DNA from: Psammoneis japonica
Lineage: Eukaryota
Length of the DNA: 47,848 bases
NCBI GenBank assembly: GCA_008632985.1
Contig: QPGO01000132.1
Coordinates: 186,001-233,848, forward strand
Direction: 5' to 3'
Part shown: positions 1 through 47,848 of the stretch, one piece after another
How positions within the stretch are numbered: position 1 is the stretch's first letter
Layout of the letters: every line of letters starts with the position of its first letter
Made by a program: the position numbers and the translations under genes
Notes under the pieces: generated by a model
The model's input: the letters and a program-made list of their open reading frames with translations, nothing else
Told to the model about the DNA's origin: nothing
Database searches by the model: none

Positions 1-445
1 CATCATGGTGTCTCTAGCTGTATTATGCCTTGCGCGCAGGTGCCCCCGCGCGGACACACAAGAATTTTTTCGACTCCCTCCGACACGCGCTCGCTAAAAA
101 AAAAACCGAAAAACGACTCCGGATGGCATCTTGTCGTTGATTGTAAGTAATTGGACGATTATCGTGATAGTTTGACCAGGCGGAAACGCTACACTAGTCC
201 CTAAGATTATATCACTTGAAGGTCTTGTGAAGATTTGAAGAGACACTCGAGAAATCTACCAGGATTTGTTGTGCTTGGATGTCACCGAAATGCTGCACTT
301 TTCTGCGCAATTCATTCTTTGTCGAATCTCCATCTTCCTCCCTTGCAGTCGCACCCATCTATTCTGATGATTCAGCATTACACGGGACATTGTGTGGCTT
401 GAGTAGGCTGTAAGTAGACGAGACATTGTGTCATGAAAAAACAAA

Positions 446-1567
446 ATGGCCAACAACATCGATTGCGCCGCTGCAGCCCAGTGCGGACTTGCTGTCAATG
501 ACGATGGCGGAACGCATGAACGTGGGAGGGCATGTGGTGTGGAGAAGAAGATCGAAGTTCAGAGGGTCTGTCAATCGCTACAAGACATGTCAGAGAGTGG
601 CAGGCCAAATCTAACAGAAGTCGCTCGGGTTTGCAGGGTTGACCGCAAATTTGCAGTCAAAGTGGAACGAGAACTTGACTGTTGCGGCCAAGTGCTTCAC
701 CCGCGAAAGATTCACCAGAAACGAATGTGTGGTCCAGGCGTCAACACAATTGACAGTCTAGATGCTTTTGTCCTTCTGACTCCACATCTGGACGAGCCAA
801 GTCACTCGCTGTCTGGCTGTTGGGAGAATCTGTGCAACCTCACAGGAGCAGTGGTTTCGAACGCTGCCATCAGCAGATTCTGGAATTGTGCATTTACAAC
901 AAGCGGGAAACTTTGCAAGCCAAATCTTGTTCCCTGTGATAAATTCAAACCCGACAACATCCTACGAGCATGCGAGTTCATGATGGTTGTCGCTGAGGTT
1001 GATCCACGGAGGGTCAAATGCGGAGATGAGAAGCTGCTGAAAGGTTCAGAAGTGTGTTGCTGAAGGACAAGGCGAAATGTGCTAATGGGGGAAGTCCCAC
1101 CATCCTTCACATCCTCTGATTTTCGCAACACATGCCCCATCATCGGCTTTTGCGGCATCGACACAAGGACCCACCCTGTGCGTTGCCAGATCCATGACGA
1201 GCCGAATGATGCGGAACAGTTTGCAATGGAGATTGAGCATGCAGTGCATCGGGGCTTTCTCAGAGGTGGTGACATCCTTGTTCTGGACAATGCAGCCTGC
1301 CACGTGCGTGGTGAAAATGCGGTTCTTGAAGAATGGCTGTGGACGGAGCATGGCACATTTGTTTTGTTTCTTCCAACGAGGACCCCTGAATGGAACCCTG
1401 CAGAACTTGTGTGGCGTCAACTTGTGACACAGCTCAAGCACCATCCGATCTGCAGGCTCCGCTCGCACACCGAGCATTCCACCGCCTGTGCTGCCCATGA
1501 CGTGTCATCCCAAATTGCGCATGACCAAGTCTTCTGCATGTGCAGAGCATGTGGACATGTGTCTTAA
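446..1567 (+). pseudogene. IS630/Tc1-type DDE transposase, inactivated
   Basis: ORFs 446..1063 and 1079..1567 are in one frame, split by TGA at 1061..1063 (probably from CGA). Motifs GDEK...LDNAACH...LFLPTRTPEWNPAELVW, with 38 residues between the second D and the E. No Tyr in either ORF. Confidence 0.85.
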
Positions 1568-2723
1568 GCTTGTTCTACAATAGAATGCTCCACTGTAGAA
1601 TGCCCTGCAACAGATTGAGGTGCAATTGAAACTTCCAGGCCCCAGGATTCAGCCCCCGAACACCCGGGTTTCAAGCCCACTCCAATGACGACAACAAAAT
1701 GCCAGCGCAACTCCAGCTGTTGGACATGTTGTTTGAAGGGCAAACAGTCATTGACATCCTGACTAAAACCTCTGAGCAATGATCAATGGTCATGGCGAGT
1801 CAGAATTACAGCTGTGTTCCGCCTCAAGCTTCCGCGTGCAACAGGGGGGGTCAAAATTGCCCATTTGTCACAGCACGTGGAATCTACGTAGATTCTGGTG
1901 TTGACCTTGCTGCAGGCACAGTCAGCAAATGACCCGACAATCACAGCACGCAGGGCCTACGTAGGTCATGGCATTGAACTTACCGTTAAGTCTTGTCAGT
2001 GCATAACCTGCGTGATCACGACTGAAACTTGTGGTGGCGATTCGATTCTTCCCGGGACTGACTGGCGACGAACTGACTGTCACAGTAGAATTTGTACCAG
2101 GTGCTGCGGAAGCTGTGATTAGCAAGTGGGCTGTGATCCAAGAAGGAATCTGGAGCCATGAAGGGGGTGGGGTTTGGAGGCGGAACACACAATTAATTCG
2201 GACTCACCTGTTGGATCTTTCCGTTCAATGGCTGACGGCTGGTGGAAAACCCGGGACTTGCTGTGCTGGGAAACACGTGCGTTTTCCCGCAAAAAATGTC
2301 TCTAAAAATTGATGCTGCTTTGCCGTTGCGAGATTGGATCCATTCGATTCAAATTGTTGATCCGAAAAATACGGCAGTTAGACTTTCACCCCGGCGAGAG
2401 CCACAAAAAGCGCAAGATGTGAGCATTGTCGGTTTCCTGTCCTTTGGGACAATGTCTTGCGAGAACAGAGCAGGTGTGTGTTGTTCATGGTGCCGGGTGT
2501 TTGAACATGAAACTGGCTTTTCGCGGAGCACTGTTGCACGAGAAAGCACAAGGGACGACATGATTTTTAGTGACAGATCTACAACCAATGGAGTTGGGTC
2601 TAGATTGAGACACTGAACAGTGCAATGGTGACAAGATGCAAACACAGTCACCAGCACAGAGAGTCTTGATTGGTTTCAAATGCATCAAGTGGGTTCACGC
2701 AGGAGTTCTGCAGAAATTCGTCT

Positions 2724-4440
2724 TCAAACATCCATGCCTTCGCGTCCAACAGAAGCATTGTTCAAAGCAACATCCTCGCAGACTTGCAAACTTTCAGACT
2801 CGTTGGACAATGAGAAGGATGGTGCAGTCAATGCAGGACGATTCTTTGGAGAACCAGGGAAGGAACATGGCCCCACGCCATTTTGAAAGGAATTCTCCTC
2901 GCCATCAGGATGGCAGTTCTCCTTCTCCTGCGTGCCATTTTCATCAGAATGCACGGGCTCTTCCTCATGTCCTCCATCACACCCTCCATCACATCCATGG
3001 GAGCTGCGACGATCATGGGAGGAGGAGCTGGGAGGTTGGTTTTGGTTGCAGTGGCGAGAGATGCTGTCAGAGCGAGTGTGCTCCCTGTCACTGGTGCGAG
3101 CACTCTCACCATGGCGAGAGACACTGTCAGAGCGAGTGCACTCCCTGTCACTGGCGCGAGCACTCTCACCGCGGCGAGAGATGCTGTCAGAGTGACTGCA
3201 CTCCCTGTCACTGGCGCGAGTGCTCTCACCACGGCGTGAGATGCTGCGACGGCGGTGAGAGCGAGAGTGACTGCGAGAGTGACTGTGACAGTGGCAAGAG
3301 CAAGAACGATTGTGGCAGCGATGGGAATCACTGCAGTCACTCTCACCGTCGCTGGAGCTTGGACTGCGGCAAGAGTGGCTGCGGCCTCTGCTCCCGTGTC
3401 CTCTCGAATGACCACGACGACTGCTGCTGTGGCATCGATTGCGGGAACAACCACGACACCTTGTTTGTTCTTGGTGACAGGAATCATCAGACTGCCTCTG
3501 ACCATGTGGCATTGGACACCCGGAGCCAAGCTTTTTGAGGAAGAAGAGAAAAGGCCAGCGAGTGGAGTCAAAGAAATCAAAAAGAAATGAAAGACATGAA
3601 AGATGCATGAGTGCAGCAAAGAAATGACATGATGCTCACAACGAACTGCCCATTGGAAGCATGCAGTGATTGCATGCATTCCTTCTTTGCATCCAAAGCA
3701 TTCTTCTTCTCCTGCTTTTTTGAATCAACTTTGATTTGCTCTTTCACCCTGAATTCTTCGACATGTGACAGGCTCGCTTGTTTCTTCTTTTCACACACGT
3801 CGTCCTGCGAGGCATTGTTGCTGGAGCTCTTGTTCTTCCTGTTGGATTCTTTGGCTGCTACAAGCTGCTGTTTCAATGACTCGATTTGGTTGTTCTTTCT
3901 CTTCAAATCCTTTTCCATGCTCTCCAGCTCCTTCTTGTCTCATCGCGACTGCTCAACCGCGGCATTCTTTGCGCTCTGAATTTCGCAGAACTTGTTTTGA
4001 AGCGTTGCCTTTGACTGGGCCATCTTGACAAGACTGCCATGCATGGACTTCATGTTGTCACACATGGAATCAACAGATGTGGCTGCTGCTGCCTCCAAGT
4101 GTCCATGGCTGTTGTGCTTTTCCACCAAAGTCTTCTCCAATTTTTCAATGCGCTCGTTTGCCAGCACGACTGCATTTGTGCAGGGGGCAACCTTCTTTCC
4201 CCTTGGCTTTGTGACAGCACCCGGCAAGTCCTTCTTGTAAAGCTTGTTCTGTTTTGGAGGCAGCAGTGGCTTCTGAGGTAGCGCAGGAATGTGATTGGGT
4301 GCAGGGATTGACAGTGGTGTCGGCTCGGTTTCGGTGCGCGTCGGAACTTCGGTCCTTTCTCTTGGTGGGTCCCGCTCTGGAGACACTGTTGATGAATCTT
4401 GTGACACAATGTCATCATGGCGACTTGGAGCCATTGCCCA
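2724..4440 (-). pseudogene. Second, decayed ORF inside the Tc1-like element: Pro-rich N-terminus, Lys/Glu coiled-coil, Arg/Ser-rich C-terminus
   Basis: Consecutive minus-strand ORF pieces (3940..4590, 3577..3918, 2724..3608) with coherent low-complexity protein character, broken by stops and frameshifts. Confidence 0.5.
3051..3246. repeat. 60-bp tandem repeat, ~3.3 copies
   Basis: Unit similar to RYGGCGAGAGAYRCTGTCAGAGYGASTGYRCTCCCTGTCACTGGYGCGAGYRCTCTCACC at 3051, 3111, 3171 and partially 3231. Confidence 0.9.
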
Positions 4441-5056
4441 AGGGGTGTGGGAGTGCGACAAGCCGCCGCCGGCTCTCATTTGACTGAGTTTGTTTGTCAT
4501 GGCGTCGTTTTTGTGCTTTTTTTGTGCGTTGCGGTGAGCGGAGCGACTGCAGAAAAAAATCGACGTTCGCGCGGGGGCACCTGCGCGCAAGGCACAACAG
4601 TTGCGATTCTTTTTTTTTCAATCTGGATCTTTGCGCATCAATTGTGCATGCGCGCGTTTGATGCATGATGACGTCCGGCCGGCCGGCACCTGTGGCCATC
4701 CCACGACCAATCAACGCTGCCAGCAGCTGGCTGCCACTGGCTGGCTGCGGCAGAGAGCAACACCCGTCCAACTTGACAGTTGCAACGGGCTTCATTAAAC
4801 CACCTTGGCAAGCTTGTGTGTGGTTGCACCAATCAAGGAGCAACATTGACAACAATGGGAAGCAAAAGAGTGCCCCGCCGCAGTGATCATGTGCGTCTCT
4901 GGTGGCCCACCAGTGAGGTGTGGTGAAAATGATTTCCAATTTCCCATGCAGACCACAAAAGCAATTTCATCAGCAGCAGTTCCTGCCCTGCACCTTGCCA
5001 TGGCTTGCAAAGTGTCGAAACAATGACAACATGCTGTGGAGCTTTGCCAGCGCTTC

Positions 5057-5917
5057 TTGTGGAGGAGTGCAAAAGGAGTCACGGCACCCATTCCTCGTGA
5101 ACCCTCCATCAACAGAAATGACTTGTCCAGCGATGCAGCCTGAAATGGGCAAACACAAGAATGCCGCCAATCCTGCCACCTCTCTTGGCTTGCCCACTTG
5201 TCCCAGGGGCATCCTTTCAATGACAGGTCCAAGACAATGAGAGTGAGTCAAGCAGCAATGCAGTCGACAAAGCAGCGGAAAAGTTGGTCATGATGTGGCA
5301 TCACAACAAGGGAGATGCAAACGTTTTGGTGCCAGGCTCATTTCACACCGTTTGCAAGACTCAACTCTACGAACTTGCAGCACCAATTCTGTGTTGGTGT
5401 GCCTTGGCACAACACAATTCACATGAATGCCATCAGCAGGGGCCCCCCATTCACACACCCAACTCCCAGTTGTCTCTGATTCATGGCTGCCTTTGCAGAT
5501 GTGCAAGTTGTCCCCGACTTGACACATGTGACCCCTGCAACCAACCCAATGTTGACAACACTGCTGGTTGATCCATTGCTTTATTTTGACAGGTGGTTGT
5601 GACATGTGCCATTGTTGGGTGAAATGTCGTGCTCTGAAAGTTGGTCTTCCAGATCATGAACTCAAGATCTTCTTCCATGTGTTCAACAGACTGCCCACGG
5701 GTGTTGGCACCCACATTGTTGACAAGTGCATCTGGTTGTTGCCTCTTGCCAAGAAACTTCATGATTTCAGAAACCAGCATTGCTTGACCTTGTTTTGTTG
5801 AAACATCCACCACAAGCCCGCCACGCCCACCCCCCTGCCTTCCTCCATTGTGTTGAGCACAGCTGTTCAAGTCATCTTGATTTCATCCCCACAAGTCACA
5901 AGACACAACACTGAAGC
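5057..5917 (-). pseudogene. 5'-truncated, hypermutated copy of the tropinone-reductase-like SDR at 19424..20413
   Basis: Aligns to 19424..20249 and retains the intron. The 3' flank also aligns (~4665..5056 with ~19085..19423). [10 protein letters not shown] has become [11 protein letters not shown], and there are frameshifts. Confidence 0.92.
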
Positions 5918-5959
5918 ACACACCTCTGATGTCCTCCAAACCTTGAAACCACTGGCATG

Positions 5960-7511
5960 TCATGTCCCAAAGGCTCAAGCATGCCTGCTGAGCACCACCT
6001 GCTCACTCCAGACCCCCGTTCGGATGCACAAAAATGGGGGTTTGGTTGTGTCAACGACCCCAAGGCCCTCTTGAGGGATCTGGTTGCTTTGGTCATTCCC
6101 AAGTGCCATCTCCTGCTCATCAAGTTGCACAAGAGTGAGAGTGCTTCTTGGGAAAAAATGTGCACATGCTCATGGTGGATTCACTTGGCGGGCAGTCAAA
6201 CAATCCAGACCTGGTGGAAGCACTGTTGCCATTGGCTTGGTGTGATCCACACCTCCACCATGTTGGCAATGATGTTAGAAGAGTGTTCCTTCCAGTGGAA
6301 GCAAACCTCACCATGGAAAACAATGAGATTGATGTCACAGGGGGAGACATTGGCTGGACCGACAAAGACACAATTTGGTCAACCTGAACAAGTCAACATC
6401 TGCATGAGAGAAATCAACAAGTGTGTTGGATCAAAGCACATTGGGTGCAGCATTGACAGTTTCACTGGATGCTCTAGAGCCATTGTCTTTGTTCTTGACA
6501 AGAGCCAGTCTGATGATTTGGTGAGTCAAAACAACTGGGGAAAGGCTGTGGCCATTCATTCTGGGGATCATCTATTTTTTGCATGATCAAAAGGGTGTTT
6601 TTGATGAATGAGCACCCTGTTTTCAAGAACTTGTGAGGCACTTTGATGACAACTCTGGCACTGCAACAATGCATGCCAGCAGAAGTTGGGCACCACAATG
6701 ACTCTTGCACCAGTGATTCAGATTAGCAGGCTCAATGATGTGGGTGCACACACATGGTTTTCAATGAATGTGGTGGGTGACAACTTCTTGTTTTAATTGC
6801 AACAAATTGCTGTTTTTGATTGTGACAAATGGTTGAAATTGGCACCAACACAAGGTCACTTGTTGTGCAGTTGAGCAGGGAACAGTTCATTGCAAAGCAC
6901 CAACCCATGTTGAACTCACAGTTTGGCTCAATTCCATGATGTGCACATTGTTGCTGAGTGACTCAGGCAAAGACAACATTGATGACTGCACAAAGAACAT
7001 GGAGTGGTTTCATGCTCAATTGCAAGCAACATCAAAACATCACTTCTCTGGTCTTGGCTCACATCTCAAAGGGAGACTTCCACTGGCAAGAGAGAGACAA
7101 TGCTTGCAGCTGGGCTCTCACTTTGCACGGAGCACATTCTGTGACAAATCTGCACACACAAGCACAACAGTGTGCTTGCGCAACCATGTTGCTCAGTGCA
7201 TTGAGCACATTGGAGATGATGAAACAATGCCAGCATCTGCAAACCACTTTCCACCACGTGCAGCCAGGACCAAGAGTGGTGCGCACCTTGTTGAGCACAA
7301 CCTGAGAAATTTGACAACTCTCAAGCTGGAGTGGCAGTGGAGTTGCTGTTGTTTGAAAAACTCACAAGCTGGCATCAAAGTTGAGCAATTCAAAGAACCA
7401 AAAAAGAGCAAATTTTGCCAAAGCTGCCCACACGAGTCCATTGCTGAGCATGCTCTGATGAAAAAAGCTTTCAAAGAGTTGGCTGAGTCAGTTGCCAGGT
7501 GTTGTGTTTGA
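5960..7511 (+). other. Heavily decayed coding remnant, probably TE-derived; family not recognised
   Basis: TpA- and CpG-depleted sequence with protein-like plus-strand fragments (5957..6586, 6936..7511). No diagnostic motif seen. Confidence 0.25.
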
Positions 7512-8430
7512 TCCAGCTAAGAAAGCAGAAATTGTTGGGTTGTTTGGCTGGAGCGAGCATGAAATCCAAGAGCTCAAGAAGAAGCTCAAAGTCCAGGGAA
7601 ACTGAGACACGTTGGTGGACAAAAACAACAAGGCATTTGGGCTGCCTTTTTGGGCTTGTGTGTGGGCTCTCAATCAAGCCAAGGTGCAGCACATGTCAAG
7701 CAATCTTGGGTGTGAATGGCAGCTCAGGTGGTGTGGGAAGGATGATGTGTGGTGGATTTTTTTGCTGCAACATGCAAATGAGTGATGATTGACAAAGGGA
7801 AGTGCCAGTTGGTTCTGCAGCAGCAGCTCTGGTGTTGATGCTCTCTGCTCTCCCTGCTTGTTGCGCACTGCACCATGGGAGTGTGACAAATGTGACCACC
7901 AACATAGAAAACTGACACAAAAAATGCACAAAAAAAAACTGTCACGTGACAGTTTTGAGTTGGCGCGGCACTGCATTGCCGTTGGAACACAGGAGGTTCA
8001 GATGTTGGGTGCTGCTCAACTGGGTGTGACACTCGAACAGATGATGGCCAGGATTTTGCAGATTTTTGAATGTTGTTTGTTGAAACATGAGGGTTGTGTG
8101 AAAGCTCTGCACCAGATTGCATGGAATTCCACATGACCGGTGGGCACTGCACCTGCCACTGCAAGTTGTTTGTTTTTGCAACACAACGTGGTGATGACAA
8201 TGATGCTGCTTTCACATCAATGCAGGAGGCAGACCTGTTGGCACAGACACATGTTGAGATTGTTTTCTGACACTGCACATCAACAGGGTTCCAACAGTTG
8301 GCACTGAAAGTGCACAACCTGCTGTGCCAGCATGGCTGGATCAATGCAGTGACATGAGGAGTGACCATTTGTGGTGAAATTGAATTTCCTTGTTGTCAGA
8401 GACAATTGTCAATGCCCCCCCCCCCCCCCC

Positions 8431-11400
8431 CCCCCCCGCAAGTCTGCACATTGTCCATGGCTGCTTTTGCCCATGACAATTGTGTGACATTTTTCCATCA
8501 CAGAAACAGTGAAACAACCATGAAGATTGCTGAGGCCACAAGGCTTGTTGTTGCTGCCGTTCCAGCTGCCTTTTGAGGTGCATGGATGGATGGGGACTTT
8601 GCACCTGAGGCACTGCAACATGGCGGCTTTCTGGGACTTCACAAGTCCAATGTCTTGTCTGCCCTCCAAGATGCCTCAAATTTGGTTGCCCTTCATGCAG
8701 ACAACCACCGAGGATCCATGCTGCTGTGCTGTTTCTCTGCCAGGTGAAGAACTCCATCACAACTGCCATGAAACACATGAGTCTAAAGGATGTTTCCTCA
8801 AATGATTGGAAACAAATGGTTCCTGAGAATGTCCAGAGAAAAGGATGCAACCAAACTCACAAGAACACAATCAGAGTCATGCAATCTGTGAAAATGCAAT
8901 GGTGGCACGACTTTGGTTTTTGTTGGGCTTCTCTGCATGCATGGGAGTTGCTTGAGTGGCAATTGCCAGGCAACACATGATTCTAAGACACCTTTGTGGG
9001 TGTTGCCATTTGAAGCATGGAGCATTTCTGCTGCATGAGCCCAGAATCTAGATGGTCAACACATGATTGGCACAAAGACATGACACTTTCTAGAGCATTT
9101 CTCTTAGACATGTGGAGCATTTCTGTTGGGTGCAACCTGGAATTGAGAGCAACAATGCACAACGATTTAAAATCAATGCACCAACATGACACTTTGTAGA
9201 TTGTCCCCATTTTAAGCAGGCATGCAGTCTTTCCATTGTGCAACCTGGAATCAAGAGTTGTGGTTGGTTGCTCCAAGCATTCCCTGGTTCTTGCTCAAGC
9301 TTCTTCCATCGCATCTTTTTGTTGGCTGCTTCTTCAATTTGGGCAGGGCTTTGAGGCATGAGAGGCATCAGGTGTGTCAGCATGGCATCATTGGCCATCA
9401 ACAGTGAGGTGCAAATGTTGTCATAAAAAAACACTTCTCGCTGGCAATCCTTTTGACTGAACCTCATCAACAGGAGCAAAACAAATGATTTGCAGGAAAG
9501 GATTGACAGCAGGACAGTTGCAACGACCAAACAAACATTTGCAAGATGCAAGACTTTGGCGCAACATGACACAGAACATCAACATTTTGCGACTCACTCA
9601 CTCCTGGCACTGAAACCTTGGTTTTCTTCCGCGCTGGCACCACACATCATGCACCGGGCTTGCATGCTTTTTTTGTCAACTTTGTTTTTTATTTGGCTGG
9701 GCTTGGGCGAGTTTGGTGCATCATTGCCTGGCAACGGCAACATTGCAGCACACTGTTGTTGTCATCACAAAAACACTTTCTGCTGGTGATCCTTTCCACC
9801 AAACCTCACCAACAGGAGTCAAACAAACAATTTGTCAAAAACGATTGCCAGCAGGAAAGCTGCAACAAGGATGGCATGCAACAGACTCAAGCAGACATTG
9901 TTGCGGCAACAACACAAGAAGGGTTGCGTTCCACTCACAAAAGTTGCTCAATCGGATGGATGTGCAGACTCACGGGGGGTCCTCATGAACACAACCCTTC
10001 TCGTGTGTTGTCACCATGACAACATCTGTTTGAGTCTGTTGCATGCCATCTTCAATGCAGCTTTCCTGCTGGCAACTGTTTTTGACAAATTGTTCACTCT
10101 GCTCTTGTTGGTGAGGTTTGGCAAAAAGGATTGCCAGCAGAAAGCATTTTTCGACAACAACAATTGCATCTCAATGTCGCCATCACCAACCAGCAGCGAC
10201 ACCCCAAACGCCTCCAAGCCCAGCCAAATGAAAAGAAAAATTGACAAAAGGAAGCATGCAATCCTGGTGCACAATGTGCAGTGCTGGTGCAGAAGAAAAC
10301 CAAGAAGGCTCCAGTGCCAGGAGCAAGTCGCAAAATGTCAATGTCCTTTGTCATGTTGCGCCAACATCTCGCATCTTGTGAGCATTCGTTTGGTCATTGT
10401 GGCTGTCTTGCAGTCAATCCTCTCCCACAAATCATTTGTTCTGCTCCCATTGGCGAGGTTTGATCAAAAGGATTGACAGCAGAAGGTTTTTTATGACAAG
10501 AATCATGCACCTCAATGTCGCCGTTGCCAAGCAGCGATGCAACAAACGCCTTCCACAAGGCCACACAAATGGAGGTGGTAAAGCCGATGAAAAGAAATGG
10601 AGGAAGAGGTGCAAGCAAGAGATGTGGAATGTCTTTGGCTGTCCCTTTGTTGACAGAGAAGTTTTGAATGTGAACACAACCACAAACAGTGTCTTTTGTG
10701 GGTTGGTGGCATCAAACAAATGCGCGCAGTGTGAGAGCCACTGGGAACCAAAAAAGAATGCCAAACTTTCTCCTGTGGGATGCTCGCAATGCCTGCCCAT
10801 CAGAGAATGGCAAGTGCAAGGATTGCAAAAATGGTCAGAGCTGGGACAACTGCGCTGTGACTGGAAGCGCTGCTGTTTGTCAGCATGACAGAGCATTTGC
10901 CACAGCTCCAGAATCCAGGTTTTTATTCTGCAACTCTTGACTCCAGGTTTGCGTTTGACACCGCATCCATGGATTCACCAGGTGAAATTGGCAAAAGTCG
11001 GGCATGGCAAAAAGTGCGCAATTGGTCAAAATTGATCATTGAGTGCAAATGGTGGTGTCTTTGGGGTCCCGTTGGTGAGCCGAACACGCACATTTCTCAT
11101 TTGACCATCATGGGTCCGTCTCAATGGGGGGGTGTCAAAATGCCATGCTTTGACGTGTGAGCAACTCCTGTGCAGCAAAATGCCCAACATGCCTGCTGCG
11201 GTGTGTTTTCTCAGATTGGATGTTTCTGATCATTGTCAAATCGAAAAATGCTCTGCAAATCATTGCATCCTTGGAAGCAAACCCTCTTTTTGGACTCCTT
11301 TGCTTCCTGACAGCTAGAGCAACAGTGCAGTGGCACATCCCACATCCCTTGCAGCATTTGTCTGCACATGGGGCTGCAACCGAATTTTTCTAATTTGATG

Positions 11401-11644
11401 TGCCTCAGAGGGCACGTGAGATTCTGGACTTGTGAAGTCCCAGAAAGCCACCGCGCTGCAGTGCCTTGTGTGCAAGGTGAGGATCCATCCACACACTGTG
11501 CAAGCACCAGCCAGAAATGCAGCGACAAGAAGCTTTGCGGCCCATGCAATCTTCATGGTTGGTTTGACATTGTTGTGATGGAAACACATTGCACATTTGT
11601 CATGGGCTAAAGCAGCCATGGTTGGCGCACAGACTTGCGGGGGG
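8431..11644. mobile_element. Non-autonomous foldback-like element with ~260-bp TIRs and long internal inverted arms
   Basis: 8431..~8690 is the reverse complement of ~11385..11644 (CCCCCCGCAAGTCTG...CCATGAAGATTGC...GGCTTTCTGGGACTTCACAAGTCCA). Internal arms at ~9240..9935 and ~9985..10950. Confidence 0.75.
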
Positions 11645-12779
11645 TCCCCATCAAGGATGGATCTATGTGCTGCGGTTTGTTTTTTGGGAGCTCACAATTT
11701 TTGTAAAAATGAAATGGATTCTTTGTGCTGAATGCACACGCTCACCAAAAACAAAATTTGGGCAACAGGCCGAACTTTGTCCGCTTTAAAGACACCACAA
11801 AATGCATGAACAATGGTTGTGAGCATGCACAACTTTTGCCTTGTTGACAGCAGACATGTCCACAGCCAGTCAAATGCCACTCATCAGATTTTCCCAGAAA
11901 GTTGTGGCCAATCTCCCACAAGAAGCCAGGTTTTAGTGACAGTCAGTGGTTTTTTCGACAACCTGGCAACAGGGCCCGATGAGCGGCATTTGAAGCTTTG
12001 AATGTGCAGCTCATGTGCCAGTGTGAAAGCCCTGAGAAGGGCTTGACGAGTGCATGAGTGCTTGGGGGGTCTCCCAGGCAGCAGGTCAAAACAGCATGGT
12101 GAAGTGTGGGAAAGTGAGCTGTTTTAAATTAGACCACAGCATGCAGATCCATCTCCTCAATCAGAAGGTGCACAAAAAATGGCGTGCAAAAGCCATTTGC
12201 CGGGCGGCATGGTCATCACTCACTCCCCAGCATTCGGGAGATTAGAGGTCTGCACACATGTTGCACATGCTTTTACATTGCATGGAAATCTGTGCACTTG
12301 CACATGCAGAACTCGGCATTTTAAATTTTGGGCATGTGCACAATTTATGAGCATCTGAAAATTTTCCATTGTCCCAAATGCTGGGAGTTCTCGCTTCCAT
12401 GCATTGAGCATTGAGCGAGTGTTGAGCCAGTCCATGATGCATGTGATGGATCACCAGTCCAAAAACATCCATTGCATTCTGTCTGTGCCCGCAGCCTGTG
12501 GTGGTGTTGGTGCTGCCAGTGCTGCTGGTGCTGCTGGTGCTGCTGCTGCCAACCATTGTTGCATCTCATTCACAGCCAGAACACCAGACCAATCTCAGTT
12601 GCCTGCTTTTAAAGCCATTGCTCATGATGAACCCCAAAGCTGCTTTGGAGATAGAAGAAGACTGACAAGAGGCCAAGATGCACCTGATGGGTGGGGGAGA
12701 TGTCTCCAATCATGCTGCGGCACCACAATCCAAGGAAGACAAGGACGCCCTGATTGCATCACTGCCAAAGAAAAATGCA

Positions 12780-14567
12780 GAACCAAAGGCAAAAAATGCA
12801 GCATTGGACAAGAAAAGAAGTGTGCAAGAGTTGCTGAGAGTTCACCATGGGACACCCCACATGGAAAAAAAACACAGCAGCAAAACCTTCAGTTGGCAGT
12901 GCAAGCATTCTGCGCAGCGCACAAAAGTGCAAGGAACCAGAATCAAAACGAAGTGTGGCAGAGGAAACATCCAAGAAGATGTCGAAGATCATCATTGACA
13001 AAGAAAGTGACAGCAAAAAGCAACAGCATTTGCCCGCAGAAATCGAAGCAATGCAGAAAAAGGCAATGATCTGTCTGAACAAGTTTGAGGTGAATCTCAA
13101 AGATCCAGAAGGAGATTTGATCAAGAGCAAGGTCACTGTCGAATTGGCAGAGAACAGCACAAATGAGGAGGCCAAATTGCAACATTTCAATGAGGCAAGC
13201 ATTTCCAGACATGTGTCGAATGTCCTGCATGATGTGCTGCAATGCCTGCAGATGTCCTTGACCACCAAAATTGGCCAATGAATCTCTCCTTTTTCCATGC
13301 GACCAGACATTGTTGTCATTCACTGGAAATGTAGAATCATTCTGGTGATTGAAGTCAAGAATCCCGGCAAGAATGGCAAGGCAGTTGTTTGTAACAGCAT
13401 TGCTGCCAGCCAAGCCTGCAACCATGCCATGGGACTGCAACAGATGGGCACAGATCACCCGTTTGTCTGTCTCTCCACCTGTGATTGCACGCAAATTGGA
13501 ACCCTGAAAGCTTCCTTTTTTGACATTTTTGAACGGGCAACTGAGCTTCTTGCGCGTTGACCGATTGCAAAGGCTTTTGACTCAACAATCAGCTCAAACA
13601 AACCAAAAGTCAGCCCCACGAAGCAGGGAAAACTGACAGAAGTTCCTTTTGATTACTCCCGCACCAACGTTTGTGACATGGATGCAGACGAGACCAACAG
13701 GGACGAATCCGTGACATCAGAGAAATGCATCGTCATTTTTCAGAAATCTTTGAGTGCTCAAACATGTTCCAAGCCCTCCATTTTGCAGCTGCTTGTGGCA
13801 TTGTGGCAGTTGAACATTCAACAAACAACAGAAAGGAAAATCTCATGCCCTCAGAAGGTGAACGAGTCACCACACGATCCATTGCTGTTGTTCAGGAAAA
13901 CTCGCTTTGCTGGCAGAAGCTTGAATGCAGAGCAACCTGCATGTTGAAGTGCACATGGCAAACCAATCTGAAGGTGCACTTGCATTGTGTTTTGGGACAA
14001 GGCCACTCTGGAAAAGTTTGCCTTGGTTCTGATTCTGCAGGTTGAATGTTTGCCGTCAAGCTGTGTCTTTTTGATGCAGCAATCTTGGAGTCCTTTCGAG
14101 CCGTTGACAATGAAAAAACGAAAATGACTCAGAAGCAAAGAGTGGCAAGAGTCCGCAACAGCAAAGCTGAAAAGTGGAAGAATTTTTACCCCTCATGCAA
14201 GGAAGCGATCTGTTGGGGAGAACTTTTTGGCGTGCCATGCTTGGCCATGCCTTGCGTTGCTTCAGTCCCCATGAATCGCTGCAAGGCCCTTCTTCCAAAG
14301 GTTGAGAAGGAGCTGAAAAGACTTTCAAACAAAGGCTTTGCTTGTGCCGACCGCGATCTCCACTGGCATCACATCGGACCACAAAAGGACCGTGATGATG
14401 GAGAAGACAAAATCATGTTGGTTGATTTGGAATCAACAAAACCAAGGCAAAAAGACAACAAAGCCCATGCCAATCACGTCTGCCTTCTTGAGTCAGCCAT
14501 CAAGCAGTTGAGAGAACGCATGGAAAAAGAGTGCATCAGCACTCCTCAGGAGCTGATTCATGCTTGA
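12780..14567 (+). pseudogene. Decayed PD-(D/E)xK nuclease plus protein-kinase-like gene (Crinkler/CRN-type REase-kinase architecture)
   Basis: RPDIVVI...ILVIEVKNPG (nuclease motif), then LGQGHSGKV, FAVKL, DRDLHWHHIG and IMLVDLES (kinase-like subdomains). Several stops and frameshifts. Confidence 0.65.
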
Positions 14568-14899
14568 TTTGGAATGGTTTTTGTTTGACCGCTTTGACGC
14601 TGACTCCACTGCTTGTCACATCCTCAAGCATTGAAACCTCTGGCCGCTGTCCCACAATGCTTCTGTCAGCCTTGCGAGCAGTGTTGCCTGACATTGGAGG
14701 AAGCAACCTGGCATTTCAGACCTGCAAAGGTTCCTTTGTCTTGCTCCTCATTTCACTTTTCCATTCAAATGGTGGGACAGATGTTGTCCACATTCTGACA
14801 TTGACCACTGCATTCCTCATTGTCGCGTTGCCCTGCAGCTGTAGTTTGGCACAATTGATTCACTCGTCAGACCAATTTCTGCAGTTTTGGACCTTGTTG

Positions 14900-17800
14900 C
14901 TGAACGGCCAACCAGTGCAGCAATGAATGGTGGCAAAGACACTTTAGACTCACATCATGAACTCTCAATTGTGCCATCAGTGTGCCTGACAGAAGCAATG
15001 ATGATTGCAGCAGAGTCTAAATTGTTTAGATGTGCTAGAGCCTGTGCTTGGAGGTGGTCACAGAGCTCTTGGAATCTTCAATGGTTCAATGAAATGCATG
15101 CCCCATTTCACCTGCAAATGTGTGTTGAGTTCCCGCAGTTTGGACCAAGACTTCTCATTCCGGGAAATGGGGAACTTAACACCCAACATTTGGTGCACTC
15201 CCATGTTAAAAACAAGCCCAAAAGATGACAATTCCCCACATTCAGGCATGGACGTGAAGTCGTTGGCACACGGCAGCACCCCTTGTGCTGCCACTGCCAT
15301 CTTGGCTGAAGTCCAGAGAGTCTGTGGGGGGCACTGTCAGGAGTGACAAGTGTGCCTGCTTTGTTCATTCCTCCAGCAGCGCTCAAAATTCTGTGCAGAA
15401 CCCCAAGCAAATTGATGTGATGTTGGTGTTGGCAATCCTGATCAAAATGAGAGGCACAGGTGCCCCACTGGTGCAGCCATCCAGGAAGGCTGTCAATGCT
15501 GGGCTGTCCTCCATCAACGTTGAAATGATGAGAAAGATGCAATGTCCAGAAGGTTCAAAACAGACAAACATCCTGGTGCCAATTTTGCACCATTGGAAGC
15601 GCCATGGGATTGGCGGCAGAACTAAAAAGTTGACTGTGTTCTGTGTCAGCATGGATGAAAGAATGAGTGCAAGTGGTTGCCGCAGGTGGGTCCATGCCAC
15701 CCTGCACACATCAAATTCCAGGAACTCGACAAGGTGGGGGCTTGGAAACAAATTTTGTTCTCTCAGAGCCAGCCCAGTGCTCTCTTGGCACCATCATCAC
15801 CAATGTGATGACACCTTGCCTCCACAAATGTTGGGTCATTTCCAACTGCTTGCTTGCCAATGTTCAACACATGTGGCTGCAGGCTCTGACAAAGCTGTGC
15901 AACCCAAACTCAAGTGCAACACCATGGCTGCTTCTTGGAGCTGGAGCTCATTTTTGATGCAGACTGGGAGCTCTCTCCTCTGGTTCCTTGTGCTGTCTGT
16001 GTGTTGGATGCCACATGTGGCTGCATGGAGACAACAATGATGCAGTGCCGGCAAATGCAGAAGGAGCTGAATGCAAATGTTCAACAATGTGTGGGGACAC
16101 TGAGGTCTGCGTGGAACAGGCACTGTGACAAAGCTTGTGGATGACTGTCAAACACCAGCCATGTGACCCATGAGGTGCTGACTGGTCATTTGCACAAGCT
16201 GAAGCCAACCAGAGAGAAACAACAAGGCAGTTGAACCTTGTTGCTGTTTTGATTGCAACACAGCTGTTGCAGTTGAAACAATTAATTTGTTTTTGCAACA
16301 AGAGGTCATGTCTCTGTGCCACTGTGGCTGCACCCAACCCTGTCAACTGCAAGACCCCATCTGAGTCCATGCCTGATTCCCTCACTGGAGACTGCCAAAG
16401 TTCATCTGAAACCATTTTCAGTGATGGGGTGCTCATTGCTGGCAATGAGGTCCTGAAGGCGATTGTCTGCTCACCACACACTGTGCCACCACACTGGAGC
16501 TCACCACGCCATGGCATGATTGCTCCTGCACACATGGCTCCGACGTCAATCTGGGCAACCAGGTGACAGTTGTCATGTGGCCAGCCAACCCTTTCATGAG
16601 GACTCAGCCCACAACATGCCAACCAAGGGGATGTCATCCAACTGGTGGGAGAGCACTGCAGCCACTTTTTGATCTGGCATCTTCTTTGCCAGTTTGTCAG
16701 CTTGTTTCTTGGTTTGATTTTTTCTTTGTCTTTCTCTTCACCTGTGTTGCTTCTGTCTTTGTTGTTGGTCAGTTTCTCTTTGTCACCACCAGATGACTTC
16801 CTTTTGGCAGCAGCCTGCTTCTTGGAGTTTTGTCCCTCTTTCTCCAGCTGGCTTGAATGCCCCAGGGATCATCTTCCAAAATCTGTTTCATCTTTTTGTT
16901 TTGACAAGAAGCAGTGGCGCCTGTGTCTGGGTTGTGTGCCACATCCTGATGCACTGCAATCCCATGCAATGTGAGCCAGCATGCAGACTTGACTCCCAGC
17001 AGGTGCGGGCACTCAGCAACAAGGTTGTTCATCACCTGCATCACTGGAGCACAGCTCTTCTTTGGAAAAGCAATGACAAGGATGGAGGTGCTGCTCCATT
17101 TCATGTTGATGTGATGGATCAATGGGATCAGCGCAGCCCCAATTTGCCCTCAGGATCTTGGATTCTTTTTTGCATGACAAGTTGATGGTGATTGATCTTT
17201 TGACAATTTGAGTGGGGCAGTTTGGCAATGAAGCTGCGTTCCATCTTGCTGATGATGTGCTTGCAGAAGAAGTGTTGGCACTGTCACAGTTCATTTGTGA
17301 GTGTTGTCCAGAGCACACCGCATGGCACGAGAGGAATGGCAAAGTGCATGTCTCATCTGCAGTCCCATGATTGTCTTCCTGGCACCCACCCTCCATGGCT
17401 TTTCCAATGCAATCTTGGCTTGAAAGGCATGGCAAGCCTTGACAACAATGCGAAGTGCCTCCGGGTTCTTCTTGGGGTCGTCCCAATTGCAGGTTGGATG
17501 TTTTTCAATTGGCTCTGCAGTGGCTTTCCCCATTGGAGGCCAAGGCAATTGGGCTCACCACCTTGACCCAGAGCTTTCTTGCAGATCTGGCAGTGAAGAG
17601 TCTCTTCATTCACAGTCTTGGTGCTCAACGCAAAGCCAGCCAATGCATCCTGAGTTCACAGACTGGCAGGGCACTGGCTTTCTTTAGATTGTGAGCTTGC
17701 CTCCCTTCACATCCTCAAATCTTCCCATTGGTTCAGTGCCATGTTCTCTTTTGTTGGCATGCTTGCAGTTTCTTCCTGCAACAAGGACTCAGATCTGACA

Positions 17801-18750
17801 GCATGTCATGTGCTTTTGGTTTTGGTTTGGGCATGGGTTCAGGCAGTTGACTCCCAGGAAGATGCTCAGAGTTTCCCGCTCCTGTGCTTTGCCCTCAGGA
17901 ATGTCCTCTGGAGCAAGCCACATGCCAAAGGTTTCTTGGAGCTCTGGATCCCATGTGCCGATGGCGACATGTTTGCTGAGAACTTTGTTGGATGACTTCC
18001 AGGCCTTGTTGGGTTAACTTGGTCACCACACAGAGGGGGTCTTCAGCTTTGGAGGCACTGCAATGAATGCACTGCATTGGATTTCAGAGTGGGGAAGGCA
18101 ACTCAGCCTTTTTCTGTTTCTTTGTCTTTCTCCTCTGCATCTTCCACCTCCTTGTCTTTTCTGCCTCCTCTCCCACTTCTTCTTCATCCTCCAACTGCAA
18201 GCAACAATGCTTGCTTGTGAGCTGCTCTGCAGGAGTGTTTTCTTGCTCTTGTTGAGGTTCTGAGTGCTCACTTCCTTTTCCTTGGAGTGGTGTTTCTTCT
18301 GTCTCTTCCATGACAACTGAGGTGTCGACATGATTTGCGCTGGTCAAGGAGTGTAAAGGGTCATCCACTTCCTCTGACTTTCCCTCTTTTTCTGTTGCAT
18401 CAGACTCTTGAACATTGTTTGCACAGTTGGCTGTTGTGTCTTTGGCAAAACCTTCACCCTGGACTTGCTCTTCTTCACTTTCCAGGTTGTCTTTCTCTGT
18501 GACCTGTGACACCTGTCTCATTTTCTGGCTCCACTTCATCAGCTTTCCCTCTGCTTGTTGTGCAGTGGTCGTGTGGGTTTGGGGAGTGACAAGTGTTTCC
18601 GTGGTGTTGTTGCCTGTTCAACAACTTTGTTCTTGTCGTCCTTGTCGTGTTGCTCCTTGAGATTTTTCCTTTGCCATTTTGTCCTTTTCCTTTTATCTTG
18701 TTGCACCCTTTGTGGGTTTTTCTTGCCGCCGGAGTTGTTGCATTTTTTTC
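14900..18750 (-). other. Long decayed coding remnant (Glu/Lys-rich N-terminal part), probably a retro- or DNA-transposon relic; family not assigned
   Basis: Chain of broken minus-strand ORFs (18539..18937, 18084..18539, 17291..17548) in sequence depleted of TpA and CpG. No firm catalytic motif recognised. Confidence 0.3.
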
Positions 18751-19423
18751 GGCCCATGGTGCAATTTTTAAGGGTGGCGTTAATGCGTGCACGCGAGTCA
18801 TGCACCAGCCACACCCGTGGGCTTGGTGACAAGCACCCGCATCGGCATGAGCAAGGCATTGCGTTTGAAGTGATTTTCGTCCGTGTCATTTCCACGCAAG
18901 GTCGCCTGTGCAACACTGGCTTCATGCAAGAATGCAATCCAAGTACAGACCTGAAGGAACAGCAGCGGCGTCTTCATCATCGTGGTTTTTATGCGGTGCG
19001 TACAATGTTGCGGTTTGCGTTTGCGATTTTTTGATCTTACGAACAGCACTTCTCTGTGCTCTAGACTAAGCCATTTCGTTTGACGTTGACGTCCGTCCGG
19101 CGTCTGTGTGGCCATCCGACGACCAACGTTAGCAACATCGCCCACCTTGATAGTTGCAAGGGGCTTTATTAAACTATCTTACCAAGCTTGTGCATAGTTG
19201 CGCCAATCAAGGAGCAGTATCGACACCAATAGGAAGTAAACGAATGCCGTAGTGATTATGTTCGTCTATTTTATCAATTTGCGTTTCGGAATAAGGTGAA
19301 AATGATTTCCAATTTCCCATGCAGACCGTAAAAGCAATTTCATTAGCAGTAGTTCCTACCCAGCACGTTGCCATGGCTTGCAAAGTATCGAAACAGCGAT
19401 ACCACATGGAGCTTTGCTGGTGC

Positions 19424-20413
19424 TTATGGAGGAGTGTAAAATGAATCATAGTACCCATTCCTCGTGAATCCCCCATCAACGGAAATGACTTGTCCAGTCA
19501 CATAGCCTGCAATGGGCAAACACAAGAATGCCACCAATCCTGACACCTCTCTTGGCTCACCCACTCGTCCCAGGGGCGTCCTTTCAACGACAGATCTAAG
19601 AGAATGGGAGTGGTCGAGCAGCCATGAAGCGTATAAAGCAACGGCAAGGTTAGCCATCAAAACAAGAGACATAAAACATTTTGGCGCCAAGCTTATTTCG
19701 TACCGTTTGTAGGATTCATCCTTGAGCACTTGCTGTGCCAAAGCGGTGTTAATATACCAAGGAGTAACACAGTTCACACGAATTCCATCAGGCCCCCATT
19801 CGCATGCCCAATTCCCAGTTATCTGATTCATGGCTGCCTTTGTAGATGCGTAAGGTGTCCCCGACTTGATACATGTGACCCCTGCGACCGACCCAATATT
19901 GACAACACTACTGGTTGATCCATCGTTGCGTTTCAACAAGCCGTGACATGCCGTTGTTAGGTGAAACATGCTCTGAAAGTTGGTCTTCCAGACGAACTCA
20001 AGATCTTCTTCCGTGTATTCGACGGACGGCTTACGGATGTTGGTACCCACATTGTTGACGAGTATATCTAATCGTTGGTCCTTGCCAAGAAACTTCTTGA
20101 TTTCAGCAACCAGTGTCGCTCGGCCTTGTTTTGTTGAAACATCCGCCACCACGCCTACTACATCCAATCCCTCCTTGGTCCATTGTTGAACACAGCTGTT
20201 CAAGTCATCTTGATTTCGTCCACACGTCAAGACACGACACTGAAGCGTGGATGCCAATTCCGTCACGACGGCATGGCCAATCCCCTTTGTGCCTCCAGTC
20301 ACAACCGCTGTCGATTTCGGTGGCAGTGCCCAACAAGCTATTTCTTCTCCCTTGACGTTGAGAATCATCATCATCGTTGTCAGGATGACGAAAATTAGCT
20401 GCAAAATCGTCAT
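19424..20413 (-). CDS. Tropinone-reductase-like short-chain dehydrogenase/reductase; one 108-nt intron (19596..19703)
   Basis: [36 protein letters not shown] and GQVISVDGG motifs. The in-frame GTACGA...CTTAG intron explains the insertion between YKR and SVVERTP. Hydrophobic N-terminus. Normal TpA content. Confidence 0.92.
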
Positions 20414-20882
20414 CGTCGTCCCTTTCTCTATTGACCCTCCGCACCAATCGGGGTAATGGGGAACGTGGGCCTACTTGAGTCAGAGTTGGTGTGGGTGATA
20501 GTGAGATAAAGATAATCGACTTCAGCTATTCTTCACATCAAAAATCACTGCCATCGCCCATCGCCGCCATTTTCCCCTCTACCGGTACAATTTCCCAATT
20601 GCACCGAGCGCCCAGCGCGCGCCGCGCGCCCACCACTGAGTCAGTGGTCTGTCCATCGACGGTGACTTCGCTGGACGAGGGACATTATCGGAATCATTAC
20701 AAAAGTGTCATAGACATTAATGACCGCCTTCCACTTAACATTGACAATATCACGAATATGTCAATTTTCTCGCTCACGAGAACTGGATAAGACACTTGCT
20801 TTCTCACATCATTGCATCACTGACTTACGATGGTCATCTCTTATTTTTACACTTTCTTTCCAAAGACGTGTGTGTGTGTTGA

Positions 20883-21911
20883 ATGGGAGAAAATAAGTTA
20901 GCTCTCGCTTCAATTGTTCTCGTATTGCTGGCTACGTGCAGTGATGGCCGAGATGGGTCAAAGGTGGAGGTTGAATGGGATGAGAATAGCATTCCAACGG
21001 GCGCTTGCTGCATCCACGTTGACGGCGATCATTTCTGCGCCGTGACGTCGAAAGAAATCTGCGAAAATGAGGGTAATAAAGGAATCTTCAAGGGTTTTGA
21101 TACCAAATGCAACGGGGACGCTACATGCGCCGACACTTCAAGCCCAGAGACAGAACTTCCGAGTGCGGCTATTGGAAATCGCGGTGCGTGTTGCTTTCAA
21201 GATGGACCCCGTAGATGTCTAGACTCCAGACCAGGAAACTGCAGGAAAAATGGAGGCAAGTTCTTAGGCAAGGGTGTGTCATGCTTGCAGCCGGGCAATT
21301 TCTGTCCAATCGTCACCGCGACACCGTCTCCAACTTACAGGCCCCTTCAAATGGGAGCGTGCTGTTTCAAGAATCACAAATGCCTCTTGCTCAGGCCTGG
21401 TGTTTGCCGCAGAAGAGGTGGCAAGTTCTTGGGATTTCATGTTGAGTGCGCCCCATTCAACATTTGCCCCGCATCAAAACCTCCTAGGCCTGCTCCAAGC
21501 CCAACCAAGGTTCCTTTGGCAGCAAAGCCTGGGGCCTGCTGTTTCCCTGGCCGCGGGTCTTGTCACAACATCAAGGAAAAGAACTGTTATCGAAAGAGAG
21601 GCATCTTTGCAGGAGAAGGCACGAAATGCACCAAAAAAACCTGTCCTGGAGCATACGGGGCGTGCTGCTTGACTGACGATTCGTGCATCGTTGTAAAACC
21701 AAAGCTCTGTTCATCAAAGGGAGGAATCTTTGCAGGAATGGATACAGCATGCAAGAAGGACACTTGTCCCATTCGTGAGCACGGTGGGGCTTGTTGCTGG
21801 GAGAATGGTGACTGTAATGTACTCAACAAACAGGATTGCTGGAGGAAGTGGGGCAAATTTAAGGGCCCGGGAAGCACGTGTAAGAAGGATGCCTGTCCCA
21901 TTTATGCATGA
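20883..21911 (+). CDS. Secreted cysteine-rich protein with six GACC repeats
   Basis: Signal peptide (KLALASIVLVLLATCSDG). Six ~40-aa units of the form GACC-x6-8-C-x7-C-x3-5-G-x-F-x-G-x3-4-C, with Pro/Thr linkers. Tyr and TpA are present, so the Cys residues are genuine. Confidence 0.85.
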   Translation: MGENKLALASIVLVLLATCSDGRDGSKVEVEWDENSIPTGACCIHVDGDHFCAVTSKEICENEGNKGIFKGFDTKCNGDATCADTSSPETELPSAAIGNRGACCFQDGPRRCLDSRPGNCRKNGGKFLGKGVSCLQPGNFCPIVTATPSPTYRPLQMGACCFKNHKCLLLRPGVCRRRGGKFLGFHVECAPFNICPASKPPRPAPSPTKVPLAAKPGACCFPGRGSCHNIKEKNCYRKRGIFAGEGTKCTKKTCPGAYGACCLTDDSCIVVKPKLCSSKGGIFAGMDTACKKDTCPIREHGGACCWENGDCNVLNKQDCWRKWGKFKGPGSTCKKDACPIYA

Positions 21912-22341
21912 ATCTATCCGACGCAATCGATATTGACTGCTCCTTGCTTCTACAGAAAGAGGACCTTTCACATAAGATATTTCCGCGAAGTACCGTACTC
22001 TGAGCAACGAGGTGCTCACTACAGGTCCAACTCATTTAAGTGAAAATAAAACGAAACGACAGATACACTGCCCCAGGATTTATGTGACACAGCACCAAAA
22101 ATGGTAGAAGAATCAACTTCGATTCATGAATGCATGTTATATATTCAATACGTCGTAGAGATATTGTGCACAGGACCTCTAGCTGCGGTAACGTAAAATT
22201 AGTGCAGCAGACGCCTCTACTCTTCCTTCCACAATAGTAATAGTTACATAAGAGCCACCACAGTAACAGCTCAGATTATAATAATGCATTGGAAGATATC
22301 CCCCTGGTGGCAGTTACCGAGAATTCGGGATTGAGTTCCAT

Positions 22342-22470
22342 GTGGATGAAACAGCAGCGGCCAAAGTGCAACAAGTCAAGGAGGACAGTGCCATGATTGG
22401 ATTGGAACAGTTTCAGCTTGCCACGCAAGTTGTCAAGATGATTCTCAAGATTGATGCTGCCATTTCCATG
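22342..22470 (+). pseudogene. Isolated fragment resembling the C-terminus of chaperonin CCT-epsilon
   Basis: FQLATQVVKMILKID matches my recollection of the CCT5 C-terminal motif. The rest of the gene is absent. Followed by a 16-G run. Confidence 0.5.
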
Positions 22471-22624
22471 GGGGGGGGGGGGGGGATCAGCAAGAAAGAC
22501 TTGAGAGAGGTGCGAGTAGTGCGACGAGTCTCGGTCCTGGAGAAGTAAGGGAGAAAAGATGAGAAGGCCTAGATAAAGCAATACAAAAGAAGGTACAAAA
22601 TTTAGACACAATGACGCTATCAAC

Positions 22625-25600
22625 CTATTTCAATCGTAATGAAGCATCATGTCCTCGTTGCTGTGTACTGCAAATGGTCGAAACGTGTTCTCGAAACTCG
22701 CTTCGTAGCTCGTCTGCCGTCAGTAGCATGACTTCGGAAAACAGCGGTCTCAGAAAGCAATCCACCAACCCTTCCATACCCAGCGATAGCAAGAGTGCTC
22801 CCATGATGGCTTTCATGGAGAACTGAAGATTCTCCGTGTGTTCCTTGGGAACCTTCTTACCGTTGCAACCGTAGAGTCGACCTCCAGCGAGACCAACATA
22901 TTGTGGCGACTTGTCGCGACTACCGATTCGTTTGTAAAATTCATCCATTCCAATGATCCAACCTCCTTTAGATTTCCATTCCAAAACACCCATTGTTTCG
23001 GCAATCGACAGTGTACACTTGAAATTCAAAATGTCTTCGGAATCACAATCGTACAAGCACTTGTCGATTCCAGCTTTAAACATGATGTACACTACAACAT
23101 CGTCATTCATGGCGCATGCTTTAAGCATGTTTAAATCGCCAGCCGTGGCGGTGGGATGCAATTGGTAAAATGCTTGTTTCATGTACAGCTCGAGTGCATA
23201 GTGACCAATGTGAAAGAGGGAATCGCGAAACAGGGCAAGACGAATCAAGCCATTCTCCAATTCATTACTATTTGCCAAGGAGCTCGAGTTGTCGTCGTTG
23301 TCGCTGAGACTATCGTCAAACAAGGCACATCGAATTAATATCTTGGACATGGGAGCTTCCAATTTTTCGTTCCGAACCCCAGTCTCGTCTTTCATGAATG
23401 ATTCCAAGACATCCAAGAGTTCTGACCTACAGGTGTCAAGCTTTTGTGATACTTCAATGTGATCCTCTAGAATCTCTTGAAGCTTTTTGACTTGAGCATG
23501 CCACGCCTTGTCTAATTCAAAAGGATAGCCGCTATTCAAGCACGTGTGATCGCTTGGCACCCGAAACCACCGCGACAATGATTCTTCGCCTAGAGAATCA
23601 TTCTCATCCAAAAGAGGCAGCCGAAGCTCTTCCAAGAGCGCAACAACAAGATCCTGGCCATTTTCGATGCTATTGCTACGCCCCGAAAGATACGCTACAG
23701 CCAATAAGCTTTCAACAACATCACCAGCATGCTTGTCTGCGATTTCTGCCTGCAAAGCCTTGACATTCTCAGGCTGCTGTTTGCTTTGGTCCTTGTAGGC
23801 GGTCTGCCATTCCCAACGGCCCATTTGAATGAGCTGAATTGCTCCGATTCGCAGCGAAGCGTCAAAGAGGGCCTTGTTTTCTGCGGCTGCGCTGTGAATG
23901 GAGCTCAAGTCTTCCCAATCCCAAAGCAACGACGAGTTTCGAGCAACCAGATTGAGTCCCATGTAATAGCTGAGAACAGCGTCACCCAAATGTTCCAGGC
24001 GTTCGTACGTGATGCAAGGACGAATGGTCGTCGCCTTGTCAAGTGCTGATTCCAGGGACGGGGATTGTTGATACGGTGATTCGAGCTGACGATTGTAGAT
24101 GCCATAATTTTCATCGAACGATTCAGCAAATGAGCGAATCGCGATTGCTCTCTCTAACGCGGGCATGAACTTGTCTGCCATATTACAAACATAAAGCACA
24201 TCCCGAGGCATAGGCAAAGCAAACACAAGCTCTGGAATAATGTAGCTATCGTCGCCCGTTGCACCTCTGGAACCGCCTGATATCGGATCGTGGTCTGTGT
24301 GTTTTCGCACAACAGTGACAGGTAGCAGCTTCAGGCTGGGGTACCGAATCTCAATGCCATACTTCTTCAGGTAAACCTCACGAAACGTTGCTCTTCGCAG
24401 GTCTAGATGGAATTTTCGTTTGGTGCTCTCACACAGTTCATTGTCAAGCGATGCTGCTTCTTCACCTGACAAAAATGCCGAACGCGAAGTGCGCGTCCAG
24501 TCATCGTTTGCATCCCCGTGAATATATAGCTCATGTCTTGCTGGCTGCCTTTGGGTCAGAAATCGATTCGCCAACGTGGAGGAAGGGAGGAGCATCATCT
24601 TTGGTTGCACGAGACCATTGTAGCAGAACGCAACAAAAGATCCCGCAGCAAGCACCGCCCCCGACACTAATTCCCATTCTTTCAATTGTGACCATGGTAT
24701 CAGAGACGACAACGTCATTGCTGATACCCCTCGGGTGTATAGGTTTGGGGCAAAGACGACAAGGGCGAGAAGACCCAAGTTACACCCGATAGCCGCAAAG
24801 TCCAATTCGCCAAGAAAGGGGAGAGATAACCTAGAAGCCACGGGTAAAAGGTATTGCAATGGTCGCTCTTCGCTCACCATCTGCAGCACGGTCCAGTCAA
24901 TCGAAATCGATTCGTCTGAATCATCTCTGCACAAGGGCACAAACATGTAGGTCCGGCCGAGTGGCGAGCCATCAACGAGTGGGACAGTGTCTTCTTCTGC
25001 ATCACCCGCAAGGCCTTCTGGGTTCATTCGCTTGTGAAGGCCATAAACTTTCCAACCTGGAATTGTAGTGTTGAACTTTTTCATCCATTCCAACCGTGTA
25101 GTATAATCCTGTATTTTGCTGCTCTTCTCGTCTTCAAGGTCAACGAATGCACGATTTCTCAGCATGACATTCAGTTTGGAAGGCTCGTCTGGAAGTTCAA
25201 ACTGAGCTTTGAACACCGGAGACGCATTGTTGCTATCTGCCACGTTTGTATTATTATCTGTGGCCACAATATCCTCTGCAAACAGTATTCCTAGTCGGGT
25301 AGCACAATCGCTCTCTAGGCCCATCCTGCTGCTGACAAGTGGCGTCCCGTCTGCTTCTGTCAACAAGAGTTCATACAAGCAGAGTCGACGACGACTATTT
25401 TGCAGTGATCCATTCGCCCAATGTGGCAAGGGACAGGTATAAGCCGCTTTCTTTTCCTTGTTTACGCTCGTAAATAGATGATTCACATGATGCCAGTCTA
25501 TCGTTGAAGGGGTTTCTTCTCTGGTAGTCGTTTTGATTGTTGCCATCTCGTTTCGCAGAGTTGACACGGCGCTCTGTATGGCTTCAAGCTTGGAACTCTT

Positions 25601-26667
25601 TGGTTGACCCACCACAGACAATTCTGCAGGTGACGTGATGACGAGCTGCAACACAATTTCATCTCTTGCGCTTTCCATCCATTGGGCAGCACACTTGTTT
25701 CAGGTGGTGCGTATTGGTGAAAGGATGCAGTCAGAGAGTTGAAACCAATGCCCATTTGATAAAGCTCCATAGCCCAGCCGGGAAAATCGGTACGAACTTT
25801 CTTTGTACGTGGTTGATCAACAGTAGTTTCCTGTAGTTCACCATTCACTACCGAGGCCGGGTTTGGAGATTTGGGTACTTCTTGTACGGTACAATCAACA
25901 CCAGAAGACAATGATGCTTCCATGAAGGAATGAAATAGAATTCGACCCTCATAGACAACACCTGTGGCTTTTAGGCCTTCAAGCGCGGATAGTGCAGCGC
26001 TCTTCTTGGCTGCCTTTTTGCTTGAAAAACAAACGTATTTTCCATCAAGTACATGGTAGCTTCCAAATATGGCGTCGAGCTTGTCGATCAAACGGCATGG
26101 ATCCTTGTCGCTGTTGAGAAGGAGTGATTTTGGTATACCCGAATGGAAAACCCTGTCTGGATGAATTGGACACGAAAAGATACATCTCCAAAAGATGCGA
26201 TCACCCACATGACATGCAATTTCTGCAAAGCTCTTTTTCAGACTCGTAACTCCCTGCCTTTGATAGTATTCGTGCAGCCTCGCGACTGGATCTCTTTCTT
26301 GACAAGCTTCCAATACCTTCAAAGTCAATTCGCTCAGTAAGTCCGAGTCTTTGTCGATTTCATCATGTGGCGTAGGCAGCGAGCCTACTTCAACCTCCTT
26401 TATACCGTTTGTTTGTATTTCTTCAGCTAGCTCCTGAGTAGTTGGGATAGATGATGGTCGCGGCGACGCTTCACTCTTGTGATGGCTCGAAAGAGATTCC
26501 AAGTCGTCATCATCCTTGTCATTTTCCTTTCCACGAATGTTTCCACTTGTTGGTGTGCACCCGAGGGGAGAAATGGATCTGCCGAGTAAAAAAAGGGAAT
26601 CTCCCAGACTTGCTGTACGTGTCTTGTTTGCTGGCAACGACAAGCTAGATTGTCGGAGCGCCTCCAT
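22625..26667 (-). CDS. DCR: Dicer-like protein (N-terminal dsRBD-like domains, PAZ-like region, RNase IIIa, degenerate RNase IIIb), split over two frames near 25650
   Basis: dsRBD-like DPVARLHEYYQ...SSKKAAKKSAALSAL. PAZ/connector TFREVYLKKYGIEIRYP...IIPELV. RNase IIIa ERLEHLGDAVL...GDVVESLL. Second RNase III-like DSLFHIGHYAL...FSMKAIMGALLL. ORFs 25498..26667 and 22625..25678 overlap in different frames. Confidence 0.85.
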
Positions 26668-26862
26668 GATGACACTATACTAACGCCTGTTTCCAGAGGA
26701 AATCAACAATAATTGCATCTTTGTGACAACTTCACGAGAACATTGTACCATACAACGAGTCAATTAACAAACACACGACACCTGCAAAGCTCAACTGTAT
26801 GTATACTGTAGATGCTTTCTCCAACAAGTTCGCTACTACCCTAACGCATCAATCCGCATCCG

Positions 26863-26931
26863 CAAAACTACCACAAAAAAAATGAATCCAAAAAAAAAAA
26901 AACAGAAAGCGTCGTGAGAAAGAGTGAGAAC
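26863..26931 (+). repeat. ~65-bp A-rich direct repeat, copy 1 (copy 2 at 31077..31137)
   Basis: CAAAACTACCACAAAAAAAA...CAGAAAGCGTCGTGAGAAAG.GTGAGAAC versus CAAAACTGCCACAAAAAAAA...CAGAAAGCGTCGTGGGAAAGTGAGAAC. Confidence 0.8.
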
Positions 26932-27429
26932 GAAGCTGCGGGAAAGTCAGGTTATGAGCCAAAACTAGCGCTCTGATGCTGTCGTGAAACAAGACTGTGT
27001 CGTGCGCTGGGTACACCATCCACGACCCCATGTTGGCGGAAACAGTCTGCGTGCGGTTCACGTGAAAGACGGCAAGACCGTCGATTTTTTCAAGAGAACA
27101 AGACGATTTCGGCCCTCTAGTTCAAGTTTAAGCCTAGGACCAGATTTAATTCTTGACAGGGTATTGCCACCACAATTGAGAGCCATTGAGCAGCCAGTTT
27201 GCATGATGGCAGTGACGCAGAAATCTGATGGAAAGAAAACGCAAAAATGAGTGCGGTGCGGTGCTGCATTTTTGTCTGCGTTTGGAATCCCTGTCGCAGG
27301 CTCCAGCAGCTTACAACAGATGTATCATGCTACAGTGTCTAAGTGCATGTCATGACTAATGAAAAGAAACAGTTTGTCATCCATTAAAAATGGAGCCAAT
27401 GCAGATTACAGCAACATGCTGTTGCGATT

Positions 27430-28283
27430 CAATCCCTGCAAAATTGCGACCCCGACTGAACCTTGTCCGGCTTCGGCAATGGAACGTCTTCAACTTTTGG
27501 CTCCACATGGTGAATCCCACTCGTGCTCTTTACATGCTCTGGGTCCTCCGCTCCGTAGCCGTCATTGGCTTCGACCCTCTCGTTCTCTCCCAAACAGTGC
27601 TTGACAGAGTGACGGAAGATTTCGAGATCGGGCCAATCTCCACAAGGAGACGGCCGTTGATCCACACAATGTCGCCGGTCAAAATGCACACACAAACTTC
27701 ATGCCGGAGGCCAGCCTTTTTGAACTTGAAAGAACAAAATGCCTTTGGGTTTTTCCCTTGGCTGGTTGCTTGACAATCGGCACAATCGACTGTCACCAAG
27801 CAGTCGAGGCCCTTGTCTCCAACGAGACGATTCGACCACACAATCTGTGAAACCCGCAGAGGAAAAGGTTAGACTGAGCATCATTCACATGACACAATCA
27901 GGCTGAAAACTTGCCACTTCGAACTCCAAACACGAAACTCGGTCAACAAAGAACCAACTCCACTTGCAAAACGTCTGTTCGTCAACTCCGCCGCATTTGC
28001 AAGCAAGGTCTTCTTCGGTTTTGCATGTTTTCACCAAAAGCAATGCCCAGAGTAGATGAACTGGCTTTGCATGTTTCTCATCTTTATCTGGCTCTGATTC
28101 TGGGTTGGGAATGCCAATCCTCAGCCCAATCCAGACGTCGACACAGACAGCGGGCTCAACAGCAAAGTGAGACATCCACCGTCGGTCGAACACCACTTCG
28201 CTCCCAGTCCACGGGTGGCGGTTCATGATTTCACTGCCAAGTTCAATGAATGTGTCGTGGTTGGGACCCAGCTTCTTCTTCAT
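27430..28283 (-). pseudogene. PIF/Harbinger-type transposase, inactivated; intron 27845..27914
   Basis: HLLWALLLVK, VDEQTFCKW, LVTVDCADC, FKFKKAGLRHEVCVCILTGDIVWING, CGDWPDLEIFRH and ERVEANDGY resemble the DDE_Tnp_4 layout. Frameshift after WING; the C-terminus appears truncated. Confidence 0.8.
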
Positions 28284-28644
28284 GGGGGGTCCTGCCGTGG
28301 CATCACCCTGTGGGCATCGACGACATTGTGGGGTGTCGTTTTCTCCGCAAAACTGGGCCCACCAAGATGGATGCAACACCAATGATTCTTGTGCAGTCTC
28401 AAACATGTGTTTTTTGGCAAGCCGTTAAAAGTCATGTGTTGATGCAGTGCGGTTGTGCGACGACACAGGCAAATGCTTTCGAACTGCTTCGCACAGCACC
28501 GTGATGCACTGCGCTCAACAGCTGTGATTTGAGTTGGAGTTCTTGATCCATCAAGGTTGTGTGATAAAATGCAATGTTTTAGCTTGCACACATGTGAAAT
28601 GTAATTTTTGTATCTCTGTGGATGTGCAATTTTTCAGAATCTGG

Positions 28645-28750
28645 AATTTTGACCGGACTTTTCGATTTTGACCGAAAAAAGAAAGTCCGGTCAAAATTCA
28701 AATTTTCGGTCAAAATGAGCCGAAAAAAAAGAGGCATTTTCGGCTCACTT
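28645..28750. repeat. Cluster of short inverted and direct repeats (TTTTGACCG / CGGTCAAAA), probable TE subterminal binding sites
   Basis: TTTTGACCGGACTTT...AAAGTCCGGTCAAAA, TTTTGACCGAAAA...TTTTCGGTCAAAA, and TGAGCCGAAAA...TTTTCGGCTCA. Confidence 0.6.
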
Positions 28751-29329
28751 CAGTGGCCTGCTGTCTGCAACCAAAGCCCGTTTGACAGCAGGCCGCTGCT
28801 TGTTCAAGGAGCACCACACAACTGCCACTCAGAATCATCCTTCTTCATGTCATCTGTGGATTAAATCTAAAGACATACAAGGTTGCACAGACATGAAAAA
28901 ACTGACCTGAAAATGGTTTTCAGCTCACTTTAGCCTCATTCACATTTTGTGTGATTGCATCAGACGGCAGCACTGAGGTGCTTTCTGATTGCTTGTTTGC
29001 ACAACTCTTTGACAGTGTGTCATTGTGTCATCCAACGGCCTTTCGCATGAAGACAGGAAGGATTGAAGTGACCGGAAAATGAAAAAGACCCATTTGAAAT
29101 TTTGGGCCGAATTCAATTTTTCCGGTCGGATTAATCGGATGTCCGTTGCTTGACCAGAATTCTCTCAACAGACCGGAAATTTGGCGTTGACATCCAATGA
29201 TCACATTCAGTTTTACAGCTGTTGTTGTCAACGTCACTGTAAAAGCTTGCACGCAATTTTGTCGTGTGTCTCTGCGTCACCCACACAACGAAAACGTGGC
29301 ATGGTGCACGCAGGCAGCCCAAACGAAGG

Positions 29330-30713
29330 CTCTCGATGGCTTTTGAAGAACAAAGCCAAGGCTCCACACTCGCTCAGGAGCCAAGACACTGACGCATCCA
29401 CCTGCACTTTGGAGCTTGATCATCATTGTTTGCTTGCTCCTGTCAATGGGACCGCGTTGGGGAACAAAGCAATGTCACGAGTGCACAAAGCACTTTAACT
29501 TGTTCCATGCCAGCAAAGCCAAAGAGGGCTGGGACCCGAAGAACACCGAGGAGGCGCGCATCAAGTCCAAGGTCGCGACGTCGGAAATCATCCATCCGTT
29601 TCTGCATCGCAACCTTGGTGGTCACAAAGATCACAAATCGTCTGACAAGGCTCTCGGTGGCTACAAAAGAGCCTCCAGTGAGCATTTTGTTGAGTTGGTC
29701 ATTGACGGAACCCATCAAAGTGCGTGAATTGTCGCTTCACCCTGTTGGTTGTTGTTCACGCTCACATTCGCCGCGACTCACGATGATCTTTTTTTTCCTT
29801 GACAGAAGCATGACCAGCAGATGAGGAGAAAACAGGCGCACGGGCAACTCAAGAAACAGCAGGACAAGGGGTTGCACGGCTGCCACAAGCCGACGACAGC
29901 GACTGCGAGTTCGAGGAGCAAGAAGACGAATCTGAGGAGGAGGCAGATGATGAAGGCAACGGCGGCAAGCAACAAGAACCCACAAGCACTGGCAATGTGA
30001 AGAGCCCCAGTGCTGTGCCAAGCAAGAAGTCCAAGATGAAGAGGACTCCCAAGAGCTCCTCAAAAAAGAAGTCGGGTGCAGAAGACTCTCGTCTTGCAAG
30101 AGAAATGCAGGAGAAGCTGAATGTCTCCAGCCACGTGCGCTGCATCCGAGACGACATTTTGCCACACTCCCTTCATGTCTGGACAGAGCCGGACTCGGGG
30201 ATCAACTGCGTCACGATCGAAATCAAGCTCCTTAGCACGATGGTGGCGCAGGACTGCAAGCCGAGCATTGCACGCGATGGCACAGAGGCAACTGTGGAGT
30301 GCAAGTTCCCAAATGGCGGGGACCTGATGGACCCAGCACACCTTTTGTTGACTCACAAGGATCACATTGATTTTTCAGATCAGCACCCGAAGCATTCAGC
30401 TAAGCAGAAAGCAATGAGGGCCTTGAAAGAGTTGAGTTTTGACAAAGAAGAAGACAGGAAGCTCCATGTTGAGCTTCCTTTCCCTTGCGATTTGAGTGGA
30501 TTCTATGATCCACTCAAGGATGAGGATAACCAGCATCCAGCAGTCAACCTGTGTCCGATTCATCCGCGGGAGAGTGTCCCTGAAGGTGCACCGAAAGCAT
30601 CTGTGAAGAAACCAGAGCTGACCCTGGAGAGCTTGGAAAAACCTGGGCGCACGCAAGAGGACGTGTCGGCCAGTTTCTTCCAGGCAGTGGCACACAATGT
30701 AGTTGCAATCTAG
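29330..30713 (+). pseudogene. Decayed gene divergent from the Harbinger transposase, possibly the element's second ORF; probable intron ~29720..29805
   Basis: Protein-like ORFs 29416..29727 and 29997..30713 with an acidic/Lys-rich linker. TpA-poor with CpG retained. Confidence 0.4.
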
Positions 30714-31525
30714 ATTGCATTGTTTGGGGTGCTTTCATCTAGCTCTAATTTTTCCATCGGATGTTTTTCAAATCTAGCTCTTGCTTGTGCAAGGTGCTTG
30801 CTTGCGAGCAGCATGTGCTGGGCCAACCAATGGGGTCTGGCACTCCTGAATGAAATCAGAATAAGAACATCAGCCTGGCGAGACGTCTGGACAAACTCCT
30901 TTCACATCGTAATTGACCTGCCGTTCACGGCAGTGGTCTTCTTCCCGTGTGGATCCGCAGCTGACCTGGATGCGCAGACGACTGATCTGCGCCAAATCCC
31001 GTTTCGCGTTTGCAGAACAGGCACCCAAACTTTGCACATCAGAACATGACTTTCCCGCAGCTTCAACCCGGAAAGCCAAAACTGCCACAAAAAAAAGAAT
31101 AAAAAAAAAACAGAAAGCGTCGTGGGAAAGTGAGAACCCGGAAAGCCACGCACAGACAGTCGCGGCTGTCGCCGCTTTTCTCGTTTGTCCACTGCAGCGA
31201 CATTCAGCAGCTAGACTGGGGCCAAATCAATCCAGGAGTGGAGAGGGCTTTACCAGCACAGGCTTGCACTCTCCCAAGAAAACCCAGGCTGGACGGCAAG
31301 GGCCAGAGGGCGGGAGAGGTGGGAGCATCAAAAGCTGTCTGCTTTGACTTGCTGTTGTTGTCTTGAAAGAATGAGTGAGCTTCATTGGATGGGCAGCTCA
31401 TGCGTTGCTTGTGCATTCAATGGAATTGGGAATCTTGCTTGGTGCATTGCTTGAGGCCAGCAGCTGTCACTGCTTTTCTTGTTTGTCCACTGCAGCGAAG
31501 TTCAGTGGCTGGACGCCACCAGGAC

Positions 31526-32243
31526 CAAGCCAATCCAGGAGCAGAGAGGGCTTCACTGGCGCAGGCTTGCACTCTCCCAAGAAAACCCAGGCTGGATGGC
31601 AAGGGCCTCCAGCTTCTCCAAAGGAGGCCCAAGTGAATTTTGGGTGGGAGAGGTGTGACCGGCTGGCGGGCTGTGGCGCTTGGGGCATGCAGCCAGTCGC
31701 AGGATGGCATGGATTGCTCACACTGATCCGGACCTGGGCGGCATGCGAACTTTTCCTTTGGGCAGTCATGGTGTTGTTTGGCTTCATGCTGTGTTGGCAG
31801 TGGTGCCCATTTGCCTTGCCGTGCTGCAGGACCTGTGTTGGGATGAGTGGGAGGTGGGGTGTTGGCAGCACCACAGCAGACAACAAGCCAATCCAGGAGT
31901 GGAGAGGGCTTCACTGGCGCAGGCTTGCACTCTCCCAAGAAAACCCAGGCTGGATGGCAAGGGCCTCTCCAGCTTCTCCAAAGGAGGCCCAAGTGAATTT
32001 TGGGTGGGACAGGTGTGACCGGCTGGCATGCTGTGGCGCTTGGGGCATGCAGCCAGTCGCAGGATGGCATGGATTGCTCACACTGATCCGGACCTGGGCG
32101 GCATGCGAACTTTTCCTTTGGGCAGTCATGGCGTTGTTTGGCTTCATGCTGTGTTGGCAGTGGTGCCCATTTGCCTTGCCGTGCTGCAGGACCTGTGTTG
32201 GGATGAGTGGGAGGTGGGGTGTTGGCAGCAACACAGCAGACAA
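31526..32243. repeat. Near-perfect ~360-bp tandem duplication, with an older partial copy at ~31170..31305
   Basis: 31526..31883 and 31884..32243 differ at only a handful of positions. Confidence 0.95.
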
Positions 32244-32764
32244 AATGGTGCTTTCTTGCGTGCCAGACTCATTTTTCACTGCTGGTTGTTTGCTCGCAGC
32301 ACGTTCTTTTGGCTTGCTTGAGCCCATGCACCAAGAGAACAACAGCTCACCCCCCTGGCTCTTTTTGTGTGAGGTGGGTTTTGGACAAAAAGCAGTTGAC
32401 TGCAGAGTGCAGTGTGCAGTGTGCGCAGCCCATGAGCTGCGGACATTCTTTGGGGCACAGGCTTTGTGCATGTCCTTTGGGCATGGTGCAAGACTGGCCA
32501 GACAGAAAGGCACACCCATGTGCTCGCAAGCTCCCAAAACATTTGTTGAGAAAAAGCACATTTTGTTGCAAGCCATTGTTTCCATTGAGATGTTGCACCA
32601 GCCTGTGTTTGTTGGGAAAAATGAATCAACAAACAACACATGCACGGCTGAAAAGTGCTCAACGAGAGCTTTTGATCAGTGTCTGCACCTTCAAATTGAC
32701 CATGCGAGCCATTTCGAGGTTTGGGTGTGTGGTGATGTTGCCCATGTTTGTTGTGTGTGCAATT

Positions 32765-33022
32765 GTCAGGCAATCCATTCAACAACTTTTGACATTTTTT
32801 TCTTCTGCACCACACTCAAAAGTCTTAAGAATGGCACAGGGCAGGTGGATCATCCAAAACTTTGAGCACTGACAGGGGGACACATGTGCCACAAACTCAG
32901 TTTTGTTTGCTTTGTGTTGAAGACAAATGTGTCCATCAACCAGAGTGCAAACTGCAGAGCTTGCATGCAGAATTCTGTGGGGCAAATGTCACAAAAAGTC
33001 CCGCCCAGGGCTGGAACGAATC
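32765..33022 (+). mobile_element. Decayed copy of the MITE family at 44199 and 44881
   Basis: Aligns to 44330..44548 (AACTTTTGACATTTTTT...GTCTTAAGAAT.GCACAGGGCAGGTG...GTGCCACAAACT...GAATTCT) and ends in CTGGAACGAATC, like the family terminus CTGGAACCCGTC. Confidence 0.75.
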
Positions 33023-33029
33023 AGGAAGG

Positions 33030-36000
33030 CATTTTTGTTCTGGCAGTGACTTGGGCTGATCACTGCATCAGCTGCCATTTCTGACCCCAGGCCAAAGGAT
33101 GAGCCAGGCCTTCCAAGCTCTTTTTCCATGTTTGGCTTTTTGAACATGACTGAGACAGCCCAGCCAACATGCTTGTTTTCTCCAGAGGTGCAGCCCCTCA
33201 TCTGCTCTGTCTGTGCTTCCACACATTGGAAGCACAAAAGGCTTCACATGTCTGCAGCCAATGAACTCTTGCACCACAAAGTGCTGCAGCACAGCAACCA
33301 ATCCCTGCTGAGCAGGAGCACCCTCTTTGATTTCCTGCATTCATCACAGGACAGCTCTCCCAGCACAACAACAGCCACACAGACTCTGTGAGCACCACAA
33401 GACAAATCCTCCATTTGGGCCAGTGCCTGTGTGCAAGCATGAGTGTGGAAATGAGCACAATCATGACAAGCTTGTGCTGACATGCAATTTCAAAGAGGGG
33501 GCAGAGAGGTTGGAGAATGCTGCACAGTTTGGCAAATTTTGACTTGTTGCTTTCAACATTTTTTCAAAGAGGAAAAAGCTCACTCTCTCACTTGTCAGAT
33601 CTGAGAGGAGATGGCAGCACTCACCACACCATGTCATCACATTTCACCATGCTGAAAAAGTGTCTGAGCCAGAAGATGATGATCATCATGGCCTGCCAAA
33701 CTTGTCTGCTGCCATGCTTTTCTGCACGGGGAGCAAGCACTTGCTCTGCCGCATTGTTCTTGATGACAATGGAGCCAACCAAACCATCTTGGTGATCTGT
33801 CAACAAAAATGGTCCAACATGGTCTCTGAATTTAGAGAATGAAGTTGTTCCTCATGATGACAACTTGCCCTCACCAGAGCACACCTTGAGGCGGAATGCT
33901 CCAAATGCAATCATTTTGGGACAACAAGAAAACTGTGACATGGTGCCACAACTGCACAGCAGCACATTTGCAAACATCAGAAAGGTTTGTTCCTTGTGCA
34001 CACCAGTGTCGTGAGTGGACTAAAAAGATGCCACCAAGGGAAAAATTGCTCAATGTGTGAGCCAAAAAAAGGTGATTGACCTTCAGTGTGGAAGCAGCAA
34101 AATGCAGTGGCTGGTTGCCACACAATGCTGCTGGAGTGGGGAGCACAGTGAGTCAGCATTGGGGGAAAAGACACAATGATTGGACACATGTTTTCTTGAA
34201 TGTTGTTGTGGACTGCAAAGAAAAACTGCCAGAACAGCTGTTAAAAATTCATGTCTCTGGTTGTTTGTGAACAAGCAAAAAAGTCCTGTCTGCAATGAAA
34301 GCCAGTTTGACTTCATCTTTTGCACAGTGTGCTCCATGTGTTCTTTGGCTTGAACTCAAAGTCTTTCCCAAATGTGGCCAACTGCAACTGAGACAAAAGA
34401 TCCATGCCACTGACATCACATCCACACAGTGACAAGGATTTGGAGACAGCCAGGTGAGCCTCTGTCATGGAAAAGTCAGCCATCTGGACAATCGAGTTCT
34501 TGGGGATGACATCACAGGCCTTTTTCCAAGCAGAGTGCACGTGGCTTTTTTGCAAATAAAAAGTGCTTGGTGATGTGGTGTCACAGAGAAAAACTGTGTT
34601 GACAATGGGGCACTTAGGTCCTCTTTCACTGCAATGGCTGCAGCGATGTGTGACCACATTTGTCATGACACGTTTGTTGACACCACACAGATTTCCAAAG
34701 ATGGGAGAGCTGGGAGGGACTTTGGCAGGTGACAAGCACCTCATGTCCAATGCAGCACTGATTGTGCTGTGGAGAGTTTTCAAAGAGACGTCCAAGAGAA
34801 GAATGTCATGCTGGTTGGGAGGGAGGCAATCAGGGTTGTCGTGAAGCACTGATTCTTTGCTTGACTTGGGGCTGGTGGTTGACATTTGGTTTGGAGGAAG
34901 CTCAAGCACAGCTGACTTCTCTGGAGTTTTGAGTTTCTGGGCTTCCATCATTGGCATTGGGGACATTGATGCCTGACCAGTTGTGTGTTGCTGTGTTGTT
35001 CCACAGTCAAGATTGCATTTGGCAGCAATGTGAAGGCAGTTGTCACAGCAGACGTGTGGTCCCAACTCTTGCCATGTTGTTGCAGTTGTGTTGCAATGCT
35101 TTGTGGACTAATTTCACAGTGCAAGGTGGGCATTCCATTGTCATTTGTCAAGCTCACAACTGGCCAGAGGACAGACCATCCCACTGGCCTTTGTCAGTTG
35201 GTTGTGTGCACATCCAGTGTGCACGTGCATGTGCAAAACTCTCTGTCACTCCAGCAGGCGGGGTGCCACACAGCCTCATCTTGCCAGCTGGGGCCTCTTG
35301 CAGGATCCAGCCATGCTGATCTGTTTGTTCCTGTTTCAACAAAGCTGGAAAAGTGAGAAGAGGAAAAGTTGACCACCTCAATCCAAGTGTCCCTTGGAAG
35401 GCATGGGTTGCAACCAACAACCCTTCAGGAACCTTGGCTGGTTCTTTTGAAGCCGCCAACTTCAAACAATTTTGAGCCTCCCCCAAAGGTTCCATGCATG
35501 AGCTCTTGCAAGGGTTGCCTTCATCCAAACTTTGGCATGACAAGGAGGCATCATTTTCCATTGGTCACTCCAGCACTCAAAAAGTCGAGCATGTCATTGG
35601 CAGTGTGCAGATTGTTGATTCTCTTTGAGGACTGGCACTCAGAAAAACAGATTGGCTTAAATTGTCCATCCTGACATTTTTTGTCCAACAACAAAGTCAG
35701 GAAAAACAACAAAGTCAGGAGAAGAAGAGCAAAAAAAGTTGAAAAATCTGGCCAGACTTCACAGAGCCCACAAATGAGACACGCTCAGCACACCCACTGA
35801 CGAACCCTGTTTGGTTCCTGGCTGATCTCCCACACAAAATGACAAGCTGTCATCTGACATGACAACCAAGAGGCATCTGCAAAGCTGCCAAGACTGCCGT
35901 GTCATGAGCTGGGGGGGCTTGTTCATTGGCTCAAGCCTCCTTGCCCACATGTGCATGTTGCTGGCATGAATGACACCACCTTGAGTGTTGCGCAGCAGCC

Positions 36001-36800
36001 TTGAAACCTGCCGGGAGACCTGTCCTTTGGAGGCATCCCAACAATGAACCACATCATCACCAAAGAGAAGGTGGAGGGATTTGTGGCAATCTCTGAGGGA
36101 GAGTCCTCCCCTTGGTCCTCACCGCACCCATCTGACAAAGAACAAATGTCCCAAAGTGCACTCCAGCCACCAGATCAAGCTGATTGTCACATGGAACCCA
36201 CCTGCAACACACAACCACCTGACTTGTGACAAGCTCAAGAAGCACCACTTTCAGCGGTGCTTTTGAGCCCTCTGAGCAGCTGGCATCTTCACTCAACCAG
36301 TGCCTCACAAACCCAGGAGGCAGCAGACAAAACAGATCTCAACGTTGCAGCAGTTGGACAGCTTCGCTGGATTTCAACAAAAGTGTGTGTGCACACAGCA
36401 CTTTGATCTGATGGACTTCTCCGTCCATGGCTGGTTTTTGGGTGTGTGCATCTCTTTTTCAACATGTGACCTGACCAGGCCAAGGAAGATGCAGCAGCCT
36501 TTCTAAACTTGACATGATGGATCAAGGTGGGATCCCAGAGACTGCAGCGAACAGCTTCGGCCATGTCTGTGTCAGCCACCTGCCAGGGCAGCTCGAGGAT
36601 GCAGCAGCTTTGGGGGCACCGCCGTGCACCACCACCACCCTGCCGCTCCTCCCTCCCAGTGGGGCCTTCAGAGTGCCAGTCAAGCTGTGTCACCTCATCC
36701 TTTGTGGATCAGCTTGCCTGACATGCGTTGAAACTCAACAAATCAATTGCTTTGCCACCATAAAATCATCCACTGAACTGCCAGCCCTGCGCGGTCTGCC
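33030..36800 (-). other. Heavily decayed sequence with coding remnants; origin not recognised
   Basis: Almost no TpA and few CpG. Fragments such as 34313..35065 lack diagnostic motifs. Confidence 0.25.
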
Positions 36801-36901
36801 ACTCTGTCTGCTCGCCCGCCGCGCCCTTGCAGGCTCAAGCCGCGACAACGCAAAACGCAACAGTAACAGCGTCAAAAGCAGAGACGAAACAGATTGAAGG
36901 C

Positions 36902-37804
36902 ATGACGGGATCGTTCTTGTTATTGTTGATTGTTGTGCTGCTAATCACTAAAAGCTTGCGCTCGGAAGGCTTCTCGGTGGAACCCGAGCCTTCAAGACGA
37001 GACTTCATCAAGTACGCTGTTGGAGCAGTGGCTGTTCTTGGTTATGGCAAGCTTGTGCGAGACGCGACGGAACGACTGTCCCGTGGTATTGCGTATCCAA
37101 TCGAACACGAACGCCAAGTTCAATCAACCATTTCTACAGCGCTTTTGAATGCTCATCATGAAGAGAGAAGGATACTTCGAGTGTTGGAAATTGGGATTGG
37201 ACCGGAATGCCGAACCATAAAACGAGGTTTGTACAACACGGCCATCACAGAGTTGTCCCAGTCGGAGAAAGTATCTGGAGTAGAACTAAGAGGATTAGAT
37301 TTGAAAGCGCCCTCTGAAAAGATATTGAGAGAGTCGAGAGAAGTGTTGCTAGATGCCGCAGGAACCTCCTTTTCTGTAGATTTTGACGCTTTTCCTGCCG
37401 ACATTACAACAACTTCACAACTTTCGCATTTTCCGAATGGCTACTTTGATGCCATTGTTTGTTCGTTGACACTATGCAGTGTTACCGACCCTCAGTTGGC
37501 ACTGTCAGAAATCAAGCGGCTACTTTGCCCAAACGGCGGTACCTTTGGTTACGTGGAACATGTTGCGGTAGAGCCTAGCGATGACGGTCATCCGTTTCTT
37601 GCATGGCAACAGGAGTTTTTTGATCCTGTACAACAAGCGGTGGCCGACAATTGTCATTTACGTCGACACACAGAGGCCACCATTGCAGATGTGTTTGAAG
37701 TTGGGCAATTGAAATCGCATTTTTTACGAAAGGAACGATTCTTTGTTGACGACATGTGGCCCGTCTCCTGTCAGTGCTCTGGTGTCGTTCAAAGAGTATC
37801 CTGA
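36902..37804 (+). CDS. Class I SAM-dependent methyltransferase (METTL7/Methyltransf_11-like), probably plastid-targeted
   Basis: VLEIGIG motif I; FDAIVCSLTLCSV.DP..ALSEIKRLL.P.GG; YVEHV; NCHL.R. The ATG at 36902 starts a signal peptide ending SEG-F. Confidence 0.88.
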   Translation: MTGSFLLLLIVVLLITKSLRSEGFSVEPEPSRRDFIKYAVGAVAVLGYGKLVRDATERLSRGIAYPIEHERQVQSTISTALLNAHHEERRILRVLEIGIGPECRTIKRGLYNTAITELSQSEKVSGVELRGLDLKAPSEKILRESREVLLDAAGTSFSVDFDAFPADITTTSQLSHFPNGYFDAIVCSLTLCSVTDPQLALSEIKRLLCPNGGTFGYVEHVAVEPSDDGHPFLAWQQEFFDPVQQAVADNCHLRRHTEATIADVFEVGQLKSHFLRKERFFVDDMWPVSCQCSGVVQRVS

Positions 37805-38230
37805 CGAATGTTGCATTCGTACTGACGATGCGTTAGAGGGCCGTGGTTTTGTCAGCTGTCGTACATTCAGAGAAGCTTTCGAGGTTCGACACAGATCAAG
37901 ACTTAGTCTATGCGAGATATACGGGCACAAGTGATGTGCTGTTGTACCGCATAACGTTGCGATACCCCATGGCTCTGTGCTTCTCAATGAACACATATGG
38001 CCCATGTTCCAAGTACAGTATGTCGTCTCCACCCTTTTCTCCATTCGATTGTAAATGTGCTCGACTGCTCGCACCCTTCCCCAGAAATCTTTCTATTTGT
38101 TCTACGCCCTCGTTGCGTCAGCTACACTAGCGAAAAGTACAAAAAATGGAGAGGGGAATCCCATATGTAGGTCGGAAATCTATTAATAATAAGAATTTAT
38201 GACTTGCATTCGTGATACACTCATATATCT

Positions 38231-39343
38231 TCACATTGCCGCAAGATGGGCAAATACAGAGCCAATGTAGAACGTCTCTCCCAAACTTTGTACATCGGGA
38301 CGATTGAAGCTGCAAACGAAAATAGCAGCAAGGGCAGAGATCAAAAGAAGCACTCCAGGAGCAATGCCTCCTGCCTTATTCTTCAGCATAGCACCTGCCA
38401 TTCCGATTTGGTACAGAACGATTGCGAAAACGGGAAGCATGCACTCCAATACCTTTCCAGAGGTATAGGCCAATGTTCCCGCAAGGTACCGTCCATTGTG
38501 AACTGTCAATCGACGGTTGTCAGCAACTTTCATTTCAGATGAATCGAACAAGATCCATCGGGTGCACTTGATAAGGGCAAGAGCAAGCCATGCTGTCTGC
38601 AAAAGAGTCTTGGTTTTTGCAAAAAGCAACCCGTGTTTTCCTGCAATTTCCGTAACGACTACCGCAACCATGGGAACAGATGCACCATGAAGCACACAGC
38701 AAAGCTTAGAAAGACGCCGAAGTATTATGCCTTCTCCCAAAACTTTTCCGGCTGCTCTGACAGCATTATCCGTAAAAAGTCCAGCGTAGCTGACAATGAG
38801 CGATAACTTGGAGATTGAGCGAATTGATACACCATTTTGAAGAAGAAGAAAGAAGGATGCAGCGGCCAACAATATATTGACTCTGTGAACATTTGATCCA
38901 TTGCTCCACCATTGTTTTAATGGTAAAGTTCGAGATGACAGCTCCGCCTCCCGTGCTAGAGTTCTTCGGAAAACCTCATCACATGCTGCGCTGTCTAAAG
39001 ACGCTGATGGGTGCAACCAGAGATCATTAATGTAGTAACTGGAGTATCTAACTTTCCGCAGGCTCACAGGATGACTTGCAACGGAAACTGGTCTTGCACA
39101 AACGGGTTTGTTGGATGCAAATGAAGTAGGGAACAACTGATCCCTCCGGCCATCAACTACTGGAATCAGCTTTTGACGAGAACTGTCCAAACAAGCTGTG
39201 TCCGACCACAACGGAGCAATGAAGGTGGTTGGATTACCATAAGTCTTCCGCGGCGACAGTGGTGCGGCTAAAAATGCAAACGATTGTGCACTTCTCATGC
39301 CGACAAGAGCGGAAAAAGCAAACCAGACAGCAATCATCGTCAC
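38231..39343 (-). CDS. Multi-pass membrane protein of unknown function with bipartite plastid-type presequence
   Basis: 370-aa ORF with signal peptide, AQS-FAF motif and Ser/Thr/Pro transit-like segment, plus several hydrophobic helices. Normal composition. Confidence 0.7.
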   Translation of the reverse strand: MTMIAVWFAFSALVGMRSAQSFAFLAAPLSPRKTYGNPTTFIAPLWSDTACLDSSRQKLIPVVDGRRDQLFPTSFASNKPVCARPVSVASHPVSLRKVRYSSYYINDLWLHPSASLDSAACDEVFRRTLAREAELSSRTLPLKQWWSNGSNVHRVNILLAAASFFLLLQNGVSIRSISKLSLIVSYAGLFTDNAVRAAGKVLGEGIILRRLSKLCCVLHGASVPMVAVVVTEIAGKHGLLFAKTKTLLQTAWLALALIKCTRWILFDSSEMKVADNRRLTVHNGRYLAGTLAYTSGKVLECMLPVFAIVLYQIGMAGAMLKNKAGGIAPGVLLLISALAAIFVCSFNRPDVQSLGETFYIGSVFAHLAAM

Positions 39344-39609
39344 TCATGTTGTGTCTGACTTGTGTGCCCGCCCAGCTGTTCCTCTTCAATTTCTGAAGGT
39401 TCACCTCAATGGGCAATATTCTAAATTAATTCAACGCTAGAGATCGTCAATTAAGATGATTCTGTACAAACGGCGATAGATGCCTCATTTTTAAGACTAT
39501 CATGTATGCATAAATGATTGATAAAAGCTATTTTATGGGGCTATTTATTATTTCTATTCTGTATCAGAAACTCCCTCCAGCCAACTGAAAACGCTACAGT
39601 AACGCCCAA

Positions 39610-40960
39610 CGCACACGCAGACCATCCAACTCCTCACTGCTGTAATCACCGCCCGCCTCTCTTGCTTCCTGGTCCAACTGCCGCTCTTTCCCCACCGCCT
39701 CTGTTCTACGGTGTCTCCCGACACCTGCCCCAACTCTCTTCCAACTGGACTCATCCTTGCCTGCCACCATCTCTGGCCATTTCCTCCGAGGCCCAGCCCC
39801 ACATACCTGCCCATGCCACCACAACAAAAACAAACAACCCTCCTCCACCTCTCCCAACAATTGGGGGGCTCCAACCGGCTCTCCCTCCCCTGCTCTCACC
39901 TCTTGCCAGCCTTTGCCTCTGCTTCCTCTCCTGCCCCCACCTCTGCAACTGCCTCTCCTGCTCCCAAGAACTCTCACCCTTTTTTTCTCATTCACAAATT
40001 TTGCCCCCACCCCGCTGTTCCTCCAGACCTCTGACGTTCGCCTTGCCCCCTGTGACCACTCTTGCCCCCATCTCTGTGGTGATCATGCACTCATGTGCCA
40101 CACAAATCACAAAGAACCTTTTTCCAATCACATCCATGACACCATCTGCTTCATGATCATTGAGGCTCGAGACCCTTGGTTCTCTTGCTGGCCTGCGCCG
40201 ATCCTCTTGCCACCACCACATCTTTTTCGAACACTCCAGTCTCATTTCTGACCCCATCCCTCAACAGCAGGGCCCAAGTTGACCCTCAGTTTTGTTGAAA
40301 TGCACTCTTTTTTGTGGCAAAACATTGAAAAATGACAGCAGGTGCGCCAACTCAGTTCTTTTCAGGCACCGGGGTTTCTCTGCACTTCCTCCTCCTCTGC
40401 CCCTTTTGTGACAAGCTGCATTTTTGGTTGGCACAGGTGGCAGTCCATTTGCAGCCAGCATCCCCTCTGGACACTTTGTGCACACTCACAGCTGACCAAA
40501 CAGCACTGTGTCTGTGATCTGTGAGGAGACATGTGCGCTGATCACGCTCAGATGTCGAGGAGCAGTGCCCTGATGTTGCCACGCATCTCTTTCAGATTGT
40601 CTCCTTGTAGACTGGAGAACAGCTTTTGCACTGTCTCTCTCATCAACATTTCTCTCACTTGCAGGAATCACCAAAAACAAAAACAAAAAGACTGAGCCAC
40701 ACACCAGACTGAGTGGTGCTGCTGTCTCGCCCCAAATTTGTGCACAAAACTGTGCTTTGCCTAAAAGCCCACATGCTTTGACAGTGCAAGCACAAATGGA
40801 ATGTCAAGAACATTTTGTTGTGTCCTCAATTGTTTGGTCTGCCATCTTCTTTTTCAGCAGGAAAACAGTTGCATGGCTCAAGAGAGTGGACTCCTGCAAG
40901 CTGCAAGTGTGTGAGAAATCCCTGTCACCACACCTGCAGACAACACATTTGGCACTGGTT
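39610..40960. other. TpA-depleted, pyrimidine-skewed decayed insertion between intact genes
   Basis: Abrupt loss of TpA relative to the AT-rich flank at 39400..39600. No family motif seen. Confidence 0.45.
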
Positions 40961-41183
40961 TAACCTTGTTGTCATTGACCCTCCTGTTTAGAAAGCTGGC
41001 GTGTGGGGTTGATTTTGGTCTTGAGTTGTGTTTGTTTTTGGCGAATGATCAAATCGTGGAAACAAAAACCCGGATTCGTACCACGACTGAAACGATCATT
41101 CGAACGCGTCGAATCATCACGAAGCACGTAAGACACGGGACCAACTATCGAAAGGAAAACCAGAAGAAACAAAAAAAGCAACC

Positions 41184-41438
41184 ATGACAAATGTCTGTGA
41201 AGATGCAGCCGACAAGACTGTGAATGGAAAGACCCCCAAGGTCGAGTCACGTGGACTAGCAATATGTTTGGGTATTGTCAACTGCTTCTTTTTCGGGATT
41301 GGAACCATGATTGCCGGCTTTATAGCCAATGATCTTGCCGATGTTTTGATCGGTGTCGGTCAGCTCTTTATTCCCTTTGTGGGATGGATCTGGTCCATCG
41401 TATGGGGAATTCTCATGATTTGTGACAAGGGAGAATAG
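41184..41438 (+). CDS. Small Spec3/Stum-like membrane protein
   Basis: IVNCFFFGIGTMIAG...LIGVGQLF...VGWIWSIVWG pattern. Confidence 0.8.
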   Translation: MTNVCEDAADKTVNGKTPKVESRGLAICLGIVNCFFFGIGTMIAGFIANDLADVLIGVGQLFIPFVGWIWSIVWGILMICDKGE

Positions 41439-41787
41439 GGGACGCGAAGAAACGTCGTGGAGTGGGAATCTTTGTCCAGTCTAGCTCGGCCGTTTGTCCA
41501 TTCTAAAGTTGATCACATGTTTATTGAAAGGATTCGTGGCTTTCGTGGGAATAGCTACCAGTATGGTAAATTAGTCATTAGCGCAACAAATGGATAGCAT
41601 CTACATAGGTACAGCGTTGACCACGATTCTTATGGTTCTCTATCTTTACACTAGGGTTATCTTGCCTACGTCTGCAAGGCTTATCTCACACCACGTGACA
41701 ACTAAATTGCACTGATACTTTATAGGCGACAGGCTTAGGCCGTATTACTAAATCCCGCGCATCGTCCAAACAGTACTCTTTCTCTCC

Positions 41788-43047
41788 TTAAGTTTCATCT
41801 TGCATAACCCACGGAGGACACGCAATCGCTGGCAAATTCTCTTGCGGAGCCGCACAGCTTGCCATTTTCTCATCCCACGTGTTCATGACACAATACCACT
41901 CACTCCCATGGCGCTCCAGAATCTGTGCCTTGTCCATGGACCTCAAACACGCCCGCCACTTGCCACACGAGGTGCATCGAATCCACTCGTAGGGTTCCTT
42001 GGAGGACGTCGACGCCGACCGCTTGTTGCCACCGCGTGTCATGGGACGACGGGCATCTCGAAAGGATTCTTGTCCGCGCAAACGACGGACCCAAACACGC
42101 AAATGCTTGCGGGTACGAGCGTCCGCCGCGTCTTCTTCGGGCTTGGAGGTTTCCGAGTACTCTTCCTCCGGAGCGGAACAGCGAGAGCGTTCCGGGTCGT
42201 TCTTGTTCATGGAACAATACCAACGAGACGGAAGCTTGGTTTCGTCCACCACTCCGCGGAGACGGCGCCACTGGAAAAAGAAGAGAAGAGGTGTGTGAGG
42301 ATTTGGAATTTGAATTTCAGAAACACAACATAAGTTTATGCAGAAACATACCTTTTTACACTTGTCACACTCGACCCACGTGGCATGACTGCTGCCCGTG
42401 GTGGGTCCAAAGATGGATCCTCCCTCTTCAAGGCCATCCTTACTTTCGGTAACGTCGCTGGAAGTCGCAGACTTCTTGGTTGCTACGGCTGGCACAGACT
42501 CGCTATCGGACGTTCCCGACGACAGTCCGCTGTCCGTAGCATCATCTTTACTACGCTTTTTCTTTTTCTTACTCTTTTTCGAACGACGCACCGCCGGTTC
42601 CACCGTGGCTTCCGGAGCTTTTTTAGATTGCTCTTCGGGTAGAGACGCAGCCGCCACGTTGCTTCCGGTCCGACGAAGCATCCAGAGACGCTTGCGCATG
42701 GCAGCCTTGATATCCGACCTCTCCAAGCGTTCCTCATCCGGCTCGGAATCGGAATCACTGACAATCGATCCAATCGCTGAATAGCGATCATCTTCGAGGG
42801 CACGACGCATTTGATCTTGAACCGCCATTTGTTGGGCGTGATGCTTTTTGGAAGACGACGACGACGACTTTTTGCGTTCCTTTTCCTTTTTCTTTTTTGA
42901 CTTTTTCGTGCCGTCCTTTTTGCGTTTTTTCGATGGACGCGGTTGCTCCGCGTTTTCGGGGGTCGGTGGTGGTGGAGCGATTGTGGCCATGACTGTCGGG
43001 GATGCCGGAGGAGAGGACGGTGCCAACTTGGTTTCTTCAGAACTCAT
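41788..43047 (-). CDS. Nuclear protein with two CW-type zinc fingers; 81-nt in-frame intron (42271..42351)
   Basis: WVECDKCKK|WR...WYCSMN...C..PEE and WIRCTSCGKWR...WYCVMNTWD...C..PQE. Lys-rich NLS-like tracts. Intron GTATGT...TTCCAG. Confidence 0.88.
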   Translation of the reverse strand: MSSEETKLAPSSPPASPTVMATIAPPPPTPENAEQPRPSKKRKKDGTKKSKKKKEKERKKSSSSSSKKHHAQQMAVQDQMRRALEDDRYSAIGSIVSDSDSEPDEERLERSDIKAAMRKRLWMLRRTGSNVAAASLPEEQSKKAPEATVEPAVRRSKKSKKKKKRSKDDATDSGLSSGTSDSESVPAVATKKSATSSDVTESKDGLEEGGSIFGPTTGSSHATWVECDKCKKVCFCINLCCVSEIQIPNPHTPLLFFFQWRRLRGVVDETKLPSRWYCSMNKNDPERSRCSAPEEEYSETSKPEEDAADARTRKHLRVWVRRLRGQESFRDARRPMTRGGNKRSASTSSKEPYEWIRCTSCGKWRACLRSMDKAQILERHGSEWYCVMNTWDEKMASCAAPQENLPAIACPPWVMQDET

Positions 43048-43369
43048 GGCGTATGGATATGCTATGGCTAGTTGCTGTTGTTGTTGTCGCTTTGTGCCGT
43101 GTCTGCCGTGTGTGTCATCGGCGTGTTTTGTCGTTTGTTTTTGTTGAAGCTATTTGCCAAACACAACCAAACGAAAAAATTGCCGGTGGTATGGTCGGTC
43201 ACCTGTGACGAAATTCAGTCAGTCAGACAGGCAAAAATATGAAATAATGACGTCATGTTCACGTCACCTTGGTTAAAAAAACGCGCGACGGGCGCGGGCG
43301 CAGCGTAGTTTAGTCACCGGTGCCGTCTTGTTGGAAGTCACAACGCGCAACTCGTTTTGTTTCGCAGCC

Positions 43370-43935
43370 ATGGCGGCGATTTGCATTGGAGGCATTTGCG
43401 TTCCTTACAGTGCCGTGCTCCCAACATTGGCACTGGCACTGAAATGGATCACCACAAAACTGGCCGTGTTGGGAATTTGCCCGATTCTGTCGTGGAATGG
43501 TTTGGGTTGCAACAACAGCAAACTGCCACCAAGAGCTGCTGTCAAGAAAATGCCTCCCGGAGCATCAACACAACTGGAGCTCCATCTGCAAGAACAATCG
43601 AATCGACAGAGGAATGGAGCGGCTTGATTCAAGATGACAAGATGGAAGTCGTCAAGTTCACCGCATCCTGGTGCAAACCCTGCAAAGAAATTGCTCCCTG
43701 CTTTTCTCAGCTCTCCTCTGGAGACTTTGACGCGACCTTTTGTCAAGTCGATGTCGATGATCTAGACGAGGCAGTGGCTCAGCACAAGGTGGCCATGATG
43801 CCCACCTTTTGTGTCATCAAGGGAAAGCAAGAATTGGCCGCGAGTCGAGGAGCCAATCAAGCTGATTTAGAACACATGGTGACGCAACATGTTCCAAGAC
43901 GAGCCCAGCAATTCATCAAAAAGCATGTGCAGTAG
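43370..43935 (+). pseudogene. Hypermutated, frameshifted copy of the thioredoxin at 47405
   Basis: Colinear with 47405..47848. WCKPC active site. 1-nt deletion near 43475. Only 2 TpA remain where the intact copy has 14. Confidence 0.92.
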
Positions 43936-44198
43936 ATTCAAGTTTGACAAGAAGCACAGAGATTTAAATGGACTGCTTGCAGTCTTCTCCTCCTTTCTAG
44001 AGTCCATGCGAAAACGATGCTTCGTAATTGAGGATTGCAAATCCAGCGAAAAGACACACGCCAAACCCGACGATGTCCCTTTGGCATCACGAAGTCGTGC
44101 ACCGACGGCAATGGCACCGCCGCTTGCGGACAGAGAAACTGACTCTCCAAACCTGTCACTCGATGTCTCCCCCGTCAAGGATGTGCCCACCTGTTTCC

Positions 44199-44548
44199 GA
44201 CGCGTTCCAGGTCTAGGTGGGACCTCGCACCACTGAACTGTGACATCGACAGTTTTTTGAATCTCGTCGTATGTCGCGCACGTAGAATTCTACGTGATTT
44301 TTTGATGTTTTGTGTCATTTTACGGTGCACTTGTTGAGCGATCCGTCCAAAAACTTTTGACATTTTTTGTTACAGCGCGATTCTATGATGTCTTAAGAAT
44401 CGCACAGGGCAGGTGCATTTGCAAAAACGTCAAGTGGCAAGAGGCACAATTGTGCCACAAACTTGGCCGTTCATTTGATGTTGAAGATGAACACATCCAT
44501 CAATTAAATTCTCGCACTGCGGAGCTCGCACGTAGAATTCTACGGGCC
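44199..44548 (+). mobile_element. MITE copy 1; right end lost at an assembly N (44549)
   Basis: The first ~95 bp match the reverse complement of 45190..45287. The sequence before the N matches the subterminal part of the other end of copy 2. Confidence 0.8.
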
Positions 44549-44880
44549 NTTGGCGTCGTGCCAGTGGCCTCCCGCCACTGCGACACATCCGTTTGCACTC
44601 TCAAAGACACGGACCAGCCAAACTCATTGTCCACTTGCAGAGTGGAAAGGGTTTGGCCTCGTTGTTCCCATGACTCAGAAGAGCTGTCGCATTCACACAC
44701 AAAGACTCGTCCAATGGTCGGAAGGTCCAAAAACTCGCCGGGTGCACCCATGGCCATGACCAATCCACTGTCATCCAGCAACACCGAGTGTCCAAACCAA
44801 CCACCGGTGATTGGACCATCAACAGCATCACCCATGGGTTCCCATGTGGACATTTCTGAGCTGTGCTGAAACACAGAAAC

Positions 44881-45287
44881 GACGGGTTCCAGTCCCAGGT
44901 GGGACTCCAGTCTGGGACTCCGTGTGACATTGGGCCCGCAGAATTCTGCGTGCGAGCTCCGCAGCAAATTTGTGCTGCAATGAAAACATGAATGATCGCC
45001 AACAGAAAAAGAGGCAATTTTACGAACGTTCTCCTCCTTCATGCTTGGAGTGCATCATTGACAGTTTGCCCGGGTGTGTTCTTCAGACATTAAAGAATGT
45101 GCCCAGCATTTTCATTCTCACAAATGTTGAAAATAGAAAGTCTTTGGCTTCGCAAAACAGGGAGTGTGAAACAATTTCGTAGAATTTCACACGTAGAAAT
45201 GTGCGTGCGCGACATGCGACGCGATCCAAAAAACTGTTGATGTCACAGTGCAGCAGTGCGAGGTCCCACCTAGAGCTGGAACGCGTC
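44881..45287 (-). mobile_element. MITE copy 2 (407 bp), imperfect ~26-bp TIRs, 4-bp TSD AAAC
   Basis: GACGGGTTCCAGTCCCAGGTGGGAC ... GTCCCACCTAGAGCTGGAACGCGTC, flanked by AAAC on both sides. Removing it restores the host frame G-Q-V-S-V-F. Confidence 0.88.
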
Positions 45288-47404
45288 AAACCTGACCTCC
45301 ACTGATCACACCGGAATCACTCTGACGTGCTCCAATTGCAAGCACTCCACCAGAGCTGCTCAGCGACACAGACCAGCCAAAGGAATCGCTCAAAGCTTGT
45401 CCCAACAGTGTTTGACCAAGCTGTTGCCACGAGCCGTCCTTGCATTGAAATGCTCGAACCGATCCCGAGTCATCACCGTTGCTCATGTCTTCCAACACAG
45501 GATCCCACAGCGACAATGTTTCCTTCTCTGTTCAGCGACACTGAAATGCCAGAGCATGCAAATGCTTGAGAACCATCAGCGTTGCTTCCGAGTTGGATCC
45601 ACCAATCCATGGAGAAACTGCATTGAAGCACTTGGACGTGACCCGCATTGGATCCGCCGCTGTTGTCGTTTTCATCTGCTCCAATGGCAACGACAGTGCC
45701 ATTTCCATTCAGCGCCATGGATTCGCCAAAGTCGTCACCCGCGGCGTCTCCCAGCAAATCTTGTCCCATGGGCATCCACAAGAGTGATGATTCGTCCGCA
45801 AGTCGAAACACAGACACGCGCCCGTGTTTGGCGGAGGTTTGTGTGGCTCCCACAGCCATGACGCGGGCGTCGTCTCGTGACAGCACCGCGGGGAGACCAA
45901 AAATGTCGGGCGCACTGTTGCCATGCAAGACTTGTCCCACCGAGATCCACGTGCCATTTTGGCAATGTTACAAAGGCGGTGTGAGATGGAGTGGGAGACA
46001 GAGTCGGTGGTCTTGCAGTTGGACTTGTCGTGGGACTCGTGGGATTTTTTGGCGATGGCTCTGGCGAGTTTCCGCCGCTGCCGCTGTTGTTTCTCATGGA
46101 CAGTGCGACAGCTGCTGCTGCCAGTGCGGCAAGAGCAACAACTAGAAACCCAATCACCGATGCAATCAGCCAAATCTGACGACTCTTTGTCACTCTCTCT
46201 GCATCTTCCGACTCATCGTTGTTGTTGACCACTTGAGCAACCTCTGCGTGAGCAATCGGAGCTGACTGACGAAATTCGTCTAGCTCCGATCGCAAATGAT
46301 CGATTTCTTGTTGCATGCTTCCCACGTCTCGTGGTGACTGTGCGACTTCAGCCTTGACCACCACAGTGCCACTCGTGTCAGGTGGCTTGACGGGAGGAAG
46401 GTGCTGCTCTTGGACAATTGTTGTGTTGTCCAACTCGGCAAAGACCGCAATGCTGTCATGGTCACCAGCACGTGGAGTCACGCCTTGTGGATTGACTGCA
46501 TGTGCCCCGGCTGCGGTTGGCATGGCAATTGGTTCTGCCATGACATTTCCGATTCCTTCTTCCTCGTCATGTTGTTGAAAACGACGATGACCACGACGCT
46601 TCTCATGCATTTCGGGAGCAAAATTTTCACAGGCGGCACGTGACACTGCCGATTGAGCAGACGAAATCATCACAGGAGAGAACAAAGCCATGGCAGAACG
46701 TACGGGAGGACTCAAGGAGACTTCATCCGACATTTCTTCAGATCCAGGTCGCCGGGAAGACCTTGTGCTCATGCCGAGCATTCCAAACTGACCGACACCG
46801 CCAATGTTTCGTCGACTGGCAGTTCTTGCCACTGCATTGCGGTGACCAATGGCAGCATCTCTTGTTTCATATAATCTCTCTTCACTCTGCAAGATGCGCT
46901 CGGCGGCTGCATCGATGTTCCGTGTTTGTAGCTCATGTTGACCAGAGCAAATCGCCTCCACTGAACGGTCCACATTTCCTCCATGTTGAGCAAGGATCGA
47001 CTCTAATTCAGCCACTGGCATGTCCTCAAACAACTCCACGAGTTGCATCAGTTCATGGCTTGACGATGACGACATGATGCTGGAAGTCTCTCTTTGAATG
47101 AATGAGGGTACGACGACGGCTGATGGCTTCATCTACCGTATCCGCGAACGCCTCGGTCGTGGATGCGAAATTTCGAAACTGAAAAACAGCCAAAAAATGA
47201 GAGTGCACCTTTTGCTTTGCTCGGACACCTTTTTCTATTATCATTCAGACTTTGTGAGACACACAAGCAAATTTTTACTTATGGAGCACAGAAACTGACA
47301 CGTCACGTACATTGAACGAAACTAAACTAACGACACCACACAAAATCGCGTGCAGTCAAATATTAATCAGGAGGTTCGCTTCTTTTCTTTTCGTCTCTCT
47401 GGCC

Positions 47405-47848
47405 ATGGCGGCGTGTTGTATTGGTGGCGTTTGCATCCCTTACAGTGCCATACTCCCATTATTGGCACTGGCATTGAAATGGCTCGCCACCAAATTGGCC
47501 GTGCTGGGAGTTTTACCCGATTCTGTAGTGGAACGGTTTGGATTACAACAACAACAAACTACCACCAAGAGCTGCTGTCAAGAAAATGCCTCCCGGAGTA
47601 TCAACACGACTGGAGCTCCGTCTGTAAGAACAATTGAATCGACAGAGGAATGGAACGACTTGATTCAAGATGAAAACAAAGTGATTGTCGTCAAGTTTAC
47701 AGCATCCTGGTGCAAACCCTGCAAAGAAATTGCTCCCTACTTTTCTCAGCTCTCCTCTGGAGACTTTGACGCGACCTTTTGTCAGGTTGATGTCGATGAT
47801 CTAGACGAGGTAGCGGCGCAACACAAGGTGGCCATGATGCCCACCTTT
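47405..47848 (+). CDS. Thioredoxin with hydrophobic N-terminal extension (runs off the window end)
   Basis: Open frame MAACCIGGVCIPYSAILPLLALALKWL...VVKFTASWCKPCKEIAPYF...VDVDDL...VAMMPT. Normal TpA content. Confidence 0.9.
   Translation, partial: MAACCIGGVCIPYSAILPLLALALKWLATKLAVLGVLPDSVVERFGLQQQQTTTKSCCQENASRSINTTGAPSVRTIESTEEWNDLIQDENKVIVVKFTASWCKPCKEIAPYFSQLSSGDFDATFCQVDVDDLDEVAAQHKVAMMPTF

Follow-up and report, generated by a model that had tools for sequence, protein, structure and literature searches.

Near-Complete Loss of TpA from Transposon Remnants and Disabled Gene Copies in a 48-kb Stretch of Diatom-Like DNA

Results

Extent of the TpA Depletion

Across about two-thirds of a 48-kb stretch of DNA from a diatom-like stramenopile (the window, 47,848 nt, analysed at its full length), nearly all TA steps have been turned into TG or CA. 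The effect is real and extreme, and the erased sequence consists of defunct transposons and disabled copies of genes. Over the whole window the observed/expected ratio was 0.23 for TpA, 1.53 for TG, 1.52 for CA, and 0.59 for CG. In 1-kb windows TpA fell to 0.02-0.13 at approximately 3,000-18,999, 28,000-36,999, 40,000-40,999, and 45,000-46,999, and stood at 0.43-0.69 at 19,000-26,999, 37,000-39,999, and 41,000-41,999. Limits set by individual TA positions define four tracts, at 1084-18760 (with TA thinning from about 415), 27557-36761, 39805-40900, and 43407-46701; those drawn in the first-pass annotation were correct to within about 100-650 nt. Summed, the tracts (31,273 nt) hold 149 TA, with observed/expected ratios of 0.075 for TpA, 0.425 for CG, and 1.68 for TG+CA, against 549 TA and ratios of 0.524, 0.94, and 1.24 in the genic remainder (15,492 nt). 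This confirms the annotation's claim that TpA is nearly absent from transposon and duplicate tracts and normal in genes.

The window contains 41 TA-free runs longer than 250 nt, 19 longer than 500 nt, and 4 longer than 1,000 nt, the longest being 1,573 nt. As a control, 282,965 nt of diatom-like metagenome sequence from 52 loci (GC 0.36-0.52) gave a single run above 250 nt (366 nt), and no 500-nt window in them combined observed/expected values below 0.12 for TA and above 1.4 for TG/CA. The absence of such tracts from the 52 loci may mean that the process is limited to certain species, or that metagenome contigs miss repeat-rich DNA.

Contents of the Tracts and Verification of the Sequence

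Tract 1 includes inserts with weaker depletion at about 1565-2601, 8784-9425, 11315-12347, and 14842-15208; CpG in it is close to normal over 2600-5000 and depleted over 5000-18760. A Pfam scan of its ORFs of at least 70 aa found DDE_3 and SDR remnants and nothing else. Tract 2 has near-normal CpG at 27557-31180 and strongly depleted CpG at 31184-36519. Two tandem 360-nt units in it (31526-32243) are 97% alike and both lack TA, and none of their 7 mismatches involves TA. TpA clearing ends at the edges of expressed genes; tract 2 stops 3 nt short of the ORF of a methyltransferase gene. Tract 3 is intergenic, with a gene on either side, and is depleted in CpG too. Tract 4, where CpG is near normal (0.7-1.06), holds a thioredoxin duplicate, remnants of FG-GAP_2 repeats (minus-strand matches at 43870-44289, 45289-45531, and 45476-45967), and a very high-copy repeat. 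No viral genes were detected among the tract targets.

The letters were checked against k-mer contigs from run X1, which may be the assembly's own sample and is therefore not an independent isolate. These contigs contain 0.97 of 1,045 sampled words from 14001-24000, so that the TA-poor letters are reproduced by read-derived contigs, from this one run. A single X1 contig of 6,383 letters at an even depth of 63.8 spans 32986-39367, from TA-free tract into the neighbouring gene, with 9 differing letters, and no half-depth alternative to it was seen. An assembly slip is ruled out. X1 depth was 250-400 at 27849-31850 (4-6 times single copy) and far higher at 32518-33184 (6,580) and 43857-45857 (summed depth 23,500-78,600). 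It was about 64, the single-copy value, at 33185-35185 and 35853-36519, both TA-free, and 45858-46524 is likewise TA-free at single-copy depth.

Two Gene Pairs and a Transposase

An intact SDR (tropinone-reductase-like) gene lies at 19131-20470 on the minus strand (Pfam adh_short, E=9e-45). It has a 108-nt GT..AG intron at 19596-19703 and normal TpA. Its homologues, of which those named are from diatoms, share 61-67% identity. Its hypermutated pseudogene, also on the minus strand, lies at 4756-5917, 14 kb away (BLAST pair, 77.8% over 1,167 nt; 81% identity between the copies). The pseudogene intron aligns gap-free to the parent over 108 of 108 nt, 83 of them identical, and 289 nt of 3' flank align as well. 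Since intron and flank are kept, it is a DNA-level copy. In the pseudogene 51 of 52 TA steps are changed (27 to CA, 20 to TG), while the intact gene retains TA in its intron and 19 TA in its 3' flank.

In the thioredoxin-domain duplicate (43309-43935, plus strand; Pfam Thioredoxin, E=2.7e-19), TA is depleted and the N-terminal part is not in frame with the other copy. That copy, which has normal TpA and serves as the reference, lies at 47402-47848 (plus strand) and is truncated by the window end. The copies are 3.6 kb apart and 90% identical, and 12 of 14 TA have changed in the duplicate (6 CA, 5 TG, 1 TC). The four internal comparisons on which the first-pass annotation had based its direction of change are thus of unequal value: the SDR and thioredoxin pairs are strong, and the other two are weak, with exchanges between TA and TG/CA, in either direction, making up 2 of 28 mismatches in the so-called Tc1 TIR pair and 2 of 11 in the MITE pair.

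The Tc1-like transposase pseudogene (437-1564, plus strand; Pfam DDE_3, E=1.7e-12) comprises 376 codons with one in-frame TGA. Its read-through translation contains 0 Tyr, 26 Cys, and 18 His. Among its 92 homologues those with a name come from diatoms, which fits the annotation's guess of a diatom, and at the 9 columns where at least 50% of 89 homologues have Tyr, it carries Cys in 6, His in 2, Phe in 1, and Tyr in none. It keeps the conserved columns for Cys (3/3), His (3/3), and Trp (4/4).

Direction, Specificity, and Rate of the Change

TA is, on these sequence comparisons, settled as the ancestral state and TG/CA as derived, because the SDR outgroups and the Tyr loss in the Tc1-like copy (89 homologues) agree. 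At all 13 SDR TA codons with non-synonymous differences the intact gene's residue is the commoner one among 55 outgroup proteins. Five of these are Tyr invariant in 55/55 outgroups, including Tyr207 (TAC>TGC), which we take to be the catalytic Tyr. The polarity proposed earlier, TA to TG or CA, is upheld by both.

Either base pair of the step can undergo the change, which is an A:T>G:C transition confined to TpA. In the SDR pair, A>G affects 49 of 102 TpA sites (49 single hits and 2 double changes over 52 TA steps), compared with 15/173 at ApA, 16/174 at CpA, and 10/127 at GpA (8-9%), as the annotation's hypothesis of a TpA excess over other NpA predicted. In the thioredoxin pair the figure is 11 of 28 at TpA versus 3-6 per 54-75 sites elsewhere. 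One hit removes a TpA site, and for this reason saturation for A>G at TpA is 0.5; clearing is near saturation. Hits fall about equally on the two strands, and each site is independent of its neighbours, with 23 runs in the order of CA and TG outcomes, where 23.95 were expected (P=0.45). When two copies that are both depleted are compared, adjacent TG/CA double differences number 39, versus 5-7 for each other double-transition class, a surplus that independent resolution of an ancestral TA (or CG) in the two copies would produce. The mutations arose on DNA, in place, after copying or insertion.

TA loss amounts to 98% (SDR) and 86% (thioredoxin), with background divergence of 12% and 7% and CpG loss of 81% and 37%, respectively. 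Per site, TpA change is roughly 27-30 times background substitution and outpaces the CpG decay of these sequences. CpG observed/expected is 0.05-0.3 in most TpA-depleted tracts, and CpG loss is absent from the depleted segments 2600-5000, 27557-31180, and 43407-46701. CpG>TpG/CpA decay, found in most but not all tracts, is a second and separable process, probably 5mC deamination; methylation of transposons has been reported in diatoms (PMC5124317, PMC9998398).

The contexts of surviving tract TA differ from those of genic TA (chi-square P=5e-17). The ratio of tract to genic TA density is low for ATAT (0), GTAC (0.01), and ATAC (0.03) and high for CTAG (0.30), CTAA (0.39), and TTAA (0.49). R-TA-Y sites are cleared most fully and Y-TA-R sites (TTAA, CTAG, CTAA) least, judging from survivors of mixed age. 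New TA arising from CA or TG was considered as a source of the bias and rejected, the contexts of CA and TG not accounting for it. In an independent test, hit direction in the two gene pairs was as predicted in 23 cases versus 11 (P=0.058), with Y-TA-Y alone unbiased at 9:8; this test of the R-TA-Y preference is only suggestive.

Discussion

It is very probable that a region-limited process in gene-poor tracts of transposon remnants and pseudogenes turns TpA into TpG or CpA. The central proposal of the first-pass annotation, a separate, near-saturating, region-limited A:T>G:C process at TpA that runs opposite to fungal RIP and is distinct from CpG decay, holds up. Its idea that repetition is the trigger does not. 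Homology does not trigger the mutation, because one copy per pair is spared and single-copy tracts are hit. We infer targeting by silent-chromatin state instead of sequence homology, because of the position of the tracts, their CpG decay, and the reported methylation of diatom transposons cited above. In the mechanism we propose, such a state would mark gene-poor tracts for mutation, a TadA/ADAT2-like or other nucleic-acid deaminase would act on adenine in a 5'-T-A(-Y) context, and the resulting hypoxanthine would be copied as G when the DNA next replicates. Given a real process, adenine deamination is the most likely chemistry, with somewhat less than an even chance, something else is possible but doubtful, and a mutagenic modification of thymine or adenine at TpA is unlikely.

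That last chemistry leads to the alternative that TpA loss is a by-product of epigenetic base modification in silent chromatin, as CpG decay follows 5mC, through TET/JBP thymine hydroxylation (5hmU, 5fU, or a J-like base) mispairing with G to give T>C, or through 6mA at TpA. Adenine and thymine targets are indistinguishable here because TpA is self-complementary, so that T>C fits all counts equally with A>G, and the co-occurring CpG decay shows that the tracts are epigenetically marked. We nevertheless consider it improbable, since 5hmU has little mutagenic effect and forms a good pair with A, whereas the partner of hypoxanthine is nearly always C, and since the T-A-Y context favoured here is similar to the U-A-C loop on which TadA acts; we know of no diatom 5hmU or TpA-specific 6mA. 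In dinoflagellates, which also belong to the SAR lineage, thymine in repeats is chemically marked: TET/JBP-made 5hmU marks and silences transposons, and older work had T in TA and TC preferentially replaced, but as described there the mark is reversible and comes with no reported mutational footprint (PMC11572971). A later base-resolution map from another dinoflagellate found no motif or sequence preference (PMC11071213), which also counts against this alternative. A true "reverse RIP", in which a duplication-sensing system mutates sequences for being repeated, would agree with the repetitive nature, now or formerly, of most depleted sequence, with the high X1 depths, and with both gene remnants in the tracts being duplicates. 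It is very unlikely, given that only one copy per pair was mutated despite 81% and 90% identity, that the intact copies hold TA at unconstrained intron and flank sites, that tracts at single-copy depth are equally TA-free, and that the main target reported in the chlorarachniophyte Bigelowiella natans is single-copy (10.64898/2026.01.13.699255).

Pol-eta-like error-prone synthesis during heterochromatin repair, another candidate of the annotation, mutates A>G at WA motifs and would yield A:T>G:C transitions where the 5' neighbour is T or A. ApA, however, shows no excess over CpA and GpA, and AA/TT observed/expected in the tracts is 1.1-1.35, which makes this explanation hardly plausible. Some platforms systematically miscall modified bases, and a sequencing, base-calling, or assembly artefact from a modified base at TpA could be imagined. 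We see only a slim chance of this: the X1 contigs agree, one of them running at even depth from tract into normal gene, the former TA are cleanly CA or TG in random order, unlike a systematic miscall, and the same copies carry indels and other substitutions. ADARs form a metazoan family, which already speaks against a route through RNA that undergoes ADAR-like A-to-I hyperediting and is then reverse-transcribed and inserted, as do the DNA-level SDR copy with its intron and flank, the hit DNA transposon, and the independent divergence of copies after copying. In favour of this reading, ADARs favour a 5' U and hyperedit repeat-derived dsRNA (10.64898/2026.01.13.699255); we hold it to be extremely unlikely. 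We give next to no credence to tracts that were TA-poor from the start, through foreign origin or transposon-intrinsic composition, or that lost TA by selection. Nothing beyond the composition itself favours this; intact paralogues and the 55 and 89 outgroup proteins make the TA codons ancestral, pseudogenes and introns are affected too, and the polarised comparisons refute it for the SDR, thioredoxin, and Tc1 sequences.

The TpA process has relatives among known systems. Fungal RIP also irreversibly inactivates transposons by dense transitions at a single dinucleotide and leaves aberrant tracts beside normal genes. RIP, however, changes C>T at CpA and thereby makes new TpA, the step that is destroyed here. 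It also detects duplication and, within a single premeiotic phase, mutates both copies, whereas here one copy per pair escapes and DNA present in single copy is hit. CpG decay by 5mC deamination in methylated transposons similarly turns a palindromic YpR into TG/CA in silent repeats on either strand, but it is C:G>T:A and slower here, against A:T>G:C for the TpA process. Deaminase-based restriction likewise turns dense context-specific transitions against selfish nucleic acids; to this group we assign APOBEC3 on retroviral cDNA, whose spectrum is C>T, ADAR hyperediting, TadA/ADAT2, and TadA-derived adenine base editors. No natural enzyme is known to us that defends a genome by deaminating adenine in its chromosomal DNA. 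The preference of adenosine deaminases for a 5'-T (U) neighbour matches TpA (10.64898/2026.01.13.699255).

The closest case comes from mutation-accumulation lines of B. natans, in which integrated viral DNA that is silent was caught acquiring TpA>TpG/CpA hypermutation de novo, with a rate near 6e-7 per site and generation (Mettrop et al., bioRxiv 10.64898/2026.01.13.699255). According to that preprint, the genome also has TpA-depleted clusters and coding sequences enriched for DDE and RT domains, and an ADAT2/TadA-like deaminase was proposed, the idea that the annotation put forward too. Both cases share a near-pure A>G/T>C spectrum at TpA only, yielding TpG or CpA. Our organism differs in being a diatom-like stramenopile, on a different supergroup branch from the rhizarian B. 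natans, in its targets (transposon remnants and gene duplicates rather than integrated viral DNA), and in the degree of depletion, with an observed/expected ratio of 0.075 over 31 kb versus 0.45 in the B. natans NCLDV insert. What we see here is a footprint, left by a process that may since have died out in this lineage. A term search of the preprint returned no mention of a flanking-base bias, a pattern of one hit per site, an absence of strand clustering, or a separable CpG decay.

We found no report of TpA-erasing hypermutation in diatoms in the literature searched. The footprint is not new as a kind, having one earlier report, in the unrelated alga B. natans; new relative to that report are the saturation, the RTAY>YTAR context bias, and the separate CpG decay. 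All Tyr codons are erased, to Cys or His, TA-containing Leu, Ile, and Val codons are lost as well, and the stops TAA and TAG disappear. The erasure of TA thus means an irreversible destruction of coding capacity.

Distribution of TpA in the Window

The window has a G+C content of 49% over its 47,848 nt and observed/expected ratios of 0.23 for TpA, 1.5 for both TG and CA, and 0.59 for CG. The TpA deficit is unevenly spread, and the positions of all 729 TA steps were used to set the limits of four depleted tracts at 1084-18760 (tract 1), 27557-36761 (tract 2), 39805-40900 (tract 3), and 43407-46701 (tract 4). Combined, these blocks of transposon remnants and pseudogenes span 31,273 nt and contain 149 TA (observed/expected 0.075, CG 0.425, TG+CA 1.68); the remainder, referred to here as genic DNA, contains 549 TA in 15,492 nt (0.52, 0.94, and 1.24, respectively). 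The near absence of TpA from four regions, reported in the first-pass annotation, was thus confirmed, with coordinates correct to within about 100-650 nt. In the window, TA-free runs longer than 250 nt number 41, of which 19 exceed 500 nt and 4 exceed 1,000 nt, up to a maximum of 1,573 nt. As a control, we used metagenome DNA flanking homologues of the short-chain dehydrogenase-like (SDR) gene of the window (52 diatom-like loci, 282,965 nt, GC 0.36-0.52). It has a single TA-free run above 250 nt, with a maximum of 366 nt, and in the 52 loci none of the 500-nt windows is both poor in TA and rich in TG/CA, a result that says little about repeats because the control contigs are short and gene-centred.

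The tract edges lie no more than tens to hundreds of nucleotides from gene ends; the depletion is regional and adjoins normally evolving DNA. Tract 2 has a very abrupt right-hand boundary (36761-36764), the last TA-free run stopping 3 nt upstream of the methyltransferase ORF, and TA density is normal from the start of that ORF (36764) onward. Islands of weaker depletion occur within the tracts, including a very high-copy repeat at about 44025-44541 (14 TA in 43857-44523), which suggests that such islands may be younger insertions and that TpA loss may accumulate gradually. A single N lies in this repeat region of tract 4, at 44549.

Genes and Remnants

The part of the window with normal TpA carries the SDR gene (19424-20470, minus strand), a Dicer-like ORF with RNase III and PAZ domains (22625-25699, minus), an ORF overlapping upstream of it with a weak dsRBD match (25498-26679, minus), a class-I methyltransferase (36764-37804, plus), a zf-CW protein (41788-43149, minus), and a thioredoxin copy truncated by the window end. 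In the depleted part, Pfam identified a Tc1-like DDE_3 transposase (437-1564, plus), an SDR pseudogene (4756-5917, minus), a thioredoxin duplicate (43309-43935, plus), and FG-GAP_2 remnants (43870-45967, minus). The named SDR homologues (61-64% identity) come exclusively from diatoms (Cylindrotheca, Pseudo-nitzschia, Mayamaea, Nitzschia, and Seminavis), and the named transposase homologues belong to Thalassiosira, Cyclotella, and Skeletonema. These matches place the source among the diatoms or their close relatives, and apart from the chlorarachniophytes. An in-frame GT..AG intron of 108 nt (19596-19703, minus) interrupts the SDR gene; it is missing from all 55 homologous proteins, and if it is translated the ORF product gains 36 false residues. 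The zf-CW gene has an 81-nt GT..AG intron (42271-42351, minus). The Dicer-like gene (22625-26679 with the upstream ORF, minus) is flanked by two hypermutated tracts; its 1,024-aa ORF has only 2 relatives, at no more than 34% identity, among the near-length proteins of a collection of 5.8 billion. This position may be a coincidence or may reflect a link of RNAi to targeting, and it is worth keeping in mind.

Of 331 window ORFs of at least 70 aa, 259 overlap the tracts, one of them 496 aa long. The Pfam scan covered 256 of these tract ORFs (150 + 106), the 3 others being scanned separately. No match passing or near the cut-off was found in the 256 beyond the DDE_3, SDR, and FG-GAP_2 remnants, and the scan left most of 6000-18760 and 27557-36761 without a family assignment. 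A viral hallmark, sought by Pfam in the same 256 ORFs, was not found, the tract matches being the DDE_3, SDR, FG-GAP_2, and thioredoxin remnants. Sub-cut-off matches to Bac_rhamnosid_C, SLR1-BP, zf-LITAF-like, and Fimbrial families were disregarded as too weak, and the tRNA, Rfam, and tandem-repeat scans of the window made no contribution to the finding. Long tract ORFs without a family match include 31375-32865 (plus), 2609-3538 (plus), and 15948-16868 (minus). Since TA-free DNA lacks TAA and TAG, two of the three stop codons, long false ORFs arise in the tracts, which are a trap for gene callers; TpA loss further biases the annotation of TEs, the dating of divergence, and searches for foreign DNA that rely on composition.

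Comparison with Sequencing Reads

The window sequence is present in one sample, in three runs (X1, X2, and X3). Contigs built from X1 reads contain 0.97 of the sampled words of 14001-24000, and a single X1 contig of 6,383 letters at depth 63.8 joins the methyltransferase gene to the adjoining TA-free tract, differing from the window at 9 letters. The half-depth alternative sequence expected from unfixed modified bases was not seen in this contig. The letters of the tracts are therefore borne out by the X1 contigs, which agree with the window; X1 may be the sample behind the assembly itself rather than an independent isolate. Among the 40 listed of 284 differences between window and X1, 9 are TG or CA in the window and CG in the contig, and 3 are TA in the window and CA or TG in the contig (28053, 43933, and 43966). 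Some of these differences, including the last three, may be paralogues.

X2, listed as "DNA?", behaves like cDNA, since its contig skips exactly the 81 bases of the zf-CW intron, which confirms that intron. In the part compared, X2 covers almost only bins with a TA observed/expected ratio of at least 0.31, the exceptions being depths of 5.7-8 over 30517-31850 and 0.14 over 44524-45190. Bins without X2 cover are not evidence of silence, and X2 cover was not used as evidence. X3 (1,439 records of 40-154 letters) matches the window only at 44199-44536, on both strands, over the very high-copy repeat, and could be a small-RNA library with siRNAs from that repeat.

TA Is the Ancestral State

For two copy pairs in the window, one member falls within a tract and its partner is genic. 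The intact SDR gene and its pseudogene in tract 1 align over 1,111 nt at 81% identity. Of the 52 TA of the intact copy, 1 is kept in the pseudogene, 27 are CA, 20 TG, 2 CG, and 2 other; of its 48 CG, 9 are kept and 31 of the 39 changed are now CA or TG. The thioredoxin pair (443 nt, 90% identical) has 14 TA in the genic copy, of which 2 are kept, 6 are CA, 5 TG, and 1 TC, and 12 of 19 CG are kept.

Polarity was determined at the 14 comparable TA-containing codons of the intact SDR gene, using the 55 homologues as outgroup. Thirteen of the 14 are non-synonymous in the pseudogene, and the intact residue is the commoner one among the homologues at 13/13. Five tyrosines invariant in 55/55 homologues have become His, Cys, or Arg, including Tyr207 (TAC>TGC), which we take to be the catalytic residue. 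The transposase, translated through its single stop, has 376 residues with no Tyr, 26 Cys, and 18 His; its 92 homologues average about 4% Tyr and 1.7% Cys. At nine columns that are Tyr in at least 50% of 89 homologues, the residue in the window transposase is Cys (6 columns), His (2), or Phe (1), and all conserved Cys, His, and Trp columns are retained. The outgroup residues and the transposase tyrosine columns agree with the polarity proposed in the first-pass annotation, and, by these protein alignments, indicate that TA is ancestral and TG/CA derived in the host-gene copy and the genuine transposon alike.

Among the 92 transposase homologues, P0198 and P0191 are also Tyr-poor and Cys/His-rich, as are 5 of 150 library representatives (including P0191). 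Together these six public proteins (P0191, P0198, P0250, P0310, P0323, and P0356) have 0-1% Tyr, 2.7-4.8% Cys, and 2.3-6.3% His. They look like hypermutated copies from the source organism or others, a hint that the process may not be confined to this locus.

Properties of the Process

Changes of the A>G type account for 49 of 51 changed TA sites in the SDR pair and 11 of 12 in the thioredoxin pair. With strands folded, A>G in the SDR pair reaches 49/102 at TpA, where saturation is 0.5 because a change at either base pair destroys the step, against 15/173 at ApA, 16/174 at CpA, and 10/127 at GpA; the expected excess at TpA over other NpA was thus found. For C>T the proportion is 33/95 at CpG, other contexts giving about 6%. 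Both positions are altered in just 2 of the 52 TA steps of the SDR pair, that is, a single hit at nearly every site. CA and TG occur at nearly equal frequency (27:20 for SDR, 6:5 for thioredoxin) and in random order along the sequence (23 runs, 23.95 expected, P=0.45), so that the strand-coordinated clustering that marks a processive single-strand deaminase is absent from the CA/TG order.

The change happened on DNA, in place. The SDR pseudogene retains the 108-nt GT..AG intron of its parent (108 aligned, 83 identical, gapless) and 289 nt of 3' flank, which rules out a retrocopy and, for this pseudogene, RNA editing. Comparing repeat copies that have each been depleted, we counted 39 adjacent TG<->CA double differences compared with 5-7 for each other class of adjacent double transition, an excess expected if an ancestral TA or CG was resolved separately in the individual copies once these had been made.

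The process is not homology-triggered. A single member of each pair is mutated; in the intact SDR copy, TA has survived where constraint is weak, and the 3' flank alone has 19. Depletion is equally strong in bins with the read depth of a single copy (about 64) and in those at 4-6x or above 100x that depth. TA loss is 98% (SDR) and 86% (thioredoxin), compared with a divergence elsewhere of 12% and 7%, giving a rough rate per site of about 27-30x the per-lineage background, which is a lower bound because TA loss is at saturation. In the same pairs CpG loss is 81% and 37%; TpA was therefore lost faster than CpG. TpA loss and CpG decay are two separable processes: 2600-5000, 27557-31180, and 43407-46701 are TpA-poor with a CpG observed/expected ratio of 0.6-1.06, and the other tract parts have 0.05-0.45.

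Flanking Bases

The contexts of the 149 surviving tract TA are non-random (chi-square P=5e-17). Relative to genic DNA, the density of tract TA is 0 for ATAT, 0.01 for GTAC, 0.03 for ATAC, 0.06 for ATAG, 0.09 for ATAA, 0.14 for GTAA, 0.15 for CTAC, 0.30 for CTAG, 0.39 for CTAA, and 0.49 for TTAA, an order not accounted for by the surroundings of the CA/TG steps that could give new TA. Taken as A>G, the change favours T-A-Y; taken as T>C, it favours R-T-A. The prediction that R-TA-R gives CA and Y-TA-Y gives TG held at 23 sites vs 11 in the two pairs (P=0.058, not significant), the trend being driven by R-TA-R (14:3), with Y-TA-Y at 9:8. The flanking-base motif is suggestive.

Tc1/mariner elements insert at TA and piggyBac at TTAA. 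Erasure of TA also removes Tc1/mariner insertion sites, and TTAA is the most refractory context; as a speculation, hypermutated tracts may turn into poor landing sites for some transposon classes.

Comparison with Known Systems

Fungal RIP changes C to T at CpA, creating TpA, is triggered by duplication, and mutates both copies. The tracts go in the opposite direction, TA being lost and CA/TG gained, and C>T at CpA is at background (10/172). The trigger also differs, and the first-pass reading of the tracts as a repeat-targeted, "reverse RIP" process was not supported: one copy is spared in both pairs, and tracts at single-copy depth are equally TA-free. Mutagenesis by Pol-eta at WA motifs produces A>G at TA and AA alike; the Pol-eta-like polymerase that had been put forward as a candidate was rejected, A>G at ApA (15/173) not being raised. 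RNA hyperediting of the ADAR type, fixed by retrotransposition, was likewise rejected, as the pseudogene keeps its intron and flank and a DNA transposon is affected. Decay of methylated CpG is present in the tracts (31/39 changed CG now CA or TG; CG observed/expected 0.425) as a co-occurring process, since CG>TG/CA is unable to remove TA. Methylation of CpG in diatom repeats, documented in the available parts of two studies (PMC5124317, PMC9998398), probably accounts for this second process. A thymine-directed route, T>C at TpA, may instead underlie the TpA changes. TpA is self-complementary, and in dinoflagellates TEs carry a 5hmU mark produced by a TET/JBP enzyme; for this mark the portion available of one source gives older data of a TA/TC preference (PMC11572971), but a later 5hmU map, as far as its accessible text goes, has no motif (PMC11071213).

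The closest match is a preprint on mutation-accumulation lines of Bigelowiella natans (bioRxiv 10.64898/2026.01.13.699255). In its accessible part, 231 of 302 new mutations lie in two silent integrated viral regions; 230 of these 231 are A>G or T>C, and all GC-biased ones are at TpA. The de novo rate, about 6e-7 per site per generation and in some lines only, is about 1000x background. That part also reports 124 genome clusters depleted in TpA and enriched in CpA+TpG, with DDE and RT domains enriched in TpA-poor CDS, proposes an ADAT2-like deaminase, and makes no mention of diatoms, CpG, or flanking bases. Shared with the tracts are the near-pure A>G/T>C change, its restriction to TpA, and its regional nature. 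The targets differ, being integrated NCLDV/virophage DNA in B. natans and yielding no viral hallmark in the Pfam scan here; a viral target is not strictly defining, since the preprint also reports the DDE and RT enrichment. Mutations were seen arising in B. natans, whereas we have the footprint alone. Because the signature is the same, the kind of process is already known, though only from that preprint, as far as its available text describes it. Our literature search found no report of TpA-directed mutation in diatoms.

Implications

The TpA-depleted tracts are real, and their specificity, their polarity, and the reads strongly support a mutational origin, which we consider highly probable. 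More tentatively, diatoms, and perhaps SAR lineages generally, may possess an enzyme devoted to editing double-stranded chromosomal DNA at 5'-(R)TA(Y) under the guidance of chromatin, either a naturally occurring adenine deaminase acting on DNA or an equivalent that modifies thymine. By erasing TpA it would put transposons, pseudogenised duplicates, and integrated viruses permanently out of action. It would thus parallel RIP in function, with chromatin state rather than homology as its cue, and would operate alongside 5mC. A TadA/ADAT2-like effector would be a nuclear, chromatin-linked, DNA-active deaminase with HxE and PCxxC motifs. The stramenopile-restricted deaminase-SAM-Tudor fusions and LmjF36.5940-like deaminases described in the accessible part of PMC3239186 are candidate leads only.

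Compared with the available text of the preprint, what is new here is the saturated end state, the one-hit-per-site logic, the flanking-base preference, and the independence from homology and from CpG decay and methylation; a near-saturated footprint supplies these, and mutation-accumulation data could not. The enzyme, if found, could provide a natural adenine (or thymine) editor of duplex chromosomal DNA. If confirmed genome-wide, this would be a second lineage with a mutational genome defence chemically opposite to RIP and APOBEC, and the first such case in an ecologically dominant, genetically tractable algal group. Its occurrence in a rhizarian and a stramenopile would indicate an old SAR-wide system or convergence.

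Follow-up and report, generated by a model that had tools for sequence, protein, structure and literature searches.

What process emptied much of this locus of the dinucleotide TpA and left long, nearly tyrosine-free open reading frames (ORFs) in its place? Analysis of the window (the whole stretch of DNA studied, 47,848 nt) revealed four affected tracts, with edges only 100-200 bp wide and with the adjoining live genes spared, in which a region-confined process at the DNA level very probably turned nearly every TpA into TpG or CpA.

446..18950, TA-poor tract 1, TA observed/expected ratio (O/E) about 0.075, CpG also decayed over about 5000-18500; densely packed Tyr-free ghost ORFs lie here together with remnants of transposons and a decayed SDR copy
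1646..2261, segment skipped by other genomic copies (joints 1646>2261 and 1790>2211), still with 17 TA; probably a later insertion, so far un- or less mutated
27450..36800, TA-poor tract 2, CpG preserved as far as about 32000 and decayed over 32500-36500
39850..41000, tract 3, poor in TA and CpG
43400..47100, TA-poor tract 4, CpG largely kept; contains a thioredoxin copy, FG-GAP fragments and a 465-aa CUE/TM ORF

Composition of the tracts

Between positions 446 and 18900 we counted 90 TA against 1202 expected from base composition, with 0-7 per 500-bp bin of tract 1 (20-40 expected) and a TA O/E of 0.02-0.10 in the 2-kb bins from 2001 to 18000, while CG stood at 421 against 1105 and TG plus CA at 3968 against 2307. 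Taking the normal tracts of the same window as reference, the losses of TA (567) and CG (623) sum to 1190 and are balanced by a TG+CA gain of 1174; GC content remains near 0.48.

Repeats commonly lose methylated CpG through deamination of 5-methylcytosine (in basidiomycetes of a TCG type), and the change of CG to TG or CA in sub-tracts resembles this, with C>T at CG in 39/133 cases against 0.04-0.06 elsewhere. Such decay accounts for 623 of the 1190 lost sites, only roughly half of the gain in TG/CA, and three sub-tracts lost TA without it. The two losses are uncoupled, with a TA O/E of 0.10 beside a CG O/E of 0.71 at 2001-4000, and of 0.16 beside 0.92 at 44001-46000. TA loss is near-saturated even in tracts where most CpG persists, so it is not a side effect of CpG methylation or of the repair that goes with it. 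We infer that the CpG loss is ordinary decay of the 5-methylcytosine type, which would make it a second, separable process that affected part of the tracts only; together, the two would drive all pyrimidine-purine steps to CA/TG.

Direction and context of the change

Two duplicates within the window give the direction of change, and two transposase remnants show the same change.

19427..20470, minus strand, intact SDR gene, tropinone-reductase-like, with normal TA, the unmutated reference (duplicated segment 19131-20246; intron 19596-19703)
4756..5917, minus strand, decayed SDR duplicate, intron and 3' flank included
47402..47848, plus strand, intact thioredoxin copy, the reference, extending past the window end
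43367..43809, plus strand, TA-scrubbed thioredoxin paralogue, APYF changed to APCF, one 1-nt frameshift
1064..1564, plus strand, DDE_3 (Tc1/mariner-type) transposase remnant (PF13358, E 1.7e-12), 0 Tyr
27533..27868, minus strand, Harbinger/PIF-like transposase remnant, GLRHEV, with Tyr at this site in 38/43 homologues

Over 1111 aligned columns, the 52 TA of the intact SDR copy read CA (27), TG (20), CG (2), TA (1) or other (2) in the decayed copy, such that 47/52 ancestral TA became CA or TG, as did 31/48 CG. Polarity was set by outgroups: a set of 118 homologues has Tyr at 8 columns, and at every one of these the intact copy has Tyr too and the decayed copy C, H or R (all 6 named protists among the best 120 homologues are diatoms, at 61-64% identity). 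Record 9 of X2 skips the intron of the intact gene, and the decayed copy retains a 108-nt GT..AG intron together with 296 bp of 3' flank, in which TA was hit as heavily (intron 6/7, flank 19/21) as in the exons (24/24). Because intron and flank were kept and equally mutated, the mutation acted on DNA and is not RNA editing. The thioredoxin pair changed likewise, its 14 intact-copy TA reading CA (6), TG (5), TA (2) and TC (1). These two pairs prove the direction TA to TG/CA, and reveal that host gene copies inside the islands were mutated, namely the SDR copy and probably the thioredoxin copy.

Compared with relatives outside the window, the transposase remnants underwent the same change. All 6 Tyr-consensus columns of the DDE_3 remnant are altered (C3/H2/R1), with YY replaced by RC and by HH, and in 6/6 cases the remnant has TGY or CAY where the metagenome relative L001 has a Tyr codon. 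For the Harbinger remnant, GLRHEV does stand where the family consensus is GLRYEV, as the preliminary description had it, but it lies at 27695-27712 (minus strand), in the second tract and beyond the range given there.

The strand-folded A>G count was 60/130 at TA, against 21/239 at AA, 20/249 at CA and 13/181 at GA, and within TA it depended on the 3' neighbour (TAC 27/41, TAT 14/33, TAA 10/30, TAG 9/26; Fisher p = 0.02 for TAY vs TAR). TAY had been proposed as the exact target; any TpA can be hit, TAY being preferred. TA survival relative to normal tracts differed accordingly among contexts, being 0.020 for RTAY, 0.117 for RTAR, 0.118 for YTAY and 0.433 for YTAR (chi-square p = 2.5e-20). Strand choice obeyed the TAY rule at RTAR sites (CA 14, TG 3), which bears out the claim that stops preceded by a purine become CAA or CAG, and departed from it at YTAY sites (TG 9, CA 8).

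The strand of hits was unclustered (21 runs vs 22.6 expected). TG<->CA doublets were the top adjacent double difference among repeat copies (24/61, 13/35, 4/6 and 9/25), and they also separate the window from other X1 genomic copies at 814/815, 1080/1081, 2980/2981 and 3517/3518; such doublets between repeat copies are independent hits.

Ghost ORFs and damaged proteins

The region 446-18900 holds 80 stop-to-stop ORFs of at least 100 aa, against 12.4 +/- 3.4 (maximum 24) in 200 mononucleotide shuffles. Stop triplets on its two strands number 77 TAA, 58 TAG and 863 TGA, the TGA being supplied by CpG decay, and six-frame Tyr falls to 0.12% from 2.10% in normal tracts. Among the 173 ORFs of at least 100 aa in the whole window, 129 lie inside the TA-poor tracts (at least 90% of their length), 32 outside and 12 across an edge. 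Inside, 108 have no Tyr, and pooled Tyr and Cys+His amount to 0.12% and 10.6%, against 1.89% and 6.55% outside, as expected from the earlier report of Tyr-poor, Cys/His-rich ORFs over the decayed tracts. The longest is:

31375..32862, plus strand, ghost ORF of 496 aa, no Tyr, no Pfam family

It spans two tandem units of 358 bp each (31526-32243), which are 98% identical and both devoid of TA.

Because TAY are the Tyr codons and TAA/TAG two of the three stops, the change removes Tyr, adds Cys, His and Gln and opens long ORFs in six frames. The long ORFs of the tracts are meaningless, fake reading frames, and the original reading of Tyr turned to Cys or His, TAA/TAG lost and Tyr-free ORFs in all frames agrees with the SDR and transposase comparisons. 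None of the 10 Tyr codons survives in the decayed SDR copy (6 became Cys, 2 His, 1 Arg by a double hit and 1 Ser), the catalytic Tyr is gone and the stop became Gln; the quoted change of GYYDSFY to GCRDSFC is exact (19436-19456 vs 5069-5089, both minus strand). Genes were said to be disabled by missense rather than nonsense changes, but missense is just part of the damage: CpG decay also gave the same copy two stops (CGA>TGA), and of its 17 indel gaps 11 have a length not divisible by three. A further quoted motif is located as follows.

13471..13488, plus strand, LSTCDC motif, within ORF 13282-13557

Its 'nuclease-kinase' label found no confirmation: there was no Pfam hit, and the one lead, of PD-(D/E)XK type, was weak. 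The suggestion that reverting TG/CA in silico would raise HMM scores did not hold: blind reversion did not raise them overall, the signal being visible only with position-specific counts and controls.

Candidate agents and known systems

The changes are A:T>G:C transitions, such that one hit on either strand destroys a TpA, with the A of 5'-TAY-3' as best substrate; RTAY, carrying the motif on both strands, is nearly extinct, and YTAR, carrying it on neither, survives best. The victims are transposon islands and the host gene copies trapped within. The likeliest agent, by analogy with that proposed for the chlorarachniophyte Bigelowiella natans (Mettrop et al. 2026, bioRxiv 10.64898/2026.01.13.699255), is an ADAT2/TadA-like enzyme that deaminates adenine in polynucleotides, here in DNA and with sequence specificity, and we infer a role in defending the genome from mobile or foreign DNA. 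Modified or damaged thymine could equally start A:T>G:C at TpA, as the sequence by itself does not show which of the two bases, A or T, was altered first. Chromatin state, small RNA or duplication could mark DNA for attack. Because neither the intact SDR copy nor the intact thioredoxin copy is mutated, either duplication alone is not the trigger or selection removed the lineages that were hit.

An unlikely alternative, though the best of those considered, is slow, passive, context-dependent mutation bias in silent chromatin, with no dedicated enzyme or defence, in which TA erodes over long periods beside methylated CpG; it could stem from locally defective repair or from a modified base at TpA, whether T (5-hydroxymethyl/formyl-uracil type) or A (N6-methyladenine type). 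TA loss does grow with background divergence in the two duplicates (79% at about 6% other changes, >90% at about 11%), for which bursts account no better than a steady 20- to 25-fold excess in rate, and the segment 1646-2261, absent from other copies, keeps 17 TA as expected if time matters. CpG decay likewise marks the tracts as old and probably methylated, and A>G is raised at non-TpA adenines before a pyrimidine (41/321 vs 13/348). Against such a bias, TA loss is near saturation where most CpG is kept, boundaries are sharp, and the three-base preference, which is symmetric between the strands, typifies enzymes; in B. natans, moreover, hits came in bursts unlike passive decay, in 11/15 lines at about 6e-7 per site per generation, according to the part of the preprint consulted.

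Somewhat less probable still is a strict RIP-like process, in which duplicates recognised by homology are mutated, for example before meiosis, with only the chemistry unlike that of fungi. As described in the consulted parts of the literature on ascomycetes (PMC2621366, PMC7296669), RIP (repeat-induced point mutation) hypermutates repeats. It resembles our case in its dinucleotide-specific transitions that permanently inactivate repeats and duplicated genes, and in its DNA-level action on both strands, leaving sharply bounded tracts of odd composition. It is, however, a mirror image, turning CpA/TpG into TpA, enriching AT and creating TAA/TAG, whereas here TpA becomes CpA/TpG and stops are erased. 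Both mutated host genes duplicate intact genes 4-14 kb off, and much of the tracts is multi-copy (1016 X1 contigs placed at a likeness of at least 85%, concentrated on 1-4669 and 9339-12006). RIP normally mutates both duplicates, yet the partners at 19131-20246 and 47402-47848 are intact, few other X1 contigs match about 4670-8004 and 16009-18900, and the main B. natans target is, per the same preprint portions, single-copy.

It is highly improbable that modified heterochromatin bases misread as G/C, or assembly error, produced the pattern. Contigs of run X1, with a word depth of about 60, match the tracts over stretches of 0.8-3.5 kb apart from 0-2 differences each (4925-8404 with 1 difference, 16328-18933 with 2), although X1 may be the assembly's own source data, hence not fully independent, and the platform of the runs is unrecorded. 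Each TA bears one clean change (CG in 2/52 only) with no strand-dependent mixture, family copies differ by TG<->CA doublets, and the same copies bear indels, transversions and CpG decay like real old pseudogenes.

APOBEC3, which deaminates C to U on cDNA, and ADAR, which converts A to I on dsRNA and prefers a 5' U, likewise leave context-specific deamination signatures on selfish nucleic acids (animal viruses and retroelements), but they act on RNA or reverse-transcription intermediates, whereas here chromosomal DNA including introns and flanks was changed. ADAR is known only from animals. Least credible of all is A-to-I hyperediting of RNA (ADAR/ADAT-type) fixed by reverse transcription and re-insertion: known RNA adenosine deaminases share the 5' U/T preference (also bioRxiv 10.64898/2026.01.13.699255, in part), but the intron and 3' flank of the SDR copy were mutated as heavily as its exons, DNA transposon remnants were mutated too and the strands are about equal (CA 27 vs TG 20).

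We return to a DNA-level process resembling that of B. natans, as far as the consulted part of the preprint describes it (10.64898/2026.01.13.699255). During mutation accumulation there, 230/231 mutations in two integrated viral regions were A>G or T>C and every one lay at TpA, which became TpG or CpA by strand in discrete regions beside normal genome; its TpA-depleted, CpA+TpG-enriched clusters are enriched in DDE endonuclease and RT domains. Shared with our tracts are this A:T>G:C change, TpA-only in B. natans, the TpA depletion with CpA/TpG gain, DDE-endonuclease victims and many affected 'CDS' that are unannotated. The cases differ in host (a rhizarian there; here probably a stramenopile, diatom-like, as judged from the SDR gene), in degree (TA O/E 0.45 in the active NCLDV region there; saturated at 0.02-0.10 here) and in victims (integrated viral and other foreign DNA there; transposon islands and host gene copies here, with no viral genes recognised among those in the window). 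Hits were caught de novo there, whereas ours are known from their footprint. The checked sections and terms of the preprint text hold no mention of tyrosine, stop codon, CpG, trinucleotide, downstream, pseudogene or diatom, and to that text our analysis adds the effect of the 3' neighbour, the consequence for Tyr and stop codons and the accompanying decay of CpG. As far as that source goes, TpA hypermutation had so far been reported from this one unrelated alga only, and what is new here is its saturation, its context, host gene copies as victims and Tyr-free ghost ORFs.

Extent, composition and authenticity of the TA-poor tracts

Four tracts of the window hold 0-9 TA dinucleotides per 500 bp, against an expectation of 20-42, and their borders, 100-200 bp wide, adjoin live genes. 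The tracts and the features within and between them are as follows, with the rest of the window referred to as normal tracts.

446-18950, 27450-36800, 39850-41000 and 43400-47100 (approximate): TA-poor tracts 1 to 4
1064-1564: DDE_3 transposase remnant
4756-5917, minus strand: decayed copy of an SDR gene, with an SDR fragment at 4973-5287 matching adh_short_C2 above the curated Pfam cut-off
9401-10518: palindrome with arms of ~559 bp
19131-20246: intact SDR reference segment (gene 19427-20470, minus strand)
22628-26679, minus strand: Dicer-like gene
27533-27868: Harbinger-like remnant
31526-32243: tandem repeat pair
42001-43000: zf-CW gene region
43367-43809, plus strand: TA-scrubbed thioredoxin (Trx) copy
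43870-45967, minus strand: FG-GAP repeat fragments
45738-47132, minus strand: ORF with a CUE domain and a transmembrane segment
47402-47848, plus strand: intact Trx, running off the window end

The genes recognised by Pfam (intact SDR, Dicer-like, methyltransferase, zf-CW protein and thioredoxin) identify the window as eukaryotic. Among the best 120 homologues of the intact SDR, all six named protist proteins came from diatoms (61-64% identity) and the two other named matches were plant fusion proteins (45-46% identity); a near-identical protein was not found in the protein database. By this one gene the host is probably a diatom-like stramenopile. Mobile-DNA remnants (DDE_3, Harbinger-like) lie within the tracts, where copies of host genes are also affected, and no viral gene was recognised in a Pfam scan of 394 stop-to-stop ORFs of the window (138 of at least 110 aa, 142 of 55-109 aa in 1-19200 and 114 of the same length range in the remaining tracts). 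The Dicer-like gene (RNase III E 7.7e-15, with weak PAZ and dsrm matches) lies within the 8 kb of normal sequence that separates two hypermutated islands, this position being its sole link to the process.

Composition across 446-18900 revealed 90 TA against 1202 expected from base composition and 421 CG against 1105, with TG and CA together at 3968 against 2307. Measured against the window's normal tracts, tract 1 has lost 567 TA and 623 CG (total 1190) and gained 1174 TG+CA, such that both self-complementary pyrimidine-purine steps have been converted to CA or TG with losses and gain in balance. Because the TA and CG losses offset each other, GC content is unchanged in tract DNA, at ~0.48.

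Contigs of sequencing run X1 (word depth ~60), which is possibly the assembly's own data and has no recorded platform, match the tracts with 0-2 differences per 0.8-3.5 kb and reveal much of the tract DNA to be multi-copy. Run X2 is recorded as 'DNA?' and may be RNA, one of its contigs skipping the intron of the intact SDR gene; most of tract 1 lacked near-identical X2 contigs, and those over 12563-14934 were ~89% alike. The assembly has a single N, at 44549 within tract 4. The palindrome, whose arms share 75% identity, lies in the high-copy part of tract 1 and is crossed by X1 contigs connecting opposite strands (9506/10423, 9769/10516); a foldback-type element and head-to-head copies are possible explanations.

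Direction, target and layers of the mutation

Duplicated genes of which one copy lies in a tract gave the direction and specificity of the change. The SDR pair, matched by blastn, is 77.8% identical and the Trx pair 88.8%. In the decayed copy, the 52 dinucleotides that are TA in the intact SDR segment appear as CA (27), TG (20), CG (2), TA (1) or other (2), with the split between CA and TG showing that both strands were mutated, and 31 of the 48 CG have likewise become CA or TG; TG and CA were mostly kept (67/78 and 80/101). In the Trx pair, 11 of the 14 TA of the intact copy are CA or TG in the scrubbed one. Transitions alone account for 49/52 ancestral TA sites in SDR and 11/14 in Trx, the exceptions being three sites with a transversion and three unchanged. 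Folded by strand, A>G changes affected 60 of 130 adenines at TpA versus 54 of 669 at all other 5' neighbours (0.07-0.09 at each), and C>T changes affected 39 of 133 cytosines at CpG versus 0.04-0.06 in other contexts. TA loss tracks the other divergence of the two duplicates, at a rate ~20- to 25-fold that of background sites, and ~92% of the TpA sites were struck once, one strike being enough to destroy the dinucleotide. No strand-coordinated clustering of TG versus CA outcomes was found (21 runs, 22.6 expected). Polarity came from 8 SDR columns that carry Tyr in 74 to 118 of the 118 outside homologues: the intact SDR has Tyr at 8/8, where Cys, His or Arg stands in the decayed copy. Because the outgroup homologues share the Tyr of the intact copy, the direction from TA to CA or TG is settled.

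The outcomes in the decayed SDR copy, either TG or CA with CG at only 2/52 and accompanied by indels and transversions, have the look of real, old mutations. The intron of the intact gene is 108 nt long with GT..AG ends, and the decayed copy retains this 108-nt intron together with 296 bp of 3' flank; TA was mutated at 24/24 exon sites, 6/7 intron sites and 19/21 flank sites. RNA hyperediting followed by retroposition is excluded for this copy because the intron and flank were kept and were themselves mutated, and on both strands.

Repeats within the tracts carry a further mark, since a TG in one mutated copy facing a CA in another is the sign of independent mutation at one ancestral site. Such doublets made up 24/61, 13/35, 4/6 and 9/25 of the adjacent double differences in four repeat pairs and 1/2 and 1/1 in two more, and were also seen between the window and other genomic copies in X1 at 814/815, 1080/1081, 2980/2981 and 3517/3518. 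The tandem pair at 31526-32243 is 98% identical with zero TA in both units, and its duplication therefore came after TA loss. Segment 1646-2261, which the other genomic copies skip, retains 17 TA.

The preliminary description had equated the target with TAY, the tyrosine codon pair. This preference stands (TAY versus TAR, p = 0.02), but the restriction does not, as TpA is mutated generally: by 3' neighbour, A>G was found at TAC 27/41, TAT 14/33, TAA 10/30 and TAG 9/26. The same pattern emerges from the 165 TA left in the four tracts, whose densities relative to the normal tracts are 0.020 for RTAY, 0.117 for RTAR, 0.118 for YTAY and 0.433 for YTAR (R, purine; Y, pyrimidine; chi-square p = 2.5e-20). 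The preferred target is the A of TAY on either strand, and TAR is heavily mutated too. Outcomes at RTAR sites (CA 14, TG 3) match what a TAY rule predicts and bear out the expectation that purine-preceded TAA and TAG turn into CAA and CAG; those at YTAY sites (TG 9, CA 8) do not fit the rule. At adenines lacking a 5' T in the SDR and Trx alignments, A>G was raised before a pyrimidine (41/321 versus 13/348), an excess that could stem from off-target action by the same process.

Loss of CpG follows a map of its own. CG O/E is 0.15-0.41 across 4001-18000 (0.48 in the 4001-6000 bin), and this depletion, together with the excess of CG>TG/CA changes, fits what 5-methylcytosine-type decay would leave. 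TA is lost with CpG kept in 2001-5000, 27500-32000 and 44000-47000, and both are lost in 5000-18500, 32500-36500 and 40000-41000; TA O/E is down to 0.10-0.16 where CG O/E still reaches 0.71-0.92. These maps show that the TpA process is separable from CpG decay, the two being different layers of mutation, and the sub-tracts may differ in age or in methylation. The zf-CW gene region is CpG-rich (44-54 CG per 500 bp, CG O/E 1.13), the opposite of its neighbouring tracts. Polymerase-eta-type WA mutagenesis following CpG deamination is out, as AA was not raised (21/239), the changes are nearly all transitions and TA was lost where CpG was kept.

The data thus show a locally confined, TpA-specific A:T>G:C mutation process that acts on DNA and prefers TAY.

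Tyrosine-free reading frames

In proteins, the losses of TA registered at tyrosine. All 10 aligned Tyr codons of the decayed SDR are changed (TGC/TGT at six, CAC at two, CGT at one, TCG at one), so that 8 now encode Cys or His; the stretch [11 protein letters not shown] of the intact protein reads [12 protein letters not shown] in the decayed copy. In the catalytic YxxxK motif the Tyr, present in 118/118 homologues, is now Cys. In the scrubbed Trx copy APYF has become APCF. In the DDE_3 remnant, all six columns with a Tyr consensus among 7 homologues are now Cys (3), His (2) or Arg (1), and relative to L001, its closest metagenome relative, 6/6 Tyr codons have become TGY (4) or CAY (2) by a single transition each. 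The Harbinger-like remnant reads GLRHEV where GLRYEV is the consensus of 43 homologues (Tyr in 38/43), as had been proposed from the sequence, and a second Tyr column is Cys and a third Thr; DDE_Tnp_4 was matched by 4/44 members of this alignment.

Across all six frames of 446-18900, Tyr falls to 0.12% versus 2.10% in the normal tracts, with Cys at 5.97 versus 3.87, His at 4.94 versus 3.50, Gln at 5.81 versus 4.08 and stops at 2.70 versus 3.41. ORFs of at least 100 aa number 80 in the 18.5 kb of tract 1 versus 12.4 +/- 3.4 in shuffles, and 108 of the 129 such ORFs inside the tracts lack any Tyr. The observation of tyrosine-free, Cys/His-rich ORFs in TA-poor DNA is hereby confirmed, and its interpretation, TA loss, is supported with corrections that concern the target, the part played by CpG decay and indels, and a reversion test. 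On the second of these, TA>TG/CA cannot create a stop codon, and the suggestion that genes were disabled by missense changes holds for the TpA process, but the decayed SDR also has two stops, both CGA>TGA, and 17 indel gaps of which 11 are not multiples of three. On the third, blind reversion had been expected to raise HMM scores and did not do so overall: changing all Cys and His to Tyr and scoring against HMMs built from homologues gave bit changes of +7.8, -6.3 and -0.9 for the decayed SDR fragments, and of -7.9 for the DDE_3 remnant. The same change costs intact proteins (the intact SDR and four DDE_3 homologues) 22.7-42.3 bits, and Tyr beat Phe, Trp, Ser, Leu and Ala as the replacement in 4/4 decayed pieces. 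A reversion signal is present, then, but the test is blunt and uninformative in absolute terms, and position-specific counts were used instead.

Within the tracts, matches that reached the curated Pfam cut-off were limited to DDE_3, adh_short_C2, thioredoxin, CUE and two ORFs with FG-GAP_2; one more FG-GAP piece and the SDR fragment at 5484-5882 fell below it. The ORF containing LSTCDC gave only a weak lead of restriction-nuclease type (protein atlas, score 0.90, 147 shared features). The scrubbed Trx copy retains the WCKPC active site; of its codon differences from the intact partner, 22 are synonymous and 17 non-synonymous, and it has one frameshifting 1-nt deletion. The copy may have remained under constraint for a while after the duplication. 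The CUE/transmembrane ORF encodes 465 aa starting with Met and has 1 Tyr yet normal Cys+His (5.2%), in a TA-poor tract with CpG kept; it had no homologue at E <= 0.001 and is followed on the same strand by the FG-GAP fragments. It may be a live gene scrubbed of TA or a fresh pseudogene.

Relation to known systems and proposed mechanism

The closest counterpart is the process seen in mutation-accumulation lines of Bigelowiella natans (B. natans), where, according to the preprint text, two integrated viral regions accounted for 231 of the 302 mutations, all but one of these 231 being A>G or T>C; each of the resulting 230 lay at TpA, and the rate was ~6e-7 per site per generation in 11/15 lines (bioRxiv 10.64898/2026.01.13.699255). 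The same text describes 324 'CDS' nearly free of TpA in that genome, 124 clusters of windows poor in TpA and rich in CpA+TpG, in which DDE-endonuclease and reverse-transcriptase domains are over-represented, and an ADAT2-like candidate deaminase (bioRxiv 10.64898/2026.01.13.699255). Our tracts resemble that account in having nearly only A>G/T>C transitions that fall on TpA to give TpG or CpA, in occupying separate stretches of mobile or foreign DNA next to normal genome, and in a long-term footprint of TpA depletion with CpA+TpG enrichment, and they share all of its sequence-level features. In the literature we found the TpA hypermutation signature described only for B. natans, in this 2026 preprint whose supplements may hold context data, and found nothing on it in diatoms. 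The preprint text has no occurrence of the terms tyrosine, stop codon, CpG, diatom, trinucleotide, downstream or pseudogene; relative to that text, the probably stramenopile host, the saturation, the mutation of host gene copies, the effect of the 3' neighbour, the independence from CpG decay and the consequence for Tyr and stop codons are new.

Set against fungal RIP, the process resembles a mirror image yet fails in direction, AT enrichment and both-copy mutation. Whereas RIP turns C:G into T:A, mainly at CpA, here TA is destroyed and TG and CA are kept; RIP raises TpA and AT content, and here GC content is unchanged; RIP mutates both copies, and here the intact SDR and Trx partners keep normal TA and Tyr codons. 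That these partners are untouched argues against simple RIP-like homology sensing, although much of the tract DNA is multi-copy. Among 32 metagenome loci with related DDE_3 transposases none is TA-depleted (TA O/E 0.42-0.88), so the state of the tracts is not a property of the element family.

The agent would be a sequence-selective enzyme, for which a polynucleotide adenine deaminase that acts on DNA is the simplest candidate, and the process would be one used against mobile or foreign DNA. The same changes may instead have come by a thymine-modification route. Pfam scans revealed no ADAT2/TadA-like deaminase encoded in the window. For adenine deamination, a wider reading can be put forward tentatively, although as a whole we think it rather unlikely: TpA-directed deamination of chromosomal DNA would be a programmed defence shared across the SAR supergroup (rhizarian, here stramenopile, possibly wider), a mirror of fungal RIP that saturates in diatom-like algae and silences transposon islands and trapped host gene copies, with a TAY specificity inherited from an ADAT2/TadA-type deaminase of the tRNA anticodon (U33-A34), and in effect a natural DNA adenine base editor.

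For gene prediction the consequences are direct. Tracts in which TGA is the only stop have long six-frame ORFs that gene predictors will therefore call, and the 324 TpA-free 'CDS' in the text of the B. natans preprint may be ghost ORFs of this kind; a simple filter would flag them (Tyr near 0, Cys+His ~10% or more). Transposon homology searches in such genomes can expect a predictable loss of sensitivity. The preference for TAY over TAR, the near-extinction of RTAY with survival of YTAR, and the uncoupling from CpG decay are constraints on the enzyme, and these data suggest a naturally occurring DNA adenine deaminase, which is of interest for base editing. Plotting TA O/E against CA+TG O/E would offer a sequence-only way of finding further cases. 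Meeting TpA hypermutation a second time, now at saturation and in a genome that is probably stramenopile, would mean that it is not peculiar to one alga; the finding widens a phenomenon known from one organism, places limits on its enzyme and bears directly on gene prediction.

Follow-up and report, generated by a model that had tools for sequence, protein, structure and literature searches.

TpA-restricted A-to-G change in repeat-rich tracts of a Psammoneis japonica contig and the sequence context of the TpA that survive

Repeat-rich tracts depleted of TpA

The window analyzed here is a single 47,848-nt stretch of the Psammoneis japonica contig QPGO01000132.1, and about 30 kb of these 48 kb consist of repeat-rich, TpA-depleted tracts lying between intact genes (Table 1). 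Tracts were delimited from a 500-bp TpA profile, and 14,448 bp of neighboring genes served as the background. Only 137 TpA are left in the 29,850 bp of depleted tracts, compared with 538 in the background genes. The observed-to-expected ratio (o/e) of TpA is 0.02 to 0.1 in the tracts, where that of TG/CA reaches 1.7 to 2.0, and is about 0.5 for TpA in the intervening genes. The depleted regions are discrete and their neighbors normal, with 0 to 8 TA per 500 bp in the four tracts versus 12 to 36 in the adjoining genes. Stop codons TAA and TAG are lost from the edited tracts, and long false reading frames appear on both strands instead.

Table 1. Positions and properties of tracts, genes, and repeats in the window
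Feature	Positions	Strand	Remarks
DDE_3 transposase remnant	1064..1564	+	Inside a partly edited zone
Tract 1, TpA-depleted	2501..18600		60 TpA in 16.1 kb; CpG depleted from ~5000 on, kept at 2751-4750
Short-chain dehydrogenase gene segment, mutated copy	4756..5917	-	Intact copy's 50 TA: 27 to CA, 18 to TG, 1 kept
Spared TYTARA example, TCTAGA	6473..6478		Further ones centered on TA at 8784, 9049, 9091, and 9168
Palindromic repeat, both arms edited	9401..10518		Arms 75% alike; CA versus TG is the top difference (24 sites)
Short-chain dehydrogenase gene, intact copy	19131..20246	-	Pfam adh_short, E 7.7e-45; polarizing reference
Tract 2, TpA-depleted	27401..36500		42 TpA left; CpG kept at 27501-30000, lost at 31251-36300
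Tract 3, TpA-depleted	39701..40800		4 TpA left
Tract 4, TpA-depleted	43251..46800		31 TpA left; CpG largely kept
Thioredoxin paralogue, mutated	43367..43809	+	Intact copy's 14 TA: 6 to CA, 5 to TG, 2 kept
Thioredoxin, intact copy	47402..47848	+	Extends past the window end; polarizing reference

The stretch occurs in two contig sets from one sample, and no RNA data set is listed as containing it. Most of positions 1 to 16675 is multi-copy, as judged from copy depth at 80% likeness among the assembled contigs of one sample; positions 4670 to 8004 and 16676 to 18676 have single-copy depth, yet are fully depleted of TpA. At the same likeness, the copies of stretch X1 show an excess of transitions (1247 places, versus 377 with transversions). 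A Pfam search of 180 stop-to-stop frames of at least 90 amino acids from the tracts and their flanks detected neither a reverse transcriptase nor an integrase or a viral domain; within the tracts, it matched only FG-GAP_2 and the fragments of dehydrogenase and thioredoxin, apart from weak matches. When the metagenome contigs were scanned with a degenerate pattern for further copies of the repeat, three loci were returned, all of them 27-nt chance matches with normal TpA. The window also encodes a Dicer-like gene; a Dicer-like protein search gave no match. One protein of the window has only diatoms among its named relatives (42 to 46% identity).

Direction and strand symmetry of the change

In each of the two gene duplicates, only one copy is mutated, and the partner copies, in which TA is normal and the Pfam matches are still good, give the direction of the change. 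When the two pairs were pooled, 56 of the 64 TA of the intact copies had become CA (33) or TG (23), and three were kept. Counted per strand, A had changed to G at 60 of 130 positions (46%) after T, compared with 21 of 239 after A (8.8%), 20 of 249 after C (8.0%), and 13 of 181 after G (7.2%), with no elevation at AA. The conversion of TpA to TG or CA, which had been proposed in a sequence-only reading of this DNA, is therefore supported, as an A-to-G change restricted to TpA. The opposite change, a TA gained from TG or CA, was found in the polarized pairs at just 1 of 241 sites of this type.

Across the tracts, TG and CA are almost equally frequent (3115 and 3142), and both strands were therefore hit equally; no strand bias along the tracts rose above noise. 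In the tracts that have kept their CpG, the loss of 32.7 TA per kb is balanced by a gain of 33.5 TGN per kb (strands pooled). When two edited repeat copies are compared, CA versus TG is the most frequent difference (51 sites), which shows that the mutation took place in situ, after duplication. Sorting these discordant sites by their flanks, which are identical at 30 of the 51, gave no clear class bias in a comparison that is confounded by CpG ancestors.

Context of the surviving TpA

According to the sequence-only reading, most residual TpA sits in CTAG, TTAA, CTAA, or TTAG, and all the motifs it quoted, including CTTAAG, are present within 5 nt of where it had placed them. The 137 surviving TpA comprise 71 YTAR, 29 YTAY, 32 RTAR, and 5 RTAY, versus 89, 142, 151, and 156, respectively, among the 538 background TpA (Fisher p = 3.4e-16 for the YTAR excess), and a count of the NTAN tetramers thus contradicts an even spread. 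The 54 TpA of positions 5960 to 18900 alone are divided into 34, 10, 10, and 0. The YTAR excess also holds when set against the bases flanking every YR step within the tracts (P = 0.239, p = 2e-12) and against a first-order Markov expectation (0.316, p = 1e-6).

Survival was expressed as the density in the tracts relative to the background, the neighboring genes standing in for the ancestors of the tracts. It decreased from 0.39 for YTAR (0.26 to 0.57 in a 500-bp block bootstrap) through 0.10 for YTAY and RTAR to approximately 0.015 to 0.016 for RTAY (bootstrap 0.015, 0.003 to 0.033), and in the partly edited zones (3,550 bp) that were excluded from the fits, the values for YTAR, YTAY, RTAR, and RTAY were 0.91, 0.40, 0.35, and 0.16. 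YTAR is therefore slowed and not, as had been claimed, immune, and 6 of the 8 YTAR sites in the polarized pairs are mutated.

The cumulative hazard is about four-fold higher when a pyrimidine follows the A (1.91 versus 0.46; likelihood ratio chi2 115.8, p = 5e-27), with values of 0.61 for TAG, 1.62 for TAC, and 2.35 for TAT. A model in which the hazards of two independent strands are added fits the 16 tetramers (deviance 11.1, 12 df), which is consistent with one strand being recognized at a time. Including the second base after the A (+2) improved the fit (chi2 66.6, 3 df, p = 2e-14), and this base counts as much as the first (+1). The hazard of TAAA and TAGA half-sites is about zero, and that of TACG is lower than those of TACC and TACT. 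Survival is 0.78 for TA with two TARA halves (TYTARA), 0.32 with one, and 0.042 with none (1.25, 0.71, and 0.28 in the held-out, partly edited zones), and YTAR without any TARA half survives at 0.14, resembling YTAY and RTAR. At surviving TA, R-A follows 123 of 274 half-sites, compared with 13.7 to 15% in every control class. The excess of YTAR would thus arise because TA persists only where both strands read TARA. The motif exceeds the trinucleotide that had been proposed, and the A of a strand is protected only in TARA.

Since NTAN read on the opposite strand is again NTAN, survivor counts are the same for TAY on one strand and RTA on the other. They are therefore identical under a mirror reading, in which the enzyme would read the bases 5' of the T, RTA would be favored and TYTA protected, and YTAY would become CA and RTAR would become TG. 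The two readings can be compared by the outcomes, which are few, at 56 usable sites in the two gene pairs. The sequence-only reading, with its rule of TAY to TGY on either strand, had RTAR going mostly to CA and YTAY mostly to TG; the former was found (CA 14, TG 3), the latter was not (TG 9, CA 8), and 23 sites of both classes together match the rule against 11 contrary (p = 0.058). It is C at +1 that carries the effect. Where TAC is present on one strand only, 23 outcomes match the prediction and 8 are contrary (p = 0.011), and GTAR gave CA 11 times and TG never; where TAT is present on one strand only, 10 match and 13 are contrary, and YTAT gave CA five times and TG twice, as the mirror reading would have it. 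Sites that have RA solely on their 3' side became CA in five of five cases, again opposing the mirror; those that have TY solely on their 5' side became TG three times and CA three times. The log likelihood of the outcomes is -41.0 for the 3' reading versus -55.5 for its mirror with tetramers, and -43.0 versus -70.7 with hexamers; a coin gives -38.8 in both cases, and the hazard model at full strength is thus no improvement on a coin in predicting outcomes. The pyrimidine preference of the TAY rule stands as a difference in hazard, and the outcomes back the 3' reading for C after the A, not for T. The mirror reading is unlikely.

The bookkeeping of products is weak evidence on this point, because its result for CpG opposes that of the polarized pairs. 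TGC has the highest gain of the four TGN (14.5 per kb, 7.1 to 21.3), and in the CpG-kept tracts the lost TARA are recovered as CARA (+4.9, 0.6 to 9.1) and not as TGRA (-0.1). The gains of TGT (+5.0 per kb) and ATG (+3.5 per kb) fall short of the loss of 19.5 TAT per kb, and ancestral TAT may therefore be overestimated by the gene background.

Origin of the pattern and relation to known systems

A different origin would be error-prone repair, in which polymerase-eta-like patches in methylated, silenced chromatin put G opposite T at TA. Polymerase eta makes A-to-G errors at WA motifs, and the losses of TpA and CpG coincide over about 19.5 kb of the tracts. However, a WA signature should include AA, which is no more affected than CA or GA, and near-total immunity of TARA would be hard to obtain from a polymerase error spectrum. 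Furthermore, 6 kb of tracts without TpA retain their CpG (o/e 0.6 to 1.0), so that TpA loss needs no CpG deamination events, and error-prone repair appears improbable.

The excess of TYTARA might also reflect something other than sparing: (i) TA regenerated from TGRA through C-to-T change at TYCA on the opposite strand, (ii) selection, or (iii) ancestors rich in TYTARA. TG followed by RA is barely increased in the tracts (+1.3 per kb, -1.9 to 4.6), while CG followed by RA drops by 12.7 per kb, as would fit an onward loss of TGRA. Against this, the polarized pairs show virtually no TA arising from TG or CA, and all three TA held in common with an intact copy are retained ancestral sites, two of them with a TARA half. 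The other YR steps of the tracts have R-A flanks in 14% of cases, as in the background, and the tracts are thus not generally rich in that context; in addition, the order of survival is the same in the held-out, less edited zones. An explanation without sparing is quite improbable.

ADAR hyperediting shares the clustered A-to-G changes, their location in repeats, and a favored U before the A, but its substrate is RNA, its signature in DNA copies is one-stranded, and ADARs prefer G 3' of the A, which is the opposite of the preference for TAY over TAR found here; with TG equal to CA and the hazard of TAG below those of TAC and TAT, the tracts fit neither expectation. That A-to-I changes in transposon transcripts were fixed by reverse transcription is highly improbable, even with the preference of ADARs for a preceding U (noted in bioRxiv 10.64898/2026.01.13.699255) and a Dicer-like gene that shows only that an RNA-silencing component is encoded, given that both strands are hit, that the tracts run unbroken through repeats of different kinds, pieces of genes, and single-copy sequence, that CA/TG choices made tandem as well as inverted copies diverge in situ, and that the 180 frames hold no reverse transcriptase domain.

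We consider, with moderate confidence, that the best explanation is a domain-wide A-to-G hypermutation of DNA at TpA that reads one strand and exempts TARA. The mutations would have arisen directly in the DNA of the tracts, the A of 5'-TA-3' being converted to G and leaving TG or CA according to the strand hit. Each strand would be hit separately at a rate set by the bases at +1 and +2, which would be highest with pyrimidines (TACT, TATC, TACC, and TATT), drop several-fold when +1 is a purine, and come close to zero in TARA; TA would then last only in TYTARA (TCTAGA, TTTAAA, TCTAAA). The agent is probably a strand-reading adenine deaminase, and the candidate is an enzyme like TadA/ADAT2 that would deaminate adenine in polynucleotides and read a single strand within silenced chromatin. 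Targeting would be by domain and not by repeat pairing.

The decay of CpG to TG/CA is a second, slower process within the same tracts. In the polarized pairs, 45 of 66 CG are changed (to TG or CA in 36 cases), and WCG decays faster than SCG. Methylation-driven CpG decay of transposons shares these products and tracts but is separable from the loss of TpA, as the 6 kb with CpG kept show.

In Neurospora and other fungi, repeat-induced point mutation (RIP) turns CpA into TpA by C-to-T change and mutates both copies of a duplicate. As here, defense-like transitions in a dinucleotide context wreck repeats and leave compositionally aberrant tracts. In contrast to RIP, the chemistry and direction are reversed, with TpA being destroyed by A-to-G change, the partner gene copies are intact, and single-copy stretches are also hit. 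Fungal RIP does not fit, since TpA is not made and the partner copies are unmutated.

The T 5' of the target A and the preferred pyrimidine 3' of it make up a sequence signature like that of TadA/ADAT2. The tRNA substrate of these enzymes presents U33-A34, and the natural substrate of TadA has G at +2, whereas G at +2 slows the reaction here. These enzymes deaminate A in single-stranded nucleic acid after a pyrimidine, usually T/U, and the TadA-derived DNA editors ABE3.1 and ABE8e-YA are described with YAC and YAY-over-YAR preferences, the latter matching TAY over TAR in the tracts (PMC12528748). A strict T (not C) at -1 and immunity of TARA do not figure in what that article describes for such enzymes.

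The closest counterpart comes from mutation-accumulation lines of Bigelowiella natans, for which a preprint describes TpA-only A:T-to-G:C hypermutation in integrated DNA that is silent (Mettrop et al., bioRxiv 10.64898/2026.01.13.699255). As described there, mutation is likewise limited to TpA and gives TpG or CpA by strand, it is confined to silent or foreign regions within an otherwise normal genome, and it leaves a lasting depletion of TpA with a gain of CpA/TpG, a DDE transposase being among the depleted sequences. The two cases differ in extent, with near saturation here compared with a Rho of 0.45 in their NCLDV region, and in targets, which here comprise repeats, the remnant of a transposase, and fragments of duplicated genes; no viral gene was seen. 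The tracts here also show CpG decay. The main text of the preprint mentions neither CpG nor a tri- or tetranucleotide rule or flanking context. The process would be of the same kind as in B. natans, probably in another lineage, given the diatom relatives of the window protein.

A literature search found no report of TpA-specific A-to-G hypermutation of DNA besides this 2026 preprint on one alga, and no enzyme named. The tracts may tentatively be read, at somewhat less than even confidence, as the work of a dedicated DNA adenine-deaminase genome defense, the chemical mirror image of RIP, outside the B. natans lineage and probably in a diatom-like stramenopile, which would read T-A-N-N with TARA exempt and drive TpA loss in silenced domains to saturation. 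A two-base 3' context with independent strands is the type of fingerprint by which APOBEC and AID signatures have been assigned to enzymes. The context rule provides a direct biochemical assay (TAYY versus TARA oligonucleotides) and a test on the existing B. natans mutation-accumulation data with their 231 de novo mutations, and, if true, the TARA-exempt fingerprint could identify the enzyme. A TpA residue limited to TYTARA would mark edited DNA in any genome and, in annotation, could flag edited tracts with false reading frames. If the window comes from a diatom-like organism, the process would be old or would have arisen more than once.

Contexts of surviving TpA

Four tracts lying between the genes, with borders drawn by eye from the composition profile, are depleted in TpA (observed/expected 0.02-0.1, vs ~0.5 in genes) and enriched in TG and CA (1.7-2.0). 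We counted the NTAN tetramers in these tracts and in the neighbouring unedited genes (14,448 bp), which served as the ancestral proxy, all data coming from one window. The sequence-only reading, whose quoted motifs are all present in the sequence, had placed the surviving TpA mainly in YTAR, and this observation is real and strong: the class split differs between tracts and background (Fisher p=3e-16), the block-bootstrap intervals of the survival ratios do not overlap, and the span 5960-18900 alone retains 34 YTAR, 10 YTAY, 10 RTAR and 0 RTAY. The excess also holds against the flanks of every pyrimidine-purine step within the tracts (24% Y..R, p=2e-12) and when set against a first-order Markov model, which expects 32% (p=1e-6); since the three nulls agree, it is independent of the background chosen. 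YTAR is nevertheless only slowed and not, as had been claimed, immune, given its density ratio and the fact that in the gene pairs mutation had reached 6 of the 8 YTAR. The counts of all 16 tetramers are well described (deviance 11.1, 12 df) by an additive hazard model in which the strands act independently, each through the base after A, with cumulative hazards of 2.35 for TAT, 1.62 for TAC, 0.61 for TAG and 0.32 for TAA.

Surviving TpA by flank class and by number of TARA half-sites (a half-site is TA plus the next two bases on one strand; TARA is TAAA or TAGA)
Class	Tracts	Background	Density ratio (95% bootstrap)
YTAR	71/137	89/538	0.39
YTAY	29/137	142/538	0.10
RTAR	32/137	151/538	0.10
RTAY	5/137	156/538	0.016
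Two TARA halves (TYTARA)	21	13	0.78 (0.33-1.78)
One TARA half	81	121	0.32 (0.22-0.46)
No TARA half	35	404	0.042 (0.027-0.060)

The trinucleotide motif proposed earlier stands as a first approximation, but the rule spans at least four bases. The +2 base is A at 53% of the half-sites of surviving TA vs 28% in the background, and adding a +2 term improves the hazard model (chi2 66.6, 3 df, p=2e-14). Half-site survival is 0.40 for TAAA and 0.41 for TAGA, every other half-site falling at 0.00-0.18; in the full model, hazards are about zero for these two and 2.2-2.8 for TACT, TATC, TACC and TATT. Purine-A follows TA at 45% of survivor half-sites vs 14-15% at other pyrimidine-purine steps in tracts and background. 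Among YTAR sites alone, the ratios with two, one and no TARA halves are 0.78, 0.54 and 0.14, so that YTAR per se gives little protection. The spared word is therefore TYTARA rather than YTAR; TCTAGA, TTTAAA and TCTAAA, the best examples quoted earlier, are of this form, while GGGTTAAC and CTTAAG are not. Transition zones kept out of the fits (3,550 bp) ranked alike, with ratios of 1.25, 0.71 and 0.28 for two, one and no TARA halves (Fisher p=0.001).

Direction of change and strand of reading

Polarisation rests on two pairs only, the edited dehydrogenase and thioredoxin copies against their intact partners in the unedited part, with sites having a gap within one base excluded. In these pairs, the 64 TA of the intact copies became CA (33) or TG (23), with 3 kept and 5 other, and of 241 TG or CA sites 1 had turned into TA. 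Both strands are hit, and the change is A>G at TpA: per strand, 60/130 after T, vs 21/239 after A, 20/249 after C and 13/181 after G. Of 66 CG, 36 became CA or TG and 21 were kept, with C>T at 39/133 before G and 4-6% in other contexts. Between doubly edited repeat copies, the commonest difference is CA vs TG at a matching position (51 sites, of which the two arms of the inner palindrome account for 24), which means that an ancestral TA (or CG) was resolved independently, in place, after duplication.

Survivor counts are blind to the strand that is read, because a Y after TA, seen from the opposite strand, is an R preceding TA; the two readings are separated only by whether a site ends as TG or as CA. 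At the 56 usable sites, the expectation that YTAY becomes TG and RTAR becomes CA held for RTAR (CA 14, TG 3) and failed for YTAY (TG 9, CA 8; in total 23 vs 11, p=0.058). The signal is carried by C after A: where TAC stood on a single strand, outcomes followed the prediction 23 times and went against it 8 times (p=0.011), and GTAR gave CA 11 times and TG never, whereas TAT on one strand only gave 10 vs 13. Reading the bases 5' of T instead (the mirror reading) is clearly worse than the same-strand 3' reading, with outcome log-likelihoods of -70.7 vs -43.0 for hexamer hazards and -55.5 vs -41.0 for tetramer hazards, although a coin scores -38.8 and hazards at full strength thus over-predict the outcomes. 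Purine-A on the 3' side only gave CA at 5/5 sites (one further site was kept), T-Y on the 5' side only gave TG 3 and CA 3, and, pooled, the change at one-sided TARA sites fell 8 times on the strand without protection vs 3 times on the protected one (p=0.23).

Product counts against the background proxy weakly favour the same-strand 3' reading. TGC shows the largest gain (14.5/kb [7.1-21.3], vs 5.0-7.5 for other TGN), and in tracts that kept CpG, lost TARA returns as CARA (+4.9 [0.6, 9.1]), not TGRA (-0.1 [-5.4, 5.2]); TAT, however, is unbalanced. For CpG in the CpG-lost tracts, the counts suggest that CG+RA turns into CA+RA (+13.8/kb) and hardly into TG+RA (+1.3/kb), contrary to the two gene pairs, which go the opposite way (8 vs 2). 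Reading of the 3' base on its own strand is supported for C, and the claim is limited to C, not T.

CpG decay and the candidate agent

CpG is depleted over most of the tract length but retained in stretches where TpA is gone, so two separate processes share the products TG and CA; it looks as if the TpA process is faster, or the CpG-kept tracts younger. One CpG-kept stretch (2751-4750) is high-copy (depth 490-860 vs ~60). In the CpG-kept tracts, a TA loss of 32.7 sites/kb is balanced by a TGN gain of 33.5/kb (both strands pooled). Over all tracts TG (3115) and CA (3142) are equally frequent, without regional strand bias. CpG decay has a context of its own, the hazard by base 5' of C in CpG-lost tracts being A 0.88, T 0.94, C 0.57 and G 0.34.

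In the tRNA substrates of TadA and ADAT2, U33-A34 is invariant, which resembles the T before the target A here. From this T, the preferences of TadA editors and a proposal made for Bigelowiella natans, we infer that the agent may be an adenine deaminase reading one strand. TadA-derived DNA editors are reported to prefer YAC, and YAY over YAR (PMC12528748); these preferences do not account for the TARA exemption or the slowing by a +2 G. In B. natans, two silent viral inserts undergo TpA-only A:T>G:C mutation at ~6e-7 per site per generation, clusters elsewhere in the genome are poor in TpA and rich in CpA+TpG, and the authors propose an ADAT2-like enzyme; flanking context and CpG are absent from the preprint's main text, although its figures or supplements may hold a motif (bioRxiv 10.64898/2026.01.13.699255). 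A full-text literature search returned no further report of such TpA-only hypermutation, and none for diatoms.

Targets and coding content

Features of the window
Feature	Position	Strand	Detail
TpA-depleted tracts	2501-18600, 27401-36500, 39701-40800, 43251-46800		29,850 bp in total
CpG also depleted	5001-18500, 31251-36300, 39751-40700		~19.5 kb; observed/expected 0.05-0.4
CpG retained, TpA gone	2751-4750, 27501-30000, 45251-46750		~6 kb; observed/expected 0.6-1.0
Dehydrogenase pair	edited 4756-5917; intact 19131-20246		81% identity
Thioredoxin pair	edited 43367-43809; intact 47402-47848		90% identity
Edited thioredoxin paralogue	43309-43932	plus	open 208-codon frame
DDE_3 transposase remnant	1064-1564
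Dicer-like protein	22625-25678	minus	PAZ and RNase III domains
Dicer-like gene region	22625-26667	minus	1017-aa frame (PAZ, RNase III); overlapping upstream 389-aa frame, weak dsRNA-binding match
Nested inverted repeat	8432-11644		outer arms 8432-8682, 11392-11644; inner palindrome 9401-10518, centre near 9960
Tandem array	3053-3246		60-bp unit
Tandem array	31162-32243		~300-360-bp unit; last two copies 97.5% alike
Inverted match	44517-44548, 44933-44964		32 nt, flanking a single N (assembly gap) at 44549

With public-run contigs aligned at 80% likeness, at which copies >20% diverged would escape, single-copy depth is ~55-65. Depth is 6-19x this over 1-4669 and 9339-12006, 2-4x over 12007-16675, and single-copy over 4670-8004 and 16676-20000, where the tract portions are depleted as strongly as repeats. 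These depths and the intact state of the partner genes suggest that the process targets a chromatin domain, not paired repeats. Units of both tandem arrays differ chiefly by TG vs CA at matching positions. Around the nested inverted repeat, the places where many contigs stop (10492, 11712 and 12153) have the look of element ends. In a second run (X2), one contig joins 19595 to 19704 within the dehydrogenase frame; the absent 108 nt (19596-19703) look like a spliced-out in-frame intron, so that X2 could be an assembly of transcripts. Over 12563-14934, contigs from this run align with ~10% difference from the window, an indication that it includes related repeat copies.

The window DNA is eukaryotic. 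Its methyltransferase (class I) has named relatives in diatoms only (Cylindrotheca, Fistulifera and Epithemia, 42-46% identity), which hints weakly at a stramenopile source. The window also encodes the short-chain dehydrogenase, zf-CW and CUE-domain proteins and thioredoxin. The Dicer-like gene sits between two edited tracts; its protein found no relatives in a 5.8-billion-protein search. Apart from the DDE_3 remnant and the fragments of the two genes, no domain could be recognised in the tracts. The edited thioredoxin paralogue keeps a strong Pfam match (E 2.7e-19) with 12/14 TA changed, but its openness is no sign of function, because the process itself removes TAA and TAG stops. With TGA the only stop left, long frames overlap on both strands, for example 2636-3538 (plus) with 2724-3608 and 2828-3679 (minus), and edited tracts are thus a trap for gene callers.

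Follow-up and report, generated by a model that had tools for sequence, protein, structure and literature searches.

Region-specific loss of TpA dinucleotides to TG and CA in one copy of a thioredoxin gene pair and in kilobase-scale blocks of a Psammoneis japonica contig

Two copies of a thioredoxin gene lie near the right end of the 47,848-nucleotide stretch of Psammoneis japonica DNA analysed here (the window), and one of them, copy A, carries TG or CA at most of the positions where the other, copy B, carries TA. The locus thus raises the question of what process removed TpA from a gene whose CpG content is essentially unchanged, which of the two copies it acted upon, and how far it extends. 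Both copies encode WCKPC at the W-C-x-x-C active site and match Pfam family PF00085 well above the cut-off of 23.5 bits (copy B 66 bits, E 3.3e-18; copy A frame 43357-43935 69.8 bits, E 2.2e-19), and W102, C103, P105, and C106 are invariant among 25 homologues. The translation of copy B begins with a hydrophobic, cysteine-rich, and conserved N-terminus (MAACCIGGVCIPYSAILP...) that precedes the WCKPC thioredoxin domain, and among its 84 homologues those with names are from diatoms. RNA-like contigs from run X2 span 47566-47848 of copy B; none lies on copy A, which is uninformative as to copy A expression. No intron is seen in the aligned part of the pair, and homology begins approximately 3 bases upstream of the ATG, with only patchy likeness beyond. 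As part of the overall explanation developed below, A and B are probably a tandem duplication of a membrane-anchored thioredoxin gene of the diatom type.

Alignment of the two copies from their ATGs with MAFFT (copy B 47405-47848, copy A 43370-43809) gives 444 columns, of which 440 are aligned and four are indels, with 46 substitutions (35 transitions and 11 transversions). The 14 TpA dinucleotides of copy B appear in copy A as CA (six), TG (five), or TC (one), and two are kept (a TTAC and a CTAG), precisely the count reported in the first-pass annotation from a hand alignment. Both of the TpA dinucleotides present in copy A are common to B, so that the unshared TpA divide 12:0 in favour of B (binomial p 4.9e-4). 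CpG turnover, on the other hand, is symmetric, with seven of the 19 CpG in B altered in A and six of the 18 in A altered in B, and the earlier estimate of about 19 against 18 is reproduced. The expectation that TpA changes above background divergence is also borne out, as 12 of 14 TpA differ but only 74 of the 423 remaining dinucleotides do (Fisher p 1.1e-7), and transitions per site amount to 0.39 in TpA, against 0.066 for the remaining A/T and 0.028 for the remaining G/C positions. Methyl-CpG decay would produce TG and CA from CpG with a net loss of CpG; here all 11 gains of TG or CA align to TpA, CpG stands at 19 versus 18, and the block around copy A has a CpG ratio of 0.77 and a TpA ratio of 0.09, so that the first-pass annotation was right that this decay cannot explain the gain. 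Six of the 12 TpA changes are synonymous, and selection on the B protein therefore gives no reason for those TpA to have been kept.

The direction of change was determined using 39 diatom-type homologous proteins as an outgroup. At the six non-synonymous TpA sites the B residue is the commonest outgroup residue at four (codons 16, 19, 74, and 136) and the A residue at none, with codons 53 and 112 being ambiguous; the outgroup therefore does not carry the copy A state. Among all 17 non-synonymous codon differences the commonest outgroup residue is that of B in 12 and that of A in none, and every non-synonymous change that could be polarised lies on copy A. For the six synonymous TpA sites of this pair, and for all non-coding sites, the same direction is presumed by analogy only. 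A DNA-level outgroup was sought in a single metagenome scan, which returned 80 loci, but the only full-length matches (L001-L006) share 31-43% protein identity and are too distant for this purpose; L001-L005 have ordinary TpA ratios (0.52-0.79), and L015, with a TpA ratio of 0.10, was discarded because its coding sequence is unrelated and has two thioredoxin domains.

The proposal that copy A is the one that lost TpA is thus upheld by the outgroup proteins, but the reason originally given for it, that A is the frameshifted copy, is not. In a k-mer assembly of another run (X1), the single contig that covers the frameshift site at 43476-43478 has a T added behind 43475 (depth 37/37, no other differences listed nearby), which restores a 188-codon copy A frame. 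Since this one-base deletion is the sole lesion and is absent from the X1 contig, the copy A frame may be intact. The pairwise dN/dS of 0.22 likewise shows that copy A has not been free of constraint throughout its history; constraint on it is nonetheless relaxed, in that none of the 17 non-synonymous differences favours the A residue as ancestral. The features referred to here and below are collected in Table 1.

Table 1. Coordinates within the window of the thioredoxin and SDR gene copies and of the TpA-purged blocks.
Feature	Positions	Strand	Remarks
Purged block	2750..18750		TpA ratio mostly 0-0.1; CpG normal 2750-4750, depleted beyond
Decayed DNA-level SDR duplicate in purged block	4756..5917	-	47/52 TpA to CA or TG; intron kept
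Tropinone-reductase-like SDR gene, intact partner in normal block	19427..20413	-	Pfam adh_short E 9e-45
Purged block	27500..36750		X1 contig 32986-39367 spans right border into normal sequence
Short purged block, TpA and CpG both low	39750..41000		Binned ratios
Thioredoxin copy A	43370..43935	+	Full length; WCKPC present; stop TAG 43933-43935; TpA ratio 0.08-0.12
Run of 3 T putting copy A out of frame	43476..43478	+	X1 contig has 4 T, same as copy B
TpA-poor, CpG-normal block with copy A	43500..47000		Strongest 45250-47000
Thioredoxin copy B	47405..47848	+	First 148 codons; gene continues past window end; TpA ratio 0.47

The loss is not confined to the thioredoxin gene. In the 48-kb window normal blocks, with a TpA ratio of 0.54 and a CpG ratio of 0.94, alternate with purged blocks that have TpA at 0.05-0.09 and TG/CA at 1.47-1.78, and the borders between them are resolved within 250-500 bases. 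The purge spans over half of the window, with 108 of 191 bins having a TpA ratio below 0.15, and each thioredoxin copy matches the block in which it lies (0.08 for A, 0.47 for B). It is independent of CpG loss: TpA is fully lost where CpG is normal in blocks 2750-4750, 27600-31250, and 45250-47000, and across 45251-46750 no 250-base bin has a TpA ratio above 0.09, with CpG at 0.73-1.04. Some purged blocks are CpG-depleted as well (CpG 0.23). By X1 depth, a large part of the purged DNA is single-copy. Of the 106 stop-to-stop frames that are at least 120 residues long, 94 were scanned against Pfam (eight of the 12 omitted are covered elsewhere in near-identical form, and four are short and overlap dicer-like and zf-CW genes). 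This revealed no recognisable live gene in the purged blocks, the matches there being restricted to a DDE_3 transposase (1064-1564) and marginal ones. One of the latter, a CUE match in the reverse-strand open reading frame at 45738-47132, was set aside as too weak, with three weak hits among 1.84 billion proteins; in the best of these, 45 residues resemble a repeated Kunitz-type unit, and His stands in place of the Tyr of the repeat. Normal blocks are linked to expression through four RNA-like contigs, all of a single run.

A second gene pair in the window replicates the thioredoxin pattern, with the TpA loss on the decayed side. The intact partner, an SDR gene with homologues of approximately 65% identity, has a 108-base intron (19598-19705, GT..AG), and its decayed duplicate lies in a purged block. 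The 52 TpA of the normal copy correspond to 27 CA, 20 TG, two CG, one TC, and one GA in the duplicate, and just one is kept (p 1.7e-24). Comparison with 59 outgroups finds the normal-copy residue present at all 18 non-synonymous TpA codons with data, and it is the commonest residue at 15 of them. The catalytic Tyr188 is a Cys codon in the decayed copy, and the outgroups support the Tyr of the normal copy. Over half of the TpA sites (27 of 52) are in non-coding parts of the normal copy, its intron and its 3' flank, and 24 of these 27 are converted in the duplicate; the process acts in place on DNA, and the adjoining expressed blocks are untouched, including their intron and flanking TpA. Besides the TpA conversions, the decayed copies show approximately 13% ordinary divergence and indels.

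The purge also has a pronounced sequence context. The density of TpA in purged relative to normal blocks is 0.017 for R-TA-Y, 0.078 for mixed contexts, and 0.355 for Y-TA-R (p 1.3e-17), such that R-TA-Y, which is the commonest TpA class in normal blocks (156 of 537 sites), is preferred and Y-TA-R is largely spared; CTAG is among the better survivors. G-TA became G-CA 17 times and G-TG three times, and in a tally of the 3' neighbours of the changed A, C is the most frequent (26), followed by T (14), A (11), and G (7). Either strand is struck at random, site by site, as there is no strand-coordinated clustering of TG and CA outcomes (23 runs, 24.0 expected). Most of the differences among repeats within purged blocks are adjacent CA/TG double changes, with 13 of them in one 251-base example. 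Among the 40 listed differences between the window and X1 there are five TA/TG-CA differences and four CA/TG swaps, as might be seen if the process were still running.

Could the missing TpA be an artefact of sequencing or assembly, with the real DNA carrying TA and either a modified base of TpA being misread in silent DNA or the long-read consensus being in error? The small indels relative to X1, including the copy A frameshift, do suggest an imperfectly polished assembly, and some of the differences between the window and X1 are CA/TG swaps (33396/7, 46109/10, 46119/20, and 46125/6). Three apparent differences, at 47599, 47608, and 47620 in copy B, are copy A letters and are read as a copy A contig placed on B and not as variants. 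Strand-dependent misreading, however, predicts all TG on one strand and all CA on the other, and not the fixed, unclustered mixture of 27 CA and 20 TG. Moreover, the X1 contig that crosses a block border gives the same mixture, with nine other letters and one gap in 6.4 kb, although X1 may be the source data of the window assembly. The ordinary divergence and indels of the decayed copies also argue against misreading, and we regard an artefact as quite improbable. Hyper-editing of RNA from A to I by an ADAR-like enzyme, the edited transcript then being reverse-transcribed and inserted as a retrocopy, fares still worse and is very improbable. The start of A/B homology so close to the ATG would be in keeping with a retrocopy, but such a copy should show one type of change on one strand and no introns, and A-to-G and T-to-C changes are intermixed in a single copy; the retained intron and 3' flank contradict it for the SDR pair, and the purge covers blocks of 1-16 kb that are mostly single-copy DNA.

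A genome-wide bias from TpA toward TG and CA, in which expressed genes keep their TpA through purifying selection and a neutral copy A decays, is the least implausible of the alternatives but is nevertheless unlikely. The dearth of recognisable live genes in the purged blocks and the placement of every polarised protein change on copy A are what it predicts. Against it, B retains six TpA whose loss would be synonymous, the normal SDR copy retains 27 in its intron and 3' flank, the R-TA-Y class that is most abundant in normal blocks stands at only 1.7% elsewhere, and the borders are too sharp. The reverse direction, in which copy B gained TpA from CpA and TpG as in fungal RIP, involves the same dinucleotide pairs in the opposite sense. 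It is refuted by the outgroup proteins, whose residues agree with copy B and with the normal SDR copy, and the TpA ratio of B is ordinary for normal blocks while that of A is the anomalous one.

The explanation that we favour, and consider likely to be correct, is that of tandem thioredoxin duplicates of which one lies in a region-specific TpA-purged block. Copy B would be ordinary, expressed, conserved sequence, and copy A would lie in a kilobase-scale block subject to region- and context-specific mutation, in which 5'-TA-3' becomes TG or CA, one of its two base pairs passing from A:T to G:C, nearly to completion. The cause would presumably be an enzyme-like activity aimed at silent chromatin, perhaps a mutator deaminating adenine in a T-A-pyrimidine context, or a DNA mark on either base of TpA which makes transitions more frequent, as 5-methylcytosine does at CpG. 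More tentatively, and with somewhat less than even confidence, we suggest that this could be an undescribed DNA-level mirror image of fungal RIP, acting on silent blocks and preferentially on R-TA-Y, and turning A:T into G:C on one strand or the other until no TpA is left; the agent might be an adenine deaminase that acts naturally on DNA, or a modification of T or A that promotes mutation, making this a candidate for a new eukaryotic genome defence or epigenetic mark. In the literature as far as it was available to us we found no published description of hypermutation that turns TpA into TG or CA, whether in diatoms or in other organisms, and the pattern is known from this one 48-kb window.

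Block-wise hypermutation known so far in eukaryotes is of the C-to-T type (RIP, methyl-CpG decay, and APOBEC), and removal of TpA by A:T to G:C changes with an extended context preference and sharp borders would be a sign of an enzyme or DNA mark not yet known. A natural adenine deaminase acting on DNA, if there is one, would matter directly to base editing. The purge has practical consequences too. Purged blocks lack TAA and TAG and therefore contain long spurious open frames on both strands that mislead gene finders, and decayed genes are hidden from homology searches because Tyr codons become Cys or His codons. Paralogue pairs such as those described here provide a clean internal calibration of the process.

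Several known systems share features with this one. Very-short-patch repair depletes CTAG in enterobacteria and polymerase-eta errs at WA motifs in antibody hypermutation, and in both, as here, a TA-containing motif is lost to G:C; neither, however, is known to remove 98% of R-TA-Y with other A/T positions left near background, and CTAG is here among the better survivors. RNA adenosine deaminases favour A-to-G changes with a 5' T, and tRNA adenosine deaminases (TadA/ADAT) and early adenine base editors prefer T-A-C, which resembles the 5' T and frequent 3' C of the changes seen here. These enzymes act on RNA, however, whereas in the present case the changes fall on both strands of DNA within one copy and extend to a duplicate that contains an intron. 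Methyl-CpG decay similarly converts a self-complementary pyrimidine-purine step to TG or CA on a random strand, in sharp-bordered blocks beside untouched genes, but the target here is TpA, which is lost where CpG is normal; CpG decay is additionally present in other blocks of the window. A further parallel is with RIP, in which C-to-T changes at CpA create an excess of TpA and a deficit of CpA and TpG, and both duplicate copies are mutated. Both processes make near-saturating, dinucleotide-specific transitions in kilobase blocks, involve the same four dinucleotides, and disable a duplicated gene (here the SDR copy). Nonetheless, TpA is here destroyed and CpA and TpG are made, with the mutated copies having TpA ratios of 0.05-0.12 and TG/CA of 1.47-1.78 and the outgroups pointing to TpA as ancestral. 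Only one member of each pair is struck, TpA being kept in copy B (14) and in the normal SDR copy (52, 27 of them non-coding), and much of the target is single-copy DNA.

Counted in 1-kb and 250-base bins, TpA switches back and forth along the window between a normal and a purged state, and the borders measure 250-500 bases. Purged blocks have TpA ratios of 0.05-0.09 and TG/CA ratios of 1.47-1.78, with CpG poor in some (0.23) and normal in others (0.77), and the TpA ratio is below 0.15 in 108 of the 191 bins. Thioredoxin copy A (TpA 0.08) lies within a purged, CpG-normal block and its paralogue, copy B (0.47), within a normal block (see table); the pair illustrates, cleanly and on a small scale, the block-wise TpA purge that dominates the window.

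The two copies were aligned from their respective ATGs over 440 bases plus four indel columns, and differ by 46 substitutions (35 transitions and 11 transversions). At the 14 TpA sites of copy B, copy A has CA at six, TG at five, TC at one and TpA at two, and these two are its only TpA dinucleotides, an asymmetry of 12:0 (p 4.9e-4). TpA was changed at 12/14 sites versus 74/423 for all other dinucleotides (Fisher p 1.1e-7); transitions per site run at 0.39 for TpA, compared with 0.066 for the remaining A/T and 0.028 for the remaining G/C positions. CpG turnover is ordinary and symmetric, with 19 in copy B (seven changed in A) and 18 in copy A (six changed in B). The realignment thus reproduces exactly the TpA and CpG counts of the first-pass annotation, and bears out its observation that TpA became TG or CA and its conclusion that methyl-CpG decay is not the source. 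The two checks which that annotation proposed, outgroup state and TpA rate relative to background, both support its interpretation.

That annotation had taken the direction of change from a frameshift in copy A, where the T run at 43476-43478 has three Ts versus four in copy B. We compared contigs from three public sequencing runs with 30000-47848, and the sole contig over this run, from run X1, has one extra T (depth 37/37) with no nearby differences listed. Adding this T opens a frame of 188 codons in copy A, whose length then differs from B only by an in-frame 3-base deletion. Given this contig, and other small indels that separate the window from X1, the frameshift reflects faulty assembly or else a single allele, and it cannot establish direction.

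The direction itself stands on outgroup proteins. Copies A and B were aligned at the protein level with 39 homologues (P0002-P0040), and at 17 non-synonymous codons the commonest outgroup residue is that of B at 12 (one a tie, codon 44) and that of A at none. Polarisation covers only the six non-synonymous TpA sites, the other six TpA changes being synonymous; B is ancestral at four (Ile16, Leu19, Val74 and Val136) and A at none, with codon 53, in a variable region, and codon 112, where Tyr and Cys are both outside the five commonest outgroup residues, ambiguous. Pairwise dN/dS is 0.22; since every polarised protein change is on A, constraint on this copy is relaxed, though there is no clear sign that it died long ago.

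Both copies match Pfam PF00085 (E 2.2e-19 for the A frame; 3.3e-18 for B, which continues past the window end) and contain the WCKPC site. A homologue search found a cysteine-rich hydrophobic N-terminus common to 84 proteins, the closest with 65% identity and the named ones from diatoms and relatives (Nitzschia, Phaeodactylum, Triceratium, Cyclotella, Tetraparma), which points to a diatom-like eukaryote as the source of the window. The near-invariant N-terminal motif C-I-G-G-V-C-x-P-Y precedes a hydrophobic stretch (47405-47520; homologues P0002-P0040), and the family may be lipidated or membrane-anchored and diatom-typical. A metagenome contig, L015 (1-1358), encodes one protein with two thioredoxin domains, and has TpA of 0.10 and CpG of 0.48 throughout apparently functional coding sequence; it comes from another organism, one that strongly avoids TpA.

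A second, larger pair emerged when the window was compared with itself. The normal-block stretch 19131-20246, which covers a tropinone-reductase-like SDR gene, has a copy in purged sequence at 4756-5917, and the two share 78% identity (209 substitutions over 1086 aligned bases). Where the normal copy has TpA (52 sites), the other reads CA at 27, TG at 20, CG at two, and TC, GA and TpA at one each (p 1.7e-24); CpG was hit in this pair too, with 39/48 altered, 30 to CA or TG. TpA became TG or CA at 21 non-synonymous codons, three of which fall in the intron. Polarised with 59 outgroup proteins, the remaining 18 have the normal copy's residue as the commonest in 15 and as a frequent minority in three; the decayed copy's residue is among those listed only once (Cys, 2/59). 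Its catalytic Tyr188 is changed to Cys. The decayed copy keeps a 108-base GT..AG intron and the 3' flank, so it arose by duplication of DNA rather than as a retrocopy. Intron and flank hold 27/52 of the TpA, kept in the normal copy and with 24 converted in the decayed copy, so protein selection cannot explain TpA retention in normal blocks.

TG and CA outcomes form 23 runs versus 24.0 expected by chance, showing that sites and strands are struck independently of one another. Context matters: the purged/normal density ratio is 0.017 for R-TA-Y, 0.078 for mixed contexts and 0.355 for Y-TA-R (p 1.3e-17). GTAC falls from 90 in normal blocks to none in CpG-poor and two in CpG-normal purged blocks, and TTAA, TTAG/CTAA and CTAG make up 88/138 surviving NTAN counts in CpG-poor purged blocks. 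Across both paralogue pairs G-TA became G-CA 17 times versus G-TG three times, and by our tally, with changes counted as A-to-G, the 3' neighbour is C in 26, T in 14, A in 11 and G in seven. The differences between repeats wholly within purged blocks consist mainly of double changes at neighbouring bases, CA in one copy facing TG in the other (one pair has 13 over 251 aligned bases; three further pairs have 4, 5 and 9). Separate resolution of an ancestral TA or CG in each copy after duplication would predict this pattern. A tandem duplication of ~360 bases inside a purged block (31526-32243, 97.5% identical) has only seven differences, so that it either arose later than the purge or has been homogenised in the meantime.

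Misreading of a modified base predicts all-TG reads from one strand and all-CA reads from the other, but a fixed mixture is seen in two assemblies: an X1 contig spanning a purged-to-normal border matches 32986-39367 with nine other letters and one gap. X1, whose sequencing platform is unrecorded, is possibly the source data of the window, which leaves a small doubt as to the sequence itself. Among 40 listed of 64 window/X1 differences in purged blocks, five are TA versus TG/CA, eight CG versus TG/CA and four CA/TG swaps; these would be compatible with a process that is recent or still under way, though they may be alleles, strain differences or errors.

Contigs of a second run, X2, look like RNA, as one of them skips 81 bases, with CT..AC at the ends of the gap, within a minus-strand zf-CW gene. 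The X2 pieces listed are all in normal blocks (36890-39353, 41918-43099, 47566-47848). In purged blocks, open frames are long, overlap one another and crowd both strands (1-47848 has 53 ORFs of at least 150 aa) because TAA and TAG were lost together with TpA, and ORF length here is no evidence for a gene. In one such frame (45738-47132) the C-terminal 45 residues have a Kunitz-type likeness in which His stands for the Tyr of the repeat, the outcome that TAY to CAY changes would give. Between copies A and B, 43685-45469 has a summed word depth in X1 of 2e4-5.7e4 versus about 64 for single-copy sequence and contains a single N (44549); judged by its repeats, it looks like an inserted high-copy DNA transposon or MITE, and a related piece lies at 32757-33002. 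The FG-GAP matches on its two sides may derive from a single gene that the insertion interrupted.

Coordinates of blocks, genes and repeats in the window
Feature	Position	Strand	Remarks
Thioredoxin copy A	43370-43935	+	TpA-poor
Thioredoxin copy B	47405-47848	+	TpA-normal
Normal blocks	~18750-27500, 36750-39750, 41000-43500, 47000 onward		TpA 0.54, CpG 0.94, TG/CA 1.22
Dicer-like gene	22628-26679	-	Normal block; PAZ and RNase III matches, marginal dsRNA-binding match upstream
98-base inverted repeats	44199-44296, 45190-45287		89% alike
FG-GAP repeat matches	43870-44289, 45476-45967	-	E 1e-6, 2.5e-5; flank the repeated element
Open frame, 465 codons	45738-47132	-	Purged block; marginal CUE match
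DDE_3 (Tc1/mariner-type) transposase remnant	1064-1564	+	E 1.7e-12; TpA-poor sequence

Several explanations were rejected. Methyl-CpG decay is excluded, because blocks with normal CpG have lost their TpA completely; a retrocopy of edited RNA is at odds with changes on both strands and a retained intron, and a general bias opposed by selection with the neutral TpA remaining in normal blocks. The purge might instead reflect an activity targeting silent blocks, which could be a mutator deaminating adenine in T-A-pyrimidine, or a mark on the T or A of TpA that would make transitions there more frequent, in the way that 5-methylcytosine acts at CpG. The literature, as far as it was accessible, yielded only fungal RIP, RNA editing, dinoflagellate 5-hydroxymethyluracil and 6mA in other algae, and no account of hypermutation from TpA to TG/CA, although the P. 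japonica genome paper may describe it. The purge fits none of the known hypermutation systems compared here. Fungal RIP was rejected, as the purge runs the opposite way and strikes only one copy of each pair. tRNA adenosine deaminases act on the site U33-A34, and early adenine base editors prefer T-A-C; the T-A-pyrimidine context of the possible mutator would resemble both.
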